This document shows, one piece after another, positions 1 to 64,000 of a stretch of 64,000 nucleotides of DNA (within the stretch, counting starts at the first letter, position 1; each line of letters starts with the position of its first letter). Below the pieces are notes generated by a model, which saw nothing but the letters and a program-made list of their open reading frames with translations, was not told where the DNA came from and ran no database searches. The stretch is from Squalus acanthias (lineage: Eukaryota). Made by a program: the position numbers and the translations under genes. The stretch lies in contig CM059453.1 of NCBI GenBank assembly GCA_030390025.1, forward strand, positions 7,812,001 to 7,876,000, written 5' to 3'.

Positions 1-73
1 TTATTCTGGTACAGGAAGCGCACTGTCACCCGGTTCAGTATCTCCACATCTAATACACTACTTTCTGTTATAG

Positions 74-241
74 AGACAAGACATGTATGGAGACACTGAT
101 GTGAAAGGGGCTACATCAAACCGGTCAGCTCAAAGTGAAGAGGTCCTGTATGCCGCCGTCAGTTTTTCAAAAGTTCACAAGATAGAGCAATATCTCCAGA
201 ACGAGGAGACAAGTGAATACGCCGCAATTAAATTTAAATGA
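74..241 (+). CDS. Terminal cytoplasmic exon of an upstream inhibitory Siglec-like receptor (ITIM + ITSM-like motif)
   Basis: Acceptor ctttctgttatAG (72-73); reads RQDMYGDTDVKGATSNRSAQSEEVLYAAVSFSKVHKIEQYLQNEETSEYAAIKFK*. VLYAAV fits ITIM (V/I/L/S)xYxx(V/L); SEYAAI resembles the distal TEYSEI-type motif of CD33-related Siglecs. Confidence 0.85.
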   Translation, partial: RQDMYGDTDVKGATSNRSAQSEEVLYAAVSFSKVHKIEQYLQNEETSEYAAIKFK

Positions 242-494
242 AATCCACTATTCTGACAGATGGAATATATCAATATCAACACGACTGTTGTTATGACTTA
301 GAATAGGAATTTCACATTCCAGGAATTACGTTGTGAATGGACATCTATCAGAGATTAATTGCTATGATTTCAATTCTCTTTGTGAGAAGATTTGATTTCC
401 AATCCCAAATGAGTTTCTGTTGCAAGCCTCTGTCTGAAATTGAGCAATAAGCAATCTTTAACTCAATGTAATTTTAAACTATTGTATCTGCTTT

Positions 495-500
495 AATAAA
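495..500 (+). terminator. Candidate polyadenylation signal of the upstream ITIM gene
   Basis: AATAAA about 250 nt after the stop at 239-241. Confidence 0.45.
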
Positions 501-502
501 AC

Positions 503-1180
503 AACCTCTCGGCATCTATCCTGTCAATCCCCTTCGGAATATTTTGTTTCAATGAGTTCACCTCTCATTCTTCTAAACTCCAGAGTGTCTAGTCCCATTC
601 TACACAATCTCTCATCATAGGACAGCCCTCTCATCCCAGGAATCAATCTAGTGAACCTTCGTTGCACTGACTCCAAGGCAAGTATATCCTTCCTTAGATA
701 ATGAGACCAAAACTGTACACATTACTCCAGGTGTGGTGTCAGCAAGGCCCTGTACAATCGTAGCAAGACTTCCTTACTCTTACACACCAACCCCTTGCAA
801 TAAAGGCCAACATGCCATTTGCCTCCCTTATTGCTTGCTGTACCTGCATTCTATATTTCTGTGTTTCTTGCACGAGGACACCCAAATCTCACTGAACACC
901 AGTATTTAAAAGGTTTGCAGCATTTAAAAAATATTCTGTTTTTCTATTCTTCCTACCAAAGTGAATAACCTCACATGTCACTGCATTATACTCCATCTGC
1001 CACCTTACTGCCCACTCACTTAGACTATCTATATCCCTTTACCGACACTTTGGTTTTTCCTCACAGCTAAATGCCCCACCTAGCTTTGTATCTTCAGAAA
1101 ACTTGGATACATTACACTCATTCCCTTCATGCAGGTCGTTAATAAAGATTGTAAATAGTTGAGGCCCCAACACTGATCTG
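503..1180 (-). mobile_element. CR1 LINE ORF2 (RT C-terminal) fragment
   Basis: Reverse strand matches CR1 RT segments seen elsewhere in the window (e.g. 56440-57213); degenerate. Confidence 0.85.
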
Positions 1181-1199
1181 GATTGAGCAAACTTTACGA

Positions 1200-3620
1200 G
1201 GCTCCTTTGATTAAATCACTGTGATCAGTAATGGAAGACAGCAGTTGACCCTTAACCTCAGCTGTATGCCAACAATTGCACAATCCTCTTATCTCCTGCA
1301 TGCAGATCTCATCTGAACTGATTCTGTTTCTCAATCTAATGATTAAGGTCGACGTGGCTTATTTGAGATCACGATTGCGTAGGGAATTGTTTCACACTGA
1401 TCAAATTAAAGGGACTTGTTCATGTAGATAAAACATGGCAATATTGTTTCATGCAGCATTGACACTCGAATGTAAAAGCTGAAGCCACACTTCCCAGATC
1501 CAGCACTGAAATGAGAAAACAAACATAAAAGGGTCACTGTGGCAACTGGGATACGAATGAGTTAATTTCACCAAATGTCATATCGCTGAAGTGTGAATAT
1601 AAACAGTTGAGGTCACTTCGAAAAATGGAAGTTTACCGTGTGAAACTGTCCAACTATTTTGAGCCTTTGACATTTCAGCCTGCTGAAGGTGAGAAACCCA
1701 CATGTCTGCAGAGAGCGGCTACAGAACAAACCACAGCATCTCGTTCACAGCACATTGGCAGCAAAGTACCTAAACGTATGAGAGATATGAGGCTAAAGTG
1801 TGCGCACGATGCTATTTTAGATATTCGAATCATAAAAGTTAGTTCCTGTCCTGTAACTGTGTAGCTGATGAGGGGGTAGGAGGGGTAATTCTCTGTTCGG
1901 GAGTCTTTGGCATTATGTTGATATCATCATAGCAAAAGTAATAACGATATCTAAGAAGGGGGATAGAACATTTCAAGGGAATTATAGACCAGTCAGCTTA
2001 ACATCGGTGGGAGAAAAGTTAATGGAATCCCTACTTAAGGAGAAAATGGAAGAACATCTGGAAACCAAAAATATAATAATGAATGGTCAGCATGGATTTC
2101 AACAGGGAAAGTCTTGCTTGACCAACTTTATTGAATTTTTTGAAGAGGTAACTGCGAGAGTAGACAATTGCAATGCAGTAGATGTAATATAAATAGATTT
2201 TCAAAAGGCCTTCGATAAGGTACCCCATAATAGACAGATGAACAAGGTCAGCGAATCTGGAGTCAGGGGACAAGTAGCAGATGGGATTGCTATCTGGATT
2301 CAGAACAAACAGCAGAGAATAGGAGTAAAGGGCAGCTATTCACAGTGGCAGCAGGTGGGTAGTGGTGTGCCACAAGGATCAGTGCTGCGAACACTGCTGA
2401 TCAAAATTTCCATTAACGATTTAGACTTTGGAATCAAAAACATTTTCTAAATTTGCAGATGACACCAAATTGGGGGGGATAGTCAATACTGAGGAGGACT
2501 GCAACACATTACAGGAGGACATTAATAAACTTACAGAATGGCCAAATAATTGGCAAATGAAGTTCAAAACAGATCAACGTGAGGAATTACATTTTGTTAG
2601 GAAGAATAGGGAGGTCACTTATTACTTGGATGGTGTGAGTCTAGGAGGGGCAGAGGAACAAAGGGATCTCGGAGTAAAAATACACAAATCACTAAAAGTT
2701 GCGCCCCAGGTTAGCAAGGCCATAAAAAGCAAATCAATGACAACGCTTTAAGGATTGTTTCCAGAGGGATAGAATTGAAAAGTAGGGAAGTTATGCTAAA
2801 CCTGTAGGTGCAGAGAAGATTTACAAGGATGATACCAGAAATGCAAGGGTATACCTATCAGGAAAGGATGAACAGGCTGGGTCTCTTTCCTCTTCAAAAA
2901 AGAAGTCTGAGGGGTGAACTAATAGAGGACTTTAAAATTATGAAAGGTTTTGATGAAGTGGATACAGAGAGAATGTTTCCACTTGTGGGGAAGAGCAAAT
3001 CTAGAGGCCATCAATGTCATATAGTCACCAAGAAATCCAATAGGGAATTCAGAAGAAACTTCTTTACCTAAAGCGGGTGAGAATGTGGAATTCGCTACTA
3101 CAGGGAGTGGTTGAAGCGAATAGTATGGATGCATTTAAGGGGAGGCTAGACAAGCATATGAGAGAGAAGGGAACAGAGGGTTTTGCTGACAGATTTAGGT
3201 GAGTAAAGTTGGGAGGAGTCTGGAGTGGAACATAAACGCCGGCAGGGTCTGCTTGGGCCGAATGCCCTGTTTCTGTGCTGTATATCCTATGTGATCCTAT
3301 GTAATCATCAGTAAATCTGAACATGTTCACAGACATATTCGAACTGTACGAGAGTGACAACAGTTATGTTCACTAACAGTGAGGGAGATTCACAACCTAT
3401 GTGAGGTAACATGGTTGCCAATGATTGGTGGATTTCCAACAGTTGATATCCCGATGCTCTTATATAATAGATTATCGGCGAGCTGAATCCAGCACCGTGA
3501 TTAGTCTTAGACTGAGAATGTTGTTATACATCGTGAAGTCTCTGCAGTGATGAAGTTTATTTGACTCATCCTGATATTTTCCGAATGTAAAATTAGTTAT
3601 CCTGGAGGCAATTTCCATCG
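1200..3620 (+). pseudogene. 5' relic (upstream region + leader exon) of a Siglec-like gene, interrupted by CR1
   Basis: ~1350-1875 and 3310-3590 resemble 16690-17615 upstream of gene A; leader-exon homologue 3550-3586 reads MKFI*LILIFSE followed by GTAAAA donor (in-frame TGA). Confidence 0.6.
1930..3305 (+). mobile_element. 5'-truncated CR1 LINE (RT + 3' tail)
   Basis: QHGFQQGKSCLTN, SGVPQGSVL, KFADDTKLGG, QRRFTRMIP fragments with frameshifts; tail atcctatgtgatcctatg. Confidence 0.9.
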
Positions 3621-4425
3621 TGTGGGAAAATGCCCAAGTAACTAGTAATAGATCCAGGATTGTACCCATACTAATGGATTTGGCAGGACCTGTTGTTTCA
3701 ATCACTTTCAGCTATGTATTTTCTCGACAAAAACTCCAGGTCCATTTCACACGGAACAGACATCAGCCGAAATTTGCAAAACAAAGCACTGCAACACATA
3801 GGGGGGAATTTGTGTTAAGTTGTGCAAAATTAGAGAGCTTGAGTGTGAAATTGAAAAATTAAATCAATTGGAAAACAAGCTGTTTACCACAGCGTCAAAC
3901 GCTTTACTGTCAAACAGCTCCTATCTAAGACGTCACAGATGCTTGTTGGAGCGCTCATTAACGAAGGTGACGAAACCACACGTCTACAGACTGCAGCAAG
4001 CTAACTAACTGTAGTGACACCTCTCCAACATTCAGCTCGTATTAGCTGCCAGAAAGCGGAATATGTGTGAAATGTGAGTCAGAGGCGTCTGCAAGCGTGG
4101 GCGGTGACATTCTGACGCAGATTCCAATTATTAATATCATAAACAACAGTACATTTGTGTGTTTGTATGTGAGAGAGAGATGATATTTCTGTATTAAGCA
4201 TTCTGTAGCAACTGAAAAACATACCATAACATCATTTTCAGTAACAGTCGGTCACACGCAGCCCATATACATTTATTTAGTATTATACGGTACGAAAGGC
4301 TGATATTTTAAGATATTTAGTTGACGAGAATCATATATGTATATCTTCAAGGGTAGCAATTGACCAAATAATATTACCCATAATTACTCCTGAGTAACAA
4401 AGAAAACTAAGACTTGTTCAAAATA

Positions 4426-7400
4426 TGCTGCGAGGACAGTCAAAAGCAGTTTTGACTAAGCTTTGATAACAAACAGTCACAGGCTGCTAGTGAAGGTTAA
4501 ATCATTAAATAACATATTATGATGCGAAGTAGAAATTAGAATTCGCTTAACAAAACAAATTGCAACGATATTTAAAAAAATAATTAGTATAAGGACATAA
4601 AATGAGAGAGATAATGGAGATAAAGTATTTATCTGGTAGATTAAAGTGAGACAGTCTGGATACATCAAGACTAGTGATACAGCGCTGATATGGGCCCTTG
4701 GTATAAAGCCCTTGTACTGCTTTAAGCTAGAAATGAAAGAGATAAAGTCAATTCCAATGGGGTGAAAACTATAAATAAGATAACACTGAAAATGGTAAAG
4801 TAGGTGGAAAAATACTGGAAAGGCGGGATGCTACCTTAGTCTGAGTGACAATGGTATTTTGATAATTAAAACCAATTAAAAAAGGTGATTTTCTAAAAGG
4901 CCATATATGGACACTGTCCAAACTAACTGTTGATAAGAAAAGGGTTAAAACCTCGACACTCAAAGAACAACTTCACACAGATGTACTGCGAGGACAAACG
5001 AACAGTCTTAAGAGGACATCATCTGTGTCCGAGAGGTTCCAGAGACCTAGGGCTGCGAGCTTCGCGTTAAAACTATCGCCTAATATTAAGTATATTACGC
5101 TGTATGCTTAATAAATCTTGATCTGTTGCTCAAACATACTGGCTGCTGCCTATTGGTGTCTTGTCCAAGAACACGCAGATCGTTAAGATCTCACATATAG
5201 GCACCCCAGATGGGATAAGACAAAGCGGCTAGTATTGTGTAATAGATCGGACCTGGCAATTAGCTTCCTGATCAGCTGCTGCACTTGAGGAGGGATAAAT
5301 CCCGTGGGGAGTGGGGAGTGCCCGTGAATGGCGCGCCGATAGTTATTATTGTTCGAGGTCTGTTAAGAAAATCACCAAAAGGATAGTAAAAGTTGTGTTA
5401 ATGCATATAAGAGTAAGCTGGACAGAGGGGCTTGTGCGGAGAAAGTGCAGGTATTATTGACAGAACGTTTAATCAAAGGAGACCGAGTCCGCTTTGAAAA
5501 AGTGATAAACTTTATTCCGGAAAGTCTCTCTCAGAAAAAACACCACGGGTTAAGAGAGAAACATACTCAGGTGGTTAAGCATAAAGTGCAGGAGAGAGAG
5601 GGAGAGATAAAGAAGGAAAAAGATCTAATTTGCAGGCTAAGCAATCTGAAAACACAGCAAAGGAAGGAAAGAAACCAGGGATTTGGAAAGCCAGGAAAAG
5701 CTGCCGAAACGCCGATGTAAAAAGAGAAAAAAAAAAGAGAAACTTAAAGTTTGACCGACATGGATGTTATTAACATTTGTGCCGAGACAAATAAAACACA
5801 AAATTTGCTGAGTGAAAGGAATCTTAAAATAATGCTGGAATTTCAGTTTGTGTGAAAGGGTGAAAGTTTTCCCGACTCTGAATGCATAAGATGGTACAGT
5901 ATTCCTTTCTCTGAAAGTCAGTTTATAAAACAAAAAGTGTTTGTTATGTGTGTTTTAGCTCCACCCATTTCTCTGTGTTAATAGCGTTTAACACTTTTGT
6001 ATTGTCTTGGATTTTGGAAGTTTTAAGAATGTGCGAATAAGATTGTGCCCCACGAATTGGGGAAAAAAAATCTTTTAACAACAATTTAAGTTAAGCTGGT
6101 GTGTAAAAACTGAGAAGAGCAACAAAAAATGTGTTTAACAAAATATTAACTTTCGGTCTAAGATTTAACCTTGGAGTCGCGGTTGCTATGGTGAAATCTT
6201 CCAAAGCAGTTTGATTTGATTTGTTTAAATGTGAAAAACTATTTTTTCTCCAGTTATATTCAATGTTTTTACAGTATTTTGGAAAGACATCTGAAGAAAG
6301 GAGAATAAGAAATATGACGTAATTTATGGTTTTCTACAAGCATGTGCTATTTTGTTTTTTAAATGTTCTGTTCGTGTTTAGTTAAAGTGTGAAAACTAAC
6401 TGTCTTTTTCGATCGGGAAAGTTTTTTTAAAATTTTCGTGAAGTGACGCAAATGCGTGCACTTGACAATGTTTAGCTCCACCTTTTTAAAAACCTGCAAA
6501 GGAGTTAACCCTTTCCATTGACTGCTGTTTAAGTTCACCAAGCAACATCTTTAGTATGACATTTAAAGATATTGGACATTATTAAATTTAAGTCACTTAA
6601 TTTTAAGTTAATATTTCCCCAGAATGACAGAAGAAAAATTATGATTTGATAAATTAACCCCTTTGCCTCAAAGCAGAGCTACAATGGATTCTCTTCTTTC
6701 TTTTGTTATATGAAAGTTTCCTTGTAAACTAATTGCAGCACTTCTGTCTCTAATGTGAAAACACTGTGTAAGCCACCTAGCCTGAGAATCAGTTGTTTCT
6801 GAAATTGGAAATGGAAGTTAAATTGATAGAAATGAAATTGAACATTGAAAAACCCTTTCAGTTCAACAATACTGCTGTTAGGAATTTGGGATAATTTTGT
6901 AATAACAAAATGGACTCGGGCACTATATATTGGGTTACTTTTGGGAAAATAAAAGATGCTCTAAAATAATGATAAATATTTTTTTTTTAATAACTTGGAC
7001 CAAGTGAGAATGTTTGATCTATGTTTTCTTTCTTAAATATTGAACTGGACAGTAAAGTTCCACCAGGGCTCATGAATGAGATATGAATAGTAATTAATAG
7101 GCTGTGTAAAAAGAAGAGAGGAAGTGGTTGATGGTGTGAGATAGAAACAGGAGAATTGCACCACCAATTGAGAATTTTCCAAACTTCCTAGTGAAAGTCA
7201 GGAAAGTGTAGTTAAGAATAGTAAATTAATAGCTTTCTCGTGGAGACATTTGTGTCCCTGCCTATAATGAACTTTTTAAGAAAACTGATTTTGATAGCCT
7301 AGCCACTACCCAAGATATCGGGACCATGCGATGGAGATAAACAAAGACCTCGATTAAATCTTTTGATAAGATCACCTGAAAGCCCGAGAAAGACTTGTAT

Positions 7401-8420
7401 CGGATGGCACGTGTGGCATAATATGGGGATACCGATATGAGTGTGCGAATGTGATTTGTTACGTATGAAGCAATTACCATCCGCAAATGAATGTTGATTG
7501 TGCACTGAAGAACGGGTCTCAGTCTGCTCAGTTACTTGACAACAGCAAAACATGAAATGGTTAATGTGGTTCAGGAGAGCGAGACAACCTATAAAGCATT
7601 GACACATACTCCATGGAGAAACTGTCTAATTAATGAAACAATCAGAATAGAGTTAAATAGACTGGTACCTGTTAGAGGGATTGAAATTGAAGTTGAAGTG
7701 GAGAGTTACATGGAATCTGGATTCGGACAATTGAGGGCTAAGGAGAAATCATGTTGAGTAAGAATTATCCACAAGATGGATATGAGTAAAAGAGAGATCT
7801 GGAGAATCCTTAAATTCCATGATTTGCTGATTAGATGTTAATCTGTAATGTCGATTGAAATGATTGTAAGACTGAATTTAACTGTGACTGTAATAATTGT
7901 GTTTTGTAGGTAACAGAGCTTGGGAAAAACCAGTGCGAATCCAGTGTGAGGTGGTTTTGCTGGTGCCTCCTGTGTCACTACTACCGGAACTACCATGCAT
8001 TAAGGGTCTAACAGGACCTGTCCTATCAATCAACACGTTTTAATCAAAATCAAAACCTATGCTCAAGTTAAACTGACAGTAAATGTGATACTTAAGTATG
8101 AGCTGCCCAGTTATGTGGCACAATTCGGATACGACATTCCCCTGCTGTCTGAGGGTTTCAGTGAGCTCATGATACAACTGAACTCCTCCCTAAAGCATTT
8201 TTATGTTTTGGAGAAAGACAACTCGAGAATGGATATTGAAATTGACAGCATAGAGGACAACTCACACTGGTGGGATATTGGGCTTGATATATCAGCACGC
8301 CCTTAGGTTTGTATCATTTCACATGCTCTGGTAATTCTCCAACAGGTAATGATAGTGTATTTGATATGCGTAACCTGTGTAGTAAGATTTTGATACATAA
8401 GCCAATTGTATACTCATGCC
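4426..8420 (+). mobile_element. Degraded endogenous retrovirus, copy 1 (LTR, PBS, gag-like start, env-like end)
   Basis: AATAAA 5110-5115, LTR-like end ..CA 5195, PBS 5199-5216, basic gag-like ORF remnant ~5380-5720, env-like remnant ~7290-8420 ending SHWWDIGL plus hydrophobic anchor. LTR start is approximate; no pol motifs seen. Confidence 0.65.
5199..5216 (+). promoter_or_regulatory. Retroviral primer-binding site, tRNA-Arg(CCT)-like
   Basis: aGGCACCCCAGATGGGAt matches 16/18 of TGGCACCCCAGATGGGAC, my recalled complement of the vertebrate tRNA-Arg(CCT) 3' end; lies 3 nt after ..CA. Confidence 0.7.
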
Positions 8421-9235
8421 TAAATAGATATGAGGTATTACATTTTGGTAGGAAGAATAGGACGGTCACTTAACGCTTGGATGGTGCGAGTCTAGGTGGG
8501 GTAGAGGAACAAAGGGATCTCGGAGTATAAATACACAAATCATAAAAAGTTGTGACACAGGTTAGCAAGGCCACAAAAAGCAAACCCAGCACGAGGGATT
8601 GTTTCTAGAGGGATAGAATTGAAAAGTAGGGAAGTTATGCGCAACCTGTATCGAACCTTGATTAGACCACACTCGGGAGTACTGCGTACAGTTCTGGTCG
8701 CCACGTTATAAAACGGATATAGAGGCTCTGGAGAGGGTGCAGAGAAGATTTACAAGGATGAACCAGAAATGCGAGGGTATACCTATCAAGAAAGGATGAA
8801 CAGGATGGCTCTCTTTTCTCTTTAAAAAAGAAGGCTGAGGGGTGACCTAATAGAGGTCTTTAAAATTATGAAAGGTGTTGATAGATGGATACAAGGAGAA
8901 TGTTTACACTTGTGGGGAAGAGCATAACTAAAGGCCATCAATATAAGATAGTCACTAAGAAATCCAATAGGGTATTCAGAAGAAACTTCTTTACCTAAAG
9001 CGTGGTGAGAATGTGGAATTCGCTACTACGGGGAGTAGTTGAAGCGAATAGTATGGATGCATTTAAGGGGAGGCTAGACAAGCATATTAGGGAGAACGGA
9101 ACAGAGTGTTTTACTGACAGATTTAGATGAGTAAAGACGGGAGGAGTCTGGAGTGGAACATAAATGCCGGCAGGGTCTGCCAGGGGCCGAATGGCTTGTT
9201 TCTGTGCCGTATATACTATGTGATCCTATGTAACC
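8421..9235 (+). mobile_element. CR1 LINE 3' fragment (duplicate of 2570-3305)
   Basis: RPHxEYCVQFWSP and QRRFTRM region plus tail. Confidence 0.9.
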
Positions 9236-9478
9236 ATCAGTAACTCTGAAGATGTTCACAGACATATTCGAAATGTCCGAGAGTGACAACAGTTATGTTC
9301 ACTAACAGTGAAGGAGTTTCACAACCTATGTGAGTTAACACGGTTGCCAATGATTGGTGGATTTCCAACAGTTGAAATCCCGATGCTCTTATACAATAGA
9401 TTACTGGCGAGCTGAATCCAGCACCGTGATAAGTCTTAGACTGAGAATGTTGTTATACATCGTGAACTCTCTGCAGTG

Positions 9479-9515
9479 ATGAAGTTTATTTGACTCATCC
9501 TGATATTTTCCGAAT
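9479..9515 (+). pseudogene. Duplicated dead leader exon
   Basis: ATGAAGTTTATTTGA..CCGAAT|GTAAAA, same as 3550-3586. Confidence 0.55.
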
Positions 9516-10355
9516 GTAAAATTAGTACTCCTGGAGGCAATTTCCATCGTGTGGGAAAATGCCCAAGTAACTAGTAATAGATCCAGGATTGTACCCTTAC
9601 TGATCAGTTTGGCAGGACCTGTTGTTTCAATCACTTTCAGCTGTGTATTTTCTCGACAAAAACTCCAGGTCCATTTCACACGTACCAGACATCAGACCGA
9701 AATTTGCAAAACAAAACACTGCAACACATAGAGGGGGATTTGTGTTAAGTTCTGCAGAATTAGAGAGCTTGAGTGTGAAATTCAAAAGTTAAATCAATTG
9801 GAAAACAAGCTGTTTACCACAGCGTCAAACGGTTTACTGTCAAACAGCTCCTATCTAAGACGTCACAGATGCTTGTTGGAGCGCTCATTAACGAAGGTGA
9901 TGAAACCAAACGTCAACAGACTGCAGCAAGCTAACTAACTGTAGTGACACCTCTCCAACATTCAGCTCGTATTAGCTGCCAGAAAGAAGAATATGTGTGA
10001 AATGTGAGTCAGAGGCGTCTGCAAGCGTGCACGGTGCCATTCTGACGCAGACTCCAATTACTAATATCATAAACAACAGTACATTTGTGTGTTTGTATGT
10101 GAGGGAGAGATGTTATTTCTGTATTAAGCATTCTGTAGCAAATGATAAACATTACCTAACATCATTTTCAGTAACAGTCGGTCACACGCAGCCCATATAC
10201 ATTTATTTAGTATTATGCTGTAGGAATGACTGATATTTAAAGATATTTAGTAGACGAGAATCATATATGTATAACTTCAAGGGTAGCAATTGACCAAATA
10301 ATATTACCCATAATTACTCCTGAGTAACAAAGAAAACTAAGACTTGTTCAAAATA

Positions 10356-13300
10356 TGCTGCGAGGACAGTCAAAAGCAGTTTTGACTAAGCTTTGATAAC
10401 AAACAGTCACAGGCTGCTATTGAAGGTTAAATCATTAAATAACATATTATGATGCGAAGTAGAAATTAGAATTCGCTTAACAAAACAAATTGCAACGATA
10501 TTTAAAAAATAATTAGTATAAGGACATAAAATGAGAGAGATAATGGAGATAAAGTATTTATCTGGTAGTTTAAAGTGAGACAGTCTGGATACATCAAGAC
10601 TAGTGATACAGCGCTGATATGGGCCCTTGGTATGAAGCCCTTGTACTGCTTGAAGCTAGAAAGGTAAGAGATAAATAAATTCCAATGGGGTGAAAACTAT
10701 AAACAAGATAACACTAAAAATGGTAAAGTTGTTGGAAAAATACTGGAAAGGCGGGATGCTACCTTAGTCTGAGTGACAATGGTATTTTGACAATTAAAAC
10801 CAATTAACAAAAGGTGATTTTGTTAAAGATCATATATGGCACTATCCAAACTAACTGTTGATAAGAAAAGGGTTAAAACCTCGACACTCCAAGAACAACT
10901 TCACATAGATGTACTGCGAGGACAAACGAACAGACTTAAGAGGACATCATCTGTGTCCGAGAGGTTCCAGAGACCTAGGGCTGCGAGATACGCGTTAAAA
11001 CTATCGCCTAATATTAAGTATATTACGCTGTATGCTTAATAAATCTTGATCTGTTGCTCAAACATACTGGCTGCTGCCTATTGGTGTCTTGTCCAAGAAC
11101 ACACAGATCGTTAAGATCTTACATATAGGCACCCCAGATGGGATAAGACAAAGCGGCTAGTATTGTGTAATAGTTCGGACCTGGCAATTAGCTTCCTGAT
11201 CAGCTGCTGCAATTGAGGAGGGATAAACCCGGTGGGGATTGGGGAGTGCCCGTGAATGGCGCGCCGATAGTTATTGGTGTTAGAGGTCTGTTAAGAAAAT
11301 CAACAAATGGATAGTAAAAGTTGTGTTAATGCATATAAGAGTAAGCTGGACAGAGGGGCTTGTGCGGAGAAAGTGCAGGTATTATTGACGGAACGTTTAA
11401 TCAAAGGAGACCGAGTCCCCTTTGAAAAAGTGATAAACTTTATTCTGGAAAGTCTCTCTCAGAAAAAACACCACGGGTTAAGAGAGAAACATACTCAGGT
11501 GTTTAAGCATAAAGTGCAGGAGAGAGAGGTTGCTATGGTGAAATCTTCAAAAGCAGTCTGATTTGATTTGTTTAAATGTGAAAAAATATGTTTCTCCAGT
11601 TATATTCAATGTCTTTACAGTATTTTGGAAAGGCATCTGAAGAAAGGACAATAAGAAATATGACGTAATTTATGGATTTCTACAAGCATGTACTAGTTTG
11701 TTTTTTATCTGTTCTGTTCGTGTTTAGTTGAAGTGTGAAAACTAACTGTCTTTTACGATCGGGAAAGTTTTTTTAAATTTACTTGAAGTGACGCAATTGC
11801 GTGCACTTGACAATGTTTCGCTCCACCTTCTTAACGACCTGCAAAGGAGTTAACCCTTTCCACTAACTGCTGTTTAAGTTCACCAAGCAACAACTTTAGT
11901 ATGACATTTAAATATATTGGACATTATTAAATTTAAGTTTCTTAATTTTAAGTTAATATTTCCCCAGAATGATAGAAGGAAAATTATGATTTGCTAAATT
12001 AACTCTAAGCAGAGCCACAATGGATTCTCTTCTTTCTTTTGTTATATGGAAGTTACCTTGTAAACTAATTGCAGCACTTCTGTCTCTAATGTTAAAACAC
12101 TGTGTAAGGCACCGAGCTTGAGAATCATTTGTTTCTGAAATTGGAAATGGAAGATAAATTGATAGAAATGAAATTGAACATTGACAAAACCTTTCAGTTC
12201 AACAATACTGCTGTTTGGAATTTGGGATAATTTTGTAATAAGAAAATGGAATCGGGCACTATATATTGGGTTACTTTTGGGAAAATAAAAGATCCTCTAA
12301 AATAATGATAACTAAAAAAGTGTTAATAACTTGGACAAAGTGAGAATGTTTGATCTATGTTTTCAATCTTAAATATTGTATTGGACAGTAAAGTTCCTCC
12401 AGGGCTCATGAATGAGATATGAATAGTAATTAATATTTTATGTAAGATGAAGAGAGGAAGTGATTGACGGTGTGAGATAGAAACAGGAGAATTACACCAC
12501 CAATTGAGAATATTCCAAACTTTCTAGTGAAAGTCAGGAAAGTTTAGTTAAGAATAGTAAATTGATAGCTTTCTCTTGGGGGAATTTGTGTCCCTGCCTA
12601 TAATGAACTTTTTAAGAAAACTGAATTTGATAGCCTGGCCACTAACCTAGACATCGGGACCATGCGGTCGAAGATGAACAAAGACCTCCAGACAATCTTT
12701 TGATAAGATCAACTGAAAGCCCGAGAAAGGCTTGTATCGGATGGCACGTGTGGCATAATATGGGGATACTGGTATGAGTGTGCAAATGTGATTTGTTACT
12801 TATGAAGCAATTAACATCCGGGAATGTATGTTGATTGTGCACTGAAGAACGGGTCTCAGACATGCTCAGTTACTTGACAACAGCAAAACATGAAATGGTT
12901 AATGTGGTTCAGGAGAGCGAGACAACCTTTAAAGCATTGACACATACTCCATCGAGAAACTGTCTAATTAATGAAACAATCAGAATAGAGTTAAATACAC
13001 TGGTCCCTGTCCGAGGGATTGAAATTGAAGTTGAAGTGGACAGTTACATGGAATCTGGATTGGGACAATTGAGGGCTTTAGAGAAATCATGTTTAGTTAG
13101 AATAATCCACAAGATGGATATGAGTAAAAGAGAGATCTGGAGAATCTTTTAAGTCCATGCTTTGTTGATTAGATGTTAAACTGTAATGTCGCTTGAAATG
13201 ATTGTAAGACTGAATTTAACAGTGACTGTAATAATTGTGTTTTGTAGGTAACAGAGCGTGGGAAAAACCAGTGCGAATCCAGTATGAGGTTGTTTTGCTG

Positions 13301-14140
13301 GTGCCTCCTGTGTCACTAACACCGCAACTACCATGCTTTACGGGTCTAACAGGACCTGTCCCATCAATCAACACGTTTTAATCAATATCAAAACCTATGC
13401 TCAAGTGAACCTGACAGTAAATGTGATACTTAAGTGTGAGCTGCACAATTATGTGGCACAATTCGGAAACGACATTCCCCTGCTGTCTGAGGGTTTCAGT
13501 GAGCTCATGGTGCAACTGAACTCCTCCCTAAAGCATTTTTATGTTTTGGAGAAAGACAACTCGAGAATGGATATTGAAATTGACAGCATAGAGGACAACT
13601 CACATTGGTGGGATATTGGGCTTTATATATCAGCACACCCTTAGGTTTGTATTATTTCACATGCTCTGGTATTTCTCCAACTTGTAATTATAGTGTATTT
13701 GATATATGTAACGTGTGTAGTAAGACTTTGAGACATAAGCCAATTGTATACTCATGCCTATGACTAACCAGCACTAACAAATTAATTGAGCACACCGAAA
13801 GAGAAGATCCGAAGCAACGTAGAGGAGACCCCAGACCAGGTAACATCAGGAAAGATATAAGAGAAAGAGGATAACCCACGCGGGGCACAATTGGAACACC
13901 AGAACCGGGAATTGAATTTAAAAAAGGGATCAGATCAGGGCCGTTACTGCCAGATCGTATGATGCAGCAATAGGAGTAGCGGGCGGAGGAGAAAGGATAG
14001 ACGGGAATGCACTAGAAGGCATGACATATCAGCACGGCCGACATGATGGTTGGGAGACCCCGGGGTGTCCTCCGTCCATGAGGATAGGCGGTCGTCCCCT
14101 GTGAGTGCCATAGTTAGCACCCAGGCCTATAATAAAAAGG
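10356..14140 (+). mobile_element. Degraded endogenous retrovirus, copy 2
   Basis: PBS 11127-11144; gag-like ORF 11307-11561; env-like remnant ~12630-13760 (ORFs 12835-13152, 13333-13644, then VCIISHALVFLQLVIIVYLIY after a stop); boundaries approximate, no 3' LTR found. Confidence 0.65.
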
Positions 14141-14380
14141 GTCTGGACATACATCCCTCAACAATTCAGTAAAGCCAAGCTGAGAACTGGGTCTGATAAC
14201 ACATCCCTAATCCAGTCAGTAATGCCAAGCTGAGACCTGGGTCAGGACACACATCCATAAACTAGTCAATAAAGCCAAGCTGAGACCTGGGTCTGAACAC
14301 ACCTCCCTAATCTAGTCAGTAATGTGAAGCTGATACCTCGGTCTGAACACACATCCCTCAACTTGCCTGTAAATCCAGAT
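14141..14380 (+). repeat. 50-bp minisatellite (~4-5 copies)
   Basis: Unit aaagccaagctgagacctgggtctgaacacacatccctaaactagtcagt recurring at 14171, 14221, 14271, 14321. Confidence 0.9.
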
Positions 14381-15059
14381 TATGACATGGAACGTAGCAC
14401 GCATTCCCTATTCCCCTTTTTCTCTGTCATACTCTCTCTCACACACTTTCTCTCATTCTCTCTCTGCTCAAGAAAACAAGAAGACTGAGCAGTGACTTCA
14501 TAGCTCTCTTGAACCTTTGATCTTAAGAAGCCGAGATTCATACAGTAAATAGTGGCCTAATATTTACTGTAAATGTGTAATAACTCTATTTAATAGTTAC
14601 AGCGACAGGTGGCACTAGGAAGTGACCAGTTGCAGCAAGAACTGTGAGAGTAACTAAGTAGGAAATAATTTGATATTGTCAGTGGCATCAAGGGATTGAA
14701 GGGAACTGCTTAACCCAACAACAGGATCGTGCTTAAGAAAACCAGCTAAAAGCACATAGAATACCTTCAAGGAGATAATAAATACATGACAAGAAACAGG
14801 TAATGCAGACTATTAATAAAGTGTGAAGGAAATCAGTGCAATATGGAATATCACAGGTGGTGGTTGAGGTAGTTTGGGGCGGAGGGGTAGGGGTGGAGAT
14901 TATTCCCGAGACACCAGTAGGAACATTGCGGCAGAGGTGGGGGTATGCAGTTGGAGGAGGAGGGAGGTGCGAGGAATTTATTTGAGACACCACGTATAGT
15001 TCCGAGGAAGGGAAACAATTCGCTGAATGCGATGAGTTAATTACATCGAATTTGCAGCT

Positions 15060-15550
15060 TAGAAACAATACATTAGGCCCAACTGGTCTGAGCCTTCTCG
15101 CACCCCTCTTCATCTAACTCTATCAACATAACCTTCCATTGCTTTCCCTCTCATGTATTTATCTAACAGCCCCTGAAATGCATCTATGATATTCGCCTCA
15201 ACTATTCCTTCTGCTAGCAAGTTCCACCTTCTAATCACACGCTCGGTAAAACAGTTTTTCCTGAATTCCTTATTGTATTTCTCAGTGACTAACTTATATC
15301 GAGGATCTCGAGTTTTGATCTCCCTACCAATGGAAACATCTCCCCTACGTTAAGCATATCGAACCCCTTCATAATATTAAAGGCCTCTATTAGGTCACCT
15401 GTCAGCCTTCTCTTTTCTAGAGAAAAGCGCCCCAAACCGTCAGTCTTTCCTCATGTTTATAACCACTTATTTCTGGTATAATACTTGAAAATCTGTTTTG
15501 CACCTTCGCCAGTGCATCTATATCCATTTCTATAATATGTAGAACAGAAC
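15060..15550 (-). mobile_element. Old CR1 3' fragment
   Basis: Minus ORF 15417-15638 contains DIDALAKVQNRFSSIIP. Confidence 0.75.
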
Positions 15551-17569
15551 TGTGTATTGATTTAATTATTAATCTGCCGATGCACAATCCTTTCGTCTGC
15601 ACACCCCAAATACAGCTACCGTTCCATATACCCCACAATTATGGTCAGCACCGATTGTAAGGAGAATTGAAGGGGTGAATGACTATTGGTCGCGTGGACG
15701 CTGCAACGTGACCTTGTGCAATTCACTCTCACTGACTCTCATTCACTTATTTAATATCCTTGAGGGAGTGAAATAAACACGAGGCACTCCCGAGAAGGTA
15801 CTGTTCCCTATCCTGAATTCTCGAACCCAGAGATTGTCCAGAGAAAGTGGCGTTGCACCGGGACTGCATGTTCAATTTAGTGCGTATATATCCTAGAATG
15901 TTAATAACAGTCACATTCAGAAAGTCACATGGTGTGTTCCTGCTAGAGAATTATCATCCTCTGCACCGATTGCACATTCCTCAGTTCTTATATTGTATTT
16001 CCTTTCACTGCCCGATGATATGTTATATGTTGTAACAGCCTTGTACTAACTGGTTTGTAAGCCAGTGATCCCCGTCCTGTAATGTGGGCCTCTGTTGTCT
16101 CGTCAGGGCTTCTTCTTTCTCGCTTTACAAAACTGTTTGATAATCTTTGGTTTTCAATTCTGCTGTATTCTTCTCCCAAAATATTCACTGATATCTTCAC
16201 CCCACAGACAGCAACTGACCTGTTTTGCCTTTTCAACATTTCCGGGTGTTCCACAAGGCTTCATGTGCCCGGGATGTTCAAGAGTCCTGATTTATCAGTC
16301 GCGGCTGACGAGCCCCTCTCATTGTGTGCGTCGGAAAAACCCGGTGTATTAAATATCTTTCCTGTCTGGAGAAGACCAATTAGTAGGAATAGAACGCTCA
16401 ACATATTGTAATGGGAGAGCTCCAGAAAAATAAGCAATGTCCTGAGGAAAGTGTTACGGATTTCTGCCTTAGAATTGTGAAAATGGAAAAGAGTGAGTTT
16501 TTCAAACTGCACGAGGCTCATCCGAGGTGCTAAACTGAGAGCTATAAGGTAAGGTAGCGACTGATCACTCACCCCTTCATGGTAGCAGTGATACGGTCCT
16601 TTATCTTCCAAATAATCTGAACTGATTCTGCTTCTCAATCTGATTCCAAATGCGCCCAGTTTGAAGCTGGACTGTGTTCGAATGAGGTTTCCGTTTGTAG
16701 CCAGGATTTGATCCCACTGATCAATTTGCAGGGATTTGTTCCGGTAGATAACAATATCCATGTTATTTCCAGCAGCATTGAAACTCCAATCTGAAAGCTC
16801 ACGTCACACCTCACAGTTCTAGCACTAAAGTCAGAAACTTCATAAACCCGTCATTGTAGCAACTCGGATCTCAATGAGTTAATTTCAGCAGATATCAGCT
16901 CGCTGCAGTGTCAGTATAAACAGCTGAAGTCACTTCTATAAATGACACTTTACCCACTTGAAACTGTTTAAAGATAAACTCCTTTGTATCTTTTGACATT
17001 TCAGATACGTGTTGTGCCCCCGAACTACTGAAGGTGATCAACCCACACGTCTGCAGACAACGGATACAGGACTAACCACAGCTTCACACTTCAAACACTC
17101 ACAGTTCAAGGGCTGATAAATAGCTCAGTGTGTGGGAGTTGTGTGTCGGTGCGTCTAAAGCTGGTGGAGAGGCTAGTTTAGATATTGCAATCTAAAGTGC
17201 CACCGCTGTCCTGTACCTGTACAGATGATGAGGGGGCTTGGTGCATCTCTGCTCAGGGTTAATCAGCATTGGCTGGGCCTCATCATATCGTGTAACTGAG
17301 GGCCAATCACTGATGCACTCTGTCATATTCGAAGTGGCCCCAGATTTCCAGCAGTTTTCATCATCAACATTTGAGGTGTGGCGAAAGTTGTGTGAGCTGC
17401 TGCGGCTCCCAATGATTGGTGGGTGGCGAACAGCTGACCTCCTAATACTTTGATTCGATTCGCTATGAACTCCAGTCAAATACCGGCGAACCGAATCTAG
17501 AAACTTGATTACTGATATCTGAGATAAAAACAATTTCCGTCATTTTGACATCGTCAACCGCCTCCAGTA

Positions 17570-17612
17570 ATGAAGAGTATTAGATTGATCTCCATTCTGA
17601 TATTTAGCAAAG
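17570..17612 (+). CDS. Gene A leader exon
   Basis: MKSIRLISILIFSK + G|GTAAAA, phase 1; paralogous to 32494 and 52370. Confidence 0.75.
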
Positions 17613-17619
17613 GTAAAAT

Positions 17620-18060
17620 ATTCTATGCCTCGGCTAATAAAGGAAAGTATCCCGTATGCCTTCTTAAACACCTAATCTACCTGTCCTGCTCCCTTCAGGA
17701 ATCTGTGGACATGCACTCCAAGGTCCGTCTGATCCTCTGCACTTCTCAATGCCCTACCATTTATAATGTATTCCTTTGCCTGTTAGCCCTCCATAACTGC
17801 ATTACCTCACACTTCTCCAGAATTAATTCCATTTGACACTGTTCTGCCCACCTGACCAGTCCATTGATATCTTCTTGCAGTCCACCGCTTTCTTCTTCAT
17901 TCTCAACCACACGGCCAATTTTTGTATCATCTGCAAACTTCTTAGTCATACTTCCTACATACAAGTCCAAATCATTGATATATACCTCAAAAAGCAAAGG
18001 ACGCAGTACTGAGCCTTGCGGAATCCCACTGGAAACAGCCTTCCAGCCACAAAAACACTG
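17620..18060 (-). mobile_element. CR1 RT fragment truncated by the gene A deletion
   Basis: KFADDTKIG (ORF 17761-17997); equals 37297-37735. Confidence 0.9.
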
Positions 18061-18224
18061 AAGTGCAGGAACATTTTAGTCCAGCACAAAGGTAGAAATT
18101 TATAGCGTTAAATAAAGACAAAAACTGATCAGAAGTTATTGAAATGTTTAGCAGAAATTACATGTTGGAGTAGTTAGTCAGGTTTGTTTACAAGATTGTA
18201 ACTCGAAAATCCTCACAACATAAC

Positions 18225-20795
18225 AGCATAAGAACATAAGAATTATGAGCAGGAGTTGGCCATTCGGCTCCTCGAGCCTGCTCCGCCATTCATTCAGGTC
18301 ATGGCTGACCTTTGACATCAACTCCACTTTCCCGCCCGATCCCCACAACCCTTTCTCTCCCAAGAGTCCAAAAATCTGCCTATCTCATCCTTGACTATAA
18401 TCAACGTCTCAGCATCCACAGCGCTTTGGGGTGGAAAATTCCATATATTCACAACCCTCTGAGTGAAGAGATTCTTCCTCATCTCAGTCAGAAGAAGATA
18501 AGAACATAAGAAATAGGAGCAGGAGTAGGCTATACGGCCCCTCGAGCCTGCTCCGCCATTCAATAAATCATTGCTGATCATCGACCGCAACTCCACTTTC
18601 CCGCCCGAACTCCATATCCCATTGATTCCATATGATTCCAAAAATCTACCTGTCTCTGCCTTTTATACATACTCAAAGACTCATCATTCACAGCCCTAAG
18701 GGCAGGGAATTCCAAAGATTCACAACCCTCTGAGTGAAGAAATGTCTCCTCATCTCAGTCGTAAATCGCCTACCCCTTATCCTGAGATTGTAACCCCCTG
18801 TTCTAGACACACCAGCCTGGGCGAAACATCCTCTCAGCATCTGTCCTGTCTTTTCCCTTCAGAATCTTCTATATTTCAATTAGATCACCTGTCATTTTTC
18901 TAACCTCCTTTCTCCACCCATACTGATTATATTTCCAGATCTTCCGAGCCGAGATCATTTTTCTCTACTGTCCATATGCCATCCTTTATTATCAGGGCTA
19001 CTCCCCCTCCTTTTCCATTCCGTCGGTCTTTTTGAAACGTCAAGTAATCTGGAACATATAGTTCCCAACCTTGGTCATTTAGCAACCACGTCTTTGTAAT
19101 GGCTATTAGATCAAACCCATTTATCTCTGTTTGTCACACAAATTCGTCTATCTTGTTACGAATGCTTCGGTCTTTCAGATAAAGAGCCTTTAATTTGTAT
19201 TACCATTATTTATGCTTTGACCTTATTCACTGCTGAACTGCTCCCGTTAAACTCTCTGTCCCTTCCTGTCACACTCTGCATATATTTACCGAAATCACTA
19301 CACTGCTCTATTGCCTTGAGCTTTCTTTTTAGATGTCTAAATTTCACCTCACCTGACCCCTCCACCTTATTTAGTTTAAAGCCTCTTTTCTACAGCCCTA
19401 GTCAAGACGCTTGTCCCAGCCCGGTTTAGGTGGAGCCCTTCCCGAGGGAACAGCTCCCTCTTTCCCCAGTACTGATGCCAGTGCCCCATGAATTGAAACC
19501 CATTCTTCCCACACCACATTCTGAGCCAAGCATTTACGTTTCCGATCTGCTTGACCCTAAGCCAATTTGATCGTGGCTCAGGTAGTAAACCAGAGATTAT
19601 TACCCTTGAGCTTGTGCTCAATAACTTAGACCCTAGCACGTCGAACTCCCTCAGCAGAAACGAATTATTTGTTCTACCAAAGTCGCTCGGTTCCTACATG
19701 GACAACGACAACTGGATCCTCCCCCTCCCACTCCAAATTCTTCTCCAGCCGCGTGGAGATATCCTTAACCCTGGTATCAGGAAGGCAACACAGCCTTCGG
19801 GACTCTCTTTCACAGCTGAAGAGAACAGTATCTATCCCCCTGACTATGCTGTCCCCTATTACTACCACTTTCCTTCCTTCTCCCCCCACTTGGATGGACC
19901 CTGTACCACAGTGCCGTGGTGAGTTTGTCCATCCTTCTTGCAGTCCTTTTCCTCATCCTTCCTGGTAGCAAGTACCTCGTACCTATTGGACAAGGTCCAG
20001 TGCTGAGGCCCATCCACCACTACATGCTGGGTCCACATACCTTCCTGACTCGCATTCATATCTTCATTTCCCTGACCACTGACGAACTCTAAAGTAGAAC
20101 TGAACCGAAAGGGTGTTGCTGCCATCTGGAACAAAGTGTCAAGTTAACTCTACCCCTCCCTGATGCATCGTAATGTCTGCAGCACGTACTCCAGCTAAAC
20201 AACACTGAGCTGAAGATCCTCGAGTTGCAGACACTTACTGCAGATGTGGTTGGTCAGAATCGCGATGCTCTCCACAGACTCCCACATGCTGCAGTTACGA
20301 CACACCAGCTGTCCTGTCATCTCTAACCATGTTTTATTTATTAATTCATTAGTGAAAGCTTTTATGCAATCTATAATTTCGTTTTATTGTTTGATTATTT
20401 TATCTAGTCTAAGTTATCAATTTGATAAGTATTGGAAGTTAGAGTTTCTCAGCTCTTAATTTAATGCCTTCCCTAACTGAGAGAGCAAAAAAGAGCTGAA
20501 ATATTCACCAACCAATCACCTACCTGCTCTCCTGTGACGTCACTCTGATTTTTTTGTAGTTTTTGAATCGGTTGCTCGCCGCTGCCTATGTTATAAATGA
20601 CCGATCCCTCTTCCTCAGACTATGCCCCCTAGTTCTAGATCCCCCCATGAGGGAAAACAGCCTCTCAGCATCTACCCTGTCAATCCCCCTCAGAATCTTA
20701 TATGTTTCAATGAAATCACCTCTCATTCTTCTAAACTCCGGAGAGAAAAGGCCCAATCTACTCCATCTCTTCTCATAGGACAACTCTTTCATCAC
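18225..20795 (-). mobile_element. Nested CR1 elements including an internally deleted copy with ORF1 SGNH-esterase and APE start
   Basis: VVVIGDSIVRG..VVVVHVGT and EGLHLN (esterase ORF1), agaacataagaa tails, 3' UTR pieces. Confidence 0.85.
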
Positions 20796-21056
20796 TCTTT
20801 CATGTTCCAGGAAATATATGGATTAATTGACTGCTCTTTGGCTCGATGCAATTTCATACCTGAGTTATTGCCTTGCTAGAAATTAGGGGAAAGGAAATTC
20901 TGATGAAGCTTTAAATTAATGCAACATTAACTGGTTCTAATCAAACTCGTTATGTGCAGTTACCTCTCTGCTTAATCTAAACGCCGAAATTGGTTCTATT
21001 TAGACACTGCAAACTGCTGTATGGAAACTATCTCAAGCTGGCTTCACTTTTTTTAG

Positions 21057-21344
21057 ATAAACCCATAATAGTATCAGGCCCGACCTGCACCAGTCCCGAC
21101 AGTGGGATTCATTGTAGCTGCAGTGTCAGAGCCAACCCCCCAGCAAACATCACCTGGGGCATCAATGGGAGAAACATCACTGCGAACAGTCCAGATATCA
21201 ATATCCTCTCGTCGGAGTGGAATAGTCACCTGGTGCAAAGCTCCCTGACACTGACTCACCCAACTGAAACTGGACACCTGATCTCATGTTTTGGAGTAAA
21301 CGAGCATGGCGTTACTGTCGGAAAATACCATCTCCAATCTGGAG
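21057..21344 (+). CDS. Gene A membrane-proximal Ig exon (D4)
   Basis: AG|ATAAA..GGAG|GT, 288 nt, phase 1-1; CTS..IHCSCSVRANPPANITW..SSLTL..ISCFGVNEHG as in the last Ig domain of MAG and Siglecs. Confidence 0.9.
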
Positions 21345-21979
21345 GTAAATTTTGCATTTTCCTGTAATTTAATTACTGCGAATGTTTCTGTCCATCACCT
21401 GTCAGTGACTAACTCAACGGTGTTAGTGTCAGCATGTACCAGTTCCACTGATCTGAAATACCATTCTTACCTGCAATGTAGGACTGAATCCAATTTTAAT
21501 TTCAGTAGTGTTTGGGACTAGTTCATGACTGAGCGCTACCTCACTGAAAATTACGATGGGAATAATTCATGTAAAGTTTATACTGTGGTATCTGAATTTG
21601 ATTATTGTCACCTTGTTTTTGAGAAGATAGGAGGGGTAACATAAAACACTCGAAGCAGCGTGTGATCTTTCATAAAATAAACCCTTCTGACTTAGTGACA
21701 CACTCGATGAAATCATGTTTCCTCTCATTGTAACGGTAGTGGGGTACAGTCGATCAGTTCAACTTTTTTTCACAGATATTCCAGCCTACTGCCGGTTTTG
21801 TTGTCCTGAAGATATTCTGAAAGAACTATACAGTGCGATAACACTGACAATGGAGCCAGGATAACTTCGATAACTGAAAGAGAAGGTTATAGACTGAAGT
21901 AACATATCGATAGCAAGCGAGCAGATCCGAGCATGCGGCGTGGATTGATGCAGTCTCTCAGGGAGGCTGCGATATTTAA

Positions 21980-22225
21980 TCTTTTGAAGAAGAGCAGGGG
22001 AGTTCTCTCTGGTGCCCTGGCCAATATTTATCCCTAAACCAATAACACAGAAACAGATTTATCTGCTGATTTACTTTATGGCTGTTTGTGGGATCTTGCT
22101 GTGCGCAATTTTTGCGGCCACGTTCCCTACATTAAAACGGTAACTACACTTCAAAAGTACTTCATTGTCTGTAAAGCGCTTTGAGACGTCGGCAAAAGCG
22201 CTATATAAAAACAAGTTCATTTTGT
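21980..22225 (+). mobile_element. SacSINE1-like DeuSINE 3' part
   Basis: gaagagcaggggagttctc..ctggccaa core and tgtaaagcgctttgagacgtc..gcgctatataaa tail. Confidence 0.7.
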
Positions 22226-22322
22226 TCTTAACAGCTTCCCGTACATGCTGTTAAATGTTATCTTGAATCTTGGTATAATCTTAGAGCAATAATGAAGAGC
22301 AAGGTTTTTTTTTATATTTTAG

Positions 22323-22422
22323 GATCATTTTGGAGAATTGTCATGCCAACCAGAGCCGCCGTCGCAGTTCTCATTCTGATTGGCATCATTGTCTTGGTGA
22401 CGATAGAGATTGATTCACACAG
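22323..22422 (+). CDS. Gene A transmembrane exon (Arg-containing)
   Basis: ttttAG|GA..AG|GTATG; GSFWRIVMPTRAAVAVLILIGIIVLVTIEIDSHR. Confidence 0.85.
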
Positions 22423-23218
22423 GTATGATTCATATTACTTATACTCGTGCTTTAATAAGACAGATTTCAAAAGGACGTGACATCAGGATTTCAGCCCATG
22501 AGCAAATATTGCTTAATGTAATTAACCCCAGATATCATTGACCCTGAATCTCAGCGAAGTGTTGACAAGGGAAGGCTTGCTGTAGTTCAAGTGTCTTGTG
22601 AAGGGAAAGTAGGGGAATGTCAGAAGTTCAGCGTCCCATGTCTGGTCTTTCACTTCCTAGTTCAAAGATTGTACATCAAGGGCCAGTCCAGAACTTAAGT
22701 GCAGAATCTAGTCTCTCACTTGAGTGGAGGCGTCGTATTTCATATAAGACAATTTAAGCTGAACACGGTTTGGCAGCTCAAAGCTCCCGTGGCCATATTG
22801 GCGGAGGACCTCATGACTCAGGAGGTCATAAAATGCTCCACAGCACGATTGCTGGACACGAAAGGGCAAATTCCGGTGCATTTTTCAGACTTGGCAGAAA
22901 TTGCAATGTTTATTCTGCACCAGTAGAATGCTCGCTTACCATCCATAAAATGTTCAGTGAACACTGAATTTGTCCAAGCAGATCAAGATAGATTTAACCA
23001 GCTTCATCAGATAGAGAGAATGCTTTCTTTGGAATTAGGAAAGTGTAGAGATAGAAAAGAAACGGGAATTAAATCTGGTCGCAGCCAATCAGGAAACATT
23101 AACAAGGACGAGTTACTATAGTGCGCCCCCTGTGGTTCAGCACAGGGACACTGGGTGTTGTATTGAAGCGAATTATCTGTAATTTGGAGACGTGAATCAT
23201 TTGTATTTTCTCTTTCAG

Positions 23219-23303
23219 GAAGAAGGTAAATATCTCTGTTGGGGTCTCTCCCACAGACAAGGGTGCAGCGATTTACTGTGTGTTGCAGAACCCACTGAAC
23301 TGA
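23219..23303 (+). CDS. Gene A short cytoplasmic exon with stop
   Basis: tctttcAG|G, phase 2 matching the TM exon; RKKVNISVGVSPTDKGAAIYCVLQNPLN* then G|GTAAGT. Confidence 0.7.
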
Positions 23304-23704
23304 GGTAAGTGAGGAGATGGAATGTTGAGACAATTGTCTGGGTTCACATTACAGACACATCCAAGGGTTAAACAGATGTTATAGCAACTGGTTTGACCGT
23401 GTTCTTAAAGGGTGGAATAGCCTCCTCTCCCATGAACAGGGAAATGTTGCAGTGGCAATTGTGTGCATTGATCGGGCAAATGGGATCATGGACATTTTCT
23501 CAGGTCTGGACTTATTTTGAAATGAGTCGGTCTAAAATAACACCTTCCCAATGTCATTATACACATTAACCAGAGTAATGAATACTCTACGACTATATTA
23601 TCTCTTGCGGTTAAAATTCTAAACCCATAGTGTAAGGCCAGAGCAGGGCCAAATCGCATCGTTATTCTCCAGCCTATTTTGTGAATATTCCGCCATGTGT
23701 CTTG

Positions 23705-23850
23705 GTGTCAGTTTGGCTGATTTGGTAGCACGCACTCTCTGAGGCTGAAGGTTGTGGGTTACAACCTCACGTCAGGATTTGAGCCTTTGTCGTACTCCGG
23801 GCATGTCACATTGTTGGAGCTGCGGCATTTCCGATATAGCGAGGCTTTGG
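23705..23850 (+). mobile_element. tRNA-derived SINE head (copy at ~43373-43530)
   Basis: A-box-like tggctgatttggtagc and degenerate B-box gggttacaacc. Confidence 0.55.
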
Positions 23851-24294
23851 CTCAAGCTCGATGTTCTCAACGTCATGCACTGTGAGAAGGAGAGGACAGA
23901 CTCCTCCACACATCTTATTCCCAGACCCAGGCTGCCTGTTCTATTGGTTCTGGTGTATGTTAGAAATCTCATGCACTAATGCACGAAGAATAGGGATTGC
24001 AACACACGTGGTGGCTAGAACTCCTCCAAAGCCAGCAAATTGTGACTGCTTGGCCATTGATCTCATTTGCTGTTTGCAGTCGCTTGTTGTAAGCAGGTTT
24101 ACTGTAGCACGTCCATTATAATGCATTGGGTACAAGGTATTGCTGTCCTGATAATTCGCCAGATGAAAACCTAAAACTATTTTAGTTATCTGATGGTTTT
24201 TCTTTACCCAGGGGCTCATCGACACTTGTAATAAGTTATCGGCTCTTGCGATGAGTGCGAATTCGCTGCAACAATTCAAAAAGAAACTGGACCA

Positions 24295-24745
24295 ACATAA
24301 GAACATAAGAAACAGAAGCAGGAATAGGCCAATTGGCCCCTCGAGCCTGCTCCGCCATTCAATAAGATCATGGCTGATCTTGGGCTCAAGGCCACTTCCC
24401 CACCCGTTCCCCAAAATCCTTCAATCCCTTATCTTGCAAAAATCTGTCTATCTCCACCTTAAATGTATTTAATGACCCAGCCTCCACAGCTCTCTGGAGC
24501 AGAGAATTCCACAGATTTACGACCCTCTGAGAGAAGAAATTCCTCCTCATCTCAGTTCTAAAAGGGCGACCCCTTATTCTGAACCTATGCCCCCGAGTTC
24601 CAGATTTCCCCACGAGGGGAACATCCTCTCTGCATCTGCCTTGTCGAATCCCCTCGGTATCATATATGTTTCAATAAGATCACTTCTCATTCTTCTAAAC
24701 TCCAATGAGTATAGGTCCAACCTGCTCAACCTTTCTTCATAAGTC
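24295..24745 (-). mobile_element. CR1 3' fragment (copy at 43980-44430)
   Basis: EFRRMRSDLIE..RRNFFSQRVVNLWNSL; aacataagaa tail. Confidence 0.9.
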
Positions 24746-24749
24746 ATAA

Positions 24750-27440
24750 GGACGAATTCCTGAATTGGGCTAATATCAGTGTACACAAATCTTAGGTGGG
24801 ATGCTTGGTGATCTACCTCATGGACACTGTATCCCCTTGGAACTCGTTTTGTTCATCTTCGATGTCGGAGAAGAATTTTGCAGATTCCTGAATTGGCCGA
24901 GTGCTATTTACATATTTTTGCCTCCCGCGAAAGTTTGCATGGTGGTGAGAGGGAATACTGCCGTCATGATGCATTGTTGCGTACTGACTGTTTTGGATAC
25001 GCTCATTGGCCAGTTGACTATTTCCTGTTCGTCTTTTCAGACGTCTGTATTTTCCAAAGCTCAGAATGTGTCCCTCACTGAGTGAGAACAATGAAAAATG
25101 ATCAGAGAAGCGAGAAAGAGGGTTATTCTGGTCGAGGAAGCGCCCTCACACATTGTCTCTTGCTCCCTATCTAACCCCCTCCATTCTGTTACAGAGCCAA
25201 GACCAGTATTGAAATATTGCTATCAGATGATAAACATCCAACAATCAGCGCAAAGTGTAGAGGGTCTGCACGCAATCGGTGAATTTTTGAAGTCTTCACA
25301 AACATAAAATACACCGCGATTAATTTTACATCAAATCCAGTGGGATTTAATCCATTTGGACTAATGGAGCTCATCAATATCTCAACAAAACCGGTTCATG
25401 AGATAGAAAAGAACCTCACATTCCAGGGATTGCTGTGAGAATGGGCATATTTCGCAGATTAATTATTAGTATTTTTCAATTCTGCTTGTTCTTTTTAAAA
25501 TTTACAATCCCGCACATGTTTTCATTCAAACCACATGTCTGAAATGCTGTGGGCTTTAAAGGTCAGCGTAACTTTGAAACAGTTTTTGATGTGCTTTAAT
25601 AGAATAGCAGTCTTCATGAGTAATGTTAACAGTGTTTCCATTGCAGAGCTCCCTCTGTTACATTCGTAGAAAACCCTGGCGGTCAACGATGAACCTCTCT
25701 ATCGTCAGCTGGATTAGTTTGTCAGCCTCTGCCAGACTAGCATAATAAACCTTCACATCGCAGTATCAGTTCCCAGTAGTTTCCTTTACAACACCCGGAC
25801 TTTTTTCAACCTATTTTCAATTCCGGAAGAGACATTCAGAATCAGGGTGCAATGTAAGCAAAATCATTATAAAGAATGGATCTGGGTACTTTGTCAAATA
25901 TTGTTGCACGCATTAGATTCCGCTCGTTATCAAACTGTACAGAACATAAGAACATAAGAAATAGGAGCAGGAGTTGGCCATTCGGCCCCTCAAGCCTGCT
26001 CCGTCATTCAATAAGATCATGGTTGATCTGATCTTTGTCTCAACTCCACTTTCCTGTCCGCTCTCCATAACCATTGATTACCCGATAGTTCAACAATCGG
26101 TCTATTTCCACCTTAAATATATTCAATGACTCCGCCTCCATCGCTCTCTGGGGAAGAGAATTTCAAGATTCACGACCTTCTAATAGAAGAAATTCCTCCT
26201 CATCTCCGTTTTAAATGGGCGACCCCTTCTTCTGAATCTATGCCCCTTGTTCCAGATTACACCTCGAGGGGAAACACCCTCTCTGCATCTACACTGACAA
26301 GCCCCCTCAGAAAATTGATTCTTGCTCAAAAATGGCGAGGCCAGTGTTAGAAGAGGATCACGATGTAACGTGTAATTTGTCATTGTTTAGTGTATCCAAG
26401 GCTTTATTAAAAACTCATAAATCATTTACCTTGTTATCTGTTACTTGAGCTCGGTGGAGCTGAGAGTGGAACACTTTACATTCATTCAAAATAAGCATCC
26501 ACCTTTCCCGGCCAAGCTCAGTGCAGTCAATGGAAGGAATAGGCTCCTGTTAAGGCTTCTGTCCAACAACTGCAAAACATCCCCTTTTACCTGTTTGTGG
26601 TGCTGACAGTGTGAATATGTCTGGGGGATTATATTTAGTTAGTGACATTGCAAATGCACATCGAGAACACATCCCTTCTTCAGTATCTCCCATGAAATCG
26701 CAAACGTTCCCTGGATGTTATGATTGCAATAGAAATAAACCTTACATTGAGGGTCACACTGTCACTGAAACACAGCCTCCGGAGGAATATTCCTGCAATC
26801 TGCTTCATCTGAGTCTCTACTTCAGGTCAAGAGAGGCCAAAGGAAAACTAAGATTATAAAATATGTTATAATAATAGGACTCTGGTTATTTCTACCTCTT
26901 TATCAGTGGTGTAATATCAGCTCACTTTTCACTATTGTCTGTCAGGTCAGTGGTACTTAGCATATATATTAGATTATGTATTTACTCTGTTGTAGATTAG
27001 AACAATAAGTCGGCTAGATTTCGGAGCATGGATATATGAGCGGATACCAAACCAGCATCCACAGCTCCCAGTGCGAGATACAATGAGCAATCGTCATCTC
27101 CCCACCGTTATCAATTAGTCAACAATAATGTGAGATTCAATGGATGAGACACTGGGCTTCAGGGATAATCAATGTCTGCTCCCACTGTATGACACATTAG
27201 GTACATTACGCATCGCCACAGGTAGTCCATTCAGACCACCCACTCTGAGATACAATGTGTGATCCAGATGCCCTCAGGAAAGTTCATTTGATAGTCCCAT
27301 CTGCAATATTCAATGGGAAATCTACATGTGTCCATTGCCAATCCACTAACCACCGCCAATGTGAGATATATTGGGTGAGGTAAAACCTCATCTGAAAATC
27401 AACTTTAACATAGTGTCTGGAAGTACAAAACGTCCTGAAG
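24750..27440 (-). pseudogene. Degenerate antisense Ig-superfamily receptor relic, unit 1
   Basis: Minus-strand fragments VDWQW, GDDDCSLYL..DAGL, VHLQC..ERWM, ETTGN*YCDVK, a hydrophobic stretch ending LVLAL, and a phase-compatible exon KYRRLKRR..SQYATM..KYVNS; many stops and frameshifts. Confidence 0.45.
25940..26310 (-). mobile_element. CR1 3' fragment (copy at 45660-46030)
   Basis: GRPFKTEMRRNFF; agaacataagaa tail. Confidence 0.85.
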
Positions 27441-27679
27441 CATTTACAAAGTTTATAGCAAGAGAAGTACATTCCAAGACAGTGGAGAAAATTTAAGAGA
27501 TTTAGAGAGAGAATAAATTGAAGGCTAGGACAAAAAGATGGCGATGAAGGATGATAGAGACAGAGAGAGGGGATGTGGATATAATGGGGTGTTCCACAAG
27601 GCCTGGGCAACAGTAAGTCCTGGGAAACAATGGTGGGATGCATGGAATGGGGAAATGCACAGGACGCCACATTATTTTT

Positions 27680-28100
27680 ATTGATTCATGAGATGTGGGC
27701 GTCGCTGACAAGGCCAGGATTGATTGCCCACCCCTAATTACCCTTGAGAAGGAGGTGCTGAGCCCCCTACTTGAACTGCTGCAGTCCGTACTGTGAAGGC
27801 TCTCCCACAGTGCTGTTAGGGAGGGAGTTCCAGGATTTTGACCCAGCGAGGATGAAGGAACGGCGATATAATTCCAATCAGGATGGTGTGTGAATTGGAG
27901 GGGATCTTGGAGGTTGTGGTGTTCCATTGCATCTGCTGCCCTTGTCCTTCTAGGTGGAAGGGGCCTCTGGTTTGGGAGGTGCTGCCAATGAAGCCTTGGC
28001 GAGTTGCTGCAGTGCATCTTGTAGATGGTACACACTGCAGCCACGATACGCCGGTGGTGGAGGGAGTGAATGTTTAAGGTGTTGGATGGGGTGACGATCA
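27680..28100 (-). mobile_element. 3' end of another non-LTR LINE family (copies at 29350-29620, 47400-47820, 49180-49440)
   Basis: LNIHSLHHRRIVAAVCTIYKMHCSNSPRL..KSWNSL..LQRFKK C-terminal LINE ORF2 motif; clade not determined. Confidence 0.7.
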
Positions 28101-30089
28101 AACATGCATAACACTGAAAGGTACTGGAAAGTAAATTTGGAAAAAATTGCAGAGTATAAACGGAGAATTGCTATGACATGGAGTACACTGCCTGAAGCTG
28201 TGATAGTATCAAATTCAATAGTAATATTCTAAAGTGAACTGGAGTTATACTTTAAAGGGAGTAATATGCAGGGTGATGGAGAAAGGACAGGAAAGTGGGA
28301 CTAAATGGATATCTCTTTCAAAGAGACGGCACAGGCACGATGGGGTGAATAATTACCTTCTGTACTGTATTATTCTATGACTCTACCAATAAACAATAGA
28401 ACAGGAATGTTGGAGAGGCGGGTCAGTAGGGTTTCCTGAAACGCAGTGCAAAAATCAACAGTACCTTATTTGCCATCACAGTCTAACAGATTGCAATGTA
28501 CCAATTCAATTTAAAAACCACGTTGATTTCCATAAAATCACTCTGTGTTCCAAGCATCAAACAGAATGATTTGCATGAAATGCCGCAACGAGTCACCTAA
28601 GGAAAACGCCACACTTGACTATAATTCAACTTAATACACCCAGGCTCTTTGTGCCAGTAAGAGCAGAGTGTCTTAACAAGAGGAATGTAGCAAGCATTAA
28701 AATTTGTTCCGGATGCGTTTAGCTTGGATAGCAGAAGATTCATGGGCCTGATCTCCAACGTGATTGAAATGGCAGTTGGAGCGCTTCCTTCTATTAAGAG
28801 TATGTGTGGAAATCGACCAGATCACAGCACACGTCACATCTGTTGGACAATGGTGGAAAGTGCATTGCATCAGGAAGAAGACCTTATCCGGCCACAGCTG
28901 CTTCGTTCTGCACACGCTTTAACAACTTTCGATAGTCTATGTTGGGGAGGGTGAGGTGGATTCGGAGTTTATCTTGGCATGATACAGGATGTCTGCCTCA
29001 GTTGGGCTCAGATGTGTCTGATGATACAGTGACAAATAGCCCATGTAATACCGGCGATCGGCCACTGTGTGGCGCTGTTGGATTTAGACGCTTTTCTCAA
29101 TCACGCTGAGCACAAGGAACAAACATGACTTCAGGCTGCACAAGGATTCAGAGAAATGCCAAAAAATAGAAATTCAAAACGCAATTAGAGATATTCCAGA
29201 CACTCTTTATTAGACTTGAAAGTTAAAAATGGGCAATTGTTTGAGGTACTGGCGGGAATGTATTTTAATAATAGGCAAGCATTTCACAACAGGGGCAAAA
29301 TTGCAACATGGGACAGGCGTGGAAAAATACAGGGGCATAATTTTTAATTCATTCTTGGGATGTGGGAGTCGCTGGCATGGCCTCGTTTATTGCTCATTCC
29401 TAGTTGCCCTTGAGATGGTGGTGGTGGGCCTTCTTCTTGAACCGCTGCAGTCCGTGTGGCGAAGCTGCTCCCACAGTGCTGTTAGTGAGGGAGTTCCAGG
29501 ATTTTGACCCAGCGATGTTGAAGAGACGGTCATATATTTCCAAGTCAGGGTGGGTTGTGACTTGGATGGGAACTTGGAGCTGATGGAGTTCCCATGCAGC
29601 TATTGTCCTGATATGGAGGCAGTGACATCTTCCTTGTATCTTAATTTCTGATTGTATTGATAAATGCACAATCCCATTCTCCAAGCAGTGGGCCGAACAT
29701 GCAGAGATGGTTGATCAGAGAATCGCGCTCAGTGTTGCGGCCTATCTCCGACCGGTGCTTCCTGTAATTCACTGTCAACTCTGAGCTCTCACTTTGCAGT
29801 ACAGTTTAAACACTGAGCTGCAAACACAACAGGTCCTTTCAAGATGCAGCCTACTGTATAAGACGGATGGTGCCTGACCACAGATAAACTCATTCTGGTT
29901 CAATTGACCAGAATGATTCACAGCCAAGAACGTCATAGATAGCAGCGGACTGACGGCTGTTGTAATCACATACAGGGGCTCTAAATAGAACCCAGCACTT
30001 CACACCTCCGCTTTGGTGCTATACTGACACACGGTGTAAATAAACCCACCTCCGAGCAGCCACACTGAATGAGGCACAGAGCAAGCTCC

Positions 30090-30830
30090 ATAGGACCATT
30101 CTGTGTTAAACCCAAAGTGTGCCCCGAAGTTGACCACACCTCACATCACCTGACATTCTCAAAGCAAACTGGGCCTTGTGTGGAGCATAATTGAGCAGAG
30201 TGCATTGCACAAACCTTCATTCTGGGATTGACCAGACATACGGCATCACTTGTTGTTAATACAAAACTGGGCCTTGGAGCTGAACACACCTCCCTAAATG
30301 AGTCCCTAAATCCCAACTGGGCCCTGGATCTGTAAAGACATTTCTAATCTAGACAGTCAAACCAAGCAGACGCCTGGATTGAACACACATTCAAAAAAAT
30401 AGTCAAGAAAGAAACAAAAGAAAAAAAAGAAAAAAACAATTTCAGTCCTCAATCTGAACACACATTCATAAATGTGTCCAGAAAACCCAACTGGTCTCTG
30501 GGCCTGAACATATATTTTTATACTGGTCACTAAAGCCAAGCTGTGACCTGGGTCTGAACACACATCCCTAAACTAGTCAGTAAAGCCAAGCTGAGACCTG
30601 TGTCTGAACACACATCCGTAAACTAATCAGTCAAACCAAACTGGGCCGGCAAACTGGATAGAAAAACAAACAAACTGGGCCTTGGATCTGAACCCAAGCC
30701 CACCAACACACACACAATGCAACGGGTGTCCCCACTTATGATTTTATCATCTTATTTGTTTAAAAAGAAAAACTGGGCCCTGGAACTGAACTCACATCCC
30801 TAAACTAGCCTGTAAATCCAAAGTGTGACA
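30090..30830 (+). repeat. Degenerate 50-bp minisatellite array upstream of gene B
   Basis: Best units at 30532 and 30582, plus diverged actgggcc..ctgaacacac units. Confidence 0.75.
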
Positions 30831-32493
30831 TGGTTCTTAGCAAGCATTCCCTGTCTCCCTCTTTCTCTGTCATATTCTCTCTCACAGGCTTTCTCTCTCT
30901 CACTCTTTATTCGGTAGAAAACCTAATAGGTAGCATTAAAATTTGATCTTAAGAAGCTGAGATTTTTGATGTAAATAGTGGCCTAATATTTATGTTATTA
31001 AATAGAGTGCAAGAACTCTATTTAATAGTTACAGCAACAGGTGGTACTAGGAAGTTACCAGGTGCAGGAAGTACTGTGAGAGTAATTAAGTGGGGTAGAA
31101 TTTGATATTGTCAGTGGCATAAAGAAATGAAGGAAACTGCTTAACTCAACAACAGGGTCGTGCTTAAGAAACCCAGCAAAAAGCACATAGCATACCTTCA
31201 AGGAGATAATAAATTTAAATACATAACAAGAAATAGAAAATGCAAACTAATAATACAGTGTGAATGAAATCATTGCAATGTGGAATATCTTAGGTGTTGT
31301 TGGATGTAGGTTTGGGCGGAGAGGTGGGGTTGGAGATTATTCCCGAGACAGCAGAAAAATAAGCAATTTGCTCAGGAAACTGTAACGGATTTCATATTTA
31401 GAACTGTGCAAATGGAAAAGAGTGAGTTGTTCAAACTGCACGAGGCTCATCCGAGGTGCTTTACTGAGATCTATAAGGTAATGTAGCGATTGATCACTGA
31501 CCCCTTCATGGTAGCAGTGATACGGTCCTCTTATCTTCCAACTAATCTGAACTGATTCTGCTTCTTAATCAGGTGCGAAATGCGCCCAGTTTGAAGCTGG
31601 ACTGTGTTCGAATGAGATGCCCGTTTGGATCCAGGATTTGATCCCACTGATCAATTTGCAGGGTTTTTTCCTGTAGATAAAAATATCCACGTTATTTCCA
31701 GCAGCATTGACCCTCCAATCTAAATGCTCACGTCACACCTCACAGTTCTAGTACTAAAATCAGAATCTTCATAAACCCGTCATTGTAGCAACTCGGATCT
31801 CAATGAGTTAATTTCAGCAGATTTCATCTCGCTGCAGTGTCAGTATAAACAGCTGAAGTCACTTCTATAAATGGCACTTTACCCACTGGAAACTTTTTAC
31901 TGATACACTTCTTTGTATCTTTTGGCATTTCAGATACGTGTTGTGTCCCCGAACGACTGAAGGTGATCAACCCACACGTCTGTAGACAACGGCTACAGGA
32001 ATAACCACCGCTTCACACTTCAAACACTCACAGTGCAAGGGCTGATAAATTGCTCAGTGTGTGGGAGTTGTGAGTCGGGGCTTCTAAAGCTGGTGGAGAG
32101 GCGATTTTAGATTTTGCAATCTAAAGTGTCACCGCCTGTCCTGTAACTGTACAGATGATGAGGGGTTCATCTCTGCTCAGGGTTAATCAGCAGTAACCGG
32201 GCCTCATCATATCGTGTAACTGAGGGCCAATCACTAATGCACACTGTCATATTCGAAGTGGCCCCAGATTTGCAGCAGTTTTGATCATCAACATTTGAGG
32301 AGTGGCGAAAGCTGTGTGAGCTATCGTGGCTCTCAATGATTGGTGGGTGGCGAACAGCTGACCTCCTAATACTCTGATTCGATTCGCTATGGACTCCAGT
32401 CTATTACCGGCGAATGGAATCTAGAAACTTGATTAATTATATCTGAGATAAAAACAATTTCTGCCATTTTGACATCGTCAACCGCCTCCAGTC

Positions 32494-32536
32494 ATGAAGA
32501 GTATTACATTGATCTCCATTCTGATATTTAGCGAAG
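32494..32536 (+). CDS. Gene B leader exon
   Basis: MKSITLISILIFSE + G|GTAAAA; joins the V exon in frame to give ..FSEVVHSSRW. Confidence 0.8.
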
Positions 32537-32930
32537 GTAAAATATTAATTTTAATAATTAATGTCAGAATCGATTTCCATTCTGTGGCAAATTAATACGT
32601 TTATTGTTTGTGGAGCTAGTACATGTTTAGTTGATAATGTGCAAATTCCCGATTTGCGCATTTAATGTATATTTCATTCGAAAAATTATCTTATATTTTA
32701 TAAGATTGATTTAATATTTACTCTCTGATTTATCGACTTTCAATGGAATACTTAATGGAATATGAAGAGTTTAAATGAAACTTTCTCGAGTTTTAATGGA
32801 TGTACTAATGAATATGTTAGTGGATGTTTAAAGATTAAATGAATAGTATTCAACTTGACGGTCAGGGTATGTTTTAATTGCGATATTATTGCGGATTTCA
32901 ATGGGTGTTTAATTTCTGTTTTTTCACCAG

Positions 32931-33311
32931 TTGTTCATAGTTCACGATGGTCTGTGAAGGTGCCGTGGAAGGTGTCGGCGGTGAGCGGATCATGTGCTGA
33001 GATCCCGTGTACATTTGATTATCCCGCCTCTGGCCGCAATCCAGGGTGTATGTGGTTAAAGGGAGGTCCTAAACCTGGTACCTCAGGGGTCTCGATTGTC
33101 TATGATTCCAGTGATGCAAACAATAAAGACTATAACGATAGAGGACGAATTGAATTCACCGGCGATTTTCTAAAGAAACAATGTTCCTTACACATTAATG
33201 TCACCAGGAAGAGCGATGCAGGTGACTATTACTTCAGAGTGACGATCACCACCGCCCGGAATATAACAGATCAATACGTTTCCAAATCTCCTGTCTCTCT
33301 TTCTATTTTAG
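32931..33311 (+). CDS. Gene B Siglec V-set (sialic-acid-binding) exon
   Basis: 381 nt, phase 1-1; N-terminal W, GSCAEIPCTF, QCSLHI, DAGDYYFRV with essential Arg codon at 33236-33238. Confidence 0.92.
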
Positions 33312-34116
33312 GTAAGATTTTTTGTTTGCTCCTGTTGTATATTATATTCCATCTCCTCAGTGCCATTGAAATTACGACTAACATACCAATATCCCGAGTA
33401 ACTGTTGGCCCATGTCACGGGATACAGCGGCAGGACTGCTCCGCTGACTCTCACCCAGGTGTGTGTTATGTTTTGACTTGAACTGTAATAGGGCGCAGGC
33501 CTTCTTAATAACTTACAGAAGCTCCCTGGCAAGGCAAGAAGAATACTTTATCATACGAATATAATAAACTGCAGGTGGAGGAAATATACAGGTAGATGTG
33601 AAATTCTATGCAAAGGAAGCAGGTGGACCATTTGTGTAAATAGACTGCTTGATGTGGTGCCGAAGCGTTACGCCAACAGTGTCCCAGATTCTATTCCATG
33701 TCTGTGCTTGGGATAGAATCTAGGACACGCTTAGTCTAATGACTCAGTGTCAGATCAAACAATTAATTTACCCAAAGCGGCATGGGCGGGTTGAATTCTT
33801 GCTGATATTTGAAAGTTTCATTTTGCATTTTGAACAATGCAGTGAGTGCGTGGTCAATAAATCGCCTGACAATAATGTGAATAATTCACGTGATAAAGCG
33901 ACTGACTATTAATTAAACGAGTACATAAATGCTCCGATTGATTCTTTAACTCTAAGAACTTTTGGCATATTTCGATGCACCATAGCGCGGGAGGAAAACA
34001 GTAGAATTAATTCTTAAGGGGATATTTTCTCAGACTTTGGGCTGAATCACCTTGCACACCATTGGCCATTTTAAAATTGAAATCTACTGTAACACGAATG
34101 TCCTTCTCTCCTTATT

Positions 34117-34428
34117 ATAAACCACGGATATCAGTCTCTGGGGAATTGATTGCTAGAAAACCAGCCCACCTGATCTGCTCAGTCACCCACAGTTGCCCGT
34201 CCGCCAACCTTGAACTGATGTGCACTCATGACTAAGTTGTCCCTCCTTTTCTGCCAGAGAGAAAAACTTCAAAAGGAAATGGCGACAATGTCGATGGTTC
34301 CCAGAAGGTTTCATCCACTTTCAACTTCAGCCCATCACCGGACCATCATGGGAAGAAACTGAGATGTAAACCTATAGCCGACGGTGCCACAGCTACCGTT
34401 CAACCAACTCTTACACCGGATGTTAAAT
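34117..34428 (+). pseudogene. Gene B inactivated Siglec domain-2 (C2-set) exon
   Basis: KPRISVSGEL..LICSVTHSCP..FNFSPSPDHHGKKLRC; no AG at the expected acceptor (ccttatt|ata), in-frame TAA 34233-34235, intact GTAAG donor. Confidence 0.85.
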
Positions 34429-34719
34429 GTAAGAGCCTGCTCTAAGCTTCATTCAACCAACTTGTTAATAAACTGGTTCAATAGATTTCTTTATATTGAA
34501 TATAGTGATAGCGCGCCTGGATAAACAAGTAATCGAAGCTTCATGTAAGTCACATTATTAGACATGTACCCAGACCCATGGAGTAATATTGGTCGCTCCA
34601 GGGTTTATCTGAAATATCATTGCAAAGGCTCCCAATGTCTGATGTCGTTTCACCCACAGAGTAACTGAAACATTCAGGCCAGGGTGAGTCCATTCATGGT
34701 CTGAGCTAACTCACATACA

Positions 34720-35765
34720 AACATAGGACATACGGCAGAGAAACAGATCATCGGGCCCAACCAGTCCATGCCAGCGTTTATGCTCCACTCGAGCCTCCTC
34801 CCGTCTTTCCTCATCTAAATCTATCAGCCTAACCCTCTATTCCCTTCTCCCTCACATGTTTGTCCAGCCTCCCCTTAAATGCATCTTTACTATTCGCCTC
34901 AACGACTCCCTGTGGTGGCGAGTTCCACATTCTCACCACTCTCTGGGTAAATACGTTTCTTCTGAATTCCATATTGGATGTCTTGGTGACTATCTGTGCG
35001 GAGTTTGCACATTCTCCCCGTGTCTGCGTGGGTTTCCTCCGGGTGCTCCGGTTTCCTCCCACAGTCCAAAAATGTGCGGGTTAGGTTGATTTGGCTATGA
35101 TAAATTGACCCTTAGTGTTGGGGGGGCATTAAATATGTGGGGTTACAGGGATAGGATGGGATATGTTAGGGGGAATTAAATACGTGGGGTTCCGGGGATA
35201 GTTTGGGATATGTGTCGGTGTAGGCTCGATGGGGATTCTGTGTGAGAAAGCAGGGACAGGGTACTGGATTTGGATGATCAGCCATAATCGTATTGAATGG
35301 TGGAGCAGGCTCGACGGGCCGAATGGCCTACTCCTGCTCCTAGTTTCTATGTTTCTATGTTTCTATTGATAACCACCAGTTATGCTCTTCCCCACAAGTG
35401 GGAATATTCTCTCTGTATCCGCTCTATGAAAGCCTTTCATAATTTTAAAGACATCTATTAGTTCACCCCTCAGCCTTCTTTTTTCAAGAGAAAAGAGACC
35501 CAGCCTATTCATCCTTTCCTGATATGTATACCCTCGCATTTCGGCAATCATCCTTGTAAATCTTCTCTGCAGCCTCTCAAAAGCTGCTATATCATTTTTA
35601 TAATATGGTGACCAGAATTGCACGCAGTTCACTTAGTGTTGTCTAACCGAGGTTCGATACAGGTTCAGCATAACTTCCCTACTTTTCAATTCTATCCGTC
35701 TCGGAATAAACCCTAGTGCTTGGTTTGCTTTAGTTATGGTCTTGCTAACCCGTGGCGCAATTTCG
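34720..35765 (-). mobile_element. CR1 3' fragment split by an HE1 SINE
   Basis: CVQFWSPYY..QRRFTRM (ORF 35363-35632) continues at 34720-34995. Confidence 0.9.
34996..35364 (+). mobile_element. 5'-truncated HE1-type V-SINE
   Basis: V-domain ggagtttgcacattctccccgtgtctgcgtgggtttcctccgggtgctccggtttcctcccaca plus CR1-like tail (gtttctat)n. Confidence 0.85.
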
Positions 35766-36126
35766 CTAGGGCGGTAGTCAGGAATCTACAATTTCCCTCA
35801 GCAACCATGTGTAAGTGATGGGAAGGTCCACCGTAACTATTCTGGGAGAAATGGCCACTTGGTTGATGTACCGGAGGAATAGAACCTTACACGGGAAAAC
35901 ATGCAACTCTTCAAATCCTTCAAGATAAGAGGGGAAATAATTCTTATTTTTGAAATATGTTAACATCCAGTGCGTAAAAGTCATGAACTGCATTTTGAAT
36001 TTATAGTTTACAAAATACCCACCATATCTTACTTTAACATTCTTCTTTAGTTGTCACCTAAATTGTTTTATTTTCCTCATCCGCACTAATAACTACATTT
36101 AGAACCAATGGCCTCATCCCTTCCAG

Positions 36127-36384
36127 ATGGCCCACAAAAACCAGCCATCAATTCCTCTATAGCGGCAGTGGAAGGGAGCTCTTTATTATTAAACTGCACG
36201 GCCCGGGGGACCATACCGGGCAACTTAACCTTGGTCCTAAATGGTGAAGAGATCAGCAGGTCTTCCACTGGGGAACTGAAGCAGATATTCCACAACATTA
36301 GTTCTGAAGATAACGGTGAATATTGGTGCGCGGCTGAAAATAACTTGGGAAAAGCGAACAGCTTCACACAGATTTCTGTGCAAT
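36127..36384 (+). CDS. Gene B Ig C2/I-set exon (D3)
   Basis: 258 nt, phase 1-1; EGSSLLLNC..EDNGEYWCAAENNLG; cAG and GTAAGT. Confidence 0.9.
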
Positions 36385-36694
36385 GTAAGTGCTGTGTCAA
36401 CCTATCAAATATATATTCGGACATCATCCGTCTTACAGTGATTAGGCATCGGTGTTTCTCCCCCAGTGTTCATACAGCTGTCTTAAAACCCGTCAGTAAT
36501 ATTGCCTGAAATGTCAGAAAAAGAAGGGTTCTTGAACCAAATTCATTGAGTAAAAGACACTGTTAAAAAACAACAGGAGACCCCAGTAGACAACTCCAGG
36601 TAGAATGCATCTCTGACTGGCTAAAACCAACTGAATGAATATGTGGGATGTGCAAAGGCAAAATATCTGTAGGGCGGACTGAACCCAGCGGCCC

Positions 36695-37735
36695 TGAATC
36701 ATAGAGTGATAGAAATTTACATCACAGAAGCAGGCCATTCGGCCCATCTTGTCCGTGCCGGCCGACAAAGAGCTATCGACCCTAATATCACTTTCCAGCG
36801 ATTGCTCCTGTAGGTTGCAACACTTCAAATGCATATCCAAGTATTTTTAAATGTGAGGAGTGTTTCTGCCTCTACCACCCTTTCAGGCAGTGAGTTCCAG
36901 ACCCTCACCACACTCTGGGTGAAAAAAATTCTCCTTAAATACCCTCTAATCCTTCTAGCAATTACTTTAAATCTATGGCCCTGGTTATTGACCCTTCTGC
37001 TAAGGGAAATGAGTCCTTCGTATCCACTCTATTAGCCCCCTCATACTTTTATACACATAAATTAGGTCTCCCCTCAGCCTCCTCTGTTCCTAAGAAAACA
37101 ACCTCAACCTATCCAATCTTTCCTCAAAGCTAAAATTCTCCAACCAAGGCAACATCCTCGTAAATCTCCTCTGCACCCGCTCTAATGCAAAAACATCCTT
37201 CCTGTAATGTGGTGACCAGAACTGCATGCAGTATTCTAGCTGCGGCCTAACTAGTGTTTTATACAGTTCAAGCATAACCTCCCTGCTTTTATATTCTATG
37301 CCTCGGCTAATAAACGCAAGTATCCCGTATGCCTTCTTAACCACCTAATCTACCTGTCCTGCTACCTTCATGGATCCTTGGACATGCACTCCAAGGTCCG
37401 TCTGATCCTCTGCACTTCTCAGTGTCCTACCATTTATAGTGTATTCCTTTGCCTGTTAGCCCTCCCTAAATGCACTACCTCACACTTCTCCAGAATGAAT
37501 TCCATTTGCCACTGTTCTGCCCACCTGACCAGTCCATTGATATCTTCTTGCAGTCCACCGCTTTCTTCTTCATTCTCAACCACACGGACCAATTTTTGTA
37601 TCATCTGCAAACTTCTTAGTCATACTTCCTACATACAAGTCCAAATCATTGATATATACCAGAAAAAGCAAAGGACCCAGTACTGAGCCTTGCGGAATCC
37701 CACTGGAAACATCCTTCCAGCCACAAAAACACTGA
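36695..37735 (-). mobile_element. 5'-truncated CR1 with possible TSD ctgaa
   Basis: RT ORF 37090-37344; absent from the equivalent site in gene C (~57810). Confidence 0.9.
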
Positions 37736-37899
37736 AGTGCAGGAACATTTTAGTCCAGCACAAAGGTAGAAATTTATAGCGTTAAATAAAGACAAAATCT
37801 GAACAGAAGTTAATGAAATGTTTAGCAGAAATTACATGTTGGAGTAGTTTGTCAGGTTTGTTTACGAGATTGTAACTCGGAAATCCTCACAATATAAAA

Positions 37900-40460
37900 G
37901 CATAAGAACATAAGAATTATGAGCAGGAGTTGGCCATTCGGCTCCTCGAACCTGCTCCGCCATTCATTCAGGTCATGGCTGACCTTGGACATCAACTCCA
38001 CTTCCCGCCCGATCCCCATATCCCTTTCTCTCCCAAGAGTCCAAAAATCTAACTTTCTCATCCTTGACTATAATCAACGTCTCAGCATCCACAGCGCTTT
38101 GGGGTGGAAAATTCCATATATTCACAAACCTCTGAGTGAAGAGATTCTTCCTCATCTCAGTCAGAAGAAGATAAGAACATAAGAAATAGGAGCAGGAGTA
38201 GGCTATACAGCCCCTCGAGCCTTGCTCCAACATTCAATAAATCATGACTGATCATCGACCTCAACTCCACTTTCCTGCCCGATCTCCATATCCCTTGATT
38301 CCATATTATTCCAAAAATCTACCTGTCTCTGCCTTTTATACATACTCAAAGACTCAGCATTCACAGCCCTCTGGGGCAGGGAATTCCAAAGATTCACAAC
38401 CCTCTGAGTGAAGAAATGTCTCCTCATCTCAGTCGTAAATCGCCTACCCCTTATCCTGAGACTGTGACCCCCGGTTCTAGACACACCAGCCTGGGCGAAA
38501 CATCCTCTCAGCATCTGAACTGTCTTTCCCCTTCGGAATCTTCCATATTTCAATGAGATCACCTGTCATTTTTCTAAACTCCTTTCTCCACCCATACTGA
38601 TTATATTTCCAGATCTTCCGAGCCGAGATCATTTTTCTCTACTGTCCATATGTTATCCTTTATAATCAGGGCTACTCCCCCTCCTTTTCCATTCCGTCGG
38701 TCTTTTTGAAACGTCAAGCACTCTGGAACATTTAGTTCCCAACCTTGGTCACCTAGCAACCACGTCTTTGTAATGGCTATTAGATCAAACCCATTTATCT
38801 CTATTTGTCCCACAAGTTCATCTATCTTGTTACGAATGCTTCGTGCTTTCAGATAAAGAACATTTAATTTTTTTTTACCATTATTACCTGCTTTGACCTT
38901 ATTCTCTGCTGAACTGCTCGCGTTAAACTCTCTATCCCTTCCTGTCACACTCTGCTAATATTTACCCAAATCACTACACTGCTCTATTGCCTTGACCTTG
39001 CTTTTTAGATTTCTAAATTTCCCCTCACCTGACCCCTCCCCCTTATTTAGTTTAAAACCCTATCTACAGCCCTAGTCAAGACGCTTGTCCCAGCCCGATT
39101 TAGGTGGAGCCCTTCCCGAGGGAACAGCTCGCTCTTTCCCCAGTACTGATGCCAGTGCCCCATGAATTGATATCCCTTCTTCCAACACCACATTCTGAGC
39201 CAAGCATTTACGTTTCCGATCTGCTTGACCCTATGCCAATTTGAACGTGGCTCAGGTAGTAAACCAGAGATTATTACCCTTGAGGACGTGCTTAATAACT
39301 TAGACCATAGCACCTCGAACTCCCTCAGCAGAAATAATTATTTGTTCTACCTCGGTCGCTGGTTCCTACATGGACCACGACAACTGCATCCTCCCCCTTC
39401 CACTCCAAATTCTTCTCCAGCCGTGAGGAGATATCCTTAACCCTGGTATCAGGCAGGCAACACAGCCTTCGGGACTCTCTTTCACAGCTGCAGAGAACAG
39501 TATCTATCCCCTGACTATACTGTCCCCTAATACTATCACATTCTTACTTCTCCCCACACTTGGATGGCCCCCTGTACCACAGTGTCGTGGTCAGTTTTCC
39601 CATACTTCCTGCAGTCCTTTTCCTCATCCTTACAGGTAGCAAGTACCTCGTACCTATTGGACAAGGCCCAGGGCTGAGGCTCATCCACCACTACATGCTG
39701 GGTCCCCATACCTTCCTGACTCGCAGTCATACCTTCATTTCCTGACCACTGACGAACTCTAATGTAGTACTGAACCGAAAGGGTGTTACTGCCATCTGGA
39801 ACAAAGTGTCCAGGTAATTCTCCCCCTCCCTGATGCATCGCAATGTCTGCAGCTCGTACTCCAGCTCAACAATTCTGAGCCGAAGTTCCTCGAGTTGCAG
39901 ACACTTACTGCAGATTTGGTTGGTCAGAATCGTGATGCACTCCAGAGAATTTCACATGCTGCAGTTGTGACACACCAGCTGCCCCGCCATCTCAAACCTT
40001 GTTTTATTTATTAATTCATTAGTGAAAGGTTTTATTCAATCAATATTTTAGTTTTATTGTTTGATTATTTTATCTAGTCTAAGTTATCAATTTATAAAGT
40101 ATTGGAAGTTAGAATTTCTCAGCTCTTAATTTATTGCCTTCCCTAACTTAGAGAGCAAAAAAGAGCTTAAATATTCACCAACCAATCAGCTACCTGCTCT
40201 CCTGTGACGTCACTCTGATTTATTGTAGTTTAGAATCGGAGGCTCGCCGCTGCCGCTGTTCTAAATGGCCGATCCCTCATCCTGAGATTATGCCCCCTAG
40301 TTCTAGATTCCCCCACGAGGGAAAACAGCCTCTCAGCATCTACCCTGTCAATCCCCCTCAGAATCTTATATGTTTCAATCAAATCAGCTCTCATTCTTCT
40401 AAACTCTGGAGAGTATAGGCCCAATCTACTCCATCTCTTCTCATAGGACAACCCTCTCAT
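37900..40460 (-). mobile_element. Nested CR1 elements with ORF1 esterase and APE start (duplicate of 18225-20795)
   Basis: LYLKARSIRNKIDEL..DLIAITKTWL (APE) and EGLHLNRAG (ORF1). Confidence 0.85.
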
Positions 40461-40724
40461 CAAACATGTTGCTCCAGGAAATATATGGATTAATTGACTC
40501 CTCATTGGCTCGATGTAATTTCATGCCTCAGTTATTGCCTTGCTAGAATTTAGGGGAAAGGAAAGCCTGACGAAGCATTAAATGAATGCAACATTAACTG
40601 GTTCTAAAAAAAACTCGTTATGTGCAGTGACCTCTCTGCTTAATCGAAACGCCGAAATTGGTTCTATTTAGACACTGCAAACTGCTGTATGGAAACTATC
40701 TCAAGCTGGCTTCTCTGTTTTCAG

Positions 40725-41012
40725 ATAAACCCACAATAGTATCAGGCCCGACCTGCACCAGCTCTGAGGGTGGGGTTCATTGTATCTGCAGTGTCAGAGC
40801 CAACCCCCCAGCAAACATCACCTGGGGCATCAATGGGAGGAACATCACTGCGAACAGTTCAGATATCAATATCCTCTGCTCGGAGTTGAAAAGTCACCTG
40901 GTGCAGAGCTCCCTGACACTGACTCAACCAACTGGAACTGATCTCCTGATCTCATGTTTTGGAGTAAACGAGCATGGCATTACTGTCGGAAAATATCAGC
41001 TCCAATCTGAAG
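40725..41012 (+). CDS. Gene B membrane-proximal Ig exon (D4)
   Basis: 288 nt, phase 1-1; HCICSVRANPPANITW..ISCFGVNEHG. Confidence 0.9.
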
Positions 41013-41649
41013 GTATATATTGCATTTTACTGTAATTTAATTACTGCGAATGTTTCTGTCCATCACCTGTCAGTGACTAACTCAACGGTGTTAGTGTCAG
41101 CATGTTCCAGTTCCACTGAGCTGAAATATCATTCTTATCTGCAAAGTAGGACTGAATCCAATTTTAATTTCAGTAGTGTTTGGGACTGGTTCATGACTGA
41201 GAGCTACCTCACTGAAAGTTACGATGGGAATAATTCATGTGAAGTTTAGAGTCTGGTATCTGAATTTGATTATTGTCGCCTTGTTTTTGTGAAGATAGGA
41301 GGGATAATATAAAACACTCGAAGCAGCGTGTGATCTTTCATAAAATAAACTCTTCTGACTCAGTGACACACTCGATGAAATCATGTTTCCTCTCATTGTA
41401 TCGGTAGTGGGGTACAGTCGATCAGTTCAACATTTTTTCACAAATATTTCAGCCTACTGCCGGTTTTGTTGTCCTGATGATATTCTGAAAGAACTACACA
41501 GTGCGATAACACTGACAATGGAGCCAGGAGAACTTCGATAACGGAAAGAGCCGGTTATAGACTGAATTAACTTATCGGATAGCAAGCGAGCAGATCCGAG
41601 TATGCGGCGTGGATTGATGCAGTCTCTCAGGGAGACTGCGATATTTAAT

Positions 41650-41890
41650 GGTTTGAAGAAGAGCAGGGGAGTTACCTCTGGTGCCCTGGCCAATATTTAT
41701 CCCTAAACCAATAACACAGAATCAGATTTATCTGCTGATTTACTTTATGGCTGTTTGTGGGATCTTGCTGTGCGCAATTTTGCGGCAACGTTCCCTACAT
41801 TACAACGGTGACTACACTTCAAAAGTACTTCATTGTCTGTAAAGCGCTTTGAGACGTCGGCTAAAGCGCTATATAAAAACAAGTTCATTT
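41650..41890 (+). mobile_element. SacSINE1-like DeuSINE 3' part
   Basis: Duplicate of 21980-22225. Confidence 0.7.
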
Positions 41891-41990
41891 TGTTCTTAAC
41901 AGCTTCCCATACATGCTGTTAAATGTTATGTTGAATCTTGGTATAATCTTAGAGCAATAATGAAGAGCACGGTTTTTTTTTATATTTTAG

Positions 41991-42090
41991 GATCATTTTG
42001 GAGAATTGTCATGCCAATCAGAGCCGCCGTCGCAGTTCTCATTCTGATTGGCATCATTGTCTTGGTGACGATAGAGATTGATTCACACAG
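41991..42090 (+). CDS. Gene B transmembrane exon (Arg-containing)
   Basis: GSFWRIVMPIRAAVAVLILIGIIVLVTIEIDSHR; canonical AG/GT. Confidence 0.85.
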
Positions 42091-42888
42091 GTATGGCTCA
42101 TATTACTTATACTCGTGCTTTAATAAGACAGATTTCAAAAGGGCGGGACATCAGAATTTAAGCCCATGAGCAAATATTGCTTAATATAATTTACCCCAGA
42201 TATCATTGACCCTGAATCTCAGCGAAGAGTTGACAAGGGAAGGCTTGCTGGAGTTCAGGTGTCTTGTGAAGGGAAAGTAGGGGAATGTCAGAAGTTCAGC
42301 GTCCCATGTCTGGTCTTTCACTTCCTAGTTCAAAGATTGTACATCAAGGGCCAGTCCAGAACTTGGGTGCAAAATCTAGTCTGTCACTTGAGCGGAGGCG
42401 CCGTATTTCATACCAGACAATTTAAGCTGAACACGGTTTGGCAGCTCAAAGCTCCCGTGGCCATATTGGCGGAAGACCTCATGACTCAGGAGTCCATAAA
42501 ATGCTCCACAGAACCATTGCTGGACACGAAAGGGCAAATTCCGGTGCATTTTTAAGACTTGGCGGAAATTGCTATGGTTATTCTGCACCAGTAGAGGCCG
42601 CTCGCTTAGCATCCATAAAATGTTCAGTGAACACTGAAATTGTCAAAGCAGATCAAGATAGATATATCCAGCTTCATCAGATAGAGATAATGCTTTCTTT
42701 GGAATTAGGAAAGTGTAGAGATAGAACAGAAACGGGAATTAAATTTGGTCGCAGCCAATCAGGAAACATTAACAAGAACGAGTTACTATAGTGCGCCCCA
42801 TGTGGTTCAACACAGGGACACTGGGTGGTGTATTGAAGCGAATTATCTGTAATTAGGAGACGTGAATCATTTGTATTTTCTGTTTCAG

Positions 42889-42973
42889 GAAGAAGACAAA
42901 TATACATGTCGGGGTCTCTCCTGCAGACAAGGATGCAGCGATTTACTGTGTGTTGCAGAACCCAATGAACTGA
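42889..42973 (+). CDS. Gene B short cytoplasmic exon with stop
   Basis: RKKTNIHVGVSPADKDAAIYCVLQNPMN* then G|GTAAGT. Confidence 0.7.
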
Positions 42974-44431
42974 GGTAAGTGAGGAGATGGAATGTTGAGA
43001 CCATTGTCTGGGATCACATTACAGACACATCCAAGGGTTAAACAGATGTTATATGTACTGGTTTGACGGTGTTTTTAAAGGGTGGAATGGCCTCTTCACC
43101 CCATGAACAGGGAAATGTTGCACAGGCAATTGTGTGCATTGATCGGGCAAATGGGATCATGGACATTTTCTCAGGTCTGGACTTATTTTGAAATGAGTCG
43201 GTCTAAAATAACACCTTCCCAATGTCATTAGACACATTAACCAGAGTAATGAATACTCCCCGATTATATTATCTCTTGCAGTTAAAATTCTAAACACATA
43301 ATGTGAGGCCAGAGCAGGGCCAAATCGCATCGCATTTCTACAGCATTTTTGCATCTTCCTCCATGTGTCTTGGTGTCAGTTTGGCTGATTTGGTAGCGCG
43401 CACTCTCTGAAGCTGAAGGTTGTGGTTTGCGACCTCACATCACGATTTGAGCCTTTCAGCTCGCGTGTGACTCCGGTGTTGTACTCCGGGCGTGCCGCAT
43501 TGTTGGAGCTTCGGCATTTCTGATATACCGAGGCTCTTCGCCAGCTCGATGTTCTCAATGTCATGCGCTGTGAGAGGGACAGGACAGACTCCTCCACACA
43601 TCTTAATCCCAGACCCAGGCTGCCTGTTCTAGTAGTTCAGGTGTATGTTAGAAATCTCATGCACTACTGCAAGAAGAATAGGGATTGCGCCACACGTGGT
43701 GGTTAGAACTCCTCCAAAGCCAGCAAATTGTGACTGCTTGGCCATTGATCTCATTTGCTGTTTGCAGTCGCTTGTTGGAAGCAGGTTTACTGTAGCACGC
43801 CCATTGTAATGCATTGGGTAGAAGGTGTTGCTGTCCTGCTAATTCGCCAGATGAATACCTAAAACTTTTTTAGTTATCTGATGGTTTTTCTTTACCCAGG
43901 GGCTCATCGACACTTGTAATAATTTATCGGCTCTTGTGATGAGTGCGAATTCGCTGCAACAATTCAAAAAGAAACTGGACCAACATAAGAACATAAGAAA
44001 CAGGGGCAGGAATAGGCCAATTGGCTCCTCGAGCCTGCACCGCCATTCAATAAGATCATGGCTGATCTTGGGCTCAAAGCCACTTCCCCACCCGTTCCCC
44101 ATAACCCTTCAATCCCTTATCTTGCAAAAATCTGTCTATTTCCACCTTAAATGTATTTGATGACCCAGCCTCCACAGCTCTCTGGAGCAGAGAATTCCAC
44201 AGATTTACGACCCTCTGAGAGAAGAAATTCCTCCTCATCTCAGTTCTAAAAGGGCGACCCTTTATTCTGAAACTATGTCCCCGAGTTCTAGATTTCCCCA
44301 CGAGGGGAAACATCCTCTCTGCATCTACCTTGACGATCCCCGCCAGTATCTTATATGTTTCAATAAGATCACCTCTCATTCTTCTAAATTCCAATGAGTA
44401 TAGGCCCAACCTGCTCAACCTTTCATCATAA

Positions 44432-47155
44432 GTCATTAGGACGAATTCCTTCCTTGGGCTAATATCAGTGTATACAAATCTTAGGTGGGATGTTGGGTGA
44501 TCTACCTCATGGACACTGTTGTCCCCTTGGAACTCGTGTTGTTCATCTTCGGGGTCGCAGAAGAATTTTGCAGATTCCTGAATTGGCCGAGTGCTATTTA
44601 CATATTTTTGGCTCCCGCGAGAGGTTGCATGGTGGTGAGAGGGAATATTGCCGTCATGATGCATTGTTGCGTCTTGACTCTTTTGGATAGGCTCATTGGC
44701 CAGTCGATTATTTCCTGTTCGTCTTTTCAGACGTCTATATTTTCCAAAGCTCAGAATGCGTCCATCACTGAGTGAGAACAATTAAAAATAATCAGAGAAG
44801 CGAGAAAGAGGGCTATTCTTGTACAGGAAGTGCCCTCACACCTTGTCTCTTGCTCCCTATCTAACCCCCTCCATTCTGTTACAGAGACAAGACCAGTACA
44901 GAAATATTACTATCAGATGGTCTACATCCAACAATCATCGCAAAGTCTAGAGGATCTGCACGCAATCGATGAATGTTTGAAGTCTTCACAAACATGAAAG
45001 ATATCCCCAGAAGGAGGAGTCCAGTGAATACACCGCGATTAAGTTTAAATCAAATCCAGTGGGATTTAATCCATTTGGACAGTTGGAGCTCATCAATATC
45101 TCAACACAACTGGTTCATCAGATAGAAAAGAACCTCACATTCCAGGGATTGCTGAGAAAATGCGCATATTTCGCAGATTAATTGTTAGCATTTTTCATTT
45201 CTGCTTGTTGCTTTTTAAATTTACAATCCCGCACATGTTTTCATTCAAACCACATGTCTGAAATGCTGTGGGCTTTAAAGGTCCGAGTAACTTTGAAACA
45301 GTTTTTGACGTGCTTTAATAGAATATCTGTCTTCATCAGTAATGTTAACAGTGTTTCCATTGCAGAGCTCCCTCTACTACATTCATAGACAACCCTGGAG
45401 GTCAACGATGAACCACTCTATCGTCAGATGGATTAGTTTGTCAGCCTCTGCCAGCCCAGTATAATAAACCTTCACATCGCAGTATCAGTTTCCAGCAGTT
45501 TCCTTTACAACACCCGGACTTTTATCAACCTATTTTCAATTCCAGAATAGACATTCAGAATCAGGGTGCAATGTAAGCAAAAACATTACAAAGAATGGAT
45601 CTGGGTATTTTGTCAAGTATTGCTGCACGCATTAGATTCCGCCCGTTATCAAACTGTACAGAACATAAAAACATAAGAAATAAGAGCAGGGGTAGACCAT
45701 TCGTCCCCTCGAGACTGCTCCGCCATTCAATAAGATCATGGCTGATCTGAACTTCGATCTCAACTCCACTTCCCTGCCCGCTCCCCATAACCCTTGACTC
45801 CCCTATTGTTCAAAAATCTGTCTGTCTCCACCTTAAATATATTCAATGACTCCGCCTCCACAGCTCTCTGGGGCAGATAATTCCAAAGCTTCACGACTGA
45901 GAGAAGAAATTCCTCCTCATCTCCGTTTTAAATGGGCGACATTTTATTCTGAATCTATGACCACTAGATCTAGATTCCCCCTCTAGGGGAAACACCCTCT
46001 CTGCTTCTACCCTGACAAGCCCCCTCAGAAAATTGATTCTTGCTCAAAAATGGTGAGACCAGTGTTAGAAGAGGATCACGATGTAACGCATAATTTGTCA
46101 TTCTTTAGTGTATACAATGCTTTATTAAAAAGTCATAAATCGTTTACCTTGCTATCTGTTACTTGAGCTCAGTGGAGCTGAGAGTGGAACACTTGACATA
46201 CATTCAAAATAAGCATCCACCTTTCCCCGGTCAGGCACAGTGCAGCCAATTGAAGGAATAGGCTCCTGTTAAGGCTTCTGTACAGCAACTGCAAAACATC
46301 CCCTTTTACCTGTTTGTGGTGCTGACAGTGAGAATATTTCTGGGGGATTATATTTAGGTAGTGACATTGCAAATGCACATCGGGAACACTTCCCTTCTTC
46401 AGTATCTCCACTGAAATCGCAAACGTTCCCTGGGTGTTATGATTGCAATAGAAATAAGCATTACCATGAGGGTCACACTGTGACTAAAACACAGCCTCCG
46501 GAGGAATATTCCGACAATCTCCTTCATATGAGTCTCTAATTCAGGTCAAGAGAGGCCGACCGAACAACTAAGATTATAAAATATGTTATAATAATAGGAC
46601 TCTGGTTATTTCTACCTCTTTATCAGTGGTGCAATAAGTGCTCACTTTTCACATTTGTCTGTCAGGTCAGTGGTATTTATCATATATATTAGATTATGTA
46701 TTTACTCTGTTGTAAATTAGCACAATAATTCCGCTAGATTTCGGAGCCTGGATACATGAGCAGGTCCCAAACCAACATCCACAGCTCCCAGTGCGAGATA
46801 CAATGAACAATCTTCATCTCCCCACCGTTATCAATTAGCCAACCATGATGTGAGATTCAATGAATGAGACACTGGGCTTCAGGGATAATCAATAACTGTT
46901 CCAATGTACGACACAATAGGTACATTACACATCGCCACAGGTAGTCGATTCAGACCACCCACACCGAGATACAATGCGTGGTTCAGGTGCCCTCAGGAAA
47001 GTTCATTTGATAGCCCCGTCTGCAATATTCAATGGGAAATCTACATATGTCCATTGCCAATCTACTAACCACCGCCAATGTGAGATATATTGGGTGAGGT
47101 ACAACCTCTTATGAAAATTAACTTTAACATAGTGCCTTGAAGTACAAAACGTCCT
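44432..47155 (-). pseudogene. Degenerate antisense Ig-superfamily receptor relic, unit 2
   Basis: DVGLxTC, VHLQC..GERWM (ORF 46169-46411), ETAGN*YC; cytoplasmic-like frame open ~110 codons (KYRRLKRR..KYVNS..FVYTDI) up to the CR1 junction. Confidence 0.45.
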
Positions 47156-49919
47156 GAAGCACTTGCACAGTTTATAGCATGAGAAGTACATTCCAAGACA
47201 GTGGAGAAAGTTTAAGAGATTTAGAGAGAGAGTAAATTGAAGGCAAGCACAAAAAGATGGCGTTGAAGGAAAATAGAGACATAGAGAGGGGAAGTGGATA
47301 TAATGGGGTTTCCACAAGGCCTAGGCAACAGTTATTCCTGGGAACTAATGGTGGAATGCATGGAAGGGAGAAATGCACAGGTCGTCACATTTTTTTTAAT
47401 CAATCATGAGATGTGGGCGTCGCTGACAAGGCCAACATTGATTGCTCATCCCTAATTGCCCTTGAAAAGGTGGTTGTGAGCCGCCTTCTTGAACCGCTGC
47501 AGTCCTTGTGGTGAAGTGACTCCTGCAGTGCTGTTAGGGATGGAGTTCCAGGATTTTGACTCAGCGACGATGAAGGAACGGCGATATAATTCCAAGTCAG
47601 GGTGGTGTGTGACTTGGAGGAGAACTTGGAGGTTGTGGTGTTCCCATGCGCCTGCTGCCCTTGTCCTTCCAGGTGGAAGGGGCCTTTGGTTTGGGAGGTG
47701 CTGCCAATGAAGCCTTGGCGAGTTGCTGCAGTGCATCTTGTAGATGGTACACACTGCAGCCACGATATGCCGGTGGTGGAGGGAGTGAATGTTTAAGGTG
47801 GTGGATGGGGTGACGATCAAACATGCAGAACACTGAAAGGTGCTGGAAAGTATATTTGGAAAAAATTGCAGAGTTTAAACGGAGAATTGTTATGACATGG
47901 AGTGCACTGCCTGAAGCTGTGATAGTATCAAATTCAATAGTAACTTTCTGAAATGAACTGGAGTTATACTTTAAAAGGAATAATTTGCAGGGTCATGGAG
48001 AAAGAACAGGCGCGTGGGACTAACTGGATATCTCTTTCAAAGAGACGGCACAGGCACGATGGGGTGAATAATGACCTTCTGTACTGTATTATTCTATGAT
48101 TCTAACAATAAACATCAGAACAGGAATGTTGGAGAGGCGGGTCAGTATGGTTTCCTGAAACTCAGTGCAAAAGCCAACAATAACTTATTTGCCATCACAG
48201 TATAACAGATTGCAATGTTCCAATTCAATTTAAAAACCACGTTGATTTCCATAAAATTACTGTGTGTTCCAAGCATCAAACAGAGAGTTGCATGAAATGT
48301 CTCACCGAGTCACCTTGATAAAACCCTACCCTTTACTAGGATTCAACCTAATACACTCAGAATCTGTGTGCCAGTAAGAGCAGAGTGTCTTAACAAGAGG
48401 AATGTAGCAAGCTTTACAACTAGTTCCGGATGCATTTAGCTTGGATAACAGAAGATTAATTGGCCTGGTCTCCAAAGTGATTGAAATGGCAGTTGGAGCG
48501 CTTCCTTCTATTGAGAGGATGTGTGGAAATCGACCAGATCACAATACGTGTCACATCTGTTGGACAATGGTGGAAAGTGCATTACATCAGGAAGAAGACA
48601 TTATCCGGCCACAGCTGCTTCGATCTGCACACGCTGTAACAACTTTCGATAGTCTATGTTGGGGAGGGTGAGGTGGACTCGGAGTTTATCTTGGCAAGAT
48701 AAAGGATGTCTGCCTCATTTGGGCTCAGATGTGTCTGATCATGCAGTGACAAATAGCCCATGTAATACCGGCGGTTGGCCACTGTGTGGCGGTGTTGGAT
48801 TTAGACGCTTTTCTCAATCACACTGAGCACAAGGAACAAACATGACTTCAGGCTGCAGAAGGAATCAGAGAAATTGCAACAAGTAGCAATTCAAAATGCA
48901 ATTGCAGATATTCCAGCACTGTGAAAATCCAAGGAACAATTCAGCAATTAGTATTTCTCTATCCCAGCTAACCTGGGCCAGGCATTTAAAGGTCAGTCAG
49001 TGCTCCCGCTCTGGTCTAAAACCCCACAGACACTCTTTGTTAGAATTACAAGTTAAAAATGGGCACATTTTTAGGGTACTGGCGGGAATGTATTTTATTA
49101 ACAGGCAAGCATTTCACAACAGGGGCAAAATTGCAACATGGGAGAAGCGTGGAAAAATACAGGGGCATAATTTTTAATTCATTCTTGGGATGTGGGCGTC
49201 GCTGGCATGGCCTCGTTTATTGCTCATTCCTAGTTGCCCTTGAGAAGGTGGTGGTGGGCCTTCTTCTTCAACCGCTGCAGTCCGTGTGTCGAAGCTGCTC
49301 CCACAGTGCTGTTAGGGAGGGAGTTCCAGGATTTTGACCAAGCGATGTTGAAGAGGTCGTCGTATATTTCCAAGTCACGGTGGGTTGTGATTGGAGGGGA
49401 ACTTGGAGGTGATGGAGTTCCCATGCACCTATTGTCCTGAAATGGAGGCAGTGACATCTTCCTTGTATCTTACTTTCTGACTGTAGGGATAAATGCACAA
49501 TCCCATTCTCCAAGCTGTGGGCCGAACATGCAGAGATGGTTGTTCAGAGAATCGCGCACAGTGTTGCAGCCTTTCGCCGACCCGTGCTTCCTGTAATCCA
49601 CTGTCAACTCTGAGCTCTCACTTTGCAGTACAGTTTAAACACTGAGCTGCAAACACAACAGGTCCTTTCAAGATGCAGCATAGAGTATAAGACGGATTGT
49701 GCCTGACCACAGATAAACTCATTCTGGTTCGATTGTCCAGAATGATTCACAGCCAAGAACGTCACAGATAGCAGCGGACTGACGGCTGTTGTAACCACAT
49801 ACAGGGGCTCTAAATAGAACCCAGCACTTCACACCTCCGCTTTGGTGCTATACTGGCACACGGTGTAAATAAACCCACCTCGGTGCAGCCACACTGAATA
49901 AGGCACAGAGCAAGCACCA

Positions 49920-50705
49920 TAGGAACATTCTGTGTTAAACCCAAACTGTGCCCCGAAGTTGACAAACCTCACATCACCTGAATTCTCAAAGCAAACTGGG
50001 CCTTGTGTGGAGCATAATTGAGCAGAGTGCATTGCACAAACCTCCACTCTGGGATTGACCAGACATACGGCATCAACTGTTGTTAATGCAAAACTGGGCC
50101 TTGGAGCTGAACACATCTCCCTAAATGAGTCCCTGAAACCCAACTGGGCCCTGGATCTGTTAAGACATTTCTAATCTAGACAGTCAAACCAAGCAGACGC
50201 CTGGATTGAACACACATTAAAAAAAATAGTCAAGAAAGAAACAAAAGATATCAAAGAAAAAACAATTTCAGTCCTCAATCTGAACACACATCCCTAAATG
50301 TGTCCAGAAAACCCAACTGGTCTCTCGGCCAGAACATATATTTTTATACTGGTCACTAAAGCCAAGCTGTGACCTGGGTCTGAAAACACATCCCTGAACT
50401 AGTCAGTAAAGCCAAGCTGAGACCTGGGTCTGAACATACATATTTAAACGAGTCAGTAAAGCCAAGCTGAGACCTGGGTATGAACACACATCCCTAAACT
50501 AGTCAGTCAAACCAAACTGGGCCCGCAAACTGGATAGAAAAACAAACAAACTGTGCACTGGATCTGAACCCAAGCCCACCAACACACAGACAATGCAACG
50601 GGTGTCCCCACTTATGATTTTATCATCTTATTTGTTTTACAAGAAAAACTGGGCCCTGGAACTGAACTCACATCCCTAAACTAGCCTGTAATTCCAAAGT
50701 GTGAC
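49920..50705 (+). repeat. Degenerate 50-bp minisatellite array upstream of gene C
   Basis: Clear units at ~50358, 50408, 50458; one more than upstream of gene B. Confidence 0.75.
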
Positions 50706-52369
50706 ATGGTTCTGAGCACGCATTCCCTGTCTCCCTCTTTCTCTGTCATATTCTCTCTCACAGCCTTTCTCTCTCTCACTCTTTATTCGGTAGAAAACCT
50801 AATAGGTAGCATGAAAATTTGATCTTAAGAAGCTGAGATTCTTGATGTAAATAGTGGCCTAATATTTATGTTATTAAATAGAGTGCAAGAACTCTATTTA
50901 ATAGTTACAGCAACAGGTGGTACTAGGAAGTTACCAGGTGCAGCAAATACTGTGAGAGTAATTATGTGGTGTAGAATTTGACATTGTCAGTGTCATAAAG
51001 AAATTAAGGGAACTGCTTAACTCAACAACAGGGTCGTGCTTAAGAAAACCAGCAAAAAGCACATAGCATACCTTCAAGGAGATAATAAAGATAAATACAT
51101 AACAAGAAATAGAAAATGCAAACTAATAATACAGTGTGAATGAAATCATTGCAATGTGGAATATCTTAGGTGTTGTTGGATGTAGGTTTGGGCGGAGAGG
51201 TGGGGGTGGAAATTATTCCCGAGACAGCAGAAAAATAAGCAATTTGCTCAGGAAACTGTAACGGATTTCAGATTTAGAACTGTGCAAATGGAAAAGAGTG
51301 AGTTGTTCAAACTGCACGAGGCTCATCCGAGGTGCTTTACTGAGATCTATAAGGTAATGTAGCGATTGATCACTGACCCCTTCATGGTAGCAGTGATACG
51401 GTCCTCTTATCTTCCAACTAATCTGAACTGATTCTGCTTCTTAATCAGGTGCGAAATGGGCCCAGTTTGAAGCTGGACTGTGTTCGAATGAGATGCCCGT
51501 TTGGATCCAGGATTTGATCCCACTGATCAATTTGCAGGGTTTTTTCCTGTAGATAAAAATATCCACATTGTTTCCAGCAGCATTGACCCTCCAATCTAAA
51601 TGCTCACGTCACACCTCACAGTTCTAGCACTAAAATCAGAATCTTCATAAACCCGTCATTGTAGCAACTCGGATCTCAATGAGTTAATTTCAGCAGATTT
51701 CATCTCGCTGCAGTGTCAGTATAAACAGCTGAAGTCACTTCTATAAATGGCACTTTACCCACTGGAAACTTTTTACTGATACACTTCTTTGTATCTTTTG
51801 GCATTTCAGATACGTGTTGTGTCCCCGAACTACTGAAGGTGATCAACCCACACGTCTGTAGACAACGGCTACAGGAATAACCACAGCTTCACACTTCAAA
51901 CACTCACAGTGCAAGGGCTGATAAATAGCTCAGTGTGTGGGAGTTGTGAGTCGGGGCTTCTAAAGCTGGTGGAGAGGCGATTTTAGATTTTGCAATCTAA
52001 AGTGTCACCGCCTGTCCTGTAACTGTACAGATGATGAGGGGTTCATCTCTGCTCAGGGTTAATCAGCAGTAACCGGGCCTCATCATATCGTGTAACTGAG
52101 GGCCAATCACTGATGCACACTGTCATATTCGAAGTGGCCCCAGATTTCCAGCAGTTTTGATCATCAACATTTGAGGAGTGGCGAAAGCTGTGTGAGCTAC
52201 CGTGGCTCTCAATGATTGGTGGGTGGCGAACAGCTGACCCCCTAATACTCTGATTCGATTCGCTATGGACTCCAGTCTATTACCGGCGAATGGAATCTAG
52301 AAACTTGATTAATTATATCTGAGATAAAAACAATTTCTGCCATTTTGACATCGTCAACCGCCTCCAGTC

Positions 52370-52412
52370 ATGAAGAGTATTACATTGATCTCCATTCTGA
52401 TATTTAGCGAAG
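52370..52412 (+). CDS. Gene C leader exon
   Basis: MKSITLISILIFSE + G|GTAAAA. Confidence 0.8.
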
Positions 52413-52806
52413 GTAAAATATTCATTTTAATAATTAATGTCAGAAGCGATTTCCATTCTGTGGCAAATTAATACGTTTATTGTTTGTGGAGATAGTACAT
52501 GTTTAGTTGATAATGTGCAAATTCCCGATTTGCGCATTTAATGTATATTTCATTCGAAAAATTATCTTATATTTTATAAGATTGATTTAATATTTACTCT
52601 CTGATTTATCGACTTTCAATGGAATACTTAATGGAATATGAAGAGTTTTAATGAAACTTTCTCGAGTTTTAATGGATGTATTAATGAATATGTTAGTGGA
52701 TGTTTAAAGATTAAATGAATAGTATTCAACTTGACGGTCAGGGTATGTATTAATTGCGATATTATTGCGGATTTCAATGTGTGTTTAATTTCTGTTTTTT
52801 CACCAG

Positions 52807-53187
52807 TTGTCCATAGTTCACGATGGTCTGTGAAGGTGCCGTGGAAGGTGTCGGCGGTGAGCGGATCATGTGCTGAGATCCCGTGTACATTTGATTATCC
52901 CGCCTCTGGCCGCAATCCAGGGTGTATGTGGTTAAAGGGGGGTCCTAAACCTGGTACCTCAGGGGTCTCGATTGTCTATGATTCCAGTGATGCAAACAAT
53001 AAAGACTATAACGATAGAGGACGAATTGAATTCACCGGCGATTTTCTGAAGAAACAATGTTCCTTACAGATTAATGTCACCAGGAAGAGCGATGCAGGTG
53101 ACTATTACTTCAGAGTGAAGATCACCACCGCCTGGAATATAACAGATCAATACGTTTCCAAATCTCCTGTCTCTCTTTCTATTTTAG
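52807..53187 (+). CDS. Gene C Siglec V-set exon
   Basis: 381 nt; DAGDYYFRV retained; 3 amino-acid differences from gene B. Confidence 0.92.
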
Positions 53188-54053
53188 GTAAGTGTTTTTA
53201 TTTGCTCCTGTTGTATTTTATATTCCATCTCCTCAGTGCCATTGAACTTACGACTAACATACCAATATTCCGAGTAATTGTTGGCCCATGTCACAGGATA
53301 CAGCGGCAGGACTGCTCCGCTGACTCTCACCCAGGTGTGTGTTATGTTTTGACTTGAACTGTAATAGGGCGCAGGCCTTCTTAATAACTTACAGAAGCTC
53401 CCTGGCAAGGCAAGAAGAATACTTTATCATACGAATATATTAAACTGCAGGTGGAGGAAATATACAGGTAGATGTGAAATTCTATGCAAAGGAAGCAGGT
53501 GGACCATTTGTGTAAATAGACTGCTTGATGTGGTGCCGAAGCGTTACGCCAACAGTGTCCCAGATTCTATCCCATGTCTGTGCTTGGGATAGAATCTAGG
53601 ACACGCTTAGTCTAATGACTCAGTGTCAGATCAAACAATTAATTTACCCAAAGCGGCATGGACGGGTTGAATTGTTGCTGATATTTGAAAGTTTCATTTT
53701 GCATTTTGAGCAATGCAGTGAGTGCGTGGTCAATAAATCACCTGACAATAATGTGAATTATTCACGTGATAAAGCGACTGACTATTAATTATACGAGTAC
53801 ATAAATGCTCCGATTGATTCTTTAACTCTAAGAACTTTTAGCATATTTCGATGCACCATAGCGCGGGAAAAAAACAGTAGAATGAATTCTTAAGGGGATA
53901 TTTTCTCAGTCTTTGGGCTGAATCACCTTGCACACCATTGGCCATTTTAAAATTGAAATCTACTGTAACGCGAATGTCCTTCTCTCCTTATTATAAACCA
54001 CGGATATCAGTCTCTGGGGAATTGATTGCTAGAAAACCAGTACACCTGACCTG

Positions 54054-54510
54054 TAGGCGGTTCACTAGATTTATTTCAGGGATGAGAGGGCTGTCGTATG
54101 ATGATAGGTTCTGAAGAATGGGCCTATAATCTCTGCGTTTAGAAGAATGCGAGGTGATCTCATTGAAACATGCAAAATCTGAAGGGGATTGACAGGGTAG
54201 ATGCTGAGAGGTTGTTTCCCCTGGCTGGATTGCCTAGAATTAGGGGGCATAGTCTCAGGATAAGGGGTAGGCCATATAAGTTGAAGATGAGCAGGAATTC
54301 TTCACTCAGAGGGTTGTGAATCTTTGGAATTCTCTGCTGTAGACTGCTGTGAATGCTGAGTTTCAAGGCTGAGGTGAATCAAGGGATATGGAGATCGGGT
54401 GGGAAAGTGGAGTTGAGGTCGATGATCAGCCATGATCTTACTGAATGGCGGAGCAGGCTCGAGGGGCCATATGGCCTACCCCTGCTCTTACTTTTTATAT
54501 TCTTATGTTA
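54054..54510 (+). mobile_element. CR1 3' end (inverted half of the element at 56440-57213)
   Basis: Starts at ..ggttcactaga, which follows ..ggaggcggtgcaac in CR1 ORF2. Confidence 0.85.
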
Positions 54511-54849
54511 TTAAATGTAATTATCAGTGCGGATGAGGAATATAAAATAATAGATGTGACAACTAAAGAAGAATATTGAAGTAAGATATAGTGGCTATCT
54601 TGCAATCTATTAATTCAAAATCCATTTCCTGATTTTTATGCCCTCGATCTTACGCTTATGTCAAACATACGCATTCCTTCTCCTCTTCTCTTCAACGATT
54701 TGAAGATGGATATGTTTTCCCGCATAATGTTCTATTCCACCGGTACATCAACCTCGTGGCAATTCCTACCAGATTAAGTACGGTGGACTTTCCCATGTCT
54801 TACACAGGGGTGCTGAGGCTAATTATAGAATCCAGACTAACGCCCCAGC

Positions 54850-55520
54850 TAAATTGTGCCACAGGTTAGCAAGGCCATGAAAAAAAACAAGCACTAGAGT
54901 TTATTTCGAGAGGGATAGAATTGAAAGGTATGGAGGTTATGCTAAACCTGTATCGAACATTGGTTAGGCCACACTTGGAGTACTGCATACAGTTCTGGTC
55001 ACCATATTATAAAAAGGATATCGAGGCACTGGCGAGGGTGCAGAGATTTACAAGGATGATACCAGAAATGCGAGGGTATACATATCAGGTAAGGATGAAC
55101 AGGCTGGGTCTCTTTTCTCTTGAAAAAAGAATGCTGAAGGGTGACCTAATAGTGGGCTTTAAAATTGTGGCAGGCTTTGATAGAGTCGATGCAGAGAGAA
55201 TGTTCCCACTTGTGGGGAAGAGCATAAATGGTGGTTATCAATATAAGATAGTCACCAAGAATTCCAATTGGGAATTCAGAAGAAATTTTTTACCCAGAGT
55301 GAGGTGAGAATGTGGAACTCGCTACCACAGGGAGTGGTTGAAGCGAATAGTAAAGATGCATTTAAGGGGTGGCTGGACAAGCATATGAGGGAGAAGGGAA
55401 TAGAGGGTTACGCTGATAGAATTTGATTAGGAAAGATAGGAGGAGGCTCGAGTGGAACATAAACGCCGGCATGGACTGGTTGGGCCCAATGATTTGTTTC
55501 TGTGCCGTATGTCCTATATA
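54850..55520 (+). mobile_element. CR1 3' fragment (inverted counterpart of 34720-35765, no HE1)
   Basis: ORF 54921-55307 LYRTLVRPHLEYCIQFWSP. Confidence 0.9.
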
Positions 55521-55811
55521 TGTACGTGAGTTAGCTCAGACCATGAATGGACTCTCCCTGGCCTGTATGTTCCAGTTACTCTGTGGCTGAAACGACATCA
55601 AACATTGGGAGCCTTTGCAATAAAATTTCAGGTAAACCCTGGAGCGACCAATATTACTCATGGGTCTGGGGTAAATGTCAAATAATGTGACTTACATGAA
55701 GCTTCGATTACTTGTTTATCCAGGCGCGCTATCACTATATTCAATATAAAGACATCTATTGAACCGGTTTATCAACAAGTTGGTTGAATGAAGCTTAGAG
55801 TAGGCACTTAC

Positions 55812-56123
55812 ATTTAATATCCGGTGTAAGAGTTGCTTGAACGGTAGCTGTGACACCGTCGGCTATAGGTTTACATCCCAGTTTCTTCCCATGATGGTCC
55901 GGTGATGGGCTGAAGTTAAAAGTGGATGAAACCTTCTGGGAACCCTCGACCTTGTCGCCATTTCCTTTTGAAGTTTTACTCTCTGGCAGAAAAGGAGGGA
56001 CAACTTAGTCATGAGTCCACATCAGTTCAAGGTTGGTGGACGGGCAACTGTGGGTGACTGAGCAGGTCAGGTGTACTGGTTTTCTAGCAATCAATTCCCC
56101 AGAGACTGATATCCGTGGTTTAT
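55812..56123 (-). pseudogene. Gene C domain-2 exon, inverted and inactivated
   Basis: 312-nt reverse complement of 34117-34428 with the same TAA and the same lost acceptor. Confidence 0.85.
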
Positions 56124-56439
56124 AATAAGGAGAGAAGGACATTCGCGTTACAGTAGATTTCAATTTTAAAATGGCCAATGGTGTGCAAGGTGATTCAGCC
56201 CAAAGTCTGAGAAAATATCCCCTTAAGAATACATTCTACTGTTTTTTTCTCGCGCTATGGTGCATCGAAATATGCTAAAAGTTCTTAGAGTTAAAGAATC
56301 AATCGGAGCATTTATGTACTCGTATAATTAATAGTCAGTCGCTTTATCACGTGAATAATTCACATTATTGTCAGGTGATTTATTGACCACGCACTCACTG
56401 CATTGCTCAAAATGCAAAATGAAACTTTCAAATATCAAT

Positions 56440-57213
56440 TTGTTGCACCGCCTCCAAGGCAAGTATATCCTTCCTTATTTAAGGAGAACAAAACTGTGCA
56501 CAGTACTCCAGGTGTGGTCTCACCAAAGCCCTGTACAATTGTAGCAAGACTTCCTTACTCTTATACTCCAACCCCCTTGCAATAAAGTCCAACAAGCCAT
56601 TTGCCTTCCTTATTGTTTGCTGTACCTGCATGCTAGCTTTCTGTGTTTCTTGCACGAGGCCACCAAAATATCTCTGAACACCAACATTTGAAATGTTCTC
56701 ATCAGTTAAAATATATTCTGCTTTTCTATTCTTCCTAGCAAAGTGAATAACCTCACATTTCCCTACATTATACTCCATCTGCCACCTTACTGCCCACACA
56801 CTTAGTCTATCTATATCTCTTTGCAGACTCTTTGTGTTCTCCTCACAGCTTACTGTCCCAACTAGCTTTGTATCATCAGCAAACTTGGATACATTACACT
56901 CGGACCCTTCATCTTGGTCATTAATATAGATTGTAAATAGCTGAGACCCCAACACTGATCCTTGTGGCCCCACACTAGTTACAGCCTGCCAACCTGAAAA
57001 AGATCCGTTTATCCCTACTCTCTGTTTTCTGTTCGTTTACCACTCCTCTATCCATGCTATTATATTACCCCCAATCCCGTGAGCCCTAATCTTGTGTAAT
57101 AACCTTTTATGTGGCACCTTATCGAATGCCTTTTGGAAATCCAAATATACTACATCCACTGCTTCCCCTTATCTATCCTGCTAGTTACATCCTCAAAAAA
57201 CTCGAATAAATTT
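56440..57213 (-). mobile_element. CR1 RT fragment
   Basis: ORF 56479-56973 PQGSVLG..KFADDTKL..RPHLEYC. Confidence 0.9.
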
Positions 57214-57246
57214 GTCATTCAGAACCAATGACCTCATCTCTTGCAG

Positions 57247-57504
57247 ATGCCCCACAAAAACCGTTCATCAATTTCTCTATAGCGGCAGTGGAAGGGAGTT
57301 TGTTATGGTTATACTGCACGACCCGGGAGATCATACCGGGCAACTTAACGTTGGTCCGAAATGGTGAAGAGATCAGCACGTCTTCCACAGGTGAACTGAA
57401 GCACATATTCCATAACATTAGTTCTGAAGATAACGGTGAATATTGGTGCGTGGCTGACAATAACTTGGGCAAAGCGAACAGCTCCACACAGATTTCTGTA
57501 CAAT
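57247..57504 (+). CDS. Gene C Ig exon D3
   Basis: 258 nt, phase 1-1; EGSLLWLYC..EDNGEYWCVADNNLG. Confidence 0.88.
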
Positions 57505-57964
57505 GTAAGTGCTGTGTCAATCTATCAAATGTATATTGGGACATTAATCCGTCTTACAGTGATTAGGCATCGGTGTTGTTTTCCCCCAGTGTTCACATAA
57601 CTGTCTCAAAATCCGTCAGTTAGATTGTCAGAATAGTCAGTAAAAGAAGGAGAGTTGAACCCAATTCTTGGAGTAAACGACACTGTTGAAAAAACAACTG
57701 GAGACCCCAATACAAAACTCAAGTTGAATGTATCTCTGATTGGCTAAAACCAACTGAATGATTAATTGGGAAGATTTTCTGCTCGGCCGACTGAACCCAG
57801 TGGCCAGGAAGTATCGGAACATTTTAGTCCATCACAAAGGTAGAAATGTATAACGTTAACTAAAGACACAAACTGAGCAGAAGCTATTGAGGTGTTCACC
57901 AGAAATGACATGTTGGAGGAGTTAGTCGGGTTTATTTCTAAGATTGTAATTCTGGATGCCTCAC

Positions 57965-58430
57965 AACATAAGAACATAAGAATTAGCATCAGGAGTTGGC
58001 AATTCGGCTCCACGAGCCTGCTCCGCCATTCAATATGATCATGCCTGATTTTCGATCTCATCCCAACTTTCCTGCACTATCCCCATATCGCCAGATTACC
58101 CTCGAGTCCAAAAATCTAAGAGGTCTCACCTTTAAAATACTCAACGATTCAGCATCCACAGCCATCTGGGGTAGAGAATTCCAAAAATTCACAATCCTCT
58201 GAATGAAGAAGTTCCTCCTCATCTCAGTCTTAAATGGCTTCCACTTATCCTGAGACTGTGCCCCCTGGTTCTAGACTCTCCAGCCAGGGGAAGCACACTC
58301 TCAGCATCTAACCTGTCAATCCCCCTCAGAATAACTTGTTTCAATGCGATCACCTCACATTCTTCTAATACTCCAGCTCGTATAGGCTCATTCTACTCAA
58401 TCTCTCCTCAAAGGACAACCGTCTCATCCC
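57965..58430 (-). mobile_element. CR1 3' fragment
   Basis: Uninterrupted counterpart of the element split in genes A and B. Confidence 0.8.
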
Positions 58431-58681
58431 ACATGTTGTTCCAGGAAATATAGCGATCAATTGACTGCTTGACGCAATGTTAAACCTGATTTATTGCCTT
58501 GCCAGAGACTAGGGAAAAGAAAGTCTGATGAAGCCTTAAATGAATGTAAGATTTAATGGTTCTGATCGAGCTCGTTATGCGCAGTGACCTCTCTTCTTAA
58601 TCTAAACGCCGAAATTGGTTCTACTTTGGCGCTGCAAACTGCTGTATGGAAACTATCTCAATTTGACTTCACTTTTTTTAG

Positions 58682-58969
58682 ATAAACCCAAAATAGTATC
58701 AGGCCCGACCTGCACCAGCTCTGAGAGTGGGATTCATTGTAACTGCAGTGTCGGAGCCAAGCCCCCAGCAAACATCACCTGGGGCATCAATGGAATAAAC
58801 ATCACCGCGAACAGTTCAGATATCCAAATCTTCTCCTTGGAGTTGAATAGTCACCTGGTGCAGAGCTCCCTGACACTGACTCACCCAAATGGAACTGGAC
58901 ACCGGATCTCATGTTTTGGAGTAAACGAGCATGGCGTTACTGTCGGCAAATACCAGCTCCAATCTGGAG
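58682..58969 (+). CDS. Gene C membrane-proximal Ig exon (D4)
   Basis: 288 nt; HCNCSVGAKPPANITW..ISCFGVNEHG. Confidence 0.9.
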
Positions 58970-59429
58970 GTAAATACTAAATTTTCCTGTAATATAAGTA
59001 CTGCGAACGGTTTGGTCCATCACCTGTCAGTGACTAACTGAACGGTGTTAATGTGAACAAATAACAGTTCCATTCGACAGCTGCATGCCAAATCCAAGTA
59101 CTTTAAGTCTGATCCATTGGATATTTGAAGCATTGTATGGTCTGGCCAAAAACTCATTGAATGTTGCGATGGGAATATTGAATGCATTTTAAATCTGTCT
59201 CTCATTTCCGGGTGTGTTTCTTGTCGCCTTTTTTTTCTCACGATTGTAAGGGATTAAAATATAACATTAGAAGTAGCGCGCAATCGTTAATACAACAGAA
59301 CCTTCTGAATCAATTTAGCCCTTTGCGAATTCAGGTGTCCTCTCACTCTAACGGAAGCCGGCAGCAGTCTATCATTTAATTGAACATTTGCACAATTTTA
59401 GTATCGATTTCTGATGTAGGATACACTTG

Positions 59430-59930
59430 TCTTAGAGGCGGTTCACTAGATTGATTCCTGAGATGAGAGGGCTGTCCTATGAGGAGAGTTTGAGTAGATT
59501 GGCCCGACACTCTCTGAAGATTAGAAGAATGAGAGGTGATCTCATTGACACATATAAGGTTCGGAGGCGATTGACAGGGTAGTTGCTGAAAGGTTGCTTT
59601 CCCTGGCTTGAGAGTCCAGAACTAGCGTGCATAGTCTCAGGATAAAGCGTGAGCCACGTAAGACTGAGATGAGGAGGAATTTATTCACTCAGAGGGTTGT
59701 GAATCTTTGGAATTCTCTACCCCAGACGGTTGTGGATGCTGAGTCGTTGAGTATATTCAAGGCTGGGATCGATAGATTTTTGGACTGCAGATGAATTAAG
59801 GGATATGGAGTTTGGGGAGGGAGTGGAGCTGCGATCGAAAGTCAGCCATTAACTTATTGAATGGCGAGCAGGTTGGAGGGGCCGTAGCACCGATTCCTGG
59901 TCCTAATTCATATGTTCTTTTGTTCTCATG
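59430..59930 (+). mobile_element. CR1 3' fragment
   Basis: Typical CR1 ORF2 end and 3' UTR. Confidence 0.8.
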
Positions 59931-60319
59931 AACTTGCTAGTTTTGAATATTTAGTCCAATGTGTCCACCTCGCTCAATAAAACACATTTTGGAGCTAGTT
60001 CAGATTGCCCCTGGATGGTTGTCATGGAGATATTATGAGAAGATAACATGAGATAATCCTGAAAATTGAACCAGCATATTTGGGATAATTGAAAGTGCAG
60101 ATGCTAGATTGATTTGAAGTATTGGATAGCAGGCGAACAGATCCGAGTGTGTAGCGAGGATATAGGCAGGCTGTCGGTGTTATACCTGGAAACATATATT
60201 TAGTCAGATCATTAATCACAAGCTTTCAAGGTGGCTGGTCCCATGCAATTCAAACACTGTATCGTATGAAGAGGAATCGCTAGTTCTTTAAGGCCCAATT
60301 TTGCAAAACTTCTCAGTTA

Positions 60320-60680
60320 GAATCATAGAAATTTACGGCACAGAAGGAGACCATTCGGCCAATCGTATCTGTGGCGGACGAAAAAGAGCTATCCAGCCCG
60401 ATCCCACTTTCCAGTTCTTGGTCCGTAGCTTTGCAGGTTACGGTGCTTCAAGTGCATATCCAAGAATTTTTTTAATGCTATTAGGGTTTTTGCCTCTATC
60501 ACTCTTTCAGGCAGTGAGTTTCATTTCCCCAGAACCTTCTGGGTGAAATAGGTTCCATTAAATCCCCTCTAATCCTTCTACCAATTACTTTAAATCTATG
60601 CCCCCGGGTTATTGACCCCTCACCTAAGGGAAATAGGTCCTTCCTATCCATTCTTTCAAGGATCCACATAATTTTATACA
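60320..60680 (-). mobile_element. CR1 3' fragment
   Basis: DLFPLGEGSITRGHRFK. Confidence 0.8.
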
Positions 60681-60784
60681 CGAAAAATTTGCATTAACTG
60701 AATCAACATGTGTTACCAATTCTGAGATGTGGACCAGGTATTGTTTATTTACATTTTCTTATTTTGATTTCTTTTGAACTTAAC

Positions 60785-62270
60785 ATAGGGGAGGTACCAG
60801 AGGACTGGAGAACAGCTAACGTTGTACCATTATTCAAGAAGGGTAGTAGGAATAAACCAGGGAATTTACAGGCCAGTGAGCCTACCATCAGTGGTAGGGA
60901 AATTATTGGAAAAAATTCTGAGGGACAGAATTAGTCTACACTTAGAGAGGCAAGGATTAATGAAAGATAGTCAGCATGGCCCTTTCAGGGGCAGATCATG
61001 TCTAACCAATTTGATTGAATTTTTCGAGGGGGTGACTCGGTGTGTGGATGAGGGTAGTGCAGTTGATGTAGTCTATATGGACTTCAGTAAGGGTTTTGAC
61101 AAAGTCCCACATGGGAGACTGCTCAAGAAGCTAAGAGCCCATGGGGATCCAGGGCAATTTGGCACATTTCATCTAAAATTTGCTTAGTGGCAGGAGGCAG
61201 AAGGTGATGGACGAAGGTTGTTTTTGTGACTGGAAGCCTGTGTCCAGTGGTGTACCGCAGGGATCGGTGTTGGGTCCCTTGCTGTTTGTAGTGTACATTA
61301 ATGAATTAGATATGAATTCATGAGGTATGATCAGTAAGTTCGCAGATGACACGAACATTGCTGGTGTGGTTAATAGCGAGGAGGGAAGCCTCAGGCTACA
61401 GGACGATATAGACGAGTTGGTCAGATGGGTAGAACATTGGCAAATTGAATTTAAACCTGAAAAGTGCGAGGTGATGTATTTTGGGAGGACTAACAATGCA
61501 AAAGAATAAACAATGAATGGTAGCACCCTAGGAAGGACAGAGGATCAGAGGGACCTTGGTGTGCTTGTACATAGATCCCTGAAAGCAGCAGGACAGTTAG
61601 ATAAGGTGGTTAAGAAGGCATATGGGATAATTGCCTTCATTAGCTGAGCCATAGAATATAAGAGGAGGGAGGCATGATGGAGCTGTAAAAAACGTTAGTT
61701 GGGCCACAGCTGGAATATTGTGTGCAGTTCTGGTCGCCTCACTATAGGAAGGATATGATTGCATTAGAGAGGGTGCAGAGGAGATTCACCAGGATGTTAC
61801 CTGGGCTGGAGCGTTTCAGCTATGGAGAGACTGGACAGGCTGGGGTTGTTTTTCTTAGAGGAGTGAAGGCTGAAGGCGGACCTGATTCAGGTGTCCAAAA
61901 TTATGAGGGGCATAAATAGCGTAGATAGAAAGTAACTTTCCCCCTTAGTAGAGGGTTCACTAACCAGGGGACATAGTTTCAAGGTCAGGGGCAGGAGGAT
62001 TAGAGGGGATTTGAGGGAAAACTTTTCCACTCAGAGGGTGGTTGGAATCTGGAACTCACTGCCTGAAAGGGTGGTAGAGGCAGGAACCCTCACAACATTC
62101 AAGAAGCATTTAGACGAGCACTTGAAACGCCATTGCATACAAGGCTACGGACCAAGTGCTGGAAAATGGGATTAGAATAGACAGGGCTTGATGGCCGGCG
62201 CGGACCCGATGGGGCAAAGGGCCTCTTTCTGTGCTGCATAACTCTATGACTCTATGAGTATGACTCTATA
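60785..62270 (+). mobile_element. 5'-truncated CR1 LINE (RT)
   Basis: PEDWRTANVVPLFKKG, YMDFSKGFDKVPH, KFADDT; (actctatg)n tail. Confidence 0.92.
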
Positions 62271-62648
62271 TAGGACAGCAATCATAAGACAATTAGTTCA
62301 AATTTACACAGGGGACAAAACCATTGCTGAAATTCAGTGTCAGTCTGTGGAAGGAGAAATCATTTCAAATGATGCCCTCTCTGTGTTCAGTGAACATTGC
62401 CCATTAAATGAATAAAATACAATAAGGATTTGTAGGGAGATTAGATTTGGGGTCATTTCCAAGTCGTCCATCTTCAGATTGCCGGGTCAGAGTCCTGTCT
62501 GTTTAGGAATAGATAGAAATACTGAACTCTTACTTTTAAGTAGAGAATTTCTAGAAAACTTGCCTGCACAAGCTGACAAAAGTTATCCTAAAACCATGAT
62601 GTAATCTTAGAGCAATAATAAACAGCAAAGTCTTTTTGAATATTTTAG

Positions 62649-62733
62649 GAACATTTCCCTGGGAAATTGTCATCCCAATATTAGCAGCCGCCGGAGTTAT
62701 CCTGCTGATCCTGATCGTGGTGATGGTGCACAG
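62649..62733 (+). CDS. Gene C transmembrane exon (no charged residue in the hydrophobic span)
   Basis: ttttAG|GA..AG|GTATG; GTFPWEIVIPILAAAGVILLILIVVMVHR; flanks homologous to TM exons of A and B. Confidence 0.85.
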
Positions 62734-63129
62734 GTATGTGTGGTTCATAATTACTTAAACTATTGTGTCAATCACAGATTTGATAGGGGCCATGACATCA
62801 GGATATCTGCCTGTGAGAAACTATTGTTTCAAATAATTATCCCATGAGAGCATTGACCCTGAACCTCAGCTAAGATTTGTAAAGGGGAGGATTAAAGAAG
62901 TCAAGTGCTTCTGTGCCGCAAGTCCGGAAGTGCGAAAGGCTCATCTGCCCCTGGTCGCTCTATGGCCAGTCTATCGCTGTTCTATCGCCGGCCTATCGCT
63001 TCTCCCAGCACCAGTAACACCAGAATAGTGGTTGTCTAGCCTTTGCCCCAGTAGCTTAAGCTTCCATGTCCAACGCTTTTGCGTTCAAGCATCAAAACAA
63101 AACATGAGCACCACATCTAGTCCGACATT

Positions 63130-63460
63130 GTGGTGGAGTGCGGCATTGTTGGAGATGCCGTCTTTCAAACAAACATTAAATCAGAAACACCATCTGCCTG
63201 CTCAAGCGGATGTGAAAGATCCCATGATAATATTGGTTGAAGAGCAGTGAAGTTCTCCCTGTGTCACGGCAAACATATATCCCCCAATCACTCCAGAAAA
63301 GATGTTTAACTCTTCATTTGGTTTATTGTTGTTTATGGGATATTGCTGTGCTCAAAATGGCTTCCATGTTTGTCTATAAAACTAGATTCAAGTAATAATT
63401 AATTGGCTGTGGAATGCTTTGCGAAGATCCTGAGGTAAAGGCACAATATAATTGAAAGTT
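63130..63460 (+). mobile_element. SacSINE1-like DeuSINE
   Basis: gatgtgaaagatcccatg..gaagagcag core and degenerate tail. Confidence 0.65.
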
Positions 63461-63894
63461 TATTATCCTGGATTTGTCCTTTAACAGCCAACCAACAACT
63501 TGCATTCCTATAACATCTTGTAGGAACAGGTGCAAGGGCTTCACAAGGGAGCATAACTCGGACACGAATTTAAAGAAGCTGATGTAATGAACAGTGATTA
63601 AAATATTGGTCAGAGACGTGGGGTTTAAGGTGGGGCTGAATGTTGCAGAGGGAAGTGGAGCCGCGGTGGAGACGAAGGAGATGTTTCCAGAGTGTGTGGG
63701 CTGAGTGATGGAAGGCACGGCCGCCAATGGAGGGTAATCTTAAGGGGCAAAAAGAGGCTGGAATTACAACATCGGAGATTTTGAACCGGTGCCGATTGTT
63801 GTAGGGCCAGAGGCCGTTACAGAGGCAGAGTGGGGGCCATTGATAGATTTATAAAAATATTAATCTCTTCAATGGTAAGAAAGTAATGAAATGA

Positions 63895-64000
63895 AGACTT
63901 GATTTTATATAGCGCTTTTCACTACCTCAGCACGTCTCAAAGCGCTTTACAGCCAATGAAGTTCTTTTGAAGTGTAGTCACTGTTGTACTGTAGGAAACG
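63895..64000 (-). mobile_element. SacSINE1-like 3' tail (runs off the window)
   Basis: Reverse complement of tgtaaagcgctttgagacgt..gcgctatataaa. Confidence 0.65.

What the first reader, a model, noticed from the sequence alone, without database searches (positions are those of the whole stretch)
74..62733. Candidate paired activating/inhibitory Siglec-like receptor cluster in a cartilaginous fish
Seen: one tandem array holds an ITIM/ITSM-like tail exon (74-241), two genes (A, B) with a TM Arg and a ~28-aa tail lacking a canonical ITIM, and gene C with an almost identical V-set but an uncharged TM. Established: this layout defines paired receptors such as SIGLEC5/14 and SIGLEC11/16, thought to counter sialic-acid-mimicking pathogens. 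Inference: an elasmobranch lineage has its own paired Siglec-like system. Gene C's tail lies outside the window, so its inhibitory status is unproven.
Basis: partly seen in the sequence, partly recalled or inferred. Interest (0 to 1): 0.8.

Follow-up and report, generated by a model that had tools for sequence, protein, structure and literature searches.

The report
Shark paired Siglec-like receptor cluster
This stretch of a shark genome holds a row of sugar-sensing immune receptor genes in likely 'brake' and likely 'accelerator' versions whose sensing ends have been copied onto each other, as in human paired Siglecs, but several copies are damaged and none is shown to work.

Summary
The tandem array is real and belongs to a shark/ray family of Siglec-like genes related to MAG. 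The exon at 74-241 is an intact two-ITIM tail. Genes A and B have an Arg-bearing TM, a 28-residue tail and a decayed copy of the ITIM exon. Gene C has the uncharged TM type that carries ITIMs in 10 of 10 related TM segments. B and C differ by 2.4% with no indels over 3.66 kb (promoter to second domain) but by 12-30% further 3', the mark of 5' gene conversion. The Arg-TM exon recurs in Mustelus and Cetorhinus, while the Ig domains group by species, so the pairing is old and under concerted evolution.

A has lost its V-set and two C2 exons, so it cannot bind sialic acid. In B and C the second Ig exon is dead (acceptor lost, shared stop; inverted in C), so both make receptors only by skipping it. 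dN/dS does not show selection. Expression, ligand, adaptor and C's tail are untested. Verdict: an apparently undescribed, independently arisen paired Siglec-like system, seen at a partly decaying locus.

The parts
74..241 (+). Gene X last coding exon: intact tail with two ITIM-consensus motifs (VLYAAV, SEYAAI); the rest of the gene lies upstream of the window
1183..3630 (+). Relic 5' end of another family gene: promoter homology split by a repeat, leader exon at 3550 with a stop at codon 5, no Ig exon found behind it
9251..9559 (+). Second copy of the dead leader (starts 9479), part of a tandem duplicate
17570..17612 (+). Gene A leader exon; a deletion of about 4.7 kb (relative to B) starts 10 nt into the intron at an ATATT microhomology and removes V, D2 and D3
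21057..21344 (+). Gene A membrane-proximal C2 exon (D4), open frame
22323..22422 (+). Gene A TM exon with Arg
23219..23304 (+). Gene A short-tail exon, stop 1 nt before the donor
25195..25333 (+). Gene A decayed ITIM exon (frameshifts, 29-nt deletion, early stop)
30522..34402 (+). 5' tract of B nearly identical to C (50398-54053 plus the inverted D2 copy): promoter, leader, V, D2; inferred gene-conversion tract
32494..32536 (+). Gene B leader exon
32931..33311 (+). Gene B Siglec-type V-set exon: F-strand Arg, A-strand Trp, B-E strand Cys pair, inter-domain Cys, one extra Cys
34117..34428 (+). Gene B dead D2 exon: acceptor AG absent, TAA at 34233-34235, donor kept (start approximate)
36103..36384 (+). 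Gene B D3 exon (best Siglec match: MAG domain 4 region)
40725..41012 (+). Gene B D4 exon (best match MAG domain 5)
41991..42090 (+). Gene B TM exon with Arg
42889..42974 (+). Gene B short-tail exon with non-canonical AIYCVL; about 2 nt shorter than relatives' exon, stop 1 nt before the donor
44885..45052 (+). Gene B decayed ITIM exon (first Tyr lost, two stops, distal SEYTAI kept behind them)
52370..52412 (+). Gene C leader exon
52807..53187 (+). Gene C V-set exon, 98% identical to B's protein
53993..54053 (+). Gene C plus-strand stub of D2, no acceptor, no donor (start approximate)
54512..56437 (-). Inverted block in gene C holding the whole dead D2 exon (about 56123-55812, same TAA); 375-bp inverted duplication at the breakpoint, 3 differences
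57223..57504 (+). Gene C D3 exon
58682..58969 (+). Gene C D4 exon
62649..62733 (+). Gene C uncharged TM exon of the GTFPW type; tail exons lie beyond the window

Best explanation
This is part of a birth-and-death cluster of an elasmobranch Siglec-like family related to MAG. The family has two old membrane/tail cassettes: an uncharged TM with an ITIM tail (X, very probably C), and an Arg TM with a truncated tail (A, B). SHOWN in the sequence: the Arg type descends from an ITIM-bearing gene, because it still carries the wrecked ITIM exon. Its tail ends at a stop just before the donor of the first cytoplasmic exon, and B and C share a near-identical 5' tract. INFERRED: that stop came from a 2-nt deletion and escapes nonsense-mediated decay because it lies 1 nt from the last junction. 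Repeated duplication and gene conversion keep the ligand-binding ends of the two types alike. B and C are spliced V-D3-D4-TM by skipping the dead D2 exon (phase 1 to phase 1; B gives 392 aa). C would then dampen signalling through SHP-1/2, and B would pair through its Arg with an ITAM adaptor (FcR-gamma or DAP12 type) and activate on the same sialylated ligand. A is a V-less remnant.
For: Siglec V-set by sequence and fold. B/C divergence steps from 1-3.7% in the 5' tract to 8-10%, then 12-19% around D3/D4 and about 30% at the TM. No indels in 3656 bp against 12.1 expected from the A/B duplicate, P 6e-6 (tract chosen after seeing the data). The tract covers the first two domains, as reported for SIGLEC5/14 and 11/16 (PMC4042635, passages). 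TM-exon tree joins A, B, Mustelus P0005 and Cetorhinus P0017 (90/99), while V, D3 and D4 trees reject an Arg-type clade (p-AU below 1e-30) and pair B with C and P0004 with P0005. 10 of 10 G[TSI][FL]PW-type TM segments in named relatives are followed by a canonical ITIM. All retained exons of B (6 of 6) and C (5 of 5) have AG/GT ends and one open frame. D2-less V-D3-D4 models exist in Scyliorhinus (P0010) and Heterodontus (P0018). The A/B TM exon differs at 1 of 100 nt against 4.8-6.4 expected (P 0.01-0.04).
Against: No dN/dS value is significantly below 1 (V 0.29, D3 0.48, D4 1.32 for B-C; 0.90 for A-B). Open frames could survive by chance: simulated P about 0.15-0.25 per gene at 1.8% divergence per lineage, 0.02-0.03 at 3.5%. 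B has a cryptic in-frame acceptor at 34135 that would lead to a stop after 174 aa. Skipping D2 leaves the inter-domain Cys unpaired, whereas the D2-less relatives have replaced it with Asp. Two ITIM-bearing relatives (P0012, P0021) also have a basic residue near the outer TM edge. The TM tree rests on 31 columns, the bootstrap had not settled, and AU tests did not reject the by-species alternatives (p 0.275 and 0.081). Only 8 of 24 named relatives with a V-set F strand keep the essential Arg (read). Relatives are predicted gene models, some visibly fused.
Confidence: 0.5

Rival explanations
1. The paired architecture is ancestral, but here B, C or both are young pseudogenes. The D2 lesion arose in one copy, spread by conversion, and the array is decaying.
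For: Two dead leaders, a V-less gene A, a dead D2 in both B and C and an inversion inside C, all within 64 kb. dN/dS is not distinguishable from 1. D2 differs by only 13 of 309 nt between B and C, so the lesion may be recent. Conversion from a non-functional allele is known for SIGLEC16P to SIGLEC11 (PMC5701461, passages).
Against: 11 of 11 remaining exons in B and C are open with intact splice ends; the joint neutral survival is roughly 0.03-0.05 at the lowest divergence tried, though conversion makes the two genes non-independent. D2-less relatives exist.
Confidence: 0.3
2. The A/B type is not activating. The Arg snorkels at the membrane interface and the receptor is a decoy or an uptake receptor, or signals weakly through its remaining YxxL.
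For: The tail keeps a Tyr motif homologous to the proximal ITIM of relatives (AIYCVL against VTYAAV/VIYAVV). Basic residues near the outer TM edge also occur in ITIM-bearing P0012 and P0021. No paper on ITAM adaptors in sharks came up.
Against: The Arg is invariant in 4 of 4 members of this TM lineage across three species although the rest of the exon diverges, and the matching position is uncharged in the GTFPW type. Loss of ITIMs plus a TM basic residue is the standard activating signature (PMC13358205, passages).
Confidence: 0.15
3. The B/C near-identity and the inversion in C are assembly artefacts (haplotypes or repeats mis-joined).
For: Long similar repeats and an almost perfect 375-bp inverted duplicate. 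No reads were available.
Against: The window has no N. B and C differ at about 88 sites spread along the tract in a smooth gradient. The inverted copies differ at 3 of 375 sites, and the D2 lesion is present in both genes. The same ectodomain-by-species pattern holds in Mustelus.
Confidence: 0.05

Closest known systems
Primate SIGLEC5/SIGLEC14 and SIGLEC11/SIGLEC16 (CD33-related paired Siglecs)
   Same: Adjacent inhibitory-type and activating-type genes; near-identical V-set; conversion confined to the segment encoding the first two domains (PMC4042635, passages); broken alleles taking part in conversion (PMC5701461, passages).
   Different: Shark family with MAG-like C2 domains; no orthology test to CD33-related Siglecs was possible; both partners have lost D2; the activating type keeps a 28-residue tail with a YxxL; nothing functional is shown.
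Myelin-associated glycoprotein (Siglec-4)
   Same: Best solved-structure match of a whole family member (E 3e-40); D4 matches MAG domain 5 and D3 the domain 4 region.
   Different: Reptile MAG sequences form a separate long branch in V, D3 and D4 trees; the family is multicopy, fast-evolving, with 2-4 or more Ig domains and two TM types. It is not the MAG orthologue.
RefSeq-type predicted shark and ray 'MAG-like / Siglec-5/8/12/13/14-like' proteins (Heptranchias, Mustelus, Scyliorhinus, Heterodontus, Chiloscyllium, Cetorhinus, Carcharodon, Stegostoma, Pristiophorus, Mobula, Hypanus)
   Same: Same family: 48-63% V-set identity for the closest five, same domain order, same tail motifs.
   Different: Automatic names only; the one named 'lectin 14' (P0004) carries ITIMs. 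Many lack the essential Arg. No description as a paired family was found.
PILR-alpha/beta
   Same: Paired sialic-acid receptors with a Siglec-like V-set; among the top fold matches (TM-score 0.77-0.79).
   Different: Single-domain ectodomain and a different Cys pattern (recalled, not tested); no sequence hit.
MDIR family of skate and zebrafish
   Same: A multigene activating/inhibitory Ig receptor family already known in cartilaginous fish (PMC3031540, passages).
   Different: CD300/TREM/pIgR-like, not Siglec-like; so paired receptors in elasmobranchs as such are not new.

Membership tests
Siglec | N-terminal V-set of Siglec type with F-strand Arg and A-strand Trp | tested here: met
   B and C align to sialoadhesin Trp2 and Arg97; model pLDDT 88, top fold hits sialoadhesin, Siglec-15, PILR, Siglec-7, MAG. 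Not met for gene A, which has no V exon.
Siglec | Intra-sheet B-E Cys pair in the V-set | tested here: met
   Both Cys align with those of sialoadhesin; bond geometry not inspected.
Siglec | Second (C2) domain disulfide-linked to the V-set | tested here: not met
   The V-set Cys is present but the D2 exon is dead in B and C; intact D2 is present in most relatives.
Siglec | Arg-dependent sialic-acid binding | not testable with these tools
   Needs a glycan array with the Arg-to-Ala control.
Paired receptor (SIGLEC5/14 type) | Linked genes with near-identical ligand-binding domains | tested here: met
   B and C are 20 kb apart, V-set 98% identical, 3.66-kb tract at 2.4%.
Paired receptor (SIGLEC5/14 type) | One partner with a TM basic residue and no ITIM | tested here: met
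   B: TM Arg; no canonical ITIM by the natural route in any frame. A distal SEYTAI is reachable only by skipping the tail exon and using a weak internal acceptor.
Paired receptor (SIGLEC5/14 type) | Other partner with an ITIM tail | tested here: inconclusive
   C's tail is outside the window; its TM type is followed by ITIMs in 10 of 10 related segments. X has ITIMs but its ectodomain is outside the window.
Paired receptor (SIGLEC5/14 type) | Both expressed, in the same cells, with opposite signalling | not testable with these tools
   No RNA or functional data; dN/dS uninformative.
CD33-related Siglecs | Monophyly with mammalian CD33-related Siglecs and synteny | not tested
   No named CD33-related, CD22, Siglec-1 or Siglec-15 sequence came back as a usable protein; no flanking genes in the window. 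Best-hit scores favour MAG for the ectodomain and sialoadhesin for the V-set alone.
MAG (Siglec-4) orthologue | Five Ig domains and grouping with MAG in trees | tested here: not met
   At most four Ig exons per gene; reptile MAG sits on a separate branch with 99-100 support.

The most novel reading that the evidence does not exclude
Sharks built their own paired Siglec system from a MAG-like ancestor, independently of the mammalian CD33-related pairs. An Arg-TM 'activating cassette' has been kept across shark orders while the ligand-binding exons are continually overwritten by the neighbouring ITIM gene. In this species conversion has even carried loss of the second Ig domain into both partners, giving a working three-domain pair.
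Probability: 0.4. Interest if true: 0.7.

Novelty: new variant of a known kind. Interest (0 to 1): 0.52.

Why it matters
A study of teleost Siglecs states that only Siglec-1, CD22, MAG and Siglec-15 are regularly present in fish and that fish genomes lack inhibitory CD33-related Siglecs (PMC7226832, passages). A multicopy, ITIM-bearing, gene-converting Siglec-like family with an Arg-TM counterpart across sharks would show that the paired-Siglec design either dates to early jawed vertebrates or arose twice. The shared Arg-TM exon and the still-visible wrecked ITIM exon make the route from inhibitory to activating receptor directly readable. If B and C turn out to be pseudogenes, the family-level point survives through Mustelus and Cetorhinus, but this locus is then only a decaying example.

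Tried and rejected
Search for C's tail exons inside the window: none by blastn, tblastn or nhmmer. Search for V, D2 or D3 exons of gene A, or Ig exons behind the two dead leaders: none. A leader-like ORF on the minus strand near 16400 has no splice donor and no meaningful Pfam hit; rejected as a gene. dN/dS as proof of function: not significant in any of 11 comparisons. First structure model on a 7-row alignment failed (pLDDT 39.5) and was not used; the 28-row model was. The idea that the extra C-strand Cys pairs with the orphaned Cys could not be checked, because coordinates are not returned. AU tests on the TM tree did not reject by-species grouping. Exon ends were off by one for D4 and TM and were corrected; TM, ITIM and motif read-outs for relatives are unaffected. 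The cryptic-acceptor test was off by one and was redone. A cluster look-up to name further hits could not be made, so the unnamed hits stayed out of all trees and counts. No tree with CD22, Siglec-1, Siglec-15 or CD33-related Siglecs was built. One review (PMC3015071) was not held. No complex prediction was run, as no shark adaptor sequence was at hand.
Full report
What was checked. The window has no N and is built from large direct duplications. Translating the candidate exons and running tblastn with five named shark relatives gave an exon map, with splice ends fixed. All family exons are on the plus strand except an inverted D2 copy in gene C. The order is: last exon of gene X (74-241), two dead leader relics (3550, 9479), gene A (17570-25333), gene B (32494-45052), and gene C (52370 to beyond the window). 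The organism is a cartilaginous fish by homology: all 5 hits and all 25 are shark or ray proteins. Heptranchias is nearest in the D3 and D4 trees with weak support (82 and 80). The species was not determined.

The observation. X's exon encodes 55 aa with VLYAAV and SEYAAI. A and B have an Arg seven residues after the interface Trp of the TM, and a tail of Arg plus 27 residues from one exon whose stop lies 1 nt before the donor. Relatives have two more codons at this place, so a 2-nt deletion is the simplest origin of the stop; this is inferred from proteins, as no relative's DNA was seen. Downstream, A and B carry copies of X's exon at 68% identity. In B the first Tyr is lost, and a 1-nt deletion and a 1-nt insertion enclose two stops; A also has a 29-nt deletion. 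From the natural acceptor no frame reaches an ITIM in A or B. B's distal SEYTAI could be reached only by skipping the tail exon and using a purine-rich internal AG. C's V-set is 98% identical to B's and its TM is uncharged. Its tail exons are not in the last 1.27 kb.

Gene A has no V, D2 or D3 exon: 10 nt into intron 1 it joins sequence matching B 37291 at an ATATT microhomology. Its remaining exons still join into a 171-aa frame, but there is no lectin domain, and the residues that complete the signal peptide in B are gone. In B the D2 exon has no acceptor AG and a TAA at 34233. In C the same lesions sit in an inverted block (54512-56437), with a 60-nt stub left on the plus strand and a 375-bp inverted duplication differing at 3 sites. 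V ends in phase 1 and D3 starts in phase 1, so skipping D2 gives 392 aa for B and an open frame to the TM for C. B also has a weak cryptic acceptor at 34135 that would end the protein at 174 aa.

What family it is. The V-set matches Pfam V-set and the CD22-like first Ig domain. Its first 18 solved-structure hits are Siglecs, led by sialoadhesin, with Trp2, the B and E strand Cys and Arg97 aligned. A model on 28 rows (pLDDT 88) matches sialoadhesin, Siglec-15, PILR-alpha, Siglec-7 and MAG best. D4 matches MAG domain 5, and a whole relative matches MAG best (E 3e-40). Three reptile MAG-type sequences form a separate long branch in all three domain trees, so this is a MAG-related multigene family, not MAG. 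Of 27 named shark and ray proteins retrieved, 24 show a V-set F strand and 8 of those keep the Arg (read). Whether the family is closer to CD33-related Siglecs, CD22, Siglec-1 or Siglec-15 was not tested by tree.

Concerted evolution. B and C differ at 2.41% of 3656 aligned bases from the promoter into D2, with no indel. Windows inside fall to 1.0%. Divergence then rises to 8% just after D2, 12-19% around D3 and D4 and about 30% at the TM. The A/B duplicate differs by 6.4-8.6% with 3.3 indels per kb, which predicts 12.1 indels in the tract (P of none 6e-6; the tract was chosen after seeing the data). B's 3' half matches A and its 5' half matches C, which fits an unequal crossover followed by conversion; the direction cannot be read. 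[quoted passage not shown]

The two cassettes are old. In an alignment of 27 TM segments (3 from the window, 24 from named relatives), A, B, Mustelus P0005 and Cetorhinus P0017 share a one-residue gap, the Arg and a C-terminal extension, and group at 90/99. That tree has only 31 columns, its bootstrap had not settled, and AU tests did not reject by-species grouping (p 0.275, 0.081). In contrast, the Ig-domain trees pair B with C and P0004 (ITIM tail) with P0005 (Arg TM), and reject an Arg-type clade in V, D3 and D4 (the likelihood gaps are very large, and constrained searches may overstate them). C's TM type is followed by a canonical ITIM in 10 of 10 related segments. Against a simple reading, ITIM-bearing P0012 and P0021 also have a basic residue near the outer TM edge, and all relatives are predicted models.

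Are B and C alive? For: 11 of 11 retained exons are open with AG/GT ends. D2-less V-D3-D4 models exist in two other sharks (P0010, P0018). The A/B TM exon differs at 1 of 100 nt (P 0.01-0.04). Against: no dN/dS differs significantly from 1 in 11 comparisons. Simulated neutral survival is 0.15-0.25 per gene at the lowest plausible age of the D2 lesion and 0.02-0.03 at the age of the A/B duplication. The D2-less relatives have replaced the inter-domain Cys by Asp, which B and C have not. The neighbourhood is full of decay. I put a working, oppositely signalling B/C pair at about even odds.

Mechanism, shown and inferred. Shown: exon structure, lesions, identity gradient and motif content. Inferred from homology: C is inhibitory. 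Inferred from established paired-receptor biology (PMC13358205 and PMC3210942, passages): ITIMs recruit SHP-1/2, and a TM basic residue without ITIMs recruits an ITAM adaptor. Recalled, from no call: an Arg near the outer end of the TM is typical of FcR-gamma-coupled receptors and is also used by Siglec-14 with DAP12, and a stop within about 50 nt of the last junction escapes nonsense-mediated decay. Sialic-acid binding and a pathogen-mimicry driver are analogies only.

Prior description. Nine literature searches (search listings, and only the top rows where many papers matched) showed no paper describing a Siglec-like paired family in sharks. Passages were read from PMC3210942, PMC13358205, PMC5701461, PMC7226832, PMC8455134, PMC3031540 and PMC4042635; no whole text and no supplement was read. 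The whale shark paper mentions Siglecs once and points to a supplementary file that I did not open. PMC7226832 says fish lack CD33-related Siglecs, with no mention of sharks. PMC3031540 shows that activating/inhibitory Ig families (MDIR) are already known in skate. Most subscription papers, including Siglec-evolution surveys that I recall exist, are outside the library, so absence from print is not established. The proteins themselves are in public annotation under automatic names.

Verdict. The finding is real and the paired reading is largely right at the family level, with better evidence than first given. At the gene level it needs correction: A is a V-less remnant, and B and C are D2-dead and may or may not be expressed. 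It works like SIGLEC5/14, but is not shown to be a CD33-related Siglec. New variant of a known kind; interest 0.52.

Noticed in passing
window 2807-8422 and 8736-13760: Tandem duplicate (5-7% diverged) holding a decayed, purine-rich LTR-retroelement-like remnant with a primer-binding-site-like motif at 5200 and 11128; its ORF pieces gave no meaningful Pfam hit. The label rests on recalled features.
   Followed up: partly
window 1183-1932, 3323-3630, 9251-9559: Relic promoter and two leader exons with a stop at codon 5, from further family genes whose Ig exons are gone.
   Followed up: yes
window 14139-14358, 30531-30639, 50352-50515: A 50-bp minisatellite lies upstream of each of the three promoters; it could be a recombination or conversion start point.
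   Followed up: no
window 14917-16423: About 1.5 kb present upstream of gene A but not of B or C, with a leader-like ORF on the minus strand that lacks a splice donor.
   Followed up: partly
window 32933-33310 and 52809-53186: B and C have an extra Cys two residues before the C-strand Trp that the five closest relatives lack; it coincides with loss of D2, but pairing with the orphaned Cys was not testable.
   Followed up: partly
P0003 (Heptranchias), P0020 (Stegostoma): These predicted proteins have only the second half of D2, hinting that D2 is broken in other sharks' copies too.
   Followed up: no
P0015 (Scyliorhinus torazame), first TM: A second, apparently separate Arg-bearing TM type with no ITIM behind it in a fused gene model; the activating form may have arisen more than once in the family.
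   Followed up: partly
named relatives P0006-P0024, P0163: 16 of 24 V-sets lack the essential Arg, so much of the family may bind something other than sialic acid.
   Followed up: no

Follow-up and report, generated by a model that had tools for sequence, protein, structure and literature searches.

Arg-type transmembrane exons in a shark family of Siglec-like receptors with a predicted fit to FcR-gamma

Results

Siglec-like genes in the window

The window analysed is a stretch of 64,000 nucleotides from the genome of Squalus acanthias (contig CM059453.1, hereafter C30; C30:7812001-7876000). Three related genes, designated A, B and C, are located in it. Coordinates without the contig prefix are those of the window, and TM denotes transmembrane.

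17568-23304, + strand: gene A, with leader 17568-17612, D4 21057-21344, Arg-type TM exon 22323-22422 and tail exon 23219-23304
32492-32536, + strand: gene B leader exon (ATG 32494), signal-peptide-like, matching the start of Heptranchias P0001/P0003
32931-33311, + strand: V-set exon of gene B, of Siglec type, with Arg 33236-33238 in alignment with sialoadhesin's F-strand Arg
34117-34428, + strand: gene B D2 (second Ig) exon, dead; acceptor AG lost, in-frame stop 34233-34235
36127-36384, + strand: D3 Ig exon of gene B, with an open frame and canonical splice sites
40725-41012, + strand: D4 Ig exon of gene B, likewise with an open frame and canonical splice sites
41991-42090, + strand: TM exon of gene B, Arg-type and 100 nt long, entered in phase 1 and left in phase 2; Arg at 42020-42022 and Glu at 42074-42076
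42889-42974, + strand: first cytoplasmic exon of gene B, with stop TGA at 42971-42973 and 2 nt fewer than in the Leu type
44886-45053, + strand: homologue of the last exon that carries the ITIM, decayed through frameshift and stops, downstream of the gene B stop
52368-62733, + strand: gene C, the Leu-type partner, with leader 52368, V 52807-53187, D3, D4 and TM 62649-62733

Gene A consists of a leader, one Ig exon, TM and tail, the V, D2 and D3 exons being absent. The D2 of gene C is partial and inverted, and its tail exons lie beyond the window at C30:7879993 and 7881434. Each of the three genes has a 50-bp tandem repeat upstream of it (14139-14377, 30522-30643 and 50279-50519). Positions 2807-13760 are occupied by a tandem duplication of ~5.9 kb, 93-95% identical, with decayed open reading frames and no Pfam family match, possibly an old mobile or viral element.

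The ectodomain of gene B

When the V domain of gene B was searched against the PDB, the top 18 of 36 matches were Siglecs, and the V exon matched the Pfam family Ig_CD22 with an E value of 1.9e-8. Alignment with sialoadhesin (1url/1od7) put the Trp at the N terminus, three Cys and the Arg of strand F in register, and the Cys pattern of Siglecs, with two in strand B and one in strand E, was present. These results bear out the Siglec-type ectodomain proposed in a preliminary description of this DNA. Gene B thus has a Siglec V-set with the F-strand Arg; gene A has no V.

Skipping of the dead D2 exon preserves the reading frame, both flanking exons being phase 1, and by this route gene B would yield a three-Ig protein (V-D3-D4) with roughly equal chances of being expressed or silent. 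Without D2, gene B is also without the inter-domain disulfide partner of Siglecs. The second domain expected of a Siglec is missing from gene B and present in the intact paralogues at C30:6920097 and 7779072. A search for expression listed no RNA run that contained the sequence. Of five runs found at a share of 0.05, four were aligned to 40650-43050 and covered an intronic repeat and, faintly, D4, but not the TM or tail exon, which counts neither for nor against expression. A functional gene B and a pseudogene from which no functional protein is made are about equally probable.

The Arg-type TM exon and its origin

The exon at 41991-42090 is bordered by a pyrimidine tract and AG on the upstream side and by GT on the downstream side. 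Its translation is SFWRIVMPIRAAVAVLILIGIIVLVTIEIDSH, in which the terminal R spans the junction with exon 42889-42974. The Arg codon is AGA (42020-42022). The counterpart in gene A reads PTR with the Arg at 22352-22354, whereas the counterpart in gene C is 85 nt long compared with 100 nt in gene B and has Leu (TTA) at 62681-62683; the preliminary description had placed all three residues correctly. It had also reported that gene C lacks an EIDS segment. The shorter stretch is real, but the alignment shows a loss of six codons (TIEIDS) together with one additional Pro codon.

Twelve copies of the Arg-type TM exon are found genome-wide, and gapless homologues occur in two annotated shark proteins; the exon is therefore not a chance reading. 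Over 344 nt that take in the intron flanks, the TM exons of genes B and C share 70% identity, and the exons 3' of the TM exon are also homologous. This homology argues that the Arg-type exon is a modified exon of the family and not an import from the LRC receptors; judged by sequence, it is a descendant of the family's own Leu-type TM exon. Exon shuffling from LRC receptors, or shared descent with them, was rejected on the homology to the TM exon of paralogue C with its intron flanks, and the earlier proposal of a Siglec ectodomain joined to an LRC-type segment, or of ancestry in common with LRC receptors, was not supported. Comparison of 11 in-frame copies within the genome revealed 9 nonsynonymous versus 1 synonymous change and no signal of purifying selection. 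Because, in addition, 24 of the 32 TM codons are invariant among the in-genome copies, invariance of the Arg within this genome says little.

Cytoplasmic tails and ITIM exons

The stop just before the donor of the gene B tail exon results from the exon being 2 nt shorter than in Leu-type genes. The tail produced is 33 residues long with a single Tyr motif (AIYCVL) which, having Ala at -2, is not a canonical ITIM. These features support an activating-type tail in gene B. A stop before the donor was present in all 11 of the Arg-type first tail exons found. The exon that follows is decayed in Arg-type genes and carries VLYAAV...EYAAI-type motifs in Leu-type genes.

The Leu-type tail exons (e.g. 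C30:7879993 and 7753629) also contain a stop in 11 of 11, and in each an in-phase internal consensus donor lies upstream of it. Splicing from this donor would remove the first Tyr motif while retaining the ITIM exon. Such a donor in all 11 exons, combined with loss of the old donor in three of them, indicates that Leu-type genes most likely splice early, at the inferred internal donor, and so include an exon that carries two ITIM-like motifs. The view that all Leu-type partners are broken by the stop was dropped on the evidence of the same donors. As in paired receptors, the V exons of the Arg-type gene B and the Leu-type gene C are nearly identical (98.4%) and are attached to opposite TM and tail modules, the ITIM of the partner being read through the inferred internal donor.

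The receptor cluster on the contig

Matches to the V exon on C30 span about 6.0-8.03 Mb. Counts of TM types cover 6.772-8.036 Mb (1.264 Mb), further V exons lying outside at 6.0-6.77 and 0.18-0.32 Mb. Within the 1.264 Mb, TM exons of the Arg type (12) and of the Leu type (11) lie intermingled. Every exon is intact in two Arg-type genes out of the 12 (6.91-6.92 and 7.77-7.79 Mb), and in both the sialic-acid Arg is replaced by Lys. The others comprise gene B and a twin, which lack D2 only, gene A, and seven with other lesions. The twin, at C30:7101780-7114748, has exons 99.5-100% identical to those of gene B and is a recent duplicate or a duplicated haplotype in the assembly.

The essential F-strand Arg was found in 6 of the 22 scored V exons of the subfamily. 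Six genes with a V of the gene B type all keep this Arg and open V, D3, D4 and TM exons, and all have a dead D2 acceptor; this D2-less form is possibly functional. An additional Cys, located two residues ahead of the C-strand Trp, is common to these six genes (window 32931-34428 plus five paralogues). About nine gene copies of the form V-D2-D3, with the last tail exon 300 bp later and no D4 or TM exon, lie at C30 6.78-7.63 Mb; several are head-to-head with genes of a second subfamily, and many are broken.

In the second subfamily, Arg occupies the same exon position in 6 of the 16 TM exons listed:

C30:6867320, 7321050, 7510411 and 7679359 (also 6841877 and 7297762): second-subfamily Arg TM exons, with ITIM-type tail exons

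The three second-subfamily Arg genes examined have ITIM-type tail exons, frameshifted in one, and D3 is frameshifted in all three.

Homologues in other sharks

Homologues are RefSeq shark proteins named MAG-like or Siglec-like (Mustelus XP_078093181.1, Cetorhinus XP_078392811.1, and others from Heptranchias, Heterodontus and Scyliorhinus), with 56-67% identity in V and D4. In a scan of 154 proteins, 97 of them with a hydrophobic segment, the Arg-type TM was identified in two, P0005 of Mustelus and P0020 of Cetorhinus. Aligned without gaps to the 32-residue TM of gene B, they are identical at 13 and 16 residues, respectively. The Arg-type TM was found in none of the eight Heptranchias representatives. 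Mustelus and Cetorhinus belong to different shark orders. Their retention of the Arg agrees with its predicted conservation in relatives, while the Glu of gene B, put forward as a second geometric feature, is Asp in Mustelus and Gly in Cetorhinus and could not be upheld as such. The P-I-R motif and exon length are kept in three shark lineages and the neighbouring residues vary.

In a tree of TM segments, which comprises only 33 columns, the three Arg-type sequences grouped together against seven Leu-type sequences with support of 95/91. The D4 tree, in contrast, was arranged by species, with the Arg-type and Leu-type sequences of Mustelus joined at 100/98 and all 24 rows of the Squalus acanthias genome at 100/99. 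Grouping of TM by type and of D4 by species indicates that the TM types are old and that the ectodomains above them have been homogenised.

Scyliorhinus torazame P0016 (internal) and Chiloscyllium punctatum P0068 also have an Arg, within a TM of different construction, which suggests repeated origins in sharks. Protein P0098 (Rhinoraja longicauda XP_078251460.1) is modelled as a Siglec-like protein with an ITAM-like tail at its end. This tail resembles that of DAP12, and the model is either a receptor that carries an ITAM itself or the result of a fused annotation.

TM geometry and candidate adaptors

TM windows were scored with the Kyte-Doolittle scale and an approximate insertion scale, simple scales used in place of a dedicated TM predictor. 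The Arg of gene B was at position 1-6 in the best windows of 21-23 residues and just outside the helix in the best 19-residue windows. It is followed by 17 apolar residues (17 also in Mustelus, 19 in Cetorhinus), and the Asp in the shark adaptors FcR-gamma and CD3-zeta by 15. Apart from the 19-residue windows, the placement agrees with an Arg in the outer part of the TM, as described previously. A PDB search with the TM exon returned no matches at E 10.

According to the available text of PMC1440944, the Arg of FcaRI is at TM position 3, the Asp of FcR-gamma at position 6 and the basic residue of DAP12 partners at 7-12; Arg favours FcR-gamma and Lys favours DAP12, and no assembly with DAP12 was obtained for FcaRI, with its Arg at 3. 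The two-residue offset between the Arg of gene B and the Asp fits, in sequence, the FcR-gamma geometry given in that text. Candidate partners for the proposed coupling are also encoded in the genome, in each case seen as a TM exon alone: one of the FcR-gamma type with Asp on contig C1222, for which the best PDB match was FceRI gamma (E 1.3e-11), and one of the CD3-zeta type with Asp on contig C5. Searches of the genome for DAP12 and DAP10 with PF07213, PF02189 and the skate ITAM-like tail found neither, and are uninformative, being three weak queries without a positive control. FcR-gamma or CD3-zeta is predicted, with a probability somewhat above even, to be the adaptor of the Arg-type receptors.

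Siglec-14 is a probable case of Arg being used for pairing with DAP12. Siglecs are stated to pair with DAP12 via Lys or Arg in the available parts of PMC6890642 and PMC9404585, and the contrast with DAP12 Siglecs drawn in the preliminary description is weakened as a result; the parts available of PMC13233462, PMC6288428, PMC6829431, PMC4345914 and PMC4042635 do not name the pairing residue. The shark receptors may be activating members of Siglec-like pairs coupled through the Arg to DAP12 or DAP10, simply a shark parallel of Siglec-5/14, a reading to which the paired anatomy shared with Siglec-5/14 and 11/16 and the use of DAP12 by all activating Siglecs in reviews (PMC13358205 among them, as far as its available text extends) both lend weight. 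It is nonetheless unlikely: DAP12 coupling typically involves a basic residue near the TM centre, usually Lys, whereas the Arg of gene B, 17 residues from the inner boundary, lies higher than the positions 7-12 reported for DAP12 partners, and the behaviour of FcaRI (PMC1440944, in the text available) argues in the same direction.

A lower probability still attaches to the Arg acting as an interface anchor at the outer membrane surface, with a short helix of 17-19 residues, in a tail-less, non-signalling decoy or uptake receptor that would be sialoadhesin-like in effect. Exclusion of the Arg from the best 19-residue windows is what such an anchor would give, and Arg occurs at the same position in the ITIM-tailed genes of the second subfamily; against this, 21 apolar residues are present in the Leu-type TM at the place of the 17 that follow the Arg in gene B, exon length and the P-I-R motif have persisted across the three shark lineages, and tail loss accompanies the Arg type in every one of the 11 tail exons found.

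Discussion

The results indicate that genes A, B and C very probably belong to an activating-type paired family of Siglec-like receptors. The exon at 41991-42090 would be the TM exon of the short-tailed Arg member of a shark pair, and activation is, on slightly favourable odds, expected to proceed by docking of the Arg on the Asp pair of an ITAM adaptor, predicted from sequence to be FcR-gamma (or CD3-zeta). An inhibitory ancestor would have gained the Arg and the longer TM exon once, before the split of Carcharhiniformes and Lamniformes, and the ectodomains would afterwards have been homogenised within species. A ligand, for the V domain of gene B a sialylated glycan, would cluster the receptor and signal to Syk via the adaptor, and signalling by the Arg type would counter the ITIM partner.

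The alternative with the poorest prospects, which overlaps the others, is that the whole Arg-type lineage is dying in the Squalus acanthias genome, with gene B a pseudogene and the family-level mechanism possibly intact elsewhere: at least one exon is missing or lost in 10 of the 12 Arg-type genes, D2 and with it the inter-domain disulfide partner is gone from gene B, and the ratio of changes in the TM exon is 9:1, but the six genes with a gene B-type V and a dead D2 acceptor still keep their other exons open along with the sialic-acid Arg, and between gene B and its Leu partners pN is below pS in V (0.010 versus 0.023-0.035) and in D3, albeit with few changes in these recent copies.

A more extensive form of the adaptor-coupled reading is possible but doubtful. 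In sharks, a family of paired Siglec-like receptors would be old and expanded, with activating members that work via FcR-gamma or CD3-zeta; this would be the first FcR-gamma-coupled Siglec, independent of the mammalian DAP12 Siglecs and of LRC receptors, and gene B would be a working three-domain sialic-acid receptor without the second domain. Siglecs are placed under Tetrapoda in the available text of PMC13262535; if the paired reading is true, paired activating and inhibitory Siglec-like receptors reach back to the cartilaginous fishes. It would also add a further independent switch from inhibitory to activating by a basic TM residue and tail loss, one in which the decayed ITIM exon can still be read, and if FcR-gamma is the adaptor, Siglecs are not bound to DAP12. 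No new mechanism is revealed. Neither an FcR-gamma-coupled Siglec nor a TM Arg in Siglec-like receptors of sharks was found described in the literature searched, from which subscription papers on Siglec evolution were missing, so that absence from print is not established. The RefSeq shark proteins named MAG-like or Siglec-13/14-like are of the same family; these names are automatic and make no mention of an activating type, and the modelled tails look mis-spliced.

Among known systems, the family resembles the Siglec-5/14 and Siglec-11/16 pairs, for which the available text of PMC13358205 describes a near-identical V in an ITIM-bearing member and a short-tailed partner with a basic residue, concerted evolution of the ectodomains and frequent gene loss. 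The shark family differs from these pairs in its independent origin and in having the Arg high in the helix with a predicted fit to FcR-gamma, rather than a central Lys. It differs further in having a dozen activating-type copies, in that most V domains lack the essential Arg, and in the absence of D2 from gene B.

LRC receptors encode the TM and tail in the terminal exon. In the shark family, by comparison, a phase-2 intron separates the TM exon, derived from a Siglec-like paralogue, from a distinct tail exon, and the ectodomain is a Siglec V-set plus C2. Judged through paralogue C and the Siglec V-set rather than by direct alignment with LRC exons, the Arg-type family would be of LRC descent in neither its TM exon nor its ectodomain. 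What it shares with FcaRI, LILRA, GPVI, OSCAR and NKp46 is an Arg that probably lies in the TM's N-terminal part and a short tail, the features by which such receptors are recognized in the available text of PMC1440944, and the likeness to FcaRI, LILRA and GPVI is convergent.
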